A stretch of 64,000 nucleotides of DNA from Botryllus schlosseri (taxonomy: Eukaryota): the NCBI GenBank assembly GCA_051294905.1, contig CM119372.1:9798001-9862000 (forward strand), read 5' to 3'. Positions 1 to 64,000 of the stretch are shown here, piece after piece. The notes under the pieces are model-generated. The model was not told the origin of the DNA and made no database searches. It worked only from the letters and a program-made list of their open reading frames with translations. The position numbers and the translations under genes are program-made. Within the stretch, counting starts at the first letter, position 1; each line of letters starts with the position of its first letter.

Positions 1-245
1 GGTAGTGGTAGGAGCAAATGACGCTTATCGAAGTAGGCTTGAATTCCTGCCTTCTTACTCTGCATTCCCAAGCCTTCCTTTACTTTCCGTTTGAAGGAAA
101 TGAATGGAAAGAACTGTTCTTCCTCCGTTTATTGCCATTGGTGGCATGGCATTTATAAACACAGCAGTGTTTCGGCATTAATTTGAGTATATGTTACTAA
201 TTATTTTATTTCCTTCCTAATTCCATTATTGATGAATAAATAAAC
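1..245 (+). mobile_element. Probable 3' end of a non-LTR retroelement
   Basis: T-rich 3'-UTR-like stretch ending in GAATAAATAAA; no coding evidence. Confidence 0.3.
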
Positions 246-567
246 AGTTAACTATAATCTTGTCGTTTTTATGCCGTCAACACGGCTATAGGAATACATC
301 GTAGTGCCAACTAGGCTTAGGTAAATGCAGCGTCCTCCGTTGCTGCGCCGTTTCTATGGCCATTGTCTCTCGACCAATCAGCGTAAAGTTTGGTTTACGG
401 CCGTATACATAGATCGTATTTAATGAATGTACTTCAACGACACCAATGTCTCTTCAAATCCATTTCTCGCCAACGTGGATTTGAGATTAGCATTGTCGCA
501 CAGGCGCCGCCATGTCTGTTTCTCTCTGATCAATCAACACATGGTGCAATCATAGTGTCGTATATGG

Positions 568-2090
568 CAGTGGTCGGGAACCTATGGCTCGCGAGCCATA
601 TATGGCTCTTTTGGGTATAAGATATGGCTCTTTGACACATTTTTATTTTTGTACTGAATTGATCAATATTGCAGCAACTTGTTAGTAAATTTTCATTACG
701 ACCAGAATAATTATTCCCTTGGCAGTAGAAACATGTCTTTGAGAGGTAAAGGCAATGCCGTCTTCAAGGCTTAGGGGCTTGAACTCTTTTCAAAATCCTC
801 AAATTTAAGTTACTGTCGCGCCGACGACCAATATCACTCGCGAATTCGAGGTAGCCTACCCGACTTTAAATCTTGGATTGATTAAAGAGAATAGTTGACA
901 TAGAGACACCAATATGACAACGCAGTTTTCAAACACACATTTGTCTTCCTGATCTACGGCGCGAAATTAACTGCCGTTGACGTGACATTCACAATTACAA
1001 ACTCGAGTTACAAACAACACCATCGCTATCCAGCACGTTCTTGTTTGGCAAGTAGCTCTACCGGCGATACAATAGGCGTGTAGCGCAACGTTATATGTTA
1101 CGGCTGAATACTTTGAGGATTGGGAAATCGATCAGTATTTAGATTTTCGGAATCAGTGCCACTGTTACATTGGATAAATATCAGTTATAATAAATTCTAA
1201 GCTATTTACGATGACTGAATTTATCAATGGTGATCGAGGCTTGGCTGGTCTGTGCCTTACCTCCCATTTCGCGCTTTATTTTCGATTAATAAAATGCAAA
1301 TTGTGTGAATTTGGGAGAAAAATGTTCAAAATCTAGTCATTCATGAATATCAATAGAAAATAACAATAACAATTGAAGGTTTCAAAATCTTCGTTAACAG
1401 CTTAGATTGGGTAGGCCTATAAATAGATTGATGTAGTGACCATGTTTGGCTCCACCTATACGCATGTGATCATGGGTTCTCGCATTTGAAAGGAGCATCA
1501 CGGCGAACCTACGTTCTCGTAACTCAAATTTCGCATGCTCAAGTAAGGCAACCAGCATGATTAGTTCGAGTTTGTACAGAGAAAATATGGCGCGGACGAC
1601 GAATCCCGTGTAGAGAGTTAAGCGACACGGCCGCGACACCAATGGTTGTTGGTTCGAATCTTGGCTCTGCCATGTTTCTATGTGTCGGAGGTTTATCTGG
1701 GCCCCTCATCGCCGATCCCGCTGTTAACGCAGCGTGTTAAAAAGCCCAGAAGAGGAGTGAGTCGAGCTCCAGAGTCGGCAGCAGAGACCACAAATAGGAC
1801 GCACGAATGCGAGAGAGAATGAGAGTGCGCGTGCTAGTAGAAGACGTCCCCGAGACCCAAAGCAATGACATTGAAATTTACGAAATGTACTGTCGTGACG
1901 AACAAGGCCTGAACAGGCGTTAAGCGCCACTGTCGTTGTGTGATGATAATAATAATTATTACTACCATGACGTCAGATATTTTCAATTGTGACGTAACAT
2001 CTGATTCACATGTATGGCTCTTTGAGAGGTAAAATGAAAAAAAATGAGGCAAATATGGCTCTTCGGACAAAAAAAGGTTCCCGACCACTG
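568..2090. mobile_element. Non-autonomous hAT-type element containing a SINE
   Basis: 16-bp TIR CAGTGGTCGGGAACCT; perfect 8-bp TSD GTATATGG (560-567, 2091-2098); subterminal TATGGCTC repeats. Confidence 0.9.
1589..1962 (+). mobile_element. tRNA-like SINE, family 1
   Basis: B-box-like GGTTCGAATC, (AAT)n tail, homologous along its length to 63513-63851. Confidence 0.75.
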
Positions 2091-2091
2091 G

Positions 2092-2733
2092 TATATGGTG
2101 TGGGCACAAGCAAATCTCACGGCTCTGTGAAATTGTTCTACGTCACACTTTCCATTTGGTTAAAGGCAATTTGACGGTAAATTTTGACTGGCTTGCCGAG
2201 CATTAAATTTGATAAAATTGGTATCAATCGAAAGCTATACCGTGGTACTGACTTTGAAAAGATAAATTTTATTCTGCTCGTGGTCCTGGAACCTCCCAAA
2301 ACCAGCTTCGAATGTTGCATTGTAACGGAGTTGGGTATTGTGAAGCAACCATGCCGTCTGGGAGCAGGTGAGAAGCAGCGTAAACCGCAAGCGTATTGGT
2401 CATTGTTGCACAACCGATTGAGCATTCACACTCTCACTCTCGTGCGCACTTGCTCCTGAGCGGCTCAGACGGCATGTGGTTGCGTCACAATACCTAACTC
2501 CGTTACAATGCCACATTCGAGGGTGATTTTGAAGGATCCAGGACCACGAGCAGAATAAAATTTATATTTTCGACATCTGTACCACGGTAGCTTTCGATTG
2601 ATACTCATTTTATCAAATTTATAGCTCGGCAAGCCGGTCAAAAATTACCGTGAAATTGCCTTTGCCCAAATGAAAAGTGTGACGTAGGCCTATTTCACTG
2701 AGTCGTGAGATTTGATTGTATCAACACCATATA
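2092..2733. mobile_element. Foldback/MITE with ~290-bp imperfect inverted arms
   Basis: 2092-~2380 is the reverse complement of ~2445-2733 (e.g. ATTTTATTCTGCTCGTGGTCCTGGA / TCCAGGACCACGAGCAGAATAAAAT); termini TATATGGTG...CACCATATA. Confidence 0.85.
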
Positions 2734-2829
2734 GGACACTATGGTGCAATCCATAATTAAGATTTCGAGGCGTTCGATAAGCCCGGTACCTCAAATTTAC
2801 CATGATAGCAATTCATTAGGGTTTAGTAG

Positions 2830-3108
2830 GTGGCGAGAGAGCGTAGTGGTACATTCCACAGCTACAACATACAACGCCAATGGGTTATGGGTTCGAGTCC
2901 GACCGAGGTCGACTCCAGAATTCCTACCAAAGAGTTAGAGGTTTATCTAGGCTCCTCCTCGCTATCTTATTCTCATAAGCGGTGTCTTACAAAAGCCTAG
3001 AGAAGTGTGCCGAGTTACAACTCGGCAGTTAGGGAATCAAGAATAAGAAGTATCGGCCTGCTGTAAATGCCCATTGTAGTGGTCAAACACCATGATTACC
3101 ACAAACAA
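2830..3108 (+). mobile_element. tRNA-like SINE, family 2
   Basis: A-box-like AGCGTAGTGG, B-box-like GGTTCGAGTCC, CAA-rich tail, ~16-bp TSD CATTAGGGtTtAGTAG / CATTAGGGcTgAGTAG; second copy at 10863-11150. Confidence 0.8.
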
Positions 3109-3479
3109 CATTAGGGCTGAGTAGCCTACAACGTAAATGCCTATAATGCATGTATTCTCGCTTCGAGGAACGCGTAATCTCCACTCTCGTACGCTGCGCA
3201 CATACATAGACTATATAATAACATGCACTCACTAAAATTCGACGTATAGTAAGCAAGTCTCGGCAGACTGGAGCCGCAATGGCCACATTATCATGTAGGA
3301 CGGGAAACTGTCCGCGGGCCGGACAAAATCCCTTCGCGGGCCGGATCCGCGAGTGTGGAAGTCGTCCGGAAAGAATACGAAAGCAAAGATCCTGAACATT
3401 ACTAATATCATTGTCGTGGAGTACATGACCTTAATAGGCGATAAACACCGCTGTTGTATGTGTTATAATAAACCAAAAA

Positions 3480-3671
3480 TAAACCCGCCCGAGCGTTACT
3501 TCGGCTGATTTACGGCATCTCAGTCGATTTTGGCCGTAAATTTGACCTAGATTCTCACAAAAAGAGGACAAAATCTCAAAAAAGAGGACAAAAGGGCGTC
3601 CTCCAAGGACGCTTTCAAAAAAGTCAAAAAAGAGGACAAATCCTCTTAAAAGAGGACGTATGGTAACCCTA
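3480..3671 (-). mobile_element. Partial TAGGGTTACCATA-family hAT MITE
   Basis: Ends GAGGACGTATGGTAACCCTA; reverse-complement similarity to 4766-5026, with GAGGAC subterminal repeats. Confidence 0.7.
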
Positions 3672-3951
3672 CCTAATATAAGGTTGTATCGTGACCGGTA
3701 GCGCTTTTGACATCGATTCGACTTATTAGCAATTTTTATCAGTTCAGTACACCACAAAAATTGCGATACAATGAAAAGATAGGATGGACCATGTTGCAAG
3801 TGTCGTGACGAATCGGTGCGCTCAGCGCTCAAAGACCGCTACTATTAGCTTCCAAAGTCCTGTTGAGCATTGGGAAGTACCCTGCTCAGTTGAGTAATTA
3901 AATGTGTTCCTGGTAAAGATTAATAAATGCGAGAAGATCATATATGTAGAT

Positions 3952-4222
3952 TAGGACTGTTCATAATTTTCTCCCCCAAATTTTACTGATCAATTGATAA
4001 AATCGTTAGATTACCAAACGGATCGCGGCACATCAAATTTGGCTCAATTCCAACCCGTAGAAGCGTTGCTATCAGAGGAGAAAGTTTCGGAGCAATCACA
4101 TAAAAATGAAACATTTCAAAATTTAACTGCCTACCACGTGAAGTTGTTACGTTGTTTAATGAAAAACGACACATAGCAAATTTGACTCAATTTCAATTTG
4201 ACGTCATTTTTGAACAGCTCTA
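3952..4222. mobile_element. hAT MITE, TAGGGCTGTTCA family
   Basis: Termini TAGGACTGTTCA...TGAACAGCTCTA; perfect 8-bp TSD ATGTAGAT; internal similarity to 17440-18106 and 53787-54242. Confidence 0.8.
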
Positions 4223-4351
4223 ATGTAGATTTGACCCGTTCGGTACACCCCTCTCCTGACTCAGCGAGTCGTAGAAATGATCATCTCAAATATACTTGTG
4301 TCGCACGCCTACAAACCTTCCAGTCTGTTCTTTTATTCTTGTAGAACTTAC

Positions 4352-5364
4352 TTTACAGAAAAAATTAGGAGGTATCCATACATCAAAGCCCACTGTCCTT
4401 CTGTACCAGAATAGCGGGCTTATCAATGCCGACATTAAATCGGAAACGCACAGCGAGGTGATAAACAGCATGAACACATTTCTGTAAAAGACAAATGTGA
4501 AGCGATATGAAAATTTGTATATTTTTTCTTCTAATTTACGCAAACCTCAATTTCTGACTCTTCCGTATAACTAAAATTGTCATAGTGTTCAGAAGGATCC
4601 CGATCACGCAAAAGAGGAAAATGATGATTCCGGAAAATATGGTAACCCCATCGGTAAAGGGCCGCACGTAACTCCTGTAAATTGAGGAACTTTTTTTGGC
4701 AAAATTCTGAACACGGGAATGAGAGTTTTGGCAGATTACATGTCTACTTGCGATGAATTTAAAGCTAGGGTTACCATACGTCCTCTAGGAGGATTTTTCT
4801 TCCTTTCAGTTTTTTGAAAATGTCCTCCGAGGACGCCTAAATGCCCTCATTTTTGAGATTTTGTCCTCTTTTTTGAGAACTTTGCTCAAATTTACTGTCA
4901 AATTGAACTGAGATACCGTAAATTAGCACCGAAGTAAAGCTCCGGCGGGTATTTCAAGATTTTTCTCCGGTATTCTAAGTTTGAAAAAGTGTCCCCCTTT
5001 ACCGATTCCAAAATATGGTAACCCTATTTAAAGCACGAATACTAATATAGATTTCTGTTGTCGCTATGCCATTGCAAATACTGAATTTTAGAGAATAACA
5101 CGATAAGCGGTAACAACTTTTAACCGTGATTTTGTTTTTCATGTCCTAATTCTAACAGTTGCTTTTAATATACGAATACTTATTGTAAACCCTGTTTATC
5201 GAGAATGCAATGTGACAAGTTTAACTATAAAATACACAGATATATATGACTTCGAAGATGGCATCTTCAAGCCAATTTCACAAATATAATCAGTCTGTTG
5301 TCTATACTTACTCTTGCGTGGTCAAGTTTGGATATGACATCGTGGACAAATTGTAACTGGACAT
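4352..5364 (-). CDS. Class A GPCR paralog A, 5' part only (exons 1-3; N-terminus to start of TM3)
   Basis: Exons 5312-5364 (MSSYNLSTMSYPNLTTQ), 4546-4674 (ESYVRPFTDGVTIFSGIIIFLFCVIGILLNTMTILVIRKSQKLR), 4352-4481 (NVFMLFITSLCVSDLMSALISPLFWYRRTVGFDVWIPPNFFCK). GT-AG junctions with the same phases and lengths as paralogs B-D. Exon 4 not found in 1-4351. Confidence 0.85.
4766..5026. mobile_element. hAT MITE (TAGGGTTACCATA termini) in intron 1 of paralog A
   Basis: TIR TAGGGTTACCATA; perfect 8-bp TSD TTTAAAGC (4758-4765, 5027-5034). Confidence 0.9.
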
Positions 5365-5450
5365 CCTTCGGAATGTTAGAATATGATACAGAGTTCAATA
5401 TATGCCTATATTAAGTACATATATTACCAAATAGATACACGGTAAAGCAT

Positions 5451-7341
5451 CAGTGGCGGCTCGTCCTATAGGGCAACTGGGGCATTGCCCCACCTAAAAT
5501 TCTGTTCAATAACAATTCTTTACCATTTATAGACGCACACCTATCTATATAAACCGAAATCACAGCGAAAATCGTATACTTCTTGTCCTTTCGCATGTAA
5601 ATGCCCATATATAGCGAAGTCTATGCGAAAATCAAATTCTCTTCTGTGTTTTCGCTTTGCGAATGCCTAGCCGGGGCTTGCCCCGGTAGCGCTCATAACA
5701 AGCTTTCACTGTCTATTCTCTCAAAACCGCGCATAATAAAGAAACGGTGATTTACTCTCTCCTATTCATAAAATTACCGAGCAACCGGGGCACGATAGCT
5801 CTGTGCCCTTAAGGTGTGATGTAACAATCGTATCTATAGCTGAACTCTGTTACCGTCATATGCGTTTAGTCGACCTTTGTTGGTATAGGTCGATTTTAAT
5901 GGGGTTTCACACCATGAAAACTCTTGAAACTTGTTATGTCATGTCGTGATGGTGGTATTTAACACTGCCCCAAGTTTCAGGGTTTCTACTTAAAGTTTAG
6001 GGTAGTAATTCCGTTTCCGAAGTTGAGTGTGTGCTGATCCGTCATGTATCGCAAACAGATTTTACTCAAAAGCCGGTATTGGTATCCATTGGTTTTGACG
6101 GTGTTCAATACTGAGATCGGTTATGACATTTGGCACGGTAAGTCTTAATATTAGTATCGAACGCTGTACCAAGTTTTGAGTTTGTCACTGAACTGTGTTA
6201 GTGGTAATTTCGTTTCCTAATTCGAGTGAGAGCCGACTCGTCATTTATCGCTAACAGATTATACGCAAAGCCGGTATTGGTCTCTATTGATTTTAACGAT
6301 GCGCCTTACCTAGATCCGTCATAAGCTTTTGCACGGTATGTCTTGATTTTAGTATCGAACGCTGTGCCAAGTCTCAAGGTTGACACTCAATGATTAGGGC
6401 AGTAATTTCGTTATCAAGGTCGAGTATGGTAAAGATGTGCTCCGATCTGACACTTTAGCCTACAACACATTGCGGATTTCACTCAAAAGCCGGTGTATCT
6501 GCGGTAACGTTAAGTGAGATGATGATATCATTCTCAGTTTGCATTCAAATATTTACTTTGATCGTATATTCTCCAATGTCAATTTCACCGTGAAATTGTG
6601 GCCTTCAAGCCATTTGCGTACAACCCCTCGTCACTTGATCAGCCTATTCCTCAGTAAATTTTACGCAAAATTCGGTGTTGGTCTGTTCGCATTAATTTTG
6701 ACAGTGTACCATACCGAAAAGGGCCATGAGGCCACTTCTCGATAATGTCATGTAACAGTGTACCAAGTTTAAGGCTTTCATCCACGTATTTATTCGGTAA
6801 TATATTTTTCAAAGGCGATTTCGCAGCAGACCTATAAGACAGTAATAAAAACGTATGTGTCGTGTTACAGTCTCCAGTTTCAAGGCCAAAATCTCTTATG
6901 CTGTACCGAGACCAAATTTCCGAGGCTGCTATTCTTAGTCCTTTACAATGATGTTTTGGATTCAATAGGACAGGCCCAATCTATGAGATAACAATTGCGT
7001 ATCTGTCCGCATTCGTTGACCTTTCAAATTAGGCTTACGCTATCTCTCGAGTTATAGTCATTTCCATTTCTGCAGATAATTAGTCAGGTCTAATGCGAAC
7101 ATGAACCGTGTTGAATCTTTGTTCCGTACGCCGTTTACGCAGTTACCACACTTCAAGTCACAGCTCACCAGCGGACCTCTCGTGGCACATACGTTAAAAT
7201 CACTGTTGCCGGGAAATTCATGTTACCGTACCATCATTAAGTTACTTGTTTACGTTGGAAAACGCAATTGTGACGTCATCTTGATAAAAAGTCGCTTGCA
7301 GCCCTTGCCCCACCACCCGATATTGTCACGAGCCGCCACTG
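5451..7341. mobile_element. 1.9-kb non-autonomous hAT-type element just upstream of paralog A
   Basis: 14-bp TIR CAGTGGCGGCTCGT; perfect 8-bp TSD TAAAGCAT (5443-5450, 7342-7349). Confidence 0.9.
5900..6820. repeat. Degenerate ~198-bp tandem repeat (4-5 units)
   Basis: Anchor CCAAGT...GTAAT recurs at ~5969, 6169, 6367 and 6763; AAAGCCGGT recurs at ~6069, 6267, 6487. Confidence 0.7.
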
Positions 7342-9592
7342 TAAAGCATATAGGCAAGTGTCGTATAGGGTTAAATTGGAAATTGTGCCGAAACAGGAAA
7401 GTACACAGACTCTCCACAGCCATGAAAAGGAATGCCCTATTTACGCGCGACATTGTATTCTAACTGACTTAACGCCATTTCCCTATATGCTGGCTCATGC
7501 TAGTCTATACCTCAATTTTACTTCCAAAGGTAGGTCTACTCTACACCCCCGCCGCATGGGAGGCGAATGATACCATTGCCCCACCCAAATTTCCGACTTG
7601 TCCAATACGACGTCACCTTTGTTTACTAAGTCCCTATGGATCCATGGTGTCAATGTTGATAAATATGCGACCTTAGATGCAAATCCTGTAAAATTACTAT
7701 AGCAACCTTCAAGTAACTACCATATTTAATACGGGCAAATCATACATCGCTACACATACGCAACAAGTTTTCCGTTATGTAGCCTATACACTGATATCGA
7801 AATTGGTATATATATCGCCAGCTGATTTGTTGGTGCTTTGCTTCTTTTTTGTTTTCAGTGCATGCAGAAAATTCCGACAACTCATAGTCCTACAAATAAA
7901 AATTGCATGTGGGCGTTTCATAATTGCTCACAAGGCTCAGCGACGGCAAACGAGTGGACGGCAGTAGTAAAATACCGCTTTGCTTTTTCTTGTTTCTAAT
8001 GTATGTCAGAATTTCCGACTAGCGTTTAAAACTGCTTGTGGGCGGACGCGTAAGTTTTCACCGTCGACTGACGGCCTATGAGCTAGTATGAGCATGGTTG
8101 AACAGTTGCATGTTGAAACGGGGCCTTTGGGCAGCTAAACATATGAACATAACTTTCTAAAATTGCAATGTTTTCTTCACTAAATAGCGTGTTGAGGCCA
8201 ACAATACGGAAGGGCAGGCCTATACTTACATATCCCAACCCACGTTAGGGAAAATTTCATGGGGTACATCCAGGGATATCTAAATATCCCTGGGTACAGC
8301 ACACGCATCTAACGTTCTCTACATATGGAAACTTTAGTGCTAGCTTCCGTGTCACGAAAATTGAAATTTGATCAAGTAGTGTCAATGGAAAGTTACTGCG
8401 GTGCTGAATCCGAAAATGTGAAATATAGTTTGCTCATGCTGCTGATGCCTCCCTAAAATTACTCCGGAATTTGAAATTTCCATTGTGACGAACAATCGCG
8501 TTGGGGAGAACCAATTTTGTAGTCACTTTCATTGTTTCCTCAGCTCGGGGCGATAAGTGCATGGCAGAGATGGGAGTGCATTTGCATTTTGATAGGTAGG
8601 ATGAAATGCACCCGTCGCATGTAAATTGTGTTCAGGATATTAATCCCCTTCCAACATGTTGGCTCGGAGGAAGTTTGCGAATCGGGGTTAGTTGAGTTGA
8701 CTCGCATTCCTTCGTAAAAGGAGCTTAGAATAGCGTAGAATATATAAACTAGAATCATTCTGTGACATTTCTGAATACAGTAAAACGACTTTATTTAAGA
8801 AAATGAGTGCTGCACAGTGCACACAATAATGAGGAAGGTCAGTTATACAATCAAGACATAGCAACTGCCACACATAGCCTATACCGCAGCTTATCATATT
8901 GAACGGATGCGTACTTGCTTCTAAGGCTGAGAGTAAAAATAGCTCTGGTAAAAGACAGTAAGAGGATACTGACACGTATGAGTATTGTGTGATGAAGAGA
9001 TGTAGCTCTTCAACTTATCGCGGCATGGGCTGAATGTTTCGAAAAAATGAGAAAAATAAAATAAAATAACAAAATAAAAGTATCGCTGCATAGCTCTGAG
9101 ATATCAATGAACTTCTTGGATATATATCCCCAAACCTATTGCGAGCAAAAACAATTTATTATAGGAATGATAAATAGTACACTGATGATGGAGTCATATA
9201 CAATATACGCAATATAGGCCTACACTTGATAAATTTCTACATGCCTTTACGCTTGCGGCCGTATAGATATACGTGAAGTTTTGATCAGGTCACCCGGGTC
9301 TCGCTGTTGCGAGCTATATATATGTATAAATTGTACATTACATTGATTGAATGAAGTAGCCTACAAGTCGCTGATTACATGCTGACAGATTAGTCTGCAT
9401 AACTCGGATGCTGCAGATTCCGCGCGACCGAGCATAGTCGGCTACTATAGTCCGCCAATACTAAACGAATTCGTGCGGCCTGCGATAGTCAGGCGTACGA
9501 CATAAGTGAGGCAGAACACAGTTTGTCTTTTAAGAACACCAGTATGAAGAGATGTTTGTGAAACCATATCCTTTTCGTGAAAGCCACTGACT

Positions 9593-12500
9593 TTACAGTT
9601 CATTTGTGTCAAACGTTGAAGTGTTAGTTTCCGCTCGTGATCTTTTAATCTTGGTTCCCCTGCACCTGTTGCAAGCATCACTCACGTAGCGTTTCGTGTA
9701 CCTTCGCATTTTTGACGAGCTTATGTTGTAAAACACGGGATTCATGCACTCGGAAAATCGCAGGCAAAAATACTGGCAAAGTCCAAACCAGTAGTCAGCA
9801 ACCGGGTCGGCGTCGGTCTGTGTCGCCCAAAGTTCGTAAGCTGTACAATAACGAGACTAGGTTGAATCTGACATCACAACACATGCACTTCAAAGCAAGA
9901 GCTTACTGACGAATGGAAGATATCCAAATATGAAAGAGCACACAATCAGGATGAGTTGCAAAACGGCTTGTTTCTCTTTGCGCACTCTTTTTTTCATGGC
10001 CACGTCATCAGTCATAGTCGAGGACTTGGTACGGCTGTGCACCGACCGGCAGATCAACACAGAGACAATCGCAACGGTGAACATCGGTAATAGGATGAAA
10101 ATATTGTAGCTCGACAAAGAGAACATCTTGTACATTTCAATTCTGTCAGATATATTACGTTTTAATAATATGAAGCAGATAGAAAAGCTGTGGGCTTGCT
10201 TGACAGGTGTCTATATCGACTGGGTGACAGAGTCCAACTTATAAGTGACAGCTCATCATTTGAGTGACTTATTTTTTTTATTTTTTTTTTAATCGTTCAA
10301 GTGACAAATCATTTATGCGAACAATTGAAAAGTACCGTTTTGTTCTTTCGTTCGTGTTTGTTGAAGGATGCTAGATTGGCTTGTATTTCCCTAAATCACA
10401 GCATCGGTTGGTGGGACGATGTAAGAAAAAAATCCGTCGAGGCCATTAAGTCACGACGTAACTCCAGTGCTTCCAAACCTTTTTCAGTTCGCTACACACT
10501 TTTCATCCCGGTTTCGTTGTGTGGCTTACAATGAGATGGGACGGATGGGAACGTCACTCAACATCGCACTATGCGTCGTGTCAGTAACTAGTTAAAATGC
10601 TGACAAATGACTTTCCGCGATAATTCGGGAAAACGACTGTCTCAAGCTTACAAGAAAGCGCACATGTCTCTCTAACGTCGAACACAAAGGGGTTCAGAGT
10701 AGCTTTTTCCGGATGATTGTAACGAGAAATCCGATTGAATTGCCACATTTTTCGCTCAACGTTCGCAAAATCTTTGGAGGGTGGAAATAGTTACAAATCT
10801 CGGGCATACACAATAACACACTGCCAGATTTCACGCTCCAATCAAAATGACTAGGAATGATAGTTGTTTGTTGTTGTTTTTGATCATCATGGTATTTGTG
10901 GAGTACTATGGTCATTTACATCTGGCCGATATTTCTTATTTTTGATTCCGTATCTGCCGACTTGTAGCACGGCCCACTTCCAGGCTTTTTGTAAGACACC
11001 ACTTACGCGGATGATATGGCGAGGAGGAGTTCAGATGAACCTCCAACACTTAGGTAGGAATTCTGAAGTCGACCTCGGTCGGACTCGAATTCACAACCCA
11101 TTGGTGATGTAGCTGTGGAGTGTGCATTATACCACTACGCTATCTCGCCAAACACTAGGGATGGTGTGAACGTGGTGGGTTCTGGACTGTGAACCTTTTT
11201 CATATATTACAATTTTCAATACTTTACACCTTCAATATATTACAATTTACAATATTTTTTGGTTGGCCACTCCATGCATGGCGCTGGCAGCATAAAAAAT
11301 TAACACTAAAGGAGTTTGCTCGAAATATCCAGCTTTCCGTTTGTAAATATTTAGTGACTCTCTGCTGTGGGCTTGACCCGCAATCACACAACACCAAGAG
11401 CGAAATACGCTACATGTAGGTACTAGGTAATCATTGACATCGTCGGCAAATGTAAAAAATACACCAAGCGTACGGGGTCGATCTCGATTTCATATGTTTA
11501 TTGTATCATAAAAACCAAATCCATGCGATTGGGGTGTTGGCTACTGCCGTATAACTTGTTAATGGGGTAATATCGGTAGCAACTATAGAAAACTACATTC
11601 TGCTCAATATCAACGCAGCAACAATGAGACGCCGAATACATTATCCGGTCTGGCCTAGACCGTTAAGGCGTAAGCTTATATTCCCTTCCAAGTTCTCGAA
11701 GAAATTGTTGGCCAAGCGACGGAAGATATTGATTTTATGGGATTTTTATATCATTTGATTGTCCCAGTTGATACATTTGGTGACGTTTAAAAAGTCAGTA
11801 TGTACTTCAGCATTGTGGCATTGTGGCCCTGGTCGTCGTTAGGTATCGTGTACGTACGTACATTAATATATCACTTCACTGAAATGTAGGTTTGAAATTA
11901 GCAATATGACGTCACGTGACGTGATGAGGTTCGCGTTCGCGTTCACATAGAACCTTTCAAAAGGGCTCGGGCTCACACGAACCTGAACCTTTCGGAGGTT
12001 TACACCATCCCTAAAAATGACTGTCACGGAAAACTGGCTCACGAAATATTGTGAGCACGGGAAAAATGCGATTATGGGCGCAAAAAAAATTAATTTGAAG
12101 GATGAGAACGTATATTTGCTAGTCTAATCATGAGAAGATAAAGTATTTGACATATTTAGCAAATTGAATAGGAAACTGTATTGCTTAGAAATTCTTCGCG
12201 ACCCACCTGAAAAAGCTAGGTCGCGACCCCATAGGTTTGAGAGCACTGGTCTAAGGTGACATAATCAATTTCAGTAATTCGGGCAGTTCCAAGTCCACTA
12301 TTTGCGATATTATATAGAATTTACTCTTTTTTAATAAATTACCCAAGTTTACTATAAGCGTTGGAAGTACATTCCTTACGTTGCCAGCAGTAGTGTGCAA
12401 GCTGGCCATCTAGCGTTCGGTTCCCCACTGTATCGATCCCTCTTGACGCCTGGATCTGCACCGGTGAATAACCACATAGTAACGAAGCCGCACAGGAACG

Positions 12501-15500
12501 CGATCAGCCACGTCGCTAGTACCCACAGCTGAAAGAGAAAGAAGTCATTAGATGTGGCGGTGTTGTAAAGGCAGCGAAACGGAACTGCAAGCCTGGAATG
12601 ATTCGATAGAGAAATTGATTAATGGAGTGCCTACTGCCTACCTCGTTCTTCTAATATCGCAATGAAAATAAATGAAAATAAACGCTGCAGAATGAAAACA
12701 CGCTGAAGTAATGAATAAGAATCACATGGAACAAGAGAGATTAGATTGCAAATGTTACGAGCCGTATTTGCCTAATCCTAATCGATATGTCCGAAATGGG
12801 ATCTCGTAAAGTGCTGTCATCGCAGTACCGTTCAATTGAGGTGGCGAGATAGCACAGTGGCTTAAAACACAGTGGCTTAATCAACAAGGTAATACTATTA
12901 TCATTTATATTATTCGAAATTGGAAAGGTGTTAATCGTCATTTATAGATCTTTGGGGCAAATCAAATGGGCTTTTTACAACATATCACGAATTGGGCACT
13001 GCGGACGCCATTTGAGGTAGCGAAAATATGTTACATGAAGTGTGAATGAGATATGCAGCACATCGCAGTAAGTTGGTAGAAACCATCGATGAAAAACGTA
13101 TTTTGTGCATTAAGTCAAGAAGCGGCGACTCTTTCGATAACCCCTCATTCGTTGCACATCGGGGACCAAGCAATCGATTCTAAATATGTGACAGGCTAAC
13201 CTGCAGTGTACCTATAGCATACAGTCAAAAGATTATGCAGTTCGTGTCTGGTGCTGAAGGAAGACGGGCTGGGGAATAACCTGTATTGTATTGTGAGCCG
13301 CTTGCATCGACAATTCGACATGCTATTAAACCAAAAGAAACCAGCTGCATATATCTACATTGATTGCACTTCGCTTTTGTTATTACGTTCGAACATGATT
13401 GATGACAAGGAAGTTGGCTTACTCGAGCTCTATCGTCATCCCTGGTGATGCGATCGAAACCAATATTATCAAAGACGGTATCCTCTGTGCAGTTACTACT
13501 TCCGCAAATGTAGTCAATTTTGTATGCAAACCTATATAACCTACACCTATAATTTTTGCGTTACTAATCTCGGACGTAAATGCGATCCGCAACGCGATTT
13601 TAAGCGGTCCTCGAAAAGTCACCTGGAATTCAGAACATAAAACCTACTTTTTAATGATAATCCGTGGACACAAATCACAGGCTGTATACACTGAATCGGA
13701 TCTTCGTTCTCTATGAAGCCTGTTTATTTATGTGCCGCACTTACGTAGTCTATACCTATACGTCATACGAGTAATCCGGATTCAATGTAGCAACGTGTGC
13801 CGTAACAATTACAGTCACAAAAAGTCACTGTTTCCATATAGTTTCGTTCAAACCTTCTCTGTTGCCATCGTCACATTTACACAATCTGTGCTTCAAATTG
13901 TTACTCTGCGTGATATGTTTCCAAATCCCTAATTCGTAAAGCAAGTTACGGGCAGACGTGCCAAAAACAAGAAAGATGGGGCCGACGGCCGAAATTCTAA
14001 GAAGATTCGGAGCACTAAAATTTGTTTACTGGAGTCAGGGGTGTACACGTCCTTTTAGCTTGTGGCGAGCAGGTCGCCGTGGAGTACAATTTAAGCCCGT
14101 ATTACTGCATAAAACACGAAGACAGACACTCGGCCAAGGGTGGTCGAGTTTCGGAAGCAGTGCTGTTTCCGTCAACAACAAAGACCATTTCACCAAGCTG
14201 CACACAGCTCTGGAGGCAGCGACCAAGACAAGCTTTGTAGTATCCTAAATACATGTTAATGTTTTACGAGAAAAAGTACATCCAGTACAATACATCCACT
14301 GAGCAGCACGTATTAACAATGTAATTAACTGCTTTCAATTAAGAAATACAATTAATACGCCACAGAATATAGTTAAAATTTTTGACTAGGCCCGCCAACA
14401 TATTTTCTGCTTTTCATTTGACCTAAGGGGAAAATAATTGCCCACCGCGGACTAAGATGAAGCATGCTTACCAAGAAAACTGCGTGAAATGTGGTAGAAG
14501 TATCAATTTCCAAGACATGTCAAAACTATTACAAGTGGAAGTAGCAAATGAAAAGTATGAAAAGTAATCGAGTCGTTTGACAAAATAAACTTGTTCGAGG
14601 GTAGCGTAGTTTTAGCGATTACTTGGATATGGCTACATCTTACATAGCAAGGTCCGTCTTCGTAACTAACGCAAAACGACACTATACAAATAAATGCAAT
14701 CTTGGACAATATATTCAATTACCATGATACACACACGTGATACATGTACATTACGACTAATCCATAAAAGTGATGTGAACGTATCTTGAAACCACTTTAT
14801 ACTTTTCTATATTCAAAGTGTAACAAATAAGTAGTGTTGCCTGAAAAACTTATGAAAAATTGTAAGTAGGCCTATTACAAAAAACGTAGTCCATCTACTT
14901 CGAAAAGTAGAAGTATGCTTCGTTACTGACCACCTCTGCTTCAATGTGACCAGTTAGTAATTTTATGCTTGGCCGCTTTAATCCTCATCAAAAAACCTAC
15001 TCTGGATCCGACCGGACTCCAGCCGTAATACTAACACTACTCATACCGAGATTCACACTATGTACACTGAATGCTTTGTACGTACCAGTCCACCTCGTTT
15101 GGTGATGCGTTGAAAAAAAACCGGATGTTGAATGGAGATCAACCGCAGGAAAGCGAAATTTAAAATGTGCATCGACGTGGAAAAGGTAGTCATGGTATCG
15201 ACTGCCCAAAAGAGCTGAAAGGAAATTCCACGGAGATCACATCGTAATAAAGACACGCAATCGGTATTGCAAATCGATCGCGCTTGCCAGTCAATCTAAA
15301 AAAATTGACAGTGACAATTTACATCTACTGGGTGGGCACACAGCCGAGGATGCGGAAGTGATATAGATCGGGTTAGAGGTCAATCTGGGATCCTTATCGC
15401 CCATGCACAGGCACAGGCACTGACTGATAATAGCCTCGAAGCAAAGAGTGCTGAGTCGTAACTATGTTGGCGGTATACGCGGAACATCATAATCACAATG

Positions 15501-16684
15501 CGACATGTAATGTATCATTGCAATCACTAAAAACTATAGTCTATGATGCATTATCCTACATCGATTGCAATTTGTGTGTATTTTCTGAGCAACAATTGTA
15601 ATTAATTTATTTCCGCGCTCTTTTCTTTCTTATGGCTACTCGTGCGCTAAATGACTTCCGTGTGATTCGCACTTATTGTAAGCCCTCTTACTATAGTTTG
15701 CTTGCATGTAGGACTTCATACGGCAGGGTCATTGCAAGTATAAAAACGAAGTGAGGCGAAATTGTGAACATGCACGGGGCTAACATCATGGTCACACCCC
15801 TATCACTCCGCGCATACGACCATCACAAATACTAAATACTAAATGCGTCAAGGCTGATAAACTGAAAGACTTGAACGCTCGAGATCTGAATCGTGTCACA
15901 CTTACTTTGCAGAAAAAATTAGGAGGAATCCAAACATCAAACCCCACCGTCCTTCTATACCAGAAAAGTGGGCTTATTAGCGCTGACATTAGATCGGAAA
16001 CACACAGCGATGTGATGAAGAGCATGAACACATTTCTGTTAAGATAAAGGGCGAGCGAAATGGCATATCGCAAATTTACTGTATACTAATTTACTCAAAC
16101 CTCAATTTCGGACTCGTTCGTATCACTAATATTGTCGTAGTGTTCAAAATGATCCCGATTATGCAAAAGAGAAAAATGATGACTCCGGAAAATATGGTTA
16201 CGCCTTCGGTGAAGGGTCGCACGTAAGTCCTGCAAATAACAAGACATTGTGGATTGTAGAATTTCTTTCGACAAAATTATGAAGATGTGGATTAAGGACT
16301 AGGGCGCTAAATGCCCACTGACCGTGATTTCTAAAAAAAGAATGCCTCAATATCTCTCTCGCACATCATAGCATACTCGTGGTGTAATTGTGCCGTTGAA
16401 AATATTTTGGGCAAGAACAAAATAAGCGGCGGCAACTTTCAACCACTATTATGTTTTTCATGTCCTTTTTTAACGGTTGTTTTTATATAGGATGAAGTAT
16501 TATTAAACACCCGACTTATCCCGCATGCAATGTAAAAATGTAAATAACAAAATAATCTATTCAGATGTATAACTCGAAGACGGCATCTCTGAGTCAAAAT
16601 CATAAGCAAATCTGGCGATAGTTTCACTTACTCTTGCGTAGTCGAGTTCTGAAATGGCACCGTAGAAAAATTGTAATCGTACAT
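9593..16684 (-). CDS. Class A (rhodopsin-like) orphan GPCR paralog B, 7 exons, 357 aa
   Basis: Exons 16632-16684, 16101-16229, 15906-16035, 15086-15214, 12380-12528, 9907-10142, 9593-9840 (1074 nt, open frame, TAA at 9593-9595). Seven hydrophobic segments with LCVSD (TM2), C3.25, R3.50, ECL2 WPAC, TM5 LLP, TM6 GYLP, TM7 NPVFY and CxxC after helix 8. Confidence 0.93.
10852..12013. mobile_element. hAT MITE, TAGGGATGGTGTGAAC family, with a SINE inserted in its left TIR
   Basis: TIR TAGGGATGGTGT...ACACCATCCCTA; perfect TSD AAAATGAC at 10844-10851 and 12014-12021; body homologous to ~25840-27782 and 50996-52403. Confidence 0.85.
10863..11150 (-). mobile_element. tRNA-like SINE, family 2 (second copy)
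   Basis: Reverse-complement homolog of 2830-3108, with head and (CAA)n tail. Confidence 0.8.
13570..14250. repeat. Dispersed repeat; inverted, interrupted copy at ~18155-18490 plus ~20600-20965
   Basis: GCAGCGACCAAGACAAGCTTTGTAGTATCC (~14217) pairs with GGATACTACAAAAGCTTGTCTTGGTCGCTGC (~18160); CCAAATCCCTAATT (13921) pairs with AATTAGGGATTTGG (~20615). Confidence 0.75.
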
Positions 16685-17439
16685 TCTTCGGAAAGTCAGA
16701 ATATTCCACAGATAGGTATGTGTGTTAATATTACGTATATAGCATATATGTCTAATGCAATGCACGGTAAAGTCTCTGTAAATCCCAGATACGTTCAATC
16801 GTATATGGTTATAGGCGGCGAGCGTCATCAGTACAACCTTTCCGGCCAGCTGTGTGGCGTGAAAAAATGATCGCTAATATGTGAGCCTATTTCGCATACC
16901 GCACTTATCGGGACAAATTACCGGCCAACCGTACATCACTTATTAGTAGTAATCAGGCGAAGCGATACAGGAGGATAAAAATGCGACCTTGTTATAGAGA
17001 CGTCAGCAGGCGCACCGGCAAAGATCATCTTCTATCTCGATTAGACAGGCAAATACGCGTTCGTCCAATTTTTCAGCGCGTCGCAGTGTTATTGTCTTTC
17101 TATTGAATGACTTGAAACGTAGCACCACCTTCCGGTGACCGTGTGACCCCTAGGTCGTGGTCGTCGATGATGTTGCGAGACAGTGCAGTAATCGTAGACC
17201 ATATATTGGTAACAGCAATTAAGTTATTATTATTATTTTTTACAGACACCTCTTGCCGTCGGACTTCATTTTGTTTGTCATGCCAACCACGATTACAAGA
17301 TTCAATAGAAATGTATCAAGTTGTATTCGCGCCCATTAGCGCCACAAGCCGCATTACCTCGTTCGCAATGATTTGTGAGCAATTTTCATGATATTCATTT
17401 AAATCGGAGCGCGAAATTGGACAGGGTGTAATTGTATAT

Positions 17440-18106
17440 TAGGGCTCTTCAAAAATGACTTCTTTTCTCAAATCGTACTGGCTACTTGATAAAATTGTTA
17501 GGTTACCTAATTTAAGCCTACTCATCAAATTTGGTTCAAATCCAACCAGTAGTCTCATTGCTACAGGAGAAGAAAGATTCTATTTATTATATAAAAATAA
17601 ATAACAAAAAAATTTGAATATTTTCTGTTCACCCCATGAAAGTGTTAGGTTGTCTATAGAAAGGACGTTCACCAAATTTGGTTCAATTTCAACTAGTGGA
17701 AGCGGAGTTATAGCCGTTGAAAAATTTGGATTATGAATAAAATAGTATTTACGGTGACCAATTCTTTAATTCTTTTTTATCATGGCGCCCACCGTAAATA
17801 CTATTTTATTCAAATCCAAATTTTTCGACGGCAATAACTCCGCTTCCACTGGTTGAAATTGAACCAAATTTGGCGAACATCGTTTCTAGAGACAACCTAA
17901 CACTTTCATGGGGTGAACAGAAAAGTTTTAATTTTTTTGGTATTTATTTTTATATAATAAATAAAAAACTTTCTTCTCCTGTAGCAATGCGGCTACTGGT
18001 TGGAATTGAACCAAATTTGGTGTGTAGGCTTAAATTAGGTAACCTAACAATTTTATCAAGTAGCCAGTACGATTTGAGAAAAAAAAGTCATTTTTGAAGA
18101 GCCCTA
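17440..18106. mobile_element. Near-perfect foldback MITE (~315-bp arms, ~30-bp loop)
   Basis: TAGGGCTCTTCAAAAATGAC...GTCATTTTTGAAGAGCCCTA; arms complementary inward to AAATAGTATTTACGGTG / CACCGTAAATACTATTTT. Confidence 0.9.
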
Positions 18107-18491
18107 ATGCATTTAATCCCGAGATCTGTTTTTCTATAAAGAAATTGAAATGTACTTGGGATACTACAAAAGCTTGTCTTGGTCGCTGCCTTCCTAGCAG
18201 TGTGCACTGTGCAGCTTGGTGAAGAAGTCTTGTTTGTTTCGCGAAGCCAGCAGTTCTTCACCACTCCGCCTCACTTGGACGAGTGTCTTGTGTTTTTTGT
18301 CATAAGACCTACTTATATTGTCCTTAAATACGACGACCTGCTCGGTACAAACTACCTTAAAGACGGGTTTACCTCTGACTCCAGTAAACTAATATTTGGT
18401 TCCCCAAATCTTATTAGAATTTCGGCCTTCGGCCCCCATCTCTCTTTTAGTGACATGCACGTTCATCCTTTATGGGTGATGATGACTCGTG

Positions 18492-20580
18492 CACTGTAAA
18501 AAATCTGGTAGATTTACTGGGAAATCTCTGTAAATTTAACAACGAATTACCAGTCGCAGCCAATAACTGAACGTAGCTTGTAATTTTACATTTTGATATG
18601 TAATATTACCTTAATTTAGCCGTGAAGTCAAGTTACCAGAATTTCATCGCAAAATTACAGACAGTTACTTGTTACTGCAGTTTACCAGGCTATTGGCAAA
18701 ATTGATTAGCTTCAAAATCGCTGCAGCCAATGTATATGGGGAACTGAATGTTACTGATATATCATTATCGTGGTGATTTGACCTGATTCAACCTCGTTTG
18801 CGAAACTGGGGTCTGTCATACGGAAATTGGTGGCCCTAGTACCAATTTCAGTATAGTACATAGTAGGGTACAAGAAACAACTGGCAATCGTAGCTAATGT
18901 GGTTTTACACCATGGCCACTATATTATATTATAAGGCTGTGGCTATACGGCCGGTCTCGCTGGTTACATTCGTTGTCACGGATAGAACTGATAAGTTAGA
19001 AAATCAGTTTAGGATGTATAATATTGTTTGGGAAACTAGAAAATAAATATCGGCACCGCATGCGCAGTTGCATGATCATTTGTTAATGGTGGACAAGGCG
19101 ACCTTTATGGGTTACATTAGGTTACCGTTACGCGTTACTGGGTTTCTGAGATTCGTTGTAAACAACCAACGCACAACTGTGACATCACAAGCAGCGTCTG
19201 GTTAAGTAAGTACAGTAAGTAGTGAACAACACTTGGAATAAATATCAATTTATACGAGATTAGATGAAAAAGAAAGGGACTATATGTAATAATAAATGTT
19301 TCTGTATGGAAAACACGACCTAGATCAAACATTATAACGTGGCCAGTAAATATTATTGGTGGCATATGTGAGCGGATGAATATATCACTTATTTCGAAAT
19401 CGCTTGAGTGTCGTCTGGCCAGTGGCCGTTATTGAGATTTGAGCGAAGGGTGGAGCGAAGCTTATTGTGCTTGAAGAAAGTGGACACGATCGTTGAAGAT
19501 TGCTAGGAATGCTGAATGGGGTACGCATCGTAAAAGGTACAGTACTACATAGCATTTGTTACCGTGAATATCTACGACTGTGCACACCACCGGGATGACT
19601 TTGATTTCATGATTGAAATATTTCATTCGCCGCATTTTCTGTTCTATTTTGGGATATTAGTCCACTTATATAGTGACCTGTGCCACCACATACTCCGCCG
19701 CGGAGGAGTTGAAACTGTTGGTTTCTTACTGTCATTTTCGGGCCATACCATAGAGATGTTTTCATTCACTGCTGGATTTGTTTGGCACACACTCCACCTC
19801 AAATGAGGAACCTTTTTGCTTCAATACATTAGATAAAGTATGTCTTGAATCTCTGCTATATCATGTAAAATGCGGAGCCGTCATCACACAATGTACCAGT
19901 ACCGGTACTTCGAAACATGTTATAGATATTTTTGTTAGCCCATTTGTCTTAGTCTTTTTAATGTCATGTCTAGGTTAGCAACTTTGCTTAATATAGCGAC
20001 TTATGCATGAATTCTTTTCAGTGGAACTGCTTGTTACACAGAAGGAATGAGGACGAGAAAAAGAAACAACTGGAAGTCTGGCCAGTGGTGGAATTAATTC
20101 ACCTTTTCTTGAGAGCACTCGTGTTACTGCATGTCTCCTAAAGAAGAATTAGACCTCCAGCAGCAATACTTTTCCATCGATAACCATTTCATCGTGAATC
20201 ATGAATGAATATACAGTTTGTTCCAATGTCGTTTTGGGAGTGTGAAGAAACTTTTCCGATGTTTTAGCATCGCGTTGCTTTGCGATAGGTATGGATGTAC
20301 GCGAATTTACAAGCTGGTATGTAGTCCTGATTTACACGGACAGCATGTAGGTAGGTAGGCGGTAAAATTACAGTCTCGCTCGTAAATGTACAGGAGAACA
20401 TGTAGCTTGGATATACCGCGGGAGACTGTAACATTACAGTCTGGTGTGTAAAGTCAGATTACCAGACGAATGTAAGTTAAATTTACGTTGACTAACGGTA
20501 ATGTTATATTACCACGAAATGTCTGGCTACCGTGCTTCCAAACATTTCGCGGTAAATCGAGGTTTTTATTTTTTACAGTG
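18492..20580. mobile_element. CACTA/EnSpm-like non-autonomous element
   Basis: TIR CACTGTAAAAAAT...ATTTTTTACAGTG; 2-bp TSD TG; splits the repeat homologous to 13570-14250. Confidence 0.75.
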
Positions 20581-22184
20581 TGGTAATTACGAGCACTGGT
20601 TGACTTATTTTACAAATTAGGGATTTGGAAACGTATCACGTAACAATGTGAAACGCAGACCGTGTCATGCGTAATGTAACAATGGCAACAAAGAAGTTTT
20701 GGAAACATAGTAACTTCTGGTAACTTCAATTATTACGGCATACTTTGCTACAGTGACTTTATTTTGAATCAGGATTACGCATGCAACATATACGAAGGCT
20801 ACGTAATCGCGGCACATAAATAAGCAGGCTTCAAAGTAAACGAATATCCGGTTTAGTTTATATAGCCGATGGTTTTAGTCGACGCATAAACATTCAAAAG
20901 TGGGTTTTATATTTTGATTTCCAATCTACTTTTCGCGGGCCGCTCAGAATCGCGTCGCAGGCCGCACATTGCGCAGGTTTGGAGAACACCAATGGGATTT
21001 GCCAAAATGCACGATGATGACGAGACCGATCCGATGTGGTTGCAACGCCTCAGGACACTACGTACAAACAAAAAATACCGAAAATAGAAAATACCTATGG
21101 ACCCTCTACAGTCCACAGCCATACAGACGAATGCGTAGTCATCAAAATATAGACTACGTTGCATTCTTGATTTCTTGCCCTAATTTCAGGAAATGCTGAC
21201 TCATGCTAGTCTATCTCAATTTTACTTCCGTGCTTACACCGCCGCAGCATGGGAGGCGAATGATACCCTTGACCCGCCTAAACTTTTGACTTGTATATTA
21301 CGACATCATATGGTTACGTTACGTACCAATGGATCTATAATCTAACTTTGCTGTGGGAAATTAGTATGACTTCGCGACTTTAATTCCTGGCTACGCCCAT
21401 AGGTCAATAATATTATTGTAAGCTGCATTTTAACAATAAACACGATTAAAGCTGAAAAGATTTTTCACACCTCACAGGACGCGATATATATATGTACTCA
21501 TATGGGCGTATAACTATAAGAGCAAAATTTGTGGGCGGTAAAAACAGCGTTGATGTGATATCACACAGCGTAAATCACACGGAGTCTCAATATTCTCTTC
21601 CCCAAGCCAGGCCAGTGACTGCTCTATTCCTACAACTTGTTACAACGTTTTGAGTAATGCTATTTTACTCTGCTGAGATAGCGTGGGTGGAATATAGATA
21701 GATGTAGCACATTTTCGACGAGAGATATCCAAATTACACTTCAGAGACACTCGCTATTCCCAGAAGCGTAACATACATGATGTAGAATTGTAGATTGTAC
21801 CATGCAGAATTACCTAGAGTTGCAATCGAGTCATGTTGTTCCGCGTGTTTCTCTGACTTCAACTTTTGCCTCGAGCCTGGTCGACTCAATTTAATTATGT
21901 CCTCGAGTCACGTTTGAGGACAAGTCTCAATACAAGAGTTCATAGTATATGAATGGTCGAGTGCGAATCCGAGTGCGAGTCTAAGTCAAGTTATAGTTTT
22001 CAGTTCCGAATCCTCTGCGAGTCATTTTTCATCATCTTATTCATACGATATTTAAACTATCCCATTCAGCATGAGGCCTGTTGAGTCAGCCCTTTGTGAT
22101 GAAACAACAAATCCGAATGAATAGTAATTTGATGTCGACATTGACATGTGTCGGCGTAAGCTTCTACACTAGGTTGCGGTATAT

Positions 22185-23328
22185 TAAGGTTTCCGTACGT
22201 CCGGAATTTCCCGGACATGTCCGGAATTTCACTGAAAAAACTGCATCCGGGAGGAAATTTTAAAATATGCCTAAATATCCGGAATTTTGAAGGCTCGAAG
22301 TAGGCTCAAAAGTTTTTCGTAAATCAACATAAACAATATTGTTTTCAAGCAGATCTATGACATTGGAAATTTTTCTTCGCGCTGCGCGCGAGGTGATACA
22401 ACATATATTGATATTAGTATGTGCACCAGGCACCGCCCTCGCAAAAAATGCGTTCAAAAATAAATATAAATAACCATCATTTATTGAAATAAGTCTAATT
22501 ATAATCGTAATTATAAGCTAACGGCATATTCCTAGAGTTCGTTAAGGCCGATTTGTTACTTCAATCACAGACAGTGGTTCCAAATCTTGGAGTCGTTGGC
22601 CTTTATCTCGGGATCGCTTCCAATATAGGCCGTGAGTAAATTTTGGCAAGCTGATTTTTTTAGTAATCAGCTAATCAAGTTTGAAGCTAGGCCACGGAAC
22701 ATTTTCAAGTTGGAAATGAGGTCACGGCCATAAAAGGTTGGAAATCACCAGATGTGCAACCTGCGGGTGCATTTTATAGTAGCTTAATACATGGAAGAAT
22801 CAATATTATTGACAGAATTCATTCATAAAATTTAACAACCAGATGTATATAGTAAGTGCCCATGAAGTTACATCGATTACCCTATGACGGGCCCCTAGAT
22901 CAGGGCTTTTTTGGGCGGAAGGCGGCTGAAAAAATGTTGTTTCGGGCCTGGTTAAAACACACAACTGCCGCACCGACCTAACGGTATAGCAGGGCTGTCA
23001 AGCTATAGATAACTAACCTCCGTAGGTTAGTTATCTATAGTCAAACTCAAACACAATCCCGACAGGCCAGACACGGCCCGCCAGACGATTTCATCCGGCC
23101 CGTGAAGAAATCTATTGCAGACCCAATAGCAAGTAGCAATCACCAGAGCTCACATTACAGATGGCTCAATTCATGATCTATGTTGCATTCCATTCTTGCA
23201 TACAGTCGATGCAATGCTTTGCTAGTGTGACATCATATTGACAGACAAGGTGGTATACCTCATTATAAATCCGCTAGTGGACGCTAACGAGTATCCGGAA
23301 TTTGCTTCCCAAAAATATGGTAACCCTA
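22185..23328. mobile_element. hAT MITE (TAGGGTTACCATA-like termini) with nested fragments
   Basis: Termini TAAGGTTTCCGTA...TATGGTAACCCTA; TSD CGGTATAT/CTGTATAT (7/8); TCCGGA subterminal repeats. Confidence 0.7.
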
Positions 23329-23712
23329 CTGTATATAAAAAAGCGTATATTCGCAACACACAAACGTCGTGCTGTGAACAATGCATACAATATTCCGAAT
23401 TCGGAAAATGATTGGTATTTTGGACCACGGTCAATAATGAGAGCGTAAAAAGGAAAAATGCACTGCGAGAAATCTCATGTCAACATGCTATATGAAGGAA
23501 GACATCGAGGCTGAAATCATAAGTGACCACTAGATGACGAATCTTTTGCACAGCACTTAATCAGAGCGTGCATGATAATAAGACATTGCGCAAACTATCA
23601 TTTCGGCCCAAGAATCATTGGTGATAAAATATGGCGCGTTTGAAGTTAAGCTTTGGATCAGATATAAACGAAAAATAAGAGACTTCTTCGCAGTCACTAA
23701 TAAAATCAAACA

Positions 23713-24946
23713 CAGTGGTTCCCAACCTTATTAGATGTCGGGGCCGCATTTCAAACTTCAGAGTACGTATGGATCCGCATAAAAACACTTTAGCAGCCTA
23801 TACTTATAACTAAAGCGATTTTTTTACCTAAAAAACGGAAGATTTTGACCTAACAATAAAAAATCTGAAATGTTTTAACCTCACGTATGTGAATTAGGTG
23901 TTTTCGCACATAATGTTAAAATTGTTCCACTTTTCCTCATTTCTGGTTGGAACTGTCTGAGCTTACGAAGCAGTTTGGCCTGAAAAAACGTTTTTGACTT
24001 GAAAACTGGCAAATTTTTGCAGGAAAAAACTTGTATTTTAACGAAATCTGACCCTATGAAGAATTCTGGTAGTTACTTCACGTCTTATGGTAGAAATGAT
24101 TAAAATTTGTTGTAGTACAACGAAAGATCCTTTCCTACATTCTCGGGCAGAAAGTGTCTGTATTTACTAAGTAGCTTGCGAAGAATGGAGAAAGAACGTT
24201 CAACAGCAGCAGTTGTTGGCTGGCAACACTGAAGTTGTGCGTATACACTGCTGGTGAGTGGTGACACACCGTGTTGCTTCATTCTGACAATGTTGTCTAC
24301 AACACAATTAATCATTATGTGCTTCTTGATGTAAGAACCATGCAATGCCGAAGCCGTCATGCTTCAGTCAGGATATTGCGGTACGTTGACCATCACGCCA
24401 TGTCAACCCATTTGTTTAATTTGACTGCTTATGATTCTCAATGAGCAGACAATGGGCCGTCTAGAACGGTAGGCATATACAGTAAGCTACAAGATGTAAA
24501 ATATGAAATGATAAGTTAACCGACAATGCAAAATCTACGATACAAACTGAAAATGCTATCATTACTACTATATACTGTTATGTCATTATGTGATAGCTCT
24601 TCATACATTCCAGCACTTGATGCACAAGTTTGCGGGGGATTATACTCTTAGTAATATTGGACTTATGTGCAATTTATACTTGACTATGAGCAGCTATTCT
24701 GATGTTAGTAAAATTGTATCGACATATACTCTCCCGGCATATACTCTCCCGGCATATACTTTCCCGGTTTAGACATAACTAATATTCCTCATTTTAGCAT
24801 TAACATACAGAAATTGACTATAACTATGTATTGAAAAAAGAACTGTCGTCTATTATATTTTTGTGTCATATTTAGAGGTCAATCAGAGCCGCAAGTAGGC
24901 TCCTGGAGCAGCATGCGGCTCTGAGAGCCGCGGTTGGGAATCACTA
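23713..24946. mobile_element. hAT-type MITE hosting a transposase relic
   Basis: Termini CAGTGGTTCCCAACC...GGTTGGGAATCACT; no TSD recognised. Confidence 0.6.
24100..24360 (-). pseudogene. hAT transposase C-terminal dimerisation-domain relic (copy 1, element ~23811-24560)
   Basis: YAQLQCCQPTTAAVERSFSILRKLLSKYRHFLPEN matches the P-x-T/S-x-x-x-ER-x-FS motif of hATC domains; second copy near 45.4 kb. Confidence 0.65.
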
Positions 24947-25839
24947 ACTCCTTCAATTCTCGAAATATAGGGCATCAATTCTACCTGCTAAAATGGTGAT
25001 ACCAGTGCACGACTGACCATCCCTCATGTGTTATTAAACCTTCTGTCGACTTTTAGGCTATCCACCGTAATTACAGGAAGTGATTTTATCTGCGTACGCC
25101 CACAACATAATGCAAACAAGTGTCATCAGTGGGAATTAGCATTTCGTATTTTTCATTTTATATCATCGTATATTTTCGGACGAGTCGAACATGGAACCAG
25201 AGTTATGTAAAGTAGCCGAACACATCTTCCGTGTTATTGGTGATCTCCTTTCTTATTGCAATATTGTGAATAATTATGCAAATTGTATTAAAGACGTACG
25301 CCACGTACCGCTTTTCGCGCGGACGTAGCAGAAAGGCACGTGACACATTTTCATGCTGGTATATATAACTGGATTTGGCCATGCTTGTCCAACAGCACGC
25401 CAGCCGGAATATAGAACATAAGAATTTATACATAGAATATATACCATACCATTAGGTCTGGGGACAAAGATTCGAGTGCTCAAATCTGAATCGAGATTTG
25501 ATACTAATGATTCGAGCCGAGTAGTGAAATTGTATGCTCCTTAATTATTAAGTTATCAACGAAAATTTTACTTTCGATAATATTTTCCACTAACGAAGCG
25601 TCAAGACTTCGACTGGTCATATCGCAGCATACGAAACGTGTATAGTACAAAGCTACGCACGTTAGCAGAGATGGCATATGTATGTGAAGACCTGAACAAT
25701 TCACATCATTGTTACAAAACGAAATAAAATATGCACGGTCGAACAAACACCAAATTTCTTTAATGTGATGCAGATTGTAGAGCTCACACTATATTATTTG
25801 TTGTAGAATAAAACGTACGCATTTGAACTTTCCAAGTCT

Positions 25840-27782
25840 TTCATACTGTTATGACGTCAAAATAAGTGCACACGGTACCTATAGCAACGACTCTTGATAC
25901 ATTATGCCACAATGCTCAAGTACATGGAACAATCAAATGCTATAATAAAAATACCATAAATTCAATATCTTCCGTCGCTTTGCCAACAATTTCGACGGAC
26001 TCGAAAAAGGAATATAAAATTACGCCTTATCGGTAAATTCTAGACCTCACAATGTATTAGGTGTCTACTATTGCCACATTGACATTGATCAGAGTGTAAA
26101 ATGGGTTTCTATATACTTGCTACCGATGTCACCTCATAAATAAGTTATACAGTAGTATTTAACATCCCAGTTGCATGGATTTGGTTTTTATGATAAAATA
26201 AACATATCAAATCAAGATGGATCCCGTACGCCTGCTAGATTTTTTACATTAGACAACGATGTATTCGGTATATCAATTTCATTGATTCGTTGAATAAGCC
26301 CAATTCGCTGACTACCTTCGGGTAGTGCAGGGGTTCTCAGCCCTTTCTTGGCCGTGGCCCATTTTCCGGTTTGAAAATGTGTTGTGGCCCACCTCTTATC
26401 TTAAAGTCACAATCCCGTTCAATGTGTGTTAATCGATGGCGCGGATATGCCTATTTCTCTAAAATATGAGCATTTTACTCTTAATATACCGATGATATTT
26501 GAATGTAGATCTCTCAGGACATGAAATCGCGGTAAGCGCGACGAAAATTTTCAAGTTGAATGAATATCCTCCAACAAACGACCAACGAAATAATCTTGGG
26601 CCCCTCGATCTCCCCCAATTTGGGGTTTGGGTGCGGCAGTTACGGCCCTGGTAGATCACAGGCTAAATCTCATGTGTATATTATGATCGTCCGCCGCTCC
26701 ATTCGTGTCGCGAAACACAATGTGTGATTGGGGAGAGAAGTGGAGAAGTATAGTTTTTTTTATTATGCATGAGGTGCAATGTAGGCTACAATTGTACATT
26801 GTATGTCTTGCACCAAACCAACTGAAGTTGCGATGTCAGAATATTCAATCCAGTGATACAATTAATTCATGTGACTCTTACATTAAGTACAATGATTTCC
26901 AGGCCGGACATTTTAAATCGACTTCAAAGATTAATGCGCTCCGCCAAATCTTCAATCCATTACGCAGTATACTTTCTCCAGAAGTTGCCTAATAATTTTC
27001 AATTATTGCTATTTTTATCTTACAATAATACGACCTGCCGAAGTACAGTAAATCTATACATCAATTGCACGTCAGTCCGAGTTTATTGCACACCCATTTT
27101 AACGGCATATGACATATGACCCTGCCGGAGTGCTTGGTTACTTCAGCATTACCGTCAGGTAATTATATATTCCAAATTATTTTAGTTGGGGTTAGCCGTA
27201 GGTTTTCATAACCAGTCGAAAAAGACGCCGTTTGTCCATCCCGTTTTCTAGTTGTACATTCTAGCTAAATATGTGTCACTGCGTCTTATCAAAGTCGGAT
27301 GAAAAGGTTTATGAATATATTTTTAGCGTTTAACATAACAAATATCGCTAAACTTACATTAATTCAAAAATTTTCTAAATAGCCTCAAATGCTCATGTGG
27401 CCCACCCTTTGAGAACCCCTGGTGTGGTGTATTTCGTTCTCAATGTCGTGTGATTGCGGGCCAAGCTCAGAGCAGAGAGTCATTAAATATTCACAAAGGA
27501 AAGCTGATTATTTCGAGCAAGCAAAATTTTTGAGATTGGCAAGGTTCATGCTCGTTTAGAGTTGAATTATTTTATGCTGCCAGCGCCGTGCAAAGAGTGA
27601 TTCGAAGTTGAAATGCAAAGAATTTCAACCAAAGATGTGATAATGACGTGAAAAATAGTAATAAATGAAAAAATGGTTCACAGTGCAGAACCTACCAAGG
27701 TTCGTTTGTGAACGCGAACCTCTAAATTTCTGAGGTTCACACCTAGAACGCGAACGTGAGCCTCACGTTCACACCATCCCTA
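25840..27782. mobile_element. TAGGGATGG-family MITE (left end degraded) with a nested insertion
   Basis: Right end TTCACACCATCCCTA; body collinear with 50996-52403; interrupted by 26328-27421. Confidence 0.7.
26328..27421. mobile_element. Charlie/Buster-like hAT MITE
   Basis: TIR CAGGGGTTCTCA...TGAGAACCCCTG; degenerate TSD GGGTAGTG/GTGTGGTG; contains a fragment of the 42766-44285 family. Confidence 0.75.
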
Positions 27783-30604
27783 TAGTCGAAGTCCAAATAG
27801 ACTTTTCACTTTGTGGCATTGTTTATCACCTGCAAAAAATGAAGAGAACAAAGCCAAGTAGGCTATATACCGGGTAAGGTGGCACATCTCATAATTTAAT
27901 GAAGGAAGTATGATGGACATCGGCGGCATTTTCAATAATATTCTCCGACATTTATATCAATGCGAGTCATACAGTTGCTTTCCCAGCCGCCATAAGCTTG
28001 TACCTCACAAACCGAATTCGTGATTTCATCTGGAAGATAAATCTAACATTCAGCTTGATAGCAAGTGTGGCTACTGGATCTCGTAGAATATCCATATATT
28101 CGCAAACCAAAAAATAAATTTCCGAGAAATCAACCATGACGGAATCTGCTACTGAGTATACCATGTTGCACACCAACATCAACCGTAGACATGTTACGCG
28201 TGCCTATTTAAATCAATGACCATGACCATTCGAAGGAACTTATTTTTAAGCTATACACTTTGTCTGTTAACAAATCGATAGATATAGGAGAAAATATGAA
28301 ATTATTTCGTGAATTCATATTCTGCATAACGTACCGCAAATACCAGGCATATATGTCATCGAAGAGACTTCAGTAATCCACCACGTTATTTACCAATTAT
28401 GATGAATTGATGCTACCGTCTTTCTGTGTGGTTGATCTATCTACTAATGCTCTCAACCGACTTGTCCTAAAAACCGTGTATTCGGTACTGTACATGACGC
28501 TATGCTGGATAGTTGCGAAACGGCATACGGTAACTAAGCGTGAAACTCGATCGTACCCAAATACAATTGCTACGGAGTCGTGTTACTTCAACCTCTGAAC
28601 TGCTCTTCACATTATTTCACCTTCAAGTCTACGAATAGGTTAGACGCTCAACAAACACGTTTTTCGACCAGTTGCGCAGCTATGCTTCTAAAGACGCGAT
28701 ATGAATGCTGACACCTCTGGAAAGCAAACTTTTTGCGCTCATTCGCAATGTGCATGTGTCACTTTAAAATTAAAAAACAATATAAAAATACGGTGATCAA
28801 TCTAATTGTTTGCATCTGAACAAACATGCGGTAATCATAATTTGTAATTGTAAGATATTTGGACGATTACAGCATTTCCAAGTAATCGTAATCAATTATT
28901 TTGCACACACAATTGATACTTTGTAAAAGATCGAATTCAAATTGTAAAAGATCGAATTCAAATTACAAGTACAATCAGCATAAACTGAACAAGGAATACT
29001 GCGATATATCAACTATAAGATCGTCGATGGTTCAACTGTTCGCGTTCGCAAACGAACCTTCTGAACTTCTATACCGTAAACATTTTGGGAAATAACTGAA
29101 TCATTCAGCAATCATAACATCTGTGATCGAAATCCGTCCAATTTGAAGTTTCTCTGCATTACGGTGGCAGCAAGAAAGGGAATTCAACAGAAAAATAAGT
29201 TCAAAACGGCATTGAAACATGATGATATTCTTATCGTGTAGAATAATATGGCTTTCTTCCACCCCAGCAATACTTTCTGAGTTTGTGTTCACTGGTTGGT
29301 CCCGCAAGGCATTCCGGTTTGATCAATATAGTTGATTAGTAGTTGATTAAATCAACTGTCAACAATCAATGCGCGTATAGTACTTAACGTAACAGTGGTG
29401 AAGGGAATCTCGTGAATAGAGTTCTACTTACTATTATCGAGCAGAAAGAATGCATAATACGAAATATAATTGAATAGTATATACATATTGAAAGGAATAT
29501 ACTATTCAATTGCACATTGGAGTTCTATACCTCCAGCTCTTCAAATACCAATTATCCATATCAAATATTAAATGGTGTCAGACATAAATGACAAAAAAGA
29601 TGACATTGTTGTTTGAGAAACAGGAATGCTGTAAGAATTGGCACGTCACATAGTATCACGACGATTCCGATCTAAAATGGTTGCTGGTTACAGCCATGTA
29701 AACATAAATTGGTATATGACAGTGGATGTATTAGGTTTGATAATGTGCAACTTTGCATTTATTCATAGGTTAAATACCGTAATAAATGATCAAGCTGAAA
29801 TACAATATAACAGTTGCACTGACCAGCCTAATCCCTATCACTCCAACAGCTCACAAGACGTAGGCACTAATTACATGCGAGCACAACAACAACAGCAACA
29901 ACAACAATAATAAAAAGACGAGAACTGTGATCGCTCATGCGTTACAGGAAACTATTAGGGAGAGAGAGGTGATAGGAAGAGATAATCACACACAGTTTAC
30001 TTACAAAATGAGGGATCTCAATCATTCATCCGTAATAATCGGCAATGATCGCGACTAGCCCGCTTACAAGCGTGGCTGTTGGATAGCCGTTCCGTAAAAG
30101 GCAACTATATTTGTAACAAGATATTAAGTAGGGCAATTTTTTACCTAAAAGACGTAAGATTTTGACAAAAAAAAATTAAATTTTGAATTGCTGTTTCGGT
30201 CTTGCGATATAACCTTCTCGTACGGCCAGGACTTCTATCACCTCTCGTCGAGTGCGTCCTGGTCAGCAATGTCATGATTTAAACCATTTGTAGGTAATAA
30301 AGGGTATCCCGCCGGTATCTCGCTCCGCCTTCAGGTCTCGTCGTTGCGACTGGATTAATTCCCGACAATGCAGACCTTCGCAGACTCCTCAAAGATGCAG
30401 CATAAAGCACGAGGCATTCGTACTATATCTGAGTGACTGAGTGCGTGCTGAAAGTTTAGTCAGCCTACTTCAGGTGCCGCCTATTCCAGGCGAGTGAGTT
30501 GAGTTCGTAGTAGACTATGTTCCATCCATCCATCCGTGTCAATGTTGAGATGGTGTGTTTTACTACTTCATTATGGTGAACTTCACAGTTTGCACTAGCC
30601 GACG

Positions 30605-33600
30605 TTACACTCCGATCATATCAAATGTTGACGTGTTGGTCACCGCTTGTCTTCCGGCACTCTCGGTCACTCTGCATACTTTGCAAGTGTCGCTCACATA
30701 CCGTTTCGTGTACCTTCGCATTTTCGATGAGCTTATGTTGTAAAAAACTGGATTCATACACTCGGAAAGTCTCAGAAAAAAATACTGACAAAGTCCAAAC
30801 CAGTATTCAGCTACCGGGTCGGGGTTCGTCTGTGTCGCCCAAAGCTCGTAGGCTGCAAGGCAACGAGATAGGTTTAATCTTACCTCTCAACACAAGCACT
30901 GGAATTGAAATAAAAGCTTACTGACGAATGGTAGATATCCGAATATGAAGGAGCACACAATGAGGACTAGTTGCAAAACGGCTTGCTTCTCTTTGCGCAC
31001 TCTTCTTTTGATGGCCGCGTCATCAGTCATTATGGAGGACTTGGTGTGCTTGTGCACTGACCGGCAGATCAACACAGAGACAATTGCAACCGCAAACATT
31101 GGAAGTAGAATGAAAATGATGTAGCTCGGCAAAGAGAACTTCTTGTAGCTTTCAAGTCTGCCAGACATATGTGATTGTGATGACTACGACCAATGGGGCT
31201 GACTCGGGACTATTTTGCAGTAAAAATCAGTCGCGGTATGTGTACAGAGATGGCGTTTTGGAGGTATGATTCTAAGAATAGTAGGCCTATTTGAACTGGT
31301 CCTGACTCGAATTTATGCTTACTCTGTTGCCCAATCTTAATGTCCCATTATATATGGAAGTTATTATGGAATTTGCATGAGACATGAGGAATGAGGAATG
31401 AGTTTGGAATCGATTTCGATCCATTACAACATGGATTTAATGCGTTTTGACTACATAATGGCATAATGACATTGATAGTACTTTGACATTCAGTTTCTGA
31501 AATCCGGTTAATATAAGTGTGGCCATTTTAGTGATGGAGGAAGTTCGAGGAATCCTTTCCCTTCTGAATAAAGTTAGATAGGCGTTTAAGTGTCTCATGC
31601 AAATCATGCCTGTCACTTATCTGCGGCAAATTTGATATTATCTTGCATTTTCCTACATTACATCATCGGTTGGTGCCGGGACGATGTGTTTCATTAATTT
31701 GGTCCCTGCATTACAATACTTACGTCTCTAACAGCAAGGTGCAAGCTGGCCATCTAGCGTTCTCTTCACCGCTGTATCGATCTCTCTTGACGCCTTGTTC
31801 TGCGCCCGTGAACAACCACATTGTAACGAACCCACACAGGAACGCGATCACCCATGTTGCCCCCACCCATAGCTGAAAGAGTATATAGTGAGCGTTAGTG
31901 CGGATGATTTGAGACAACACAGCTGCAATATCCGTTGTTTAATTGGACCACTATTAGCAATCGGTGATCCATAAAAACAAAATTTCTATAACATCATAAT
32001 ATCGCCAGACAGGAACGAATCGATTTAGCATGTTTAGCACGCATTGAGTTCGGCCTGCAGATCTCGCAACAAAAACGTTGCAAACAGACAAACACTCTGA
32101 ACTGCGCAGGTGGTCATTTATTGAAAGTCGGTCGTAGGTTCAAGGGAAAGTGACAGGCTCAGACTGATAAAGATAAGCGATAATTGTGATAATTTCTTTG
32201 GACTTGGTCGCATGGTAACAAAAATACCCTAGCTAAACATATGGGCTGAAAAGAATTGTCATTAAAAATAGAACGTTTTTATTTTGTCCTTGATGTTTTT
32301 TTGCGGCATACGAACAAACTCACGTAGCCTAGCAACACGTGATATTTATACATATACGTAAACGCACACGAGATATGCCCATATGCGTACCATGTGTGCA
32401 TCACGTGCTTATGCCGCTGGAAAAGAAAGGTACAGAGATAGCCTTGTAAGGCATTCCAAGTCTTGCACCACCCCTCCATACTGTTCCTGAAATGCTTAGC
32501 GTCAAGTGTGGATACCACGGATACGAGTACGGCCACGACCTACCGGACGCTCCAAAATTACGCGGGTAGCTAGGAGATGCACCACAACCTTCTACCCCGC
32601 TAACAATGGTGACTAAAGCCTGAATGCGCCGCTACTACCTTCGCAGCCCATATGGGCATATTCATTCTGCATATACTTGTTTCTATAGTTAATGAATAAT
32701 ATAACAGCCGTACCATCAAATATCACGTCACTGCTATAAAATTTCGAAAATACCAGGCTAACAGATGTTTTCTATATATTTTATGCAGTCGTTAGGGTCC
32801 TAAAAAACGTCTGGGACTGAATGCCGTCTGATTTAAACCTACCAGACCGCCTCGTTTGGTGATGCGCTGGAAAAGACGTGGTTGCTGAATGGCGAGTAAC
32901 CGCAGGAAAGCGAAATTTAGAATGTGCATCGACGTGGAGAAGGTCGTCATTAGATCAACAGCCCAAAAAAGCTGAAAGAAAAATCTGTGAATGTAAAATC
33001 TTCAGAAGAGTATTCAGTATGCACACATTTTCACACAATTGACCATCGTAATTCTCCATCGATCTTGTGTGTGTCACCTAACTACATAATTCAGGTACTA
33101 ACAAAATCTATCTGTCAGTCGGTCTCCAACCCAAAATGACTCCAAATTGATACCGGAATGCCGGAGATCAATTTGGGCTCCTAATCGCTACGACTATACA
33201 TAAAGGAGTGAATGTATGAAATCCCTCAAATTAAAGTGTTGGGTTGCGCTATATGTTAACAGTATACTGTTAACATAATATCATAATATTTCATTATAAT
33301 AATAATTATAAATAATCTTATAAATTAATTTTCTTCGCTTTAATTTTTGTGACCAACATTTGTAACTACATCATACATTACTGTATTGTATATACCCTAC
33401 TCGTGCCATGATGTTAGTATGATTCGATGAGTGAAATGGAAAAGCGGTATTACTCACGATGAATGCAAACTATATATATACTTTTACTATAAATTTGTCG
33501 CAAAAAGTACTGTCAGAGTCAGATGTACATCCGAAGTAGTCTAAATCCAATTCAAGTTCAGTTGAGTCAGTCGAGCTCAAGCAATATAAAGTTTCCAAAA

Positions 33601-35099
33601 CGTTTCATTTGACAAGTTTACTGCAACGTGCTTGAATGTTTAAATGAGCGGTTTCTTACATGGGACTTCACAAATAACGGTATGTCTGAGTAGTCGCCAA
33701 GGGGCGAAAATCGATACACTAAATTGAGGTCACAGAAACAAGATGAAGCAATCAACGGATTTTACCACACATTGTCCGCGATGTCAATTTGTTAGTTCTA
33801 TGACAGTGCTCTTATCATATCAAATAAATTAACGCCCATCATTGCATGCAGCTCCTACTTTACTTTACAGAAAAATTCAGGAGGCATCCAAACATCAAAC
33901 CCCAATGTCCTTCTGTACCAGAAAAGTGGGCTTATAAGCGCTGACATTAAATCAGAAACACACAGCGAAGTGATGAAGAGCATGAACACGCTTCTGAAAA
34001 GACAAATATGATGTGAATATTTACCGATTTTCAGTAATAACTCTCTCAAACCTCAATTTCGGATTCTTTCGTATCACTAAAATCGTGAGAGTGTTCAAGA
34101 CAATCCCGATCACGCAGAAGAGAAAAATGATTACTCCGGAAAATATCATAACGCCGTCGGTAAAGGGTCGCTCGTAACTCCTGCAAATAACATGGCTGGT
34201 GACTCAAAAAAGGTCATCAGACGCAATGAAACCGTGATATTAAAGTCGCGCCACGCTCCGAATATGATGCGGTTTCAAATTAAAGTTAGAACTGCGATAA
34301 GTGTTCGGCAGCATTCTTTTACTCAGAAGTCACCGCATTCGAACTGCAGCTGAAAGATTTCCACGAGGGGTTCTGTAGCACTTCATCAATCTCTTAGTTT
34401 TCGGTACTACGCATCATCGCTTCTTTACCCTTTGCGTACGCTACAATACTTATCGGAATTAAACCGCAGTGGTTCATAACATACAGCTCTTTCGTAAGAT
34501 CTTCTGTCCTTTAGATTTAAAAACCCCTACTTGTTTGCTTCGAGAAGGTGCAACAGTCCCGTATGCGTGCCAGAAAATGGTCGAAAATGATAACCTTTTT
34601 TAGCCACCATCATCAGGATATGGCGATCAAAAGTGATATGACGTAGGTTGGCGATCTTCCAACATCTTGAACTGGGTGCAATCGAAGTACTAGGGTGCCG
34701 CGAACTGCTTTTCCCTTTCAGAGGGTGCCTCGAGGTCAAAAAGGTTGAGAATCACTGCTGTATGGAGTCACAGAAAAACTGTGTCGCATTACTAATTGTA
34801 ATGTTCAAAATATTTGCCATTCATCGATTACAATATAGTTTCATACATTGGAAATTAATTAGGATTTTGGTCAATTAGAATATGCGATGACAGCATCTTC
34901 TTGAAATATATGTTTGTAGAAGACGAAAGATTATCGGATCATAGACTTTACCTGTGCAGCACAGCAATCTGAATAGTGACATAGGCTAATCTTGGAAGGG
35001 ATCCCTGATGTTAATACCGAAGAACATAATAGATTCTTTGACTTACTCTTGCGTTGTGGAGTTTTGGTATGGCACTGTAGAAAAATTATATCCATACAT
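30605..35099 (-). CDS. Class A orphan GPCR paralog C, 7 exons, 357 aa
   Basis: Exons 35047-35099, 34052-34180, 33864-33993, 32843-32971, 31724-31872, 30922-31157, 30605-30852. All GT-AG, frame open, exon lengths identical to paralog B; NPVFY and GYLP present. Confidence 0.93.
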
Positions 35100-35599
35100 T
35101 CTTCTTAAGTTCACAATTTCCCCCAAAGAGTTTTGATATAGGCCTGTAAAATATAACATCGGCATTTCTAATATAACGTTTGGTAAAGTCTGTTAAAGAG
35201 CAGAATAGAGGAGTAGTGCCCTTCAACTTTTTTTGGTATGGTCAACCCCAAAAGTCATTCAGACGAACTCAGTCATTCTACGCATGTATGTAATTGAGAA
35301 CTGACTACTAAGAAAATAATGTCAGCAACTTCACGGCCTATTTGAGAATCCGATTACTAGCGCGAAATGTCAGCACCTTCGCAAATGTTACCCTCTGGCA
35401 CTTCATGCACTCTTGTTTACCCTTTCGTACTGGTGCCCCCCATGCAAATCATGGTGCGCTCTACGATGTACCGCGTACACCGGTTGAAGAGCACTATCAC
35501 AAAAAGATAATTTTTCGGGCCATCTGTCATATAACAAAGAAGGTCTGTTCAAATAACCGGGCAGGACAAGAACAAGTTATTTGTTCCTCTCATGTAGCC

Positions 35600-36762
35600 C
35601 AGGGGCGGCCAACCCGTTGCCCGCGGGCCACATTTGGCCTGCTAGAAGCTTTCGAGTGGCCCGTGTAATTCTCGAAATTAGTTATAATATAAAAAAAATT
35701 ACCCAGGTAATTTATTGTGAACTTGAAAGACCAACTTAAAATATGATTATTCTGACTGAGAACTTTAGGATGTTGATGCCCAAAATATCAGTTCCTAAGC
35801 ATTGTCGTAGCCAGGGGCCATCCACAATTTTCGTAGATCTTCGTAAAGTAGAATAGTTCGTGGCAGATTTATTTGACTTGATATTTTTCTTAGCACTTTG
35901 CGCGATTTATTGTTACTCGATTTCTTGCTTTTAGTATTGGTGCCTCCTCTCCTGATTATTAAATATTGAAAATACGCCCAATTTACGGTATTGAGTCTAA
36001 CTATATTTGCAGTTATGAGAGAACGTGTCTTCCAACATGCGACTTCGCGTCTCCACTCGCAGTAAGATCGCCGGCGATGGAACCTTTGCACAAAATAATA
36101 GACGCATGTTCACTGAAATCTTTGATATTGATAAGTCCATGTCCAAGCGCCAATTAATCATGTTCTGGCCAAATGAGCCCGGTGATATACAGAGGCGACT
36201 TAAAATATATGCAACTAACATTGTTAATGACCGAATTCATTGAAAAAATTTCGCACTGCGCGTGGTTAGGGCATGTAGACAGAGTTTTCATGACATAATT
36301 GTTATCGATTTTGGTGCTTGGGGATATAAGTCCTATTTTACCGTTACCTAATCCGATTCGATCCTATCGGTCCATTCAAGTGGCCCGCGCAATGGTTCCT
36401 AAATCTCATGTGGCCCTTTGGCCGAAAAGGTTGGCTACCCCTGCTGTAGACTATAAAACCTTGGTGAAAACTTCGATATTGATATGACCAGGTGCCATAT
36501 ACTCCTGTCCTTGCAATCTGAGCACCGCGGTACATTAAATGCAATATATCCAACTACCATTAATATTAACCGAATTCACACGTCCACACTGATTTCACGT
36601 GACATGAAGGACAGTGAATTTGGTGATGTAGGTCTTTCGCTCCTCGCATAATTTGGCCCGTTCATAACCGACGACTGAAGAAGGTCATCAACAGAGAGTG
36701 GCCCGCGCATTTGTTCCAAGAACCGAATGTGGCCCTGTGGCCAAAACGGTTGGCCACCCCTG
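35600..36762. mobile_element. Charlie/Buster-like hAT element upstream of paralog C, with an extra internal right end at 36443
   Basis: TIR CAGGGGCGGCCAACC...GGTTGGCCACCCCTG; perfect TSD ATGTAGCC (35592-35599, 36763-36770). Confidence 0.85.
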
Positions 36763-36834
36763 ATGTAGCCTATACTGTAGGATTACTGATGACGGGTACC
36801 GGCACTGTGGTTTTGATAATCCCGCAACCCTCGA

Positions 36835-36980
36835 AGTCGTCGTTGGTTCGACAGTTATAGTAAGTAGATATAGATAATTGCTACGGAATAGGTGTTCTGA
36901 TGATGATGACCGCCGACCGTTAAAATGCTGCATAACGATATAGTCCTGGTTAATGATATTTTTGGTCTGTTTATGACAGT
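36835..36980. repeat. Dispersed repeat; inverted copy at ~59625-59770
   Basis: ACTGTCATAAACAGACCAAAAATATC...TCATCATCAGAACACCTATTCCGTA present at both loci in opposite orientation. Confidence 0.8.
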
Positions 36981-37568
36981 CGAGTCGAGTAAATTTACGC
37001 ATTTGAAAAAATAACTCGAGTCAGGTCGAGTCACAAAAAAATCGCTACCCGTGTGGAACTCGAGTCGAGTCATTACATACCTGGTGCCAATAAAGGACTC
37101 CCGCGGTCGAATACTAAACCAAGATCTATTTAGAATTTAAATACCAATTTGTTATAAGACCACGACAAGGCAGTTAGCTTCAGTCACATTGTTATGAGTG
37201 ATATCTTACTCAGCTAAACCAAGCGCTCTTTAATTGGTTTCTCCTCCCGCAATGTCTTATACAGACTGGGGCATATACAGGAAGGTCAAATCAAAATCGT
37301 GAACCATACACCAATGTTCCCTCTACTTTTTGACGAGGCTGCGCAGTGCGCACACTCACCAACTCACTGCGCAGACCCTTGGACAACAGTGCGCAACGAC
37401 TAAAAAAGGTCATCACTTCGGATTTTTTGTGCGCAACTTGGATTTTCTGTGCGCAGACACTGTGTCAGCACTGCGCATTTGCGAACGTGTGCAGCTTAGC
37501 GGGAACATTGCCATACACGTCAACAGTACCTATTGCAAAATATATCCAAGGCTACCGCCGGGAATGTG

Positions 37569-38495
37569 AACTAGTACGGCTCTCAGACTTGTACAAACTA
37601 CTGCATTTTCAAAAAGCGCAACTAGAGCTAGTCCTAGAACTACTCACTTTTCAAAACCTGCAACTAAAACTAGAACTAGAACTAACGACATTTAAAAAAT
37701 AACACAGCGCAGAATAAAGTGCAAACGTTTGACTTATCACGCCAGCGTATTTCCTTCTTCTCATTCTTAGAAAAAGAATTGCTCACATCCGGATTAGTTA
37801 TTCCCAAGTCATTGATTGTTAAGAACCGTACTGAAGTGGATTTCATTGACCTAAGCCACACATTAACTTCTGTTTTACCGGATATATCAGACACACATCG
37901 ACATTTCAAAAGGACGGGGTTTCGAGTTTGAAATGGGAGAAATTTCGATCCCAAAGAACCACCCGCTGGCTACACTACTGCACGGACACCATGCAACCGA
38001 ACTCGATTCACGCAAAACGACGACATGTGCTTTCTAGTTGTTCGGCAACTGATATTTTTTCAAATGTGAAACTAGAACTACTGAATTTTAAAAATATGCA
38101 ACTAGATCTAGAACTAGAACTATCCGCAACTAGAACTAGAACTAGAGCTACTCTATTTTCAAAATCTTGAACTAAAACTAGAACTGATCACTTTTCAAAA
38201 TAGGCAACTAGAACGTGACATGCCACCCCATTTTTGTCGCTTGCTTTTCTATACTATCTTCTTCTACTTTTCATTTGGTGTGCATGCCTCCTCTTTACAT
38301 CGCCTAGGCCAAGGTGGGTGTCAGATTTTAAAGACTACTCCAAGTCGTTTCGACTCCATCCTATCTTTTCATTGTATCACAATTTTTGTGGTGTATTGAA
38401 CTGATAAAAATTGCTAATAAATCGAACCGAATTAGAACTAGAACTACTCAATTTTCAAAATCTGCAACTAGAACTAGAACTAGAACTAGAACTAT
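37569..38495. repeat. Interrupted (ACTAGA)n arrays, probably subterminal repeats of a MITE
   Basis: Blocks of GCAACTAGAACTAGAACT separated by TTTTCAAAA at ~37570-37685, 38070-38215 and 38433-38495. Confidence 0.7.
38255..38425 (+). mobile_element. 5'-truncated retroposon 3' end; copies at ~3715-3790 (-), ~43985-44155 (+), ~55345-55435 (+)
   Basis: Shared CCTATCTTTTCATTGTATC...GTGGTGTATTGAACTGATAAAAATTGCTAATAA; all copies end at the same 3' point with short-repeat tails. Confidence 0.65.
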
Positions 38496-40571
38496 CTATA
38501 CTAAAAAAAGCATTACTGAGTTGACCGCCGACCTTACTTGGATAATGTCTGATCAAACATCGTATTGAGGTTAAGCACTGAGTACAAGGTTTCTTGAATA
38601 TGCGTCACAGATACTATTTACGTTTTTAAGAGGAAATGCTGATTCACGCTAAGTCTATACATGAATTATATTCATGAATAGGACTATAATGGCTATTATT
38701 GTATCTTGGATTGCGGCTATAGGCCCAATGTCCAGTGAGAAGTAGGGCTGTGATTGAAATGTAAATGCACATACGGAGGTTTAAAATAGCACTCTCGCTT
38801 AAAACCTGTTTTTGTAGCCATGGCCTCCTTATCGACGCAGTGGAATCAGAGAAGCTTATGTCCATTTTAAACACTTGGTAAAATCAAGTTTCAGTGAGAA
38901 TTTAATTTTCTTTTAGTCATATCGTGGTCATGGTTGTGTTGGCCACAATGTGACTGACATAAACACCGGCAAGATATGGCAGAAAGAAAGTCCTACAAAA
39001 ACGTGATTTTTCCATTGTCATAAGCTACTTAGATTCCACTTCGACTTTACATGGAAATTTACAATATTCGGCTCATTTGTATGCATGTGAGTGCTGGTGC
39101 ACGGCAGATAATGCTCGAAAGTTGTACTGTTCGAGAAATATTTTCACGTTATGAAATCACTAAGAGGCATCGATGCTGCACGGCAGACAGAGATGCGTCA
39201 GCAGCCATCGTATGAACCTCGCGCATTATCTTCATTGTTTATCTAGCGTCATGACTGGATTTGCAAAATCAAACATAATGTGTATATTACGCTGTTAATT
39301 CCATGGACTGGTGTAGCCTATAGAGAAGTTTCGATGGGCCCAATTATTCAATCTGACTGTAGTCGCATATGATTACCAACTGAATTTGTTAATGAAGAGA
39401 TGCGGTAGCATCAATACAGTGCTGTATATTTAACAAGCTTATCAAATGTCATAAATCTTCAATTTTAATATGATCATTGACGTCGCCAGGAGGATAATGA
39501 CTTATGTAAATAGACGGCGAGCCGAAACGTAAAATGTTGCACTTTTTGCCGTTCAATTTCGGCCTAGCCCCTACAAATGATGTATATGACTGAAAACCCA
39601 TCAGACGACATGGTGGTGATATATATTCTACATTCATGATTAGTAATCATTACTATTATTACAAAATGCCTTGTGGATTATGTTCATGCTTGTCACCATT
39701 GTTGACCTTTTGCACCGCCGGCACAGAAATTAGGTTAATTACTGTGAAAGAGGGTCGTGACGTATACGACAAAATTTAGTGAACAAGATACATTGACATA
39801 TGACTAGCAGTAGAAGATGCAAGGGGCGTATTAAATTGAAAGACCGCATATACATGATCGATCCTACTATAGCTGTTCAGTGTTCATTGCATCGCATTGT
39901 GTCCTGTACATCGCACTGTACATTGTATGTATTGAGCCCGTGAAAATACTCATGTGGCTGGTTTATGGTTTTAACGACGGTTTGAGTACAGGTGGGGACT
40001 CTGGTTGCGTAATTACGTTCCGTGTCAGGAAAGCGGAAGTAAAAAATCGCCGTTTCAAATCATTGCCCCGACAGCATATGAAGGCTTATTTTCATTTTAT
40101 ACAATATATATGAATTGCCTTGCTCATGTATTGCATCATCGGCCACATCGAAATGGATACTAGGATTAGCAGGGAATTATCATTCAGTAATTTTGCAGTT
40201 TGATTCAGCATATAAACCATGGTAAAGGCAGCCATGCTGTGGTATACTATCTTTTCTTATGGTGTTGATTTCATGAACATTTTAGTAAGCTGATGATCAT
40301 GACATAATAAGGCAAATAATTTTTCGGTGCCATTGGTAATCTTCCTTTGTAATAGAATAATATGTACAATTACGCAAATTATAATGCACACGTTTACAGA
40401 TGTCACAAAGCGTAGTTCATATGGACGTATTAGAGGTAGACACTGCAGTACTTTCAAACAACTCCTTTTCTTCTTCTTATAGCCTACTTGAAGCTGACCT
40501 GAGTCTTTTAAAGCACTACCTTAGTATTATTGCGTACTTGAGTCAGGTTTTGCAGCACAACGGCCATGTCT

Positions 40572-40662
40572 ACCTTAAACCTAACCCTAACTCTAATCCT
40601 AACCTTACCCCTAACTCTAATCCTAACTCCTACTCTACTCCTCACCGTAACCCTAACCCTAT
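40572..40662. repeat. Degenerate telomere-like (TAACCC)n tract
   Basis: CCTTAAACCTAACCCTAACTCTAATCCTAACC...TAACCCTAACCCTA. Confidence 0.75.
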
Positions 40663-41684
40663 TGATCAGCTTACCACATCTGCGACGCGTAACTTTCACA
40701 ACGCCTCGGAGCTGAATACAGTGCCGCCAATAAAATTCGCACGAATCTGCTCAACATCTGCGTGCAATGCTTCTAGAAGCATCACGCGTATACCAAATAT
40801 ACAATTTATTCATATCTTGTGAGGAGCAGTACGACTTATTAATCATGCCAAACTAAAATTGAGAAAGTACACGTTGCTACGGAAATCGTGCTTCACAGTG
40901 TCAATTGACGAGTTAAGGTTTTGACCGGTCAACCGTTGAGTTCCATATTGCAATACCGACAGGCACCGCCGTAATGTGAAACTATTGAAACTAACGATCA
41001 TTCAGAATGCATAATCTTCGCCCACTTTTTCTAGTAACGAGCCAGCAGCCAGTTCTGCGTATATTGTTTATAACGTGCCGGAAACTCCAAACGTGTATAG
41101 CATCACACAGACTTTAAGATACCCGTGTCATTATAGACCGTGCATTCGATATTAGTTATGTAATGCGATACACTGCATAGTTGCAATCGGTCGCAATACT
41201 TACAAATAGCGGTTCACAGTTTCTGGGATTCAAGATGAACGATAGGTAGGTTCCGACCAGTTGATTAGCTGTACGTTTCCGACGATGTGATGGGAATACT
41301 TTTCTCCAGTAACAAACAAACCTAATTTGCTCATTTGAAGTCAACGATCAACTAATGCCTCATCGAGCTTATGCTCACGAAATTCTGATAAAACAGGCTT
41401 CCCCTTGATAGACATACACATGACCGATCTCCGTTGGTATATGCGGTTTAAATACAATCAAATACATCACTGGCATTGGTTGGTAGCCTGCGATATCTAT
41501 ATGCGTTGCAAAATAATTGTGAACTGTATCCCTGATATCTACATTTAACAAATACCCTCTACGGAACGAATCTGTCATAATAGGCCATACAACCAATACC
41601 ATCGGCAATAAAATATGAATAACATAACCTGTCAACCACCGGCATGTGTAATAACAGGCTTATGAGACATGCTATTAATATATA

Positions 41685-42646
41685 GGGGAGATGTGGTACT
41701 GATGGATCACTGGGACCGAAAATACTTTGTAAATTCTCTATGATAATTTCATATTTACACTCCGTGGACTTGTCTACAAGTGCATGATGGCAAAATCTTT
41801 CCTCACATACAAAAAAAAACGACGCGCGAGAGCTATGGGGTCTCTCACAAATGGTTTTTGTTTTGGGGGGTGTAAACTAAATTTAGATCGACATATAAAT
41901 TTTTCTTTGTAACCTTCAATACGAACAAACCAGCGATCATTTTTATTGTGAAGTGTAGGGCTTGTATCAGGCTATATAATGGCACCTGTTATATTTTTCG
42001 GTACCTTCGTTGAGTGGATTTTCTTTCGATTCATGTATAAAATTCGTAGAGTGGGGACCGATGATACAGTAGATGAATCAAGCAAAATAATCAAGCATAC
42101 TAATCATGAAACAAATGAAACATGCCTACGTACAGAAAATCTTTATGTATTAATTGCACATGATGTTTTATCGCTATAACGAGGTATTTGGAAGTCACAC
42201 TGTCGATTTTCGGGCAAAATGTATGTACCCTCAAATTTATAAGTTCGTGCCTGAATCGAAACGTGATTTTATGACAACATTTGAGTTAATATTTATTCTA
42301 TTTTTTGACGGTTGCGACCAAACATTCTTCTTTTGCTTGCTGTAGCATAGATTTTAATACTGAGCAAGAAAAGTTGTCACGTCTGAGTTTTTTAGAGTAT
42401 ATGTCTCATAGGTCCCCGGGTCGTGTGCCATTGGACCCACCGGGTGGGGACCGATGATACGTTCGAGCAACAAATTTTGAGCGTCCATAAATATTTTTTG
42501 AAAAGACGGATATTCATGTATATGTGCGCGATAGGCAGAGCTTGTAACAAAGTGCTGAGCCAGCAAAAGATCTGCTGTTTTCGGCTGAATATTTTGGGGC
42601 CAGCGATCATTTTCCAATTTTTGATCCATCGGTACCACATCTCCCC
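41685..42646. mobile_element. TA-flanked MITE (Tc1/mariner/pogo-like)
   Basis: 25-bp TIR GGGGAGATGTGGTACTGATGGATCA (1 mismatch); TA on both sides; internal GTGGGGACCGATGATAC repeats. Confidence 0.85.
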
Positions 42647-42765
42647 TAGTACTTTTGCAGCAGCGGTGTGTGTCGCACGAAAATAGTAACATGCGAACTA
42701 TAAACGACGGACAAAAATATGATTGTTGAAAATATTAAACGGTATCAACCACACACACGCACACA

Positions 42766-44285
42766 CAGGGCCGTAACTGCCGCACCCCAAACCCCCCAAT
42801 TGGGGGGGGGTTGAGCTCGAAGGGGGCCCAAAATTATTTCGTGAATTAGCATAGATTATAGAGTATTTTTTGACAATTTATGCACCTTTTTGAAAATTTT
42901 TCGCGCTATGCGCGATTTCAAGATGCCAACTATCTGGATTATTAGGTACTCTTCCCCCTAGAAAAAATAGGCAAGATTTATAGAAATAGGCATATCGGCG
43001 TTGGTCATTACCGCGCCACGTCGCACCGAGACATATAATGATTTAGGCCATGTAACATGCGACTCCAAGAACTGTGTCAGAACGATCGACAGCGACAAAC
43101 CTTGGCCGTAAAGGACTGCCCTACCCTTATGATGACCGAAAACTTCGTTATATATACAGAATACATATAGGTTCCTGTCTTGGCAATCTGAACCTCACAA
43201 GACAAATACCATCCCGCAGGAAAAATTATATACCAGCCAATAAATACCAATCCGAAATCGTGTGATTTTTCATTTTAGTACGTTTGCGCGATTCTGTATT
43301 TTTTGATATAGCAGACAGGAGGTCACGAAATAAAATCATGTAACGAAGTCATATCAACGGGTCCGCCCGCCCGAAGATGTTCATTAATTATTTACGGGCT
43401 CTACAGTTTCAAAGACACCTCACTCAGCTCTACCGGTAAATCTGATTACGTGAGCAGAGAGGACAAGAAATTGATAGCAATATATATGCAATTACCGATC
43501 TTATTTGACCGATTTTATCATGAATTGTCGAAAATTTTCGCGCTTCGCCCTGACTCACTAAACAGTACATCTATAAATTCGTGGCAAAAGCGAACAACGT
43601 GATGGGGGGGGGCAATTTATAACCCTATGGGAGCCTAAGACTTAAGTTTTTTGGGGGAGGGGCCTGACGAAGTGCTGTTTCGTTCCTACGCTATACGCTC
43701 GGAGATGTTTAATTATTATTATTGAGGAGTCCTAACTTTTCAAACACACCTCACTCATCTCTACCGATAAATCAGATTACGTGAGCAGAGAGAGGATAAA
43801 AATTGATAGCAATATATACGCAATTCCCGATCATATTGACCGATTCAGTCATGAATTATAAAAATTTCTCGCGCTGGGCGCGCACAGCCAAGAAAATCCG
43901 ACCCACCAAACAGACACCCAATGTATAAGATAAGCAGCGGTAAACGCACCTCATTTTATCGCTTGCGTCTTATATTCTCTGCATTACTTTTCATTCAGTG
44001 TGCATGCCTCTTATTTACTTTGCCTGGGCTAAGGTAGGTGTCTGATGTTAATGGCTACTCCAAGTTGTTTCGACACCTTCCTATCTTTTCATGGTATCGC
44101 AGTCTTGTGATATTTTGAAACGATGAAAATATTAATAAACGTGATTAATTGATTGAACAGCGTACAGGCTGAGGAGGGTATGGGGGGCGAAGCCCCCCAG
44201 AAGTTGTATTTGTCACCATATGGGGGGCCCAAGACCGACGTTTTTTTGGGGGGGGGGGGGCTGACGAAGTGCTGTTACGGCCCTG
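42766..44285. mobile_element. hAT-like element with CAGGGCCGTAAC termini and an internal direct duplication
   Basis: CAGGGCCGTAAC...GTTACGGCCCTG; ~43410-43680 duplicated at ~43740-43880 and ~44235-44280; no TSD recognised. Confidence 0.7.
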
Positions 44286-45007
44286 CACGTATCAGATCTA
44301 TAGCCGCGATATAATTACCGGTATCTTTTATTTTCGTCTACCACCAGTTGGGTTTGAAGGCACACTGTTTTTGCGAAGAGTGTAGTGTGAATCCACGGCA
44401 ACGCAATCGGCTGGCATATGAACATACTCGACATTTGCTATCTTGAGCGAATATTTAATGGAAATTTCTCCTTCAAAACTTCTCAACATTAAGCATTTTT
44501 CCATCTTCTCAGAATTGATTCGCGGGCCGGATGTTTGACACCCCTGATGTAACGGTTTCTGATTGTCGTTTCTTGCCTCTGTGAATAACTATTATTTGGT
44601 CGAATTTCCCAGAAAACTCTGAACAGAATGTGCTATTTTTTTCCTTCCCATAATGTAGTGTCAATGTCACCACCTTGTTCCTGATGGCTACTTGAGTGAA
44701 AACTCAACACTGTCGACAGATGGTTAAAATGTGGCCGATGGACATGCTCGACATTCACTACTATCAGGAATGTACTGTATGTATAATACAATAGTTTTTC
44801 AATTTACTCAGAATGACCTCGCGGGCCGGATGAAATGGTCGGGCGGGTCGTATGTTCGACACCCCTGGTGTACACTGTACTTATATAAGGGATATATGGC
44901 AATGTCCATTAAAACGTAGAATTTACTACAGATACAACTGATAGCTTTATCGAAAACTTCCCAATTAGAGTGCCGATAGAATAGTATATGTCAAATTGCC
45001 TAATATT

Positions 45008-45870
45008 TAGGGCGATTTTTTTACCTAAATATGGAAGATTCTGACCTAAAACATCGAAATTTTGACATTTTATGACATTAAAATCTTAATTTTGACCAAA
45101 TTTGACATAATGTATGCAAATTAAGTGTTTTCCGACATAATGTTAGAATTGTACTACTTATCTTCATTTCTGGTTGGAGCTGTCTGTCCTTACGAAGTAG
45201 TTTGGCATGCAAAAAACTTTTATCCCTCGCAAACGGACAAATTGTTACATGGAAAAACTTTATTTTAACGAAATCCGGCCCTACGAAAAATTCCATTAGT
45301 TATCCTACATTGCGCATTATGGTAGAAATTTTTGAAATTCTTTGTATTACAACGAATGATATTTTCCCACATTCTCGGGTAGAAAGTGTCTGTCCTTACT
45401 AAGTATACCTTGCCAAGAATGGAGAAAGACCGTTCAAAAGCAGCAGTTGTTGGCTGACAACACTGAAGTTGTGCGTACACTGCTGGTGACAAACCGTGTT
45501 GCTTCATTCTGGCAATGGTGTCTACATCACAATTTTTCATCGTGCGCCTCTTGATCTTAAGAACTATGAAATGCCCACGCAGTCTTGCTTCAGTTGGGAT
45601 ATTGCGGTACGTTGAGCATAACACCATGTAAACCTATTTGTTTTATTTGAATGTTTATGATTCTCAATGAGCAGACAATGGGCCCTCTACAACGGTAGGC
45701 CTATAAAGTATAGGCGACAAGCTGTAAAATGTCAAATGATAAGTTCACCGACAGTGCAAAATCTACGATATAAACGAAATGCAGGTTGCAAAAAAGTTTT
45801 AACTTAGTAAACAATTTTGACATTTTTTGACCTAACGCTACAATTTGGACCTAATTTGGACTTATATAAA
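45008..45870 (-). mobile_element. hAT-derived element with frameshifted transposase C-terminal relic (copy 2)
   Basis: YAQLQCCQPTTAAFERSFSILGK followed by a frameshift; collinear with ~23811-24560; the same end fragment occurs at ~30129. Confidence 0.7.
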
Positions 45871-46205
45871 GGCGGGCGGATGAAAGTACGAAAGAAAAGT
45901 TTCAGAAGTATAGTTGGACAGGCGAAAAGATCAACATCGAACATTGTTACAACGGGCTGAGGTCGTTCTTGATCGTTTCAACAACGAACATATCTTTTAT
46001 TTATATCGCAGTGTGTCTTGTATACGATTATTAATCGTACAGAAATATGGTGCAAATAACTACAGGACGAGTTACATAGAAGCTTATCGGGATGCTGCTG
46101 AATTCGGTTGATTCCCGAATCCCCGCTTTTTCTGCTACCGTGTTGGTATTGAAGTAATTTCACTCAAGATGCATCTATACTATTGTCATCCCGTCGAAAA
46201 ACTCT

Positions 46206-49200
46206 TCAAACACCCAAATTCGTAGCGCCGACTTCAAAGCTCGAGGTTTCCGACGCTGCACGACTCCCGGATTTATCAGCGCAGCCGCAGAACTTGCACA
46301 TGTTGTTGAGATACCTCTTCGTGTTCCTACGCATTTTCGAGGAGCTGATGTTGTAAAACACCGGGTTCATGCACTCCGAGAACCTCAAGCAGAAATACTG
46401 ACCAAGGCCAAACCAATAGTCGACCACAACGTGAGCGCTGCCGAAAGCAGACCAGATCTCATACGCTGAGAAAAGAGAGATAAACGGTCATTGTCGGGTG
46501 AACCTAGTTAGATTCATTTGAGTACTTACTGACGAAGGGAAGATATCCGAATATGAAGGACACCACGATGAGCACTAACTGCAGCACGGCCTGTCTTTCT
46601 TTTCGGAGGCGCTTTTTCGTCGCTTTGTCGTCGTTCACCAATGACGATTTCGCGTGGTAATGGACAGACCGGCAGATCAACACAGACACTATTGCGACCA
46701 CTATCATCGGTAGCAGGATTAGGACGATGTAGCTCGACATTGAGTATTTCATATAGTCGTCAAGTCTAAAATATACGAAGTTTGTTCGTAACAATAATGA
46801 TGACGAGTTGGTTCTGCACTCAGCAGTGATCAGACATACGTTTCTAACAGCAGGGTGCACGCGGGCCATTTTTCATTCTTTTCACCGCTGTTGCGATCTC
46901 TTTGTTCTCCAGGCACGGCCCCGGTAAAGATCCACAGCGGCACGAATCCGCACAGAAAAGCGATTACCCATGTTAGGAAGATCCAAAGCTGTGAGATTCA
47001 GAATAATGCACCATATTAACAATCACTGAGGAACTGTATTTTTGGTTCGTCATAGGTGGGATAACAGACTATATTGTGTGTTGCCTTTGTTAGAAAATGA
47101 GTCGACGAGCTTCACTGCAATACTTTTTGAGAAGGGTTGGAACATTTCAACTAATATTATATTTGGCGTTGATGGGCGTTTTTATGACTTCTCACATTCA
47201 GATAAAATGCATTAATTCGTGCGTCGCCAGCTGCCGAGATAACACTACGTAAATGACGAGTCGAATGATACAATACTAGAGTTACCATACGTCCGAGGAC
47301 GCCTGAATGTCCTCCATTTTGGCAATTCGTCTTCATTTACAGCTTTTACAACTAGGCGAATGGACGGGGTCAACTGAAAATAGGCTTAAATGACGGACGT
47401 TCGAGCGGGTCATTCGGGTGTCGAATCATTGTGATGGCTTTTTTTTAGTCAACACCACAGAAATATCGTAAAAACTGGGTAATGCGGGAATCGAGTGAAA
47501 GTGGTGACCATTTTTTAGTCAATACAACAAGCTTTTCAGTAAATATTTCAAAATCAGCTGATTTCAATTTCGGTAAACTAGCTTTTAGTATTTTTTTAAA
47601 AGTGCCCTGGTTTCTGGATTCCAAAATATGATAACGCTATGCAATACGCATGATTTTACCGGCTGATACTGAATCATTATGTATATCTGGACAATGGGCC
47701 ACTGTATGCAACATAATAGCATGGCATCCCGAAACATTTATAGCATGGCCTTAGAGCACAATAGCAACAACCTATCACGTTGCGTGGCCTGCCATAGTTT
47801 ACATATAAAATCGAATTTTGAAGCTAAAGTTGCGCATTGTGTATACTGTATATACTGGCCGGAAGATGATAGCATCCATCAGGCGTAAAGTTAATAGAAG
47901 AGAACTTCTGATTTGTGTCAAGTCGATACAGATAGGCCTGCATAAATGCGAATCATATACATAATCTATTAATGTAGGAACTGAAAGATATAGTATTTAC
48001 GCATAGCTCTACCTTCGCTCGTCTTTCCGAGATCCGCTGGAAGGTACTGGGATGTTGTATCGACAGATATCGCAGAATGGCAAAGTCTAGAATATGCATG
48101 GAGGTGGAGAAGGTTGTCATGAGATCGACAGACCAGAAGAGCTGACATAAAAATAAAAATAAAAATACAAATACAGCGCAATGTTGTGAAGTGACCATGG
48201 AAAATAGATGTTTGATAAAACGCTATCAGTCTAAAAATATAGCCTGGCAGAGGAGGATTACATCAAAGAGTTATATAAACTTCTCGGGGTGTCAGAAGAA
48301 ATATATAATAAATGCCCATAAGCACAGAAGTTTGGATGTGCGGCACCCTTATTTTGGGGCTCAGCTGACACTACCACGCGAAGAGTAGAGTGACCATGGG
48401 ATACCGAATACAATTAAATCCATGTTTATCGGCGCTTAAAGATCAAATGCAAACGACCGTGAAACTCTGGTAAACACCTTGCATAACAGATTGACCTCCC
48501 TAATGTGGGCTAATCAGAGACTAAATCACGGGTCGCCATCACGCAGCCCGCAAGGTCATATTTTGTGGCCTGCGAACTAATTTGAGATTTCGGAAGAACG
48601 CAAACTTAAGTATTTAGAAATGCTGAAATTTAGATCAGTTTCAAAGTGTTGTTGCTTCAATATAAGCTATTCGCCTTTGCCAAACATCGTTATTCCTCAC
48701 TAGTTGAAACGGCTTCGGCGATAGCAACAGCATATAGGGAGAATCAGCTGATATGAATGGACAATGGGCGCCTTGAGGTTCAATGGCTCAGACACTGCCA
48801 AGACCAAGACGCCTTCGGTCTTCTTACATTATCAAGCTTTAGAACAGGGGTCTCAAACATGCGGCCCGCGACGGCATTTTGGATTTTCAAGTATTCGACA
48901 ATATATTCAACTGCCACATATTTTTTTAGATTTGAGAAGTTAAAGTTTATCTAAAACTTCTCCAAATACCTGAAGTCGCATTAAACTTCACCATCACATC
49001 ACTTTCAAAAGCTGTCATACGGTGGAAGATCATCTATTATGTCACATTTCTAGTTGATGATGATAAAACATGACCCGTTGATGATTCGTGACTGAAAATT
49101 GTGATTTGGACTTGGGCGCAACCCGTTCGTAGAATTACTCGAATTCGGACGTAGGTGTTAAAATCGAGTTGAGTTGGGTCAAACGTTACAATCAGAGAAG

Positions 49201-52200
49201 GACTCGTGACTCGGCGCCTTGATCTGGTTCGACCACGGACGCAACAAACTATCAAACTGTCACGGGGAATAGTAATATAATCAATAAGTCGCAACTTCCA
49301 TTGCGTAACGTATATAGCTATTTAATCATGTCAGTATGGAAATCATTGCCAATCTGTTGCTCCCATGATGTATAGTTAGTCACATCCTGGGTGATCATTG
49401 GTCTCTTTACTCGTGGTATTATTGCCGGATCCGAAAAATTAGTGGTACGCTCCATAGCTGTAACATCAATGGATTCTTCGACGATTGGACATTTCTATTC
49501 CAGGGGTTCTTAACCAGGGGTACGAATCACCACATCACGGGGTACGAGATGCATTGTGAAATCAAGCCTACATGCGATCTAGAGCCAAAAACTATTTTGC
49601 AAACCCCCAAAAAAGTGGAATATTTTATGGGCTCATTTATTAAACTTTAAAAAATTCTTCGCTCTACGCGCGAGTTTATGTGAATAGACTTTTTTGTATT
49701 AATATAGGTACCGTCAGGAATTGTGTTGAGAATGGACAGGTGTATACGAGAAATCTTATTGAAAGCACAAGGGCTACGATCGCTAAAAAGGTTAAGTAAC
49801 ACCGCTATTACTATATGACACAATATTTATTATATTTAAGTTGTTATTGATCTGTTCCAATCGTAGGCAAAGCTAACGCTGATTTAATTTGACTTCGGCA
49901 ATGACATGAACGATAGCCTACTTATGTCTACACCAGAAACCCGGATTAGGCTACACTGCCTAAATGCTATGATATCAGATCAATCTTGGGTGCATTCTAA
50001 AATATTCTACCTCTAATTGTGGCACGTCAAATTTCCGCAAGCTGCAGCATTATAACGCGGCAGCTTTTGCGATGTCATGATGTATTTTTCCTCTCGCATG
50101 GTGCATATAAATCATTATTTTGACAAATTATGTGCAGCGTGTCAACCGTGAAAAGTACAATAGTGAATTACATTTCCACGATATTTGTGGCATGACAATC
50201 TGCAAGGATCCGTTAAATAAGGCCTATTCTTAGGAATTATACATTGAAACCCCTATTATTGATGCTGCGGCCCGCGGCGTCATCAAAACTAGGAAATTGG
50301 CCCGCCAGCACTGATGAGTTTGGGACCCATGGAGATAGTCCGCGTGTCTCGCCAGCCCTAATATCGATTCCTTAGTCGCTGAAAAACGTTGTCATGTATG
50401 GTGCGCAGCTCATAGTTCTAAATATAATGAAAATGACGATCATGATCTTTCTGGATGTATTTGCACTACTTTAATAAACTATTACTTCTTTCGTGGTGAC
50501 CTATATGACACGTCAGTCGCCCATGTTTGAGAGCGCAGCGTTGTGCTGACGTACAAAGTTTTAAAAACGTGATTTCTAAACTGTGTGGCATATTTTGTCT
50601 CGATAGTGCATTCTTGCGGCCCGCGACCTCAACGAAATTTGAAAAGATGCCCGCGACCAGTTTTGCGTTAGCGGCACTGGACTAAATGAACGTATTCCAT
50701 AGGGCAGTGGTTCTCAACGGGGGGTCCGCGAATCAATTTCAGGGGGTCCGCGCAACCTCCAAATTTGCAAAATATGTGATAACATGTCGAAGCAGTTTCG
50801 CTTCATAACTGCTAAAACTGAAGGACTCAGGAAAACTGCATGGCCGTCTGAGATGAAATATTATAGTGTGCAAATTCACTTTATTCGCCAATTGCCACTG
50901 ATACAAACATTTTGCTGTTTAGAGATGTTTTGTTAGGGCTTCGGAATAAATTCGCTTGCAAAACAAAATCTATTTTTTCCCTGTGATAACCGCTGTAGGG
51001 ATGGTGTGAACATCTGAAAGGTTCAGGTTCGTGTGATGTGAACGCGAACCTTTTTGAAAGGTTCTGTGTGAACGCGAACGTGAACCTCATATTGCAAATT
51101 TTAATGCTACATTTCAGTGAAGGGATATATTAATGTACATGTGACCTAGCGACCTAGCGACGACTCGGGCCACATTATGTCACAATGCTGAAATACATAT
51201 TGACGTTTTAAAGGTCGCCAAATGTATACACTGGGGCAATCAAGTGATATAATAATCCCATAAAATCAATATTTTCCGTGGCATTGCCAACAATTTCGAC
51301 GGGGACTTGCAAGGGAATATAAGCTCACGCCTTGGACTAGGCCAGACCGGACTATGTATTCGGCGTCTGAGTATTGCTACATTGATATTGAGCAGAGTGT
51401 AAAACGGGTTTCTATACTTGCTACCGATATCATCCCATTAACATGTTATACAGGAGCATCCAACACCCCAATCACACGGATTTGTTTTTATAATACAATA
51501 AACATATCAAATCAAGATGCCTGCTATGCCCGTATGCCAGCTAGATTTTTTACATTAGACAACGATCTATTCCGAATTTCATTTATTGGTTGAATAAGCA
51601 TCATTGGCAACCACCTACATGTATCGTATTTCCCTCTTGATGTTGCGTGATTCCTGGTCAAGCTCACACCAGAGAGTCGCTAATTATTCACATAGGGCTG
51701 GGCAAAATCGAGTACCTCAATGATTAGATTCTGAATCACGTAAAATGCTTCGAGTCGAGTCGAGTATTCGAGTATCATTCATTATGACGTCATAAAAGAA
51801 TGTAATATGTCAAAGTTTAAATATGTACCTTTTATGCCACAACAAAGAATATAATCCTTGTTATCCATCACATCAAAGATAGTTTGGTATTTTTTCGACC
51901 AGACGGGTTTCATTACACTTTGGCCAATCAAGGTTTCAAGGTTTCCACAGTGGAAAATTGTATCGAAACTAAGTCTCGTTGATAAATTAACTTGCAGTGG
52001 CGAGGAGCGTATATTTCAGTACTCGAAAAATCGACTTTTGCTACTCGACTCGAATCATTAAAATAATTACTCGATTCAGATTCGAGTTCTCGAATCATTG
52101 CGCGCAGCCCTATTTACAAACGGAGAGCTGGATATTTCGAGCAAAATTTTGTAACAAAGCAAGTAAAAATTTCGAGAATGGCAAGGTTTAGTGTTGACTT

Positions 52201-55200
52201 TTTTTATGCGGCCAGCGCCATGCATAGAGTGGCCTGAAGTTGAAATGCAAAGAATTTCAACCAACGATGTCATAATGACGTGAAAAATTGTAATATATAA
52301 AAAAGGTTAACAGTGCAGAACCTATCAAGGTTCGTTTGCGAACGTGAACCCCTAAATTTCTGAGGTTCACACACATAACAGCCTCACGTTCACACCATTC
52401 CTAATTAACCGCTATTCCCGAATAACTTCAAGATGATCTGCTACATAGAAATGACTACGCTGGACATTATATTAATAAAATGATGATGGTGATGATATTG
52501 GTGCCATGTATGTTGCGATCAGACCCAAAGTTGTCGTTGGAAGTGTTACGCGTTATTATTACATTCGCCATCACCTATCTTTATGTAAATTAATAGATTT
52601 TCGGCACTCGTTCATCTCAAATCGACGACGCGGATTCTCGAGACACGGCAGCTTATTTCAAAAAATGGCAGCCATAGAATTCGCTTTAAAATCATAATCG
52701 TCTTTCCAATGTCCACATAAATAGTATGATGTCAATTTCAAGAAAGGTCATATTGTTGCTGTTTATCACTAGCCTACAGTTAATATCTGTACAAAACTGA
52801 TGACGGTTGCACGGTGATAGAGCTAAATTTGAACCAAAACTTGAGGGGCCTGCGAGGGTCCATGACGGTCCAAAAGGGGTCCGTGAAGACAAAAAGGTTG
52901 AGAACCACTGCCATAGGGAATGAATTCTATAATATCACCCAGTATTATGGAGTGCTAGCATTACGCAATGCTAGAATGTCGCGCTAATCGCAGTTAGTCG
53001 ATTTACCATATATTATTCAATATTCAATCATCCACAATAAGCTAATCGCAATAAGTCGATTTACCATATATTATTCAATCGTTCACATTGTGATTAGCGC
53101 GTTATTTCACGTTATGTTATTAGCATTTGCACTTTCGCCATAAATATAAGGTCTGGGCTGGTAGTGCACCTTACGGCGCAGTAAAATCCTTGAACCACGC
53201 CTACCTAGTACCTACGCGACACGCCCTCCGCATACTATTCACAGGGATATCTCTGCTGACTATTCAGCTCTGTGCTGGTATCGGTATCTCCCCAAAACTG
53301 TACGCGGCGTAAGGCGCATTCGACGTGCGTGACTTACGCTGTGATAACCAGGGATATCCCTGACGATAACAAGTCGACCAATTACGTTCAGACGTGCCGC
53401 TACGTTATCGGTAATTGCGCATATGTAATTTCAAATAACAGTCCTCCGCATATAAGTGATGATCATCTGTACGCACGTATAGTGGTTACCTTTATTGAAC
53501 GATATGAAACGACGTTTTCTTCTCCTCCGTTGAAGGGTCAACGCCCGGGGTGCTAATTTCTCTCCTAATCGGTTCGCTTCATCCGGGAGTATTTGGTTGT
53601 AGTAACAGAATGAAAATTCTGTAGTAATCCTAATTGGTTGATAAAATCGTATCGACCGGCTGATCAATATGGACGTAATGGAACTGTCGTTTAACGCAGG
53701 GCAAGCCTATCAATCAATGTATAGACGACGACTGTGGAATAGCATTTCACTGGCAATCCGATAGTACACATTCACGCGTTGCCCAGTAGGGCTGTTCAGA
53801 AATAACTTTTTTACCCGGATTCAAGCCATTCACTGATTAAATTGTCAGGTTGCAATACAAATTTGAGTCAATTCCGACCAGTAGAAGCGGAGTTATGTGA
53901 GTTTTTCGATGAGAATTCTCGGATTATCCTTGATCGGTGGATAATCCGCGATTTATCAACGAAAATCTCACATAACTCCGCTTCTACTGGTCGGAATTGA
54001 CTCAAATTTGTTTTGCAACGTCTTTAAAGACAGCTCAACAATTTCATGGGGTTGGCAGAAAAATTTGGAAAATTTTATTTTCAATTTTCCATGATAAATT
54101 AAAAATTTTAATTGGATCTGCGGAGTCCTATACTTGTTAGAATCGAACCAAATTTGGTGTGCAGCGTTCTTTAGGGTAACCTGACAATTTAATCAGTGAA
54201 TGGCTGGATTCCGGGAAAAAAGGTTGTTTTTGAACAGCCCTATTGCCCAGTGCCCACATTCAAGTCAAAATAGACGCAGATTCCACTGAATAAATACTGG
54301 TCAGCGCTCGGGATTACCATACCAAGGTCTGATATATCGACTTCCACTATACCGTTACACGCCGCATGATTTTCATCGCTTGCCGTTTTTTCTTATGTTA
54401 TCTCATGTTTTTCATTGAATGTGCAACTGATCTGCATGTTATCTATTTATATGGAGTAATAACCTCGCGGACTGCCGGCGCCGGCGCCACGACATATTCG
54501 GCGACCCGCGGCTGGTTTCAGATTCCGGGAAAAACACGTGACTATTTATATATTTGAATGCTTATAATAATATCCGTTTCGCAACGGCAAGAATGTTCAT
54601 AATAATATCATCCCATGCGATCATCTACATCAGTCTCTTCTACATATTATGGGTGTTTCGGTAACATAGCGTGATTTGAATGGCGGACTGGCTGATGGCA
54701 ACTAGTGGTCATTGAATTGGCGTGGCAATAGGCCAGATGCAAACAATGACAATAGTGTGCTTGACTTTCTCTTGATGGGTGCCCAGTATTACTGAATCTA
54801 TACTTCTCATCGCTTTGAAATACCCGGATAGTCATTAAGTGAGTTGCGCTCATGTATTATAACATCCAATAAAAGTGATTGTATGAAACACGCTATTCTA
54901 GAGAAATGGGGGTACTGTTTGCTCTGTGAATGTAATGACCAAACCCTCTGTCCCATCTGTTTCGGAACTACTGCTCTCAGAAACAAATGCAGTGTTTGTC
55001 AGTATTTCGCAAGGAGGAGTTACTAGACACTCAATAACAAAACGCGAACAGAAGTTTTTGAGTGCTTTTCAAACCCTTCATTTGCTACTTTCACTTTAGT
55101 TTTAGTTTTGACATGTCTGGGAAATTGCTACTTCTAGTTGTAATTAAGTAGAAATTCCGTTACTTCTACATCTAGTTGAGTGGCAACGTTGACTACAATG

Positions 55201-57547
55201 ACCAACTCCGAGGATAAGTTATATTTATATCTCGATACTGCAATATTGTGGGTTACGGCCCTATCAACTTGGAGAAGAGGCCCTTTGCCTATTTTGAGTT
55301 GGCGACTCCCATTCTAGAACAAGATGGGTGTTTGATTGAAAGACTGCTCCTACTCGTTTCGACACCTATCTCTTCATTCTATCGTAATCTGGTGTTTTGA
55401 ATTGATGAAAATACTGATGAATGAAAGAATGAACGACAGAAAGTACCGTATACCTACTTTGCAGAAGAAGTTCGGCGGCAACCAGACGTCGAATCCCAAT
55501 GTTCTTCGGTACCAAAATAACGGGCTTATGAGCGCAGACATCAAATCAGAGACGCAAAGCGACATGATGAAGAACATGAATACGTTTCTGCGCACGGAAA
55601 GAGACTGCGTCAAGTACTTTCGTTGCGGACAAACGGACAGCGCGCAATAGCGCATTCACTGACCTTAACTTAGGAGTGCTCCGTATCACCACAATCGTGA
55701 GAGTGTTCAAAAATACACCGATCGCCAGAAAGAGAAATATCACTGTGCCGGAAAGGATGGTTACGCTGTCGTCGAACGGCTTGATGTAAGTCCTGTTAGG
55801 TGTAATTGCACTTCATTTCCAAAGTACGTTTTGGCGCCAATTCTATGAGTTATTTTGTTGCTACATTTAGCCTTTACTTTACGATAGAGAATGAAGCCAT
55901 GAAGTGATTGCGATATGCCCAAACATCCGAATAAACCTGATGGTGAAATGAAAAGAATGCAGCGTTGTCGCAGGCAGCACTCGCAGCAGTTTATAAAATA
56001 TCGTCCTCGAAGCATTGGTTCAACTTGCAGCGACAATTTCCATGATCAGCCGTCTATCACCACTAATGATATCTGGATGACAGTACATCGCACGAATATG
56101 AGGTCAGTGGAATTATCCAGACACTAGAGACCGCACCAAGCCTAAAATTGGCAGAAATCATTCACAATTGGACTCTGAATGAGGTTAGCGTGCCACACAG
56201 TAAGTAGGCTGCTTATGGTAGCTCTGCGTTGCCTTGATCATATTCTAACCTCCAAGGCAATGACTTGTTTGATAAACCATATTTTGTCAATATTTCAATT
56301 CAAGAGAGGAGATATGCTCATCTCAGGAACTGGAATAGTTGCATCAAACTTGTCCTGGAAAAAAGATCTCTCTGTATTTCGATTGAAATCAATGTGTCGT
56401 TTTATGAATTTTATATGACTGCCTGTCTGCATGTCACCGGTATTTTGTATGTATTCTCGTGGTGGATTTTATTATAACTAACCCGATAATGAAAACATAT
56501 TGTAAAATTGTGATGTCTTGCAATAGAAGGGTTAATATGCATGCCAGAAAGCAACAATGATTCAGGTACCGATAGGGCTAATTGCGGTTGTAAGCTGCAG
56601 TAGCGAGAGGGTTAATGCGCGGCAATAAGGGTTAATTAGTCTGCAGCGGAAGTGCGAAAATTGTATCTTTTGAAGCGTCATTTTGCCATCGAAAGCGTAC
56701 GGTACGCCGTGCGTTCGCTTTCCATTTTTCTCAATGGGCATTCCGCGCACACATGTGTCTGTATGCATCGGATATTCTATTCTATATATTTGACAAAATG
56801 TATTAGCCATGACAGAATCCATACATGGCATAGCTATTACAGGTGGTATCAATATCAATGCATCATTTCTTCCCATGTGTCCCATGATGCAGGTTTATCA
56901 TGGTACTGTCGGGATGGGATATTCCTATGTCCTCTCAGCATCATTCATATCGCGCGGTGTGACACACTGTAATTTACGTCATATTGCCACAAGTATATAT
57001 TTTGTAGACGACATAACACCGAAATTTTATATGTGAGTAATAAATAAACTTTGGTTGTATGTGCACGCAAACGGAAATGTCGTCGACAATGATACCTTGT
57101 ATCCAGTAGTATGAGCACAGTGAACACCATATAAGTCGATTGTAAATTGTGTAAATCGTGGTCATGTTTTCTGCATTGGAACACTGCATTCCATGTGATT
57201 CTTACGACATTTTTGCTTGCAAGATTCCGTGGCTATGGTTATAGCAACATATTCTAACAATGGTAGATTCGTGCTTTCACCCACGTGTTTTAAGTCTTGA
57301 CAGAGCTTACACACAGTTCCGAGAATTTTATACCAATCGCAATGTCGAGTTCGAACTATCTCATCTGTTTTGACTCGCGTACAAAAGTACTGCATAGCCT
57401 TCGCCTATACAATGCGATACAATCGATTAACTCGAATACGGTTATATTCGTTCTCATATTGAAATTGTGTGAGTGAAGGAAATATAGCGAGACTTACGGT
57501 ATCGTCGTTCCATTATCAAACGGAGTCATCGAAGCGTTGTAACTCAT
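46206..57547 (-). CDS. Class A orphan GPCR paralog D (most divergent), 7 exons, 360 aa
   Basis: Exons 57498-57547 (MSYNASMTPFDNGTTI), 55664-55792, 55458-55587, 48013-48141, 46840-46988, 46530-46765, 46206-46465 (1083 nt). GT-AG junctions, open frame, GAAGA-ATG start context shared with B and C. Exon 1 assigned by phase, length, two sequons and start context. Confidence 0.9.
47277..47639. mobile_element. TAGGGTTACCATA-family hAT MITE in intron 4 of paralog D
   Basis: TAGAGTTACCATAC...TATGATAACGCTA; TSD TACAATAC/TGCAATAC. Confidence 0.75.
48527..50679. mobile_element. Nested hAT MITE complex 1 (inner elements 48845-50331 and 49501-49805)
   Basis: Outer perfect TSD GACTAAAT (48519-48526, 50680-50687); inner TIRs CAGGGGTCTCAAAC...GTTTGGGACCCATG and CAGGGGTTCTTAACC...GGTTAAGTAACACCG. 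Confidence 0.7.
50705..52910. mobile_element. Nested hAT MITE complex 2 (inner elements 50996-52403 and 51693-52112)
   Basis: Outer TIR CAGTGGTTCTCAAC with perfect TSD CCATAGGG; middle TAGGGATGGTGTGAAC element; innermost TAGGGCTG...CAGCCCTA with TATTCACA/TATTTACA duplication. Confidence 0.88.
53787..54242. mobile_element. Foldback hAT MITE, TAGGGCTGTTCA family
   Basis: TIR TAGGGCTGTTCA; perfect TSD TTGCCCAG; long internal inverted arms, left arm partly deleted. Confidence 0.9.
56250..57400 (-). mobile_element. Possible heavily decayed L1/Tx1-type ORF2 C-terminus in intron 1 of paralog D
   Basis: Broken minus-strand fragments WNAVFQCRKHDHDL and VCKLC...GES resemble the Cys-rich end of L1-clade ORF2; many stops. 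Confidence 0.3.
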
Positions 57548-60500
57548 TCTTCTGACCTTCAATAATAGCAATCAACTCGGATCTACTAATTTCATACGAT
57601 CCGCACCGACTTCAAATTTCTAGCTTGCCAGGAATCTTAATCACATAAAAGAATAGCTAATCTGGACATAAATAATGTAACCCAACTGTTGGTCATCACC
57701 GTGAGAATAGCGAGTGCTGCAAATATGCAGAGAAATGCAATATATACTCATGTTCAAATATTCCGCATGGTATTAACATCGTACTAATAATGTAATCTGT
57801 AAAATTAATCGTGTGAATAATAGTTCCTTCTCGCTACACTCGGAAATGTCAAACGTATCTCTATATAAATCTGATACATTTTATACCCATGACCCGAAGA
57901 ATCAATCAATGCGACACCATGGATTCCAAGGAATTATTGCTCTTCCACTGTAATCAGAATTGGGATTATAAGGGCACGATTTTCCCTGATATCCGCTATT
58001 TCGAATTAGAACCGACCACGGCGCCTCTAAAGAATCACATCACGACCCGATTGTACGCGATCCGACCTACATTCCCCATTTTCAACGAGTAATCGCGCCT
58101 ATGTACAGGATGTGATCTCACGAATCTGCGTTAAAGTGAATCATGACACATTTTATACATATAGTGAAATTGCATATACGGAATTCTGGCATGCGACACG
58201 GTCATACACGAAATTTTAAAATGTGTACAATTGTAGAGTTCTAGTAATCGGGGGCATATCGATCCATTCGAGATTGAATATGGATCGATTGTCCATGCAT
58301 GTAATGTAGATCAATTACTGTTCAATGTTACAAGAGTATATCTTAACCGTTGGATATATGGTCGTAATTTGACGATGAAGATATTATATTCTATTATACT
58401 TCACAATATAAATGCTAACACAAGTCTACAAAGATACGAAGCCTACAACCATGCCAACTATACTGTCCAACTCGAACACTACCTCAAGCGTAAATAGCAG
58501 CGTATACGCAGCTTCATTGTGCATCAGGAACGCTTAGTTAATGGCAACGGTAAATTTTCTCTGCATCCGGTTGAAAACCCTCATTGTATATCTTGCGTAG
58601 TGCACTTTTGCGACTAAAGTTGATCATGCAGAAGCTGCTCGCATCAAGTACAGACTGCATAATTGGATAATGCTGTCATGACAACTATAAAAAATAGAGA
58701 TAGACCGAGGACTGCGGTGTCCGAAGGCAGCAAACCCAGAAAGTACCGATATGTTGGTGGTGAGAAATTCTCGTGCCATTCGCCGAACTGTTGTGCTAGA
58801 AGTGATGACTTCTTCGGTAAAATATGATCAGTCGCAGTTTATTTAACTTGCCTTATAAATCCCTCATTAACTTGATCCTTAATATTTCCACTCACGTCCG
58901 ACTGCGCCCAAGGCTTATTCGCGAGTATAGAGGGTTACATACAGTGTATTATGGCCACATCCATTGGCTTTCGTTAATATACGAGGCGTTGTTTTTCTCT
59001 AATAATTTCCACACGCTTCGGCAAGCCTGTGGTTGACAATGGCATTCACCCCGACCACTAATTCCCAGTTACATCCCGGCAATCAATCAGTTTCAATTAT
59101 TGTTTCTCGCCCTTGACGCGAAGGATACCTTGTCAATAGGAGCACACTTTGCGTATTTTTAATCCTCCGATCAAGCGATGATTGTCCTACGAACTAAGTA
59201 ATTTATGATTAATTGCATTCATATGTAGCAAGATGTTCGTCAACATATCGGCCCACCAGTCTAGTCGCCATTAAAATAACAAGCGAAAAATAGTCTTGCA
59301 AAAATTTAAAATGAAAGTTTCGAAGTTTGCAATCCATCCCGAACGCAAATCTCATTTTCGAAAATGAACGCTGCAACCATATCTAGATATAAATTGCCAA
59401 CCGGATGCACAATGCACATACACGGTGAATCCGCGATAACTTCCATGTCTCGGGTTGCATTTAAAACAAACATATTTAAACCATGGCCCTTGTTCAGAAC
59501 ATGTTTTTATTGTTTCTTTTTAGTCATGACGTCACAAATATTCAACTTTGACGTCACAGTGGTTTGTCATTGACAATTGAAAATATAGGGTGAATATGGC
59601 CCCTTCGACGAAAAGGACTTCCGACCACTGTCATAAACAGACCAAAAATATCTTTAACCACGACTACATCGTTATGCAGCATTTCTACGGTCGGCGGTAT
59701 TCATCATCAGAACACCTATTCCGTACCAATGATCTATATCTACATGCTATAACTGTTGAACCGACGAAGATTTCGTTGGTTCCAGCCACCCCACATCGTA
59801 TATGCGTCGACTATATTGGGTGTAAATCGTCTGTATGATCATACTACATGTTTTTTTCAGAAGTATTTACACAGCAATTATGGCATAACAGACAACGTAT
59901 GATTTTTTTCATTTTTTATAAAAGGCATTTGTTAAAACACTGCTTAAAACACTTTTTAAACAAAATGTTTTGAAAACACCGTATTTTTAAAATGTAACCC
60001 TAACCATGCCTATGTAAAAATGTATAATATATATCCCTCAGTACTTTTACTAGACATCTTTGCTGCGGCTGCTTTTTTTTATTGCAAAATCTTTCGTCAA
60101 CGCTTTTAAATATGCTTGGATTTAGTCCAATACCCAGGCTACCAAATAACACAGCTCTTCATCATGCCGCTTCCATGCTACAGGCTACTATGAACGAATT
60201 AGAACAAAACGAACGAAGGTAATGAATAATAATGGCCGCCACTGATGCTCAAAAGAATATTCTGATTCAATAATTTAATCATGTTTTTGCGCTTACGATC
60301 TCGATAATATATAGCTTACTCTTCCAAAATATGTGACCGCTTTACCATGACCTGTAATTAACCACGACCGAAGGTCATATTGTCATTAACTGCACCAAAT
60401 ATAGCTCACCGGATATTTATAATTAAGACCTGCATTTCCATATTATTTCTCCAAGTGTCGTACATTCCAGCGTCAGAACTTTAATAAAATCTTCATCGAC

Positions 60501-60753
60501 ATCTTTTCATTTGGATCATTTTAAATAACATAAAAATGGGGCATTGAGTGAGAAAATAATGTTCTGACACCACGCGATGCGTCCAATACGTTCTGTAACG
60601 GCAATTGTTCTTTTTCGATAGCTTTGTCGATTATTTACTTTCGTCGATTTTGTAATACTCTTCGCTTCTCGCAGGAGCAATCCGATAAAGCACAGAAATG
60701 TGAAGATTTACTTCACTCGACCAAGTGTCATCTTCTTTGAACACTTTAGTTAG

Positions 60754-61488
60754 CAGTGGTTCTCAAGCTTTTTGTCTTCCCGGACCCCCTTTGGACCCTC
60801 TCCCCACACACAGGTTTACTTCAAATTTTGCTCAATTTTAGTGCAAGCGTCACCTGTCTTGTGTAAATATTAACTGTAGGCTGCTGATAAACAGCAACAA
60901 AATGACTCACGTTTTAAAACATATTATTCATGTAGAAATTATAGGAAGACTTTCAGTATTTCAAAGTAAATTATGTAGCTGCATTTCTTGATATATGCGG
61001 TCGAGTTGTTAATAGAATCCGCGCCGTCGCTGTGATGTGACAGAGTACCTAAATGCCTTTCCACAAAGATAGGTTGTGGCGAATGTAGTAACAACGCGTA
61101 ACGCGTCTGACGACACCTTTGGATATGATCGCAACATATCTTTAATGAACATATTACGTTCAGTCTAGTCATTTCTAGCTAGCAGCTCATTTTGAAGATT
61201 AAATGAAATAGCGGTTTATCACAGGAGAAATGGATTTTTTTTCAAACAATTTGTTTCCAAAATGTCAACAAAACATATCTAAACAGCAATATGTCTGCAT
61301 CAGTAGGCTATTGGCATACATCATTAAATGACAAACATCATTGAACTAAGTTTCCTGTTACATTTGAGTCGCAAAGATTTTTCGTACACAAATTTAGTGT
61401 TAATTTTTATTCCTGAAAATTCAGCGATCCGCAACATTTATTTTGAAATTTTACCGGTCCGCGAGGATATAAAGGCTGAGAACCACTG
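60754..61488. mobile_element. hAT MITE, inverted relative of the outer 50705-52910 element
   Basis: TIR CAGTGGTTCTCA...TGAGAACCACTG; internal segments match 50705-50995 and ~52420-52910 in reverse. Confidence 0.8.
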
Positions 61489-61769
61489 CCATAGTTCTTA
61501 CCGTCGTAATAGTGTTCTGAAAATCAGTTACAGTTTCAACACTTATAAGCACGTATATTTAATAGCGCTATCCAGATTCTAGGAGGTATCAAATGCGTCC
61601 AATTGTACGAAACAGGCAATCCATAAAAGCGAATGAAGCACATGAAACCATACCGGGATTAACGACAATAAATACGATTTCATGCGGATTACGCCGATGT
61701 CTTCGTGATGAATTATTCATAGCTACGTGCAGACTGACACTTTGATTCGATACATTATTTGCAAGTTCC

Positions 61770-63400
61770 ATTTTGAATGAGAATGAGTTATACAGGGGCC
61801 CAGAGAGGAGTTTAAGAGTAGGTTATACAAAATACAACATAAATAATATATTACAATGAGGTAATAATCGTTCATCTCTTTCGACGCCGCATATTCCCAT
61901 ATATCCTCGCTACCGATTGCTTTTCATGAATCGCGTATAGGAGTCCCAACTGGGATGAAATAACAAAATTCAGAAGCGAACTAAGAAAAAACACAACTCG
62001 CTAAAACTGAATAAAAATTCTTCAAACTGCTGTGATAGCATATAATAACTTATTGCATGGAATACATCTTATTCGGACAGTGTCTAGGATGGACACATCA
62101 TCACCTCTATATCATTATTATTGTCCGGCGTATCTAAACATTCAAATAACCCAACACCGGAATCGCATTAGTTCTTACTACAGAAATACCGAACGAACTC
62201 TGCACACTTCCACCATCACTGTCAACCGAAATCAGTGGACGCGTGCTAACGAGAATCGACATGTTAACCATATTTTGTTAATCAATTTCGTTGGCAGAAA
62301 CATGCCTTAAATTAACATAAAGCCTTCATTCCGTTATCACACACGGTTTGGATCACGTAAATTTCCAAAGTCATTGACACGTCATCATTCACGAAACAAA
62401 ACTTATGATCTCGAGTAATATCCGCGACTGCCAGGAGCAAAATTGTTCGCGCTTTTGTAAAACGATTTATTTTCAGTAAATTAGCTTTGTAACAAATAAA
62501 TTCCATAATTTTCCCCTCTCGATACTAAGTTAGGAAGCTATCGAAAGAAGTCGAAATGCCATGACGCAATGAAGCTAGCCTTTAAGAAAACTGAATTGGG
62601 GCACCAAGGGCGTAAATCGTAAATTTTAGATGGATTAAAGAGTAGATCATCTGGTTCATCAGGTTTGAGGAAACCGGGTAATCGTGGCGCACATAGTGGA
62701 TCGAGTTTCATTTTTAATCCCATGATTTAGCAAACCCGGACAAAGTGTACACTGCGTAAAATTTATACGCATAAATATTTCCGATAATGTCCGCGACGAT
62801 TGTCTCATATATAGGTAATGGCTTCCCAAAAGACAATCGGATAATCAACGAATTATGCACGCACCACGCAGTATATCTTATCTATATCTTATCTATCTTA
62901 TATATATATATATTTTAATCCGTTGCATCGCTGTACCGTACTAATAGCACACGACTTTCATTTAGCTATGATGATGATAATTCTACCTTTTACGATATCA
63001 GTATCTTTTATCAGCAGCCAGCCGTTTAATTCGACAACCTGACATCTGACAACGCACTCACCACTGGATTGACAACTCTGGACACTTTGGGTAATAATCT
63101 CGCGTAACCTTGTCCGATTTTCTGCACTCTGATCAACAGTTTTTTAATCAGACGATTAACATTCTCGCAGATCAACGAACTTTATTATCTCAACCCAATA
63201 TGCGCCAGACAAGCGTGGTGTATTACGTGAAATTCATTTGGAAGCAAGCATGAATCGACATTCCGACACCTTGTTTCTTATCTACGGGATAACACACCCC
63301 GAATTTTCACTGTCTTTATTACGCTGAGCTGAATTTATTAATCCCAACCATTTGCAATCCAATTTATAACTAATATAATATGTGAATGCACGGCGGGGTC
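61770..63400 (-). mobile_element. Possible decayed LINE (CR1/L2-like) remnant
   Basis: Minus-strand fragments PSKIYDLRP, KFCFVNDD, CDNGMK and VRSV...AIPV occur in the order expected for RT motifs, ending in a CATTCT-type tail near 61775; heavily disrupted. Confidence 0.35.
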
Positions 63401-63512
63401 GGATCAGTACATCCCTATACCCAGAGTCATGTCGATCACACCCTATCCTACTCCGTTAAATTCCTTTGTTATTATTTATATATTTCACGCCATAATACTA
63501 TATCGTGCACCT

Positions 63513-63851
63513 CACGACTCCACTGGTAGTGGTTCGAATCCCGGTTCGGACCAACTTCTATGTGTCGGAGGTTTATCTGGGCTCCTCATCGCCGACCTCG
63601 CTGTTAACGCAGCGTCTTGAAAAGGCCCAGAAGAAGAGTGAGCCGAGCTCGAAAGTCGGCAGCAAAGATCTGTAAAGTGGACGCACGAAACCGAGAGGGA
63701 ATGAAGAGTGGGAGTGAGCGTGGAAGTGAAAAGTCGTCCTCATTACGAAAAAGCAAAGACGCTGGACTTTAAAAATGTACTGTCGTGGCGCACAAGGCCT
63801 AAAACAGGCGATACGCGCCACTGTAAAAGTGTATTCATAATAATAATAATA
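63513..63851 (+). mobile_element. 5'-truncated tRNA-like SINE, family 1
   Basis: B-box GGTTCGAATCCC, (AAT)n tail, perfect 13-bp TSD ATATCGTGCACCT (63500-63512, 63852-63864). Confidence 0.88.
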
Positions 63852-64000
63852 ATATCGTGCACCTAATGGCCGAGCTTTCAAAGTTGAATATCGTTGATAT
63901 TAGTACTTTCGTCGAACTCAATATTCAATTTCTAGAACATACTCCGATCCGCATTTTTTCTTGTACGATAATTGAATGTGACATCATTCGGGAAAATCGG

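Follow-up and report, generated by a model that had tools for sequence, protein, structure and literature searches.

What do the class A GPCR genes repeated along this stretch of Botryllus schlosseri DNA encode, and what might their receptors read? Within the window, the whole 64,000-nt stretch that was analysed, the tandem array is real, with three copies complete on the minus strand and one partial, where the initial annotation had counted at least four intact genes. The complete copies are B (9593..16684; exons 16684-16632, 16229-16101, 16035-15906, 15214-15086, 12528-12380, 10142-9907 and 9840-9593; 357 aa), C (30605..35099; exons 35099-35047, 34180-34052, 33993-33864, 32971-32843, 31872-31724, 31157-30922 and 30852-30605; 357 aa) and D (46206..57547; exons 57547-57498, 55792-55664, 55587-55458, 48141-48013, 46988-46840, 46765-46530 and 46465-46206; 360 aa). 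Each has seven exons, shared intron phases 2,2,0,0,2,1, internal exons of 129/130/129/149/236 nt and an open frame for an uninterrupted class A 7TM protein, all as first described, and the 18 introns of the three copies are GT-AG throughout. Pfam 7tm_1 matches exon 6 of copy B (E 1.1e-5), of copy C (E 7.2e-6) and of copy D (31.5 bits, cut-off 30.5), and hydropathy gives six peaks per protein in B, C and D, TM7 being polar. Copy A (4352..5364, minus strand) shows exons 1-3 only (5364-5312, 4674-4546 and 4481-4352), in an open frame with GT-AG introns; these make up 104 codons, from the N-terminus to C3.25-K. Neither tblastn nor exon-by-exon blastn found its exons 4-7 in positions 1-4351 and, given that intron 3 of copy D spans 7,316 nt, copy A may continue past the window edge. 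Peptides LFWA/LFWS at 1754 and 710 were considered as its exon 4 and rejected, there being no AG acceptor and a stop following. No receptor pseudogene fragment was found within the window, and Rfam and ARAGORN returned no matches there. The heavy transposon load earlier ascribed to the introns was overstated: by a count that detects repeats having a second copy inside the window, 4 of 20 introns (A1, B4, B5 and D3) hold such sequence and none of the six in copy C does, non-exon repeat of this kind making up 20.6% of the window.

Read mapping covered window positions 1-19000 and was dominated by repeats. One of the proposed junctions is seen in public contigs, that of copy B intron 6 (9841..9906, minus strand, 66 nt): an X8 contig lacks this intron and joins 9838 to 9907 with 2 letters between, the library type of run X8 being not on record. 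Contigs support this intron and the ends of exon 6, and among the 15 joints listed of 194 there is one of the six junctions of copy B and no joint of copy A. RNA depth is low on the exon-bearing bins of copy B (0-1.5 in X13, about 0 in X17). The segment 9230..9592 (minus strand) is probably the 3' UTR of this copy, with an X8 piece at 9230-9554 and an X5 piece at 9472-9635 that crosses the stop codon.

Copies B, C and D are under purifying selection, dN/dS being 0.15 for B-C (dN 0.079, dS 0.525) and 0.094 for C-D; for A-B it is 0.07 (exons 2-3). Protein identity is 297/357 (83%) for B-C and 242/356 (68%) each for B-D and C-D, and over exons 1-3 copy A has 83-85% identity with B and C (85% aa to B) and 70% with D; A, B and C are closer to one another than to D (83-85% against 68-70%), as had been noted. 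The near-invariance claimed for TM7 (29, 30 and 28 of 31 residues identical in B-C, B-D and C-D respectively) and for TM2/ECL1 (ICL1-TM2-ECL1, 43, 43 and 42 of 48) was borne out, and TM6 is similar at 25, 23 and 24 of 26. Among the regions said to diverge, ECL3, the most divergent of all among the copies (8, 3 and 1 of 11), ICL2 (12, 10 and 9 of 17) and the C-tail (20, 12 and 12 of 31) do so, but the N-terminus does not between B and C (16/18 identical).

The wider family was recovered by a search giving 162 matches at E up to 1e-10, and a tree was made with FastTree once near-duplicates, six long partial matches and all rows shorter than 290 aa or longer than 700 aa had been removed. Sixty-five relatives form one clade (the family has support of 100/100 in a second tree) whose named members are all tunicates (20/20), Oikopleura included, which marks the family, as judged from these sequences, as old and so far found only in tunicates. 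Within it B, C and D group together and have a Styela clava protein as their sister (support 97-99; 97/89 in the second tree); their duplications are younger than the split from the Styela gene. The proposed lineage-specific receptor expansion stands insofar as orphan class A GPCRs have expanded in tandem at this locus, but the family itself is tunicate-wide and ancient and no lineage novelty. It comprises a conserved core, to which the window genes belong, and a fast-evolving branch of 27 rows with variable pocket residues. AlphaFold models the Styela relative P0001 with the 7TM fold, seven helices being followed by H8 (pLDDT 81.5), and this protein scores 100 bits with Pfam 7tm_1; matches in the ESM Atlas were all generic 7tm_1 clusters, at 0.97. 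Automatic names within the family include GHSR-like, NMUR-like, opsin-like and adenosine A3-like, among others. Literature searches found no paper treating the family as one unit, and a taurine chemotaxis paper (PMC12922724) and a vertebrate GPCR cartography (PMC6504862) contain nothing on it.

Each of B, C and D carries the full set of class A hallmarks N1.50, D2.50, C3.25 with the ECL2 Cys, R3.50, W4.50, P5.50, P6.50 and NPxxY. The usual class A switches are common without being strictly required, and here D/E3.49, Y5.58, C6.47-W6.48 and S7.46 are replaced in all three copies by L3.49, S5.58, G-Y6.48 and E7.46. In the 65 family rows, a set that leaves out the long-branch P0137, R7.43 is found in 60, E7.46 in 61, Y6.48 in 62, G6.47 in 63 and D3.32 in 46, and D/E is outside the five commonest residues at 3.49. 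R7.43 and E7.46 occur together in 12/12 family rows and in 0/24 other rows. The family defined here is monophyletic, with D3.32, G6.47-Y6.48, R7.43 and E7.46 and no Y5.58, and the window genes are members of it.

The likeness to ghrelin/motilin-type receptors drawn in the initial annotation holds: the solved receptors that come nearest, both in sequence and in fold, are GHSR, NTSR1 and MLNR. A profile search of solved receptors ranks GHSR (7e-35) and NTSR1 (3e-33) above MLNR (1e-29), SSTR2 (2e-28) and amine receptors (2e-24 or weaker), and Foldseek E-values are almost flat across the top 50 ranks (8.5e-12 to 2.6e-10). In trees without vertebrate GHSR, NTSR, NMUR and GPR39 the family, on a long stem, is sister to motilin (MLNR) plus amphioxus GHSR-like receptors at 72/79, a hint of such sisterhood; its placing among peptide receptors has support of 93/95, unstarred. 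The proteins do not nest inside the clade of a characterised receptor as simple orthologs. E3.33 is present in 13/13 GHSR/MLNR/NMU-group rows and, of 12 family rows, in the 2 that branch deepest. The E3.33-R6.55 salt bridge divides the GHSR pocket and matters there (bioRxiv 2021.06.09.447478); this bridge is absent from the window genes, where 3.33 is T/L and 6.55 is E. P2.58, also cited as a ghrelin/motilin sign, is indeed present in the window genes but lends weak support, being variable in the family (six deep-branching rows have P2.59, and proline there is missing in many rows) and common to chemokine, purinergic and somatostatin/opioid receptors (PMC5403833).

Gene structure, selection on the protein, membership of the family and the 7TM fold are shown; what follows on ligand, coupling and cell type is inferred. 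It is suggested, with confidence modestly better than even, that the genes are tandem paralogs of a tunicate-restricted class A family, probably a fast-evolved offshoot of the ghrelin/motilin/neuromedin-U/neurotensin group, with a peptide ligand and a D3.32-R7.43 lock. The ligand would be endogenous and polar, in all likelihood a short peptide. It would enter below a rim formed by ECL1/ECL2, where charged and aromatic residues are conserved (R2.63, R2.64, D-R and W-x-x-C of ECL2, and D7.31), and break the D3.32-R7.43 salt bridge linking TM3 and TM7, a bridge that would take over the role of E3.33-R6.55 in the ghrelin receptor. The change would reach R3.50 and NPxxY by way of Y6.48/F6.44 and a polar core made by D2.50 and E7.46, whereupon a G-protein site would open. 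Given that the pocket is nearly constant and that ECL3, ICL2 and the C-tail differ, the copies probably share a ligand or recognise similar ones, and their differences probably lie in expression, tuning or desensitisation.

The likeliest setting, more tentatively, would be inducible wound, immune or hemocyte signalling, an analogy taken over from other family branches. The Polycarpa mytiligera 'GHSR' is wound-induced, mostly in tunic cells, the tunic labelling being given as 'data not shown' (PMC10087333); its primer encodes FSECLN, present in 25 family proteins, and its listed sequence carries, by eye, the family TM2/TM3 motifs. The Ciona 'Ghsr-like' gene KY21.Chr12.653 shows 6.7-fold induction in response to CiEMa, a hemocyte peptide (PMC10888236), and its primer encodes ECFNPV, whose sole match is family member P0055. 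These motif matches identify both genes as members of the tunicate family. Induction of a receptor's mRNA leaves its ligand unnamed, and a Botryllus 'GHSR/GATA2' cell cluster (PMC13622670) is a lead by name only. A bolder version, unlikely as a whole, would make the family the tunicate descendant of a ghrelin/motilin receptor, its TM3-TM6 lock swapped for D3.32-R7.43 with an acidic E7.46 core and its DRY acid and Y5.58 lost, providing dozens of receptors for hemocyte/wound peptides in a chemokine-receptor-like role in the vertebrates' sister group, with the window cluster as a recent burst.

The same pair of residues could instead hold a small charged metabolite (an amine, amino acid or similar zwitterion) between D3.32 and R7.43, given that D or E stands at 3.32 in 35/38 core rows next to the invariant R7.43, that D3.32 is the amine counter-ion in aminergic receptors (PMC3343417) and that the AU test leaves a grouping of the family with two amine-type receptors unrejected (p 0.253). 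However, this is unlikely: the aminergic fingerprint is D3.32 with W7.40 and Y7.43, where the window genes have D3.32, F7.40 and R7.43, the profile search scores amine receptors about 30 bits under GHSR and NTSR1, and the conserved residues extend to ECL1/ECL2, as would be expected of a larger ligand. That the family descends from opsins and is retinal-free, with Arg at the retinal-lysine position 7.43, is barely credible. R7.43 does occupy the K7.43 position of rhodopsin, members have been named automatically 'blue-sensitive opsin-like' and 'rhodopsin, GQ-coupled-like', and Opsin-5 clusters are among the equal-scoring ESM Atlas matches (0.97); but the lysine is missing, with R7.43 in B, C and D, no opsin is among the best 60 PDB sequence matches or the top 50 fold ranks listed, and the same proteins were later renamed GHSR-like. 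The trees contained no opsin rows.

Loss of the DRY acid and of Y5.58 raises the thought that the receptors are atypical, either constitutively active or G-protein-uncoupled scavengers or decoys. Both positions are standard activation switches: at 3.49 the window genes have a hydrophobic residue where 33/36 outgroup rows have D/E, and Y5.58 occurs in 0/65 family rows against 31/36 outgroup rows. This reading is nevertheless distinctly unlikely, since many class A receptors signal despite missing one such switch, and R3.50 (60/65 rows), NPxxY, D2.50, P5.50 and F6.44 are kept along with a conserved basic ICL3/TM6 end. Chemosensory receptors that expand by birth and death and read environmental cues, an analogy drawn in the initial annotation, would fit a tandem array, a family of 162 matches with a fast-evolving branch and variable pocket, and an ECL3 that differs most among copies. 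The analogy is unsupported at this locus and the reading very unlikely: the window genes lie in the conserved core, B-C dN/dS is below 0.5 in 13/13 regions with pocket residues fixed, pseudogene fragments were not found in the window, and the members described in print respond to wounding or to a peptide, in tunic and pharynx (PMC10087333, PMC10888236).

The tandem cluster is in itself ordinary and the tunicate family is the point of interest. It is often mislabelled 'ghrelin receptor', and at least two ascidian papers take its members for homologues of GHSR whose roles in repair are conserved, despite the missing ghrelin-binding bridge. Its non-standard switch set has been kept across ascidians and Oikopleura and is therefore a natural test of class A activation without D/E3.49, Y5.58 and W6.48. 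The family also supplies a defined set of candidate receptors for ascidian peptides that, as reported, still lack one, namely CiEMa (PMC10888236), LF-3/4, YFV-2 and YFL-1; among the NTLPs, NTLP-2 alone is listed as receptor-paired.

Several known systems bear comparison. The 'Other Rhodopsins' of Ciona (Kamesh 2008, PMC2396169), likened here by description, are 23 class A receptors without assignable orthologues that are thought to be ascidian-specific, a residual bin omitted from the trees of that paper. The deorphanised Ci-LF-R, Ci-YFV-R and Ci-NTLP-2-R (Shiraishi 2019, PMC6475428) offer a precedent as urochordate-only duplicated clades binding species-specific peptides, and the Ci-LF-Rs, unlike the window genes, reach about 600 aa and carry a long N-terminal domain. 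That the window genes might be Ci-LF-R, YFV-R, NTLP-2-R or GALP-R was rejected by eye on truncated sequences, and the family motifs were not seen by eye in the first 400 or so characters each of Ci-LF-R, YFV-R and NTLP-2-R. The Polycarpa and Ciona 'GHSR' genes, treated in print as GHSR homologues on expression data alone, fall in other subclades than the window genes (P0011/P0019-like, by eye, and P0055, respectively). The ghrelin receptor family (GHSR, MLNR, NMUR, NTSR and GPR39) shares with the window genes the P2.58 of GHSR/MLNR and, counted from D2.50, the R102 of GHSR, matched by R at 2.63; identity is 17-23%, it has Y at 7.43 and S/A at 7.46 in place of R7.43 and E7.46, and the window genes are without its E3.33-R6.55, W6.48, acid at 3.49 and Y5.58. 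Closest of all is the unnamed tunicate family, represented by XP_039268414 of Styela clava (P0001) and XP_026690745 of Ciona (P0002), within which the window genes nest, with 64% identity in exon 6 and the same TM2 YRRT-G, TM6 GY-P and TM7 R-SE--NP signatures.

The window contains three intact GPCR genes, recovered from the repeated minus-strand exons that six-frame and self-BLAST scans detected within its 64 kb. Once their exons are joined by coordinates, copies B (9593-16684, 357 aa), C (30605-35099, 357 aa) and D (46206-57547, 360 aa) are complete, all on the minus strand. In copy A (4352-5364, minus strand) exons 1-3 are present and their frame is open; neither tblastn nor blastn found its exons 4-7 in 1-4351, and it may continue beyond the window. 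Of the "at least four intact" genes of the initial annotation, B, C and D are shown to be intact. The seven-exon layout with phases 2,2,0,0,2,1 was reproduced by splicing these three, in which 18/18 introns are GT-AG and the internal exons measure 129/130/129/149/236 nt. Introns 2 and 6 are short in every copy (58-76 nt, e.g. 16036-16100 and 9841-9906), introns 3-5 vary between 74 and 7,316 nt across copies, and GAAGA or GAAGG directly precedes the start codon in all four. The heavy transposon load of the introns was overstated: repeats with a second copy inside the window occupy 20.6% of it and touch only 4 of 20 introns. Apart from that load and the count of four, the initial description of this real feature largely holds.

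Two intergenic 690-bp remnants, 83% identical (23874-24552 and 45101-45779), match the C-terminal dimerisation region of hAT transposase (Pfam PF05699, E 1.3e-5 and 0.0011). A pair of 338-bp repeats (1634-1959 and 63515-63850) is 78% identical; the RNA read pile-up of ~370x with tRNA-like loose ends suggests a tRNA-derived SINE, and ARAGORN called no tRNA. MITE-like short elements with inverted halves and a mutual likeness of 67-70% lie at 17433-18110, 53784-54246 and 3945-4196, while 5997-6412, 37596-38494 and 40572-40661 hold a 198-bp tandem duplication, arrays rich in AACTAG and a degenerate, telomere-like run of ACCCTA.

Protein identity is 83% between B and C and 68% between D and either of them. 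Given the high synonymous divergence (dS 0.525 for B-C, near or at saturation against D) and a dN of 0.08-0.20 among copies, their likeness reflects selection and not recent copying. Conservation is highest in TM3, TM6, TM7 and TM2/ECL1 and lowest in ECL3, ICL2 and the C-tail, in agreement with the near-invariant TM2/ECL1 and TM7 and divergent ICL2, ECL3 and C-tail noted initially. Transcription was examined using reads and contigs of four public runs over window 1-19000, which spans copies A and B (15 of 194 joints listed). A contig from run X8, of unrecorded library type, joins 9838 to 9907 and skips B intron 6; a second matches B exon 6 (9907-10142) exactly and carries about 150 further letters, which would fit the length of exon 5, and contigs cover the B stop codon together with some 360 nt beyond it. 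On the exon-bearing bins of B, raw RNA reads reach a depth of 0-1.5 in X13 and of about 0 in X17. Expression of B is modestly supported, and junctions other than B intron 6 are predicted from sequence alone. A 454-nt X8 contig at 16823-17232, a short way upstream of the B start codon, is possibly the B 5' UTR or the flank of the adjoining repeat.

In B, C and D alike, exon 6 matches Pfam 7tm_1, its closest database protein being Styela clava XP_039268414 (P0001, 64%) and the next a Ciona protein (43%); a styelid ascidian is therefore the probable source of the window. Searching with P0001 returned 13 relatives at E <= 1e-15 and 162 cluster representatives at E 1e-10. In a FastTree tree of 105 rows, the three window proteins, 65 relatives and one long-branch row stand apart, at support 100, from 36 class A receptors of ordinary type. 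The source look-up named 20 of the 65 relatives (10 had no name, 35 lay outside it), and every one of the 20 is a tunicate (Styela, Ciona, Clavelina, Oikopleura). A bacterial protein of 57 aa, P0016, in the 90% cluster of a Ciona receptor is evidently a database artefact and was excluded. The window genes branch as ((B,C),D); P0001 is their sister, and both lie within further Styela paralogs. The proposed lineage-specific expansion thus holds for the tandem, which is lineage-local, and not for the family, which is old. One-species member pairs (P0001/P0032, P0013/P0164, P0006/P0015, P0012/P0037, P0173/P0174) record a same-size longest contig, a weak hint from five pairs that the family may be clustered in other tunicates too.

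No publication defining the family was found in the literature searched, subscription journals lying largely outside it. Other urochordate-only receptor clades have been deorphanised (Shiraishi 2019, PMC6475428), and those receptors differ in sequence from the family by eye, as far as the available text shows them; Kamesh 2008 (PMC2396169) put aside 23 "Other Rhodopsins", and PMC8936170 covers which Ciona peptides have receptors. A Polycarpa "GHSR", induced by wounding and located mainly in tunic cells (PMC10087333), has a primer translating to the family TM7 motif and a listed sequence resembling, by eye, the branch of P0019. A Ciona "Ghsr-like" gene rises 6.7-fold after CiEMa (PMC10888236), and its primer peptide matches only the family member P0055 among the proteins compared. 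For the Botryllus cell cluster "GHSR/GATA2/ETS" (PMC13622670), a supplement search found no link to a sequence. These published data belong to other family branches, and any extension of them to the window genes is an inference.

GHSR, NTSR1 and MLNR head the PDB sequence searches and also Foldseek with the P0001 model (pLDDT 81.5); identity is 17-23%, the fold E-values are nearly flat, and the ghrelin/motilin likeness noted initially is upheld. In a 36-row mixture-model tree, whose rows are without vertebrate GHSR, NTSR, NMUR and opsins and whose outgroups lacking a source name were labelled by reading motifs, the family (100/100, on a long stem) falls, at an unstarred 93/95, in a group with GHSR-like, MLNR, NMU/PK, TRH and ETH-type receptors, and its weakly supported sister (72/79) is MLNR with amphioxus GHSR-like receptors. 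E3.33 is still present in the two deepest family rows, which counts for an origin in the ghrelin/NMU group; such a derivation is likely on this sequence evidence, and an opsin origin is highly improbable. P2.58, offered initially as a ghrelin/motilin mark, is weak evidence of kinship, given that six deep rows carry P2.59 and that P2.58 is widespread among receptors (PMC5403833). A grouping of the family with two amine-type receptors was not rejected (p-AU 0.253); a small zwitterion or amine as ligand is conceivable, though unlikely, beside the peptide-receptor reading preferred here. Chemosensation is improbable for the window genes, and a better chemosensory or immune-diversifying candidate is the fast-evolving 27-row branch P0013-P0154 (named members Styela), which keeps R7.43/E7.46, has lost pocket conservation and frequently carries D6.51 and R6.55.

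All three complete window genes retain N1.50, D2.50, C3.25 with the ECL2 cysteine, R3.50, W4.50, P5.50, F6.44, P6.50 and NPxxY, and carry L3.49, S5.58, G6.47-Y6.48, T3.39, D3.32, R7.43 and E7.46. Across the family, R7.43 occurs in 60/65, E7.46 in 61/65, Y6.48 in 62/65, D3.32 in 46/65 and Y5.58 in 0/65; the outgroup counts are 33/36 for D/E3.49, 31/36 for Y5.58 and 24/36 for W6.48. Atypical or constitutive signalling is quite unlikely. The family is apparently undescribed, tunicate-wide and ghrelin-receptor-related, with a distinctive switch set, and the window array is a local expansion in it. What the analysis demonstrates is gene structure, selection, family membership and fold; the lock, ligand class, coupling and role are inferred. 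Ghrelin binding needs an E3.33-R6.55 bridge (bioRxiv 10.1101/2021.06.09.447478), and this bridge is absent from B, C and D. Given that positions 3.32 and 7.43 make up the "3-7 lock" of other receptors (PMC3343417), an Asp-Arg salt bridge between D3.32 and R7.43 would be its natural counterpart in the window genes.
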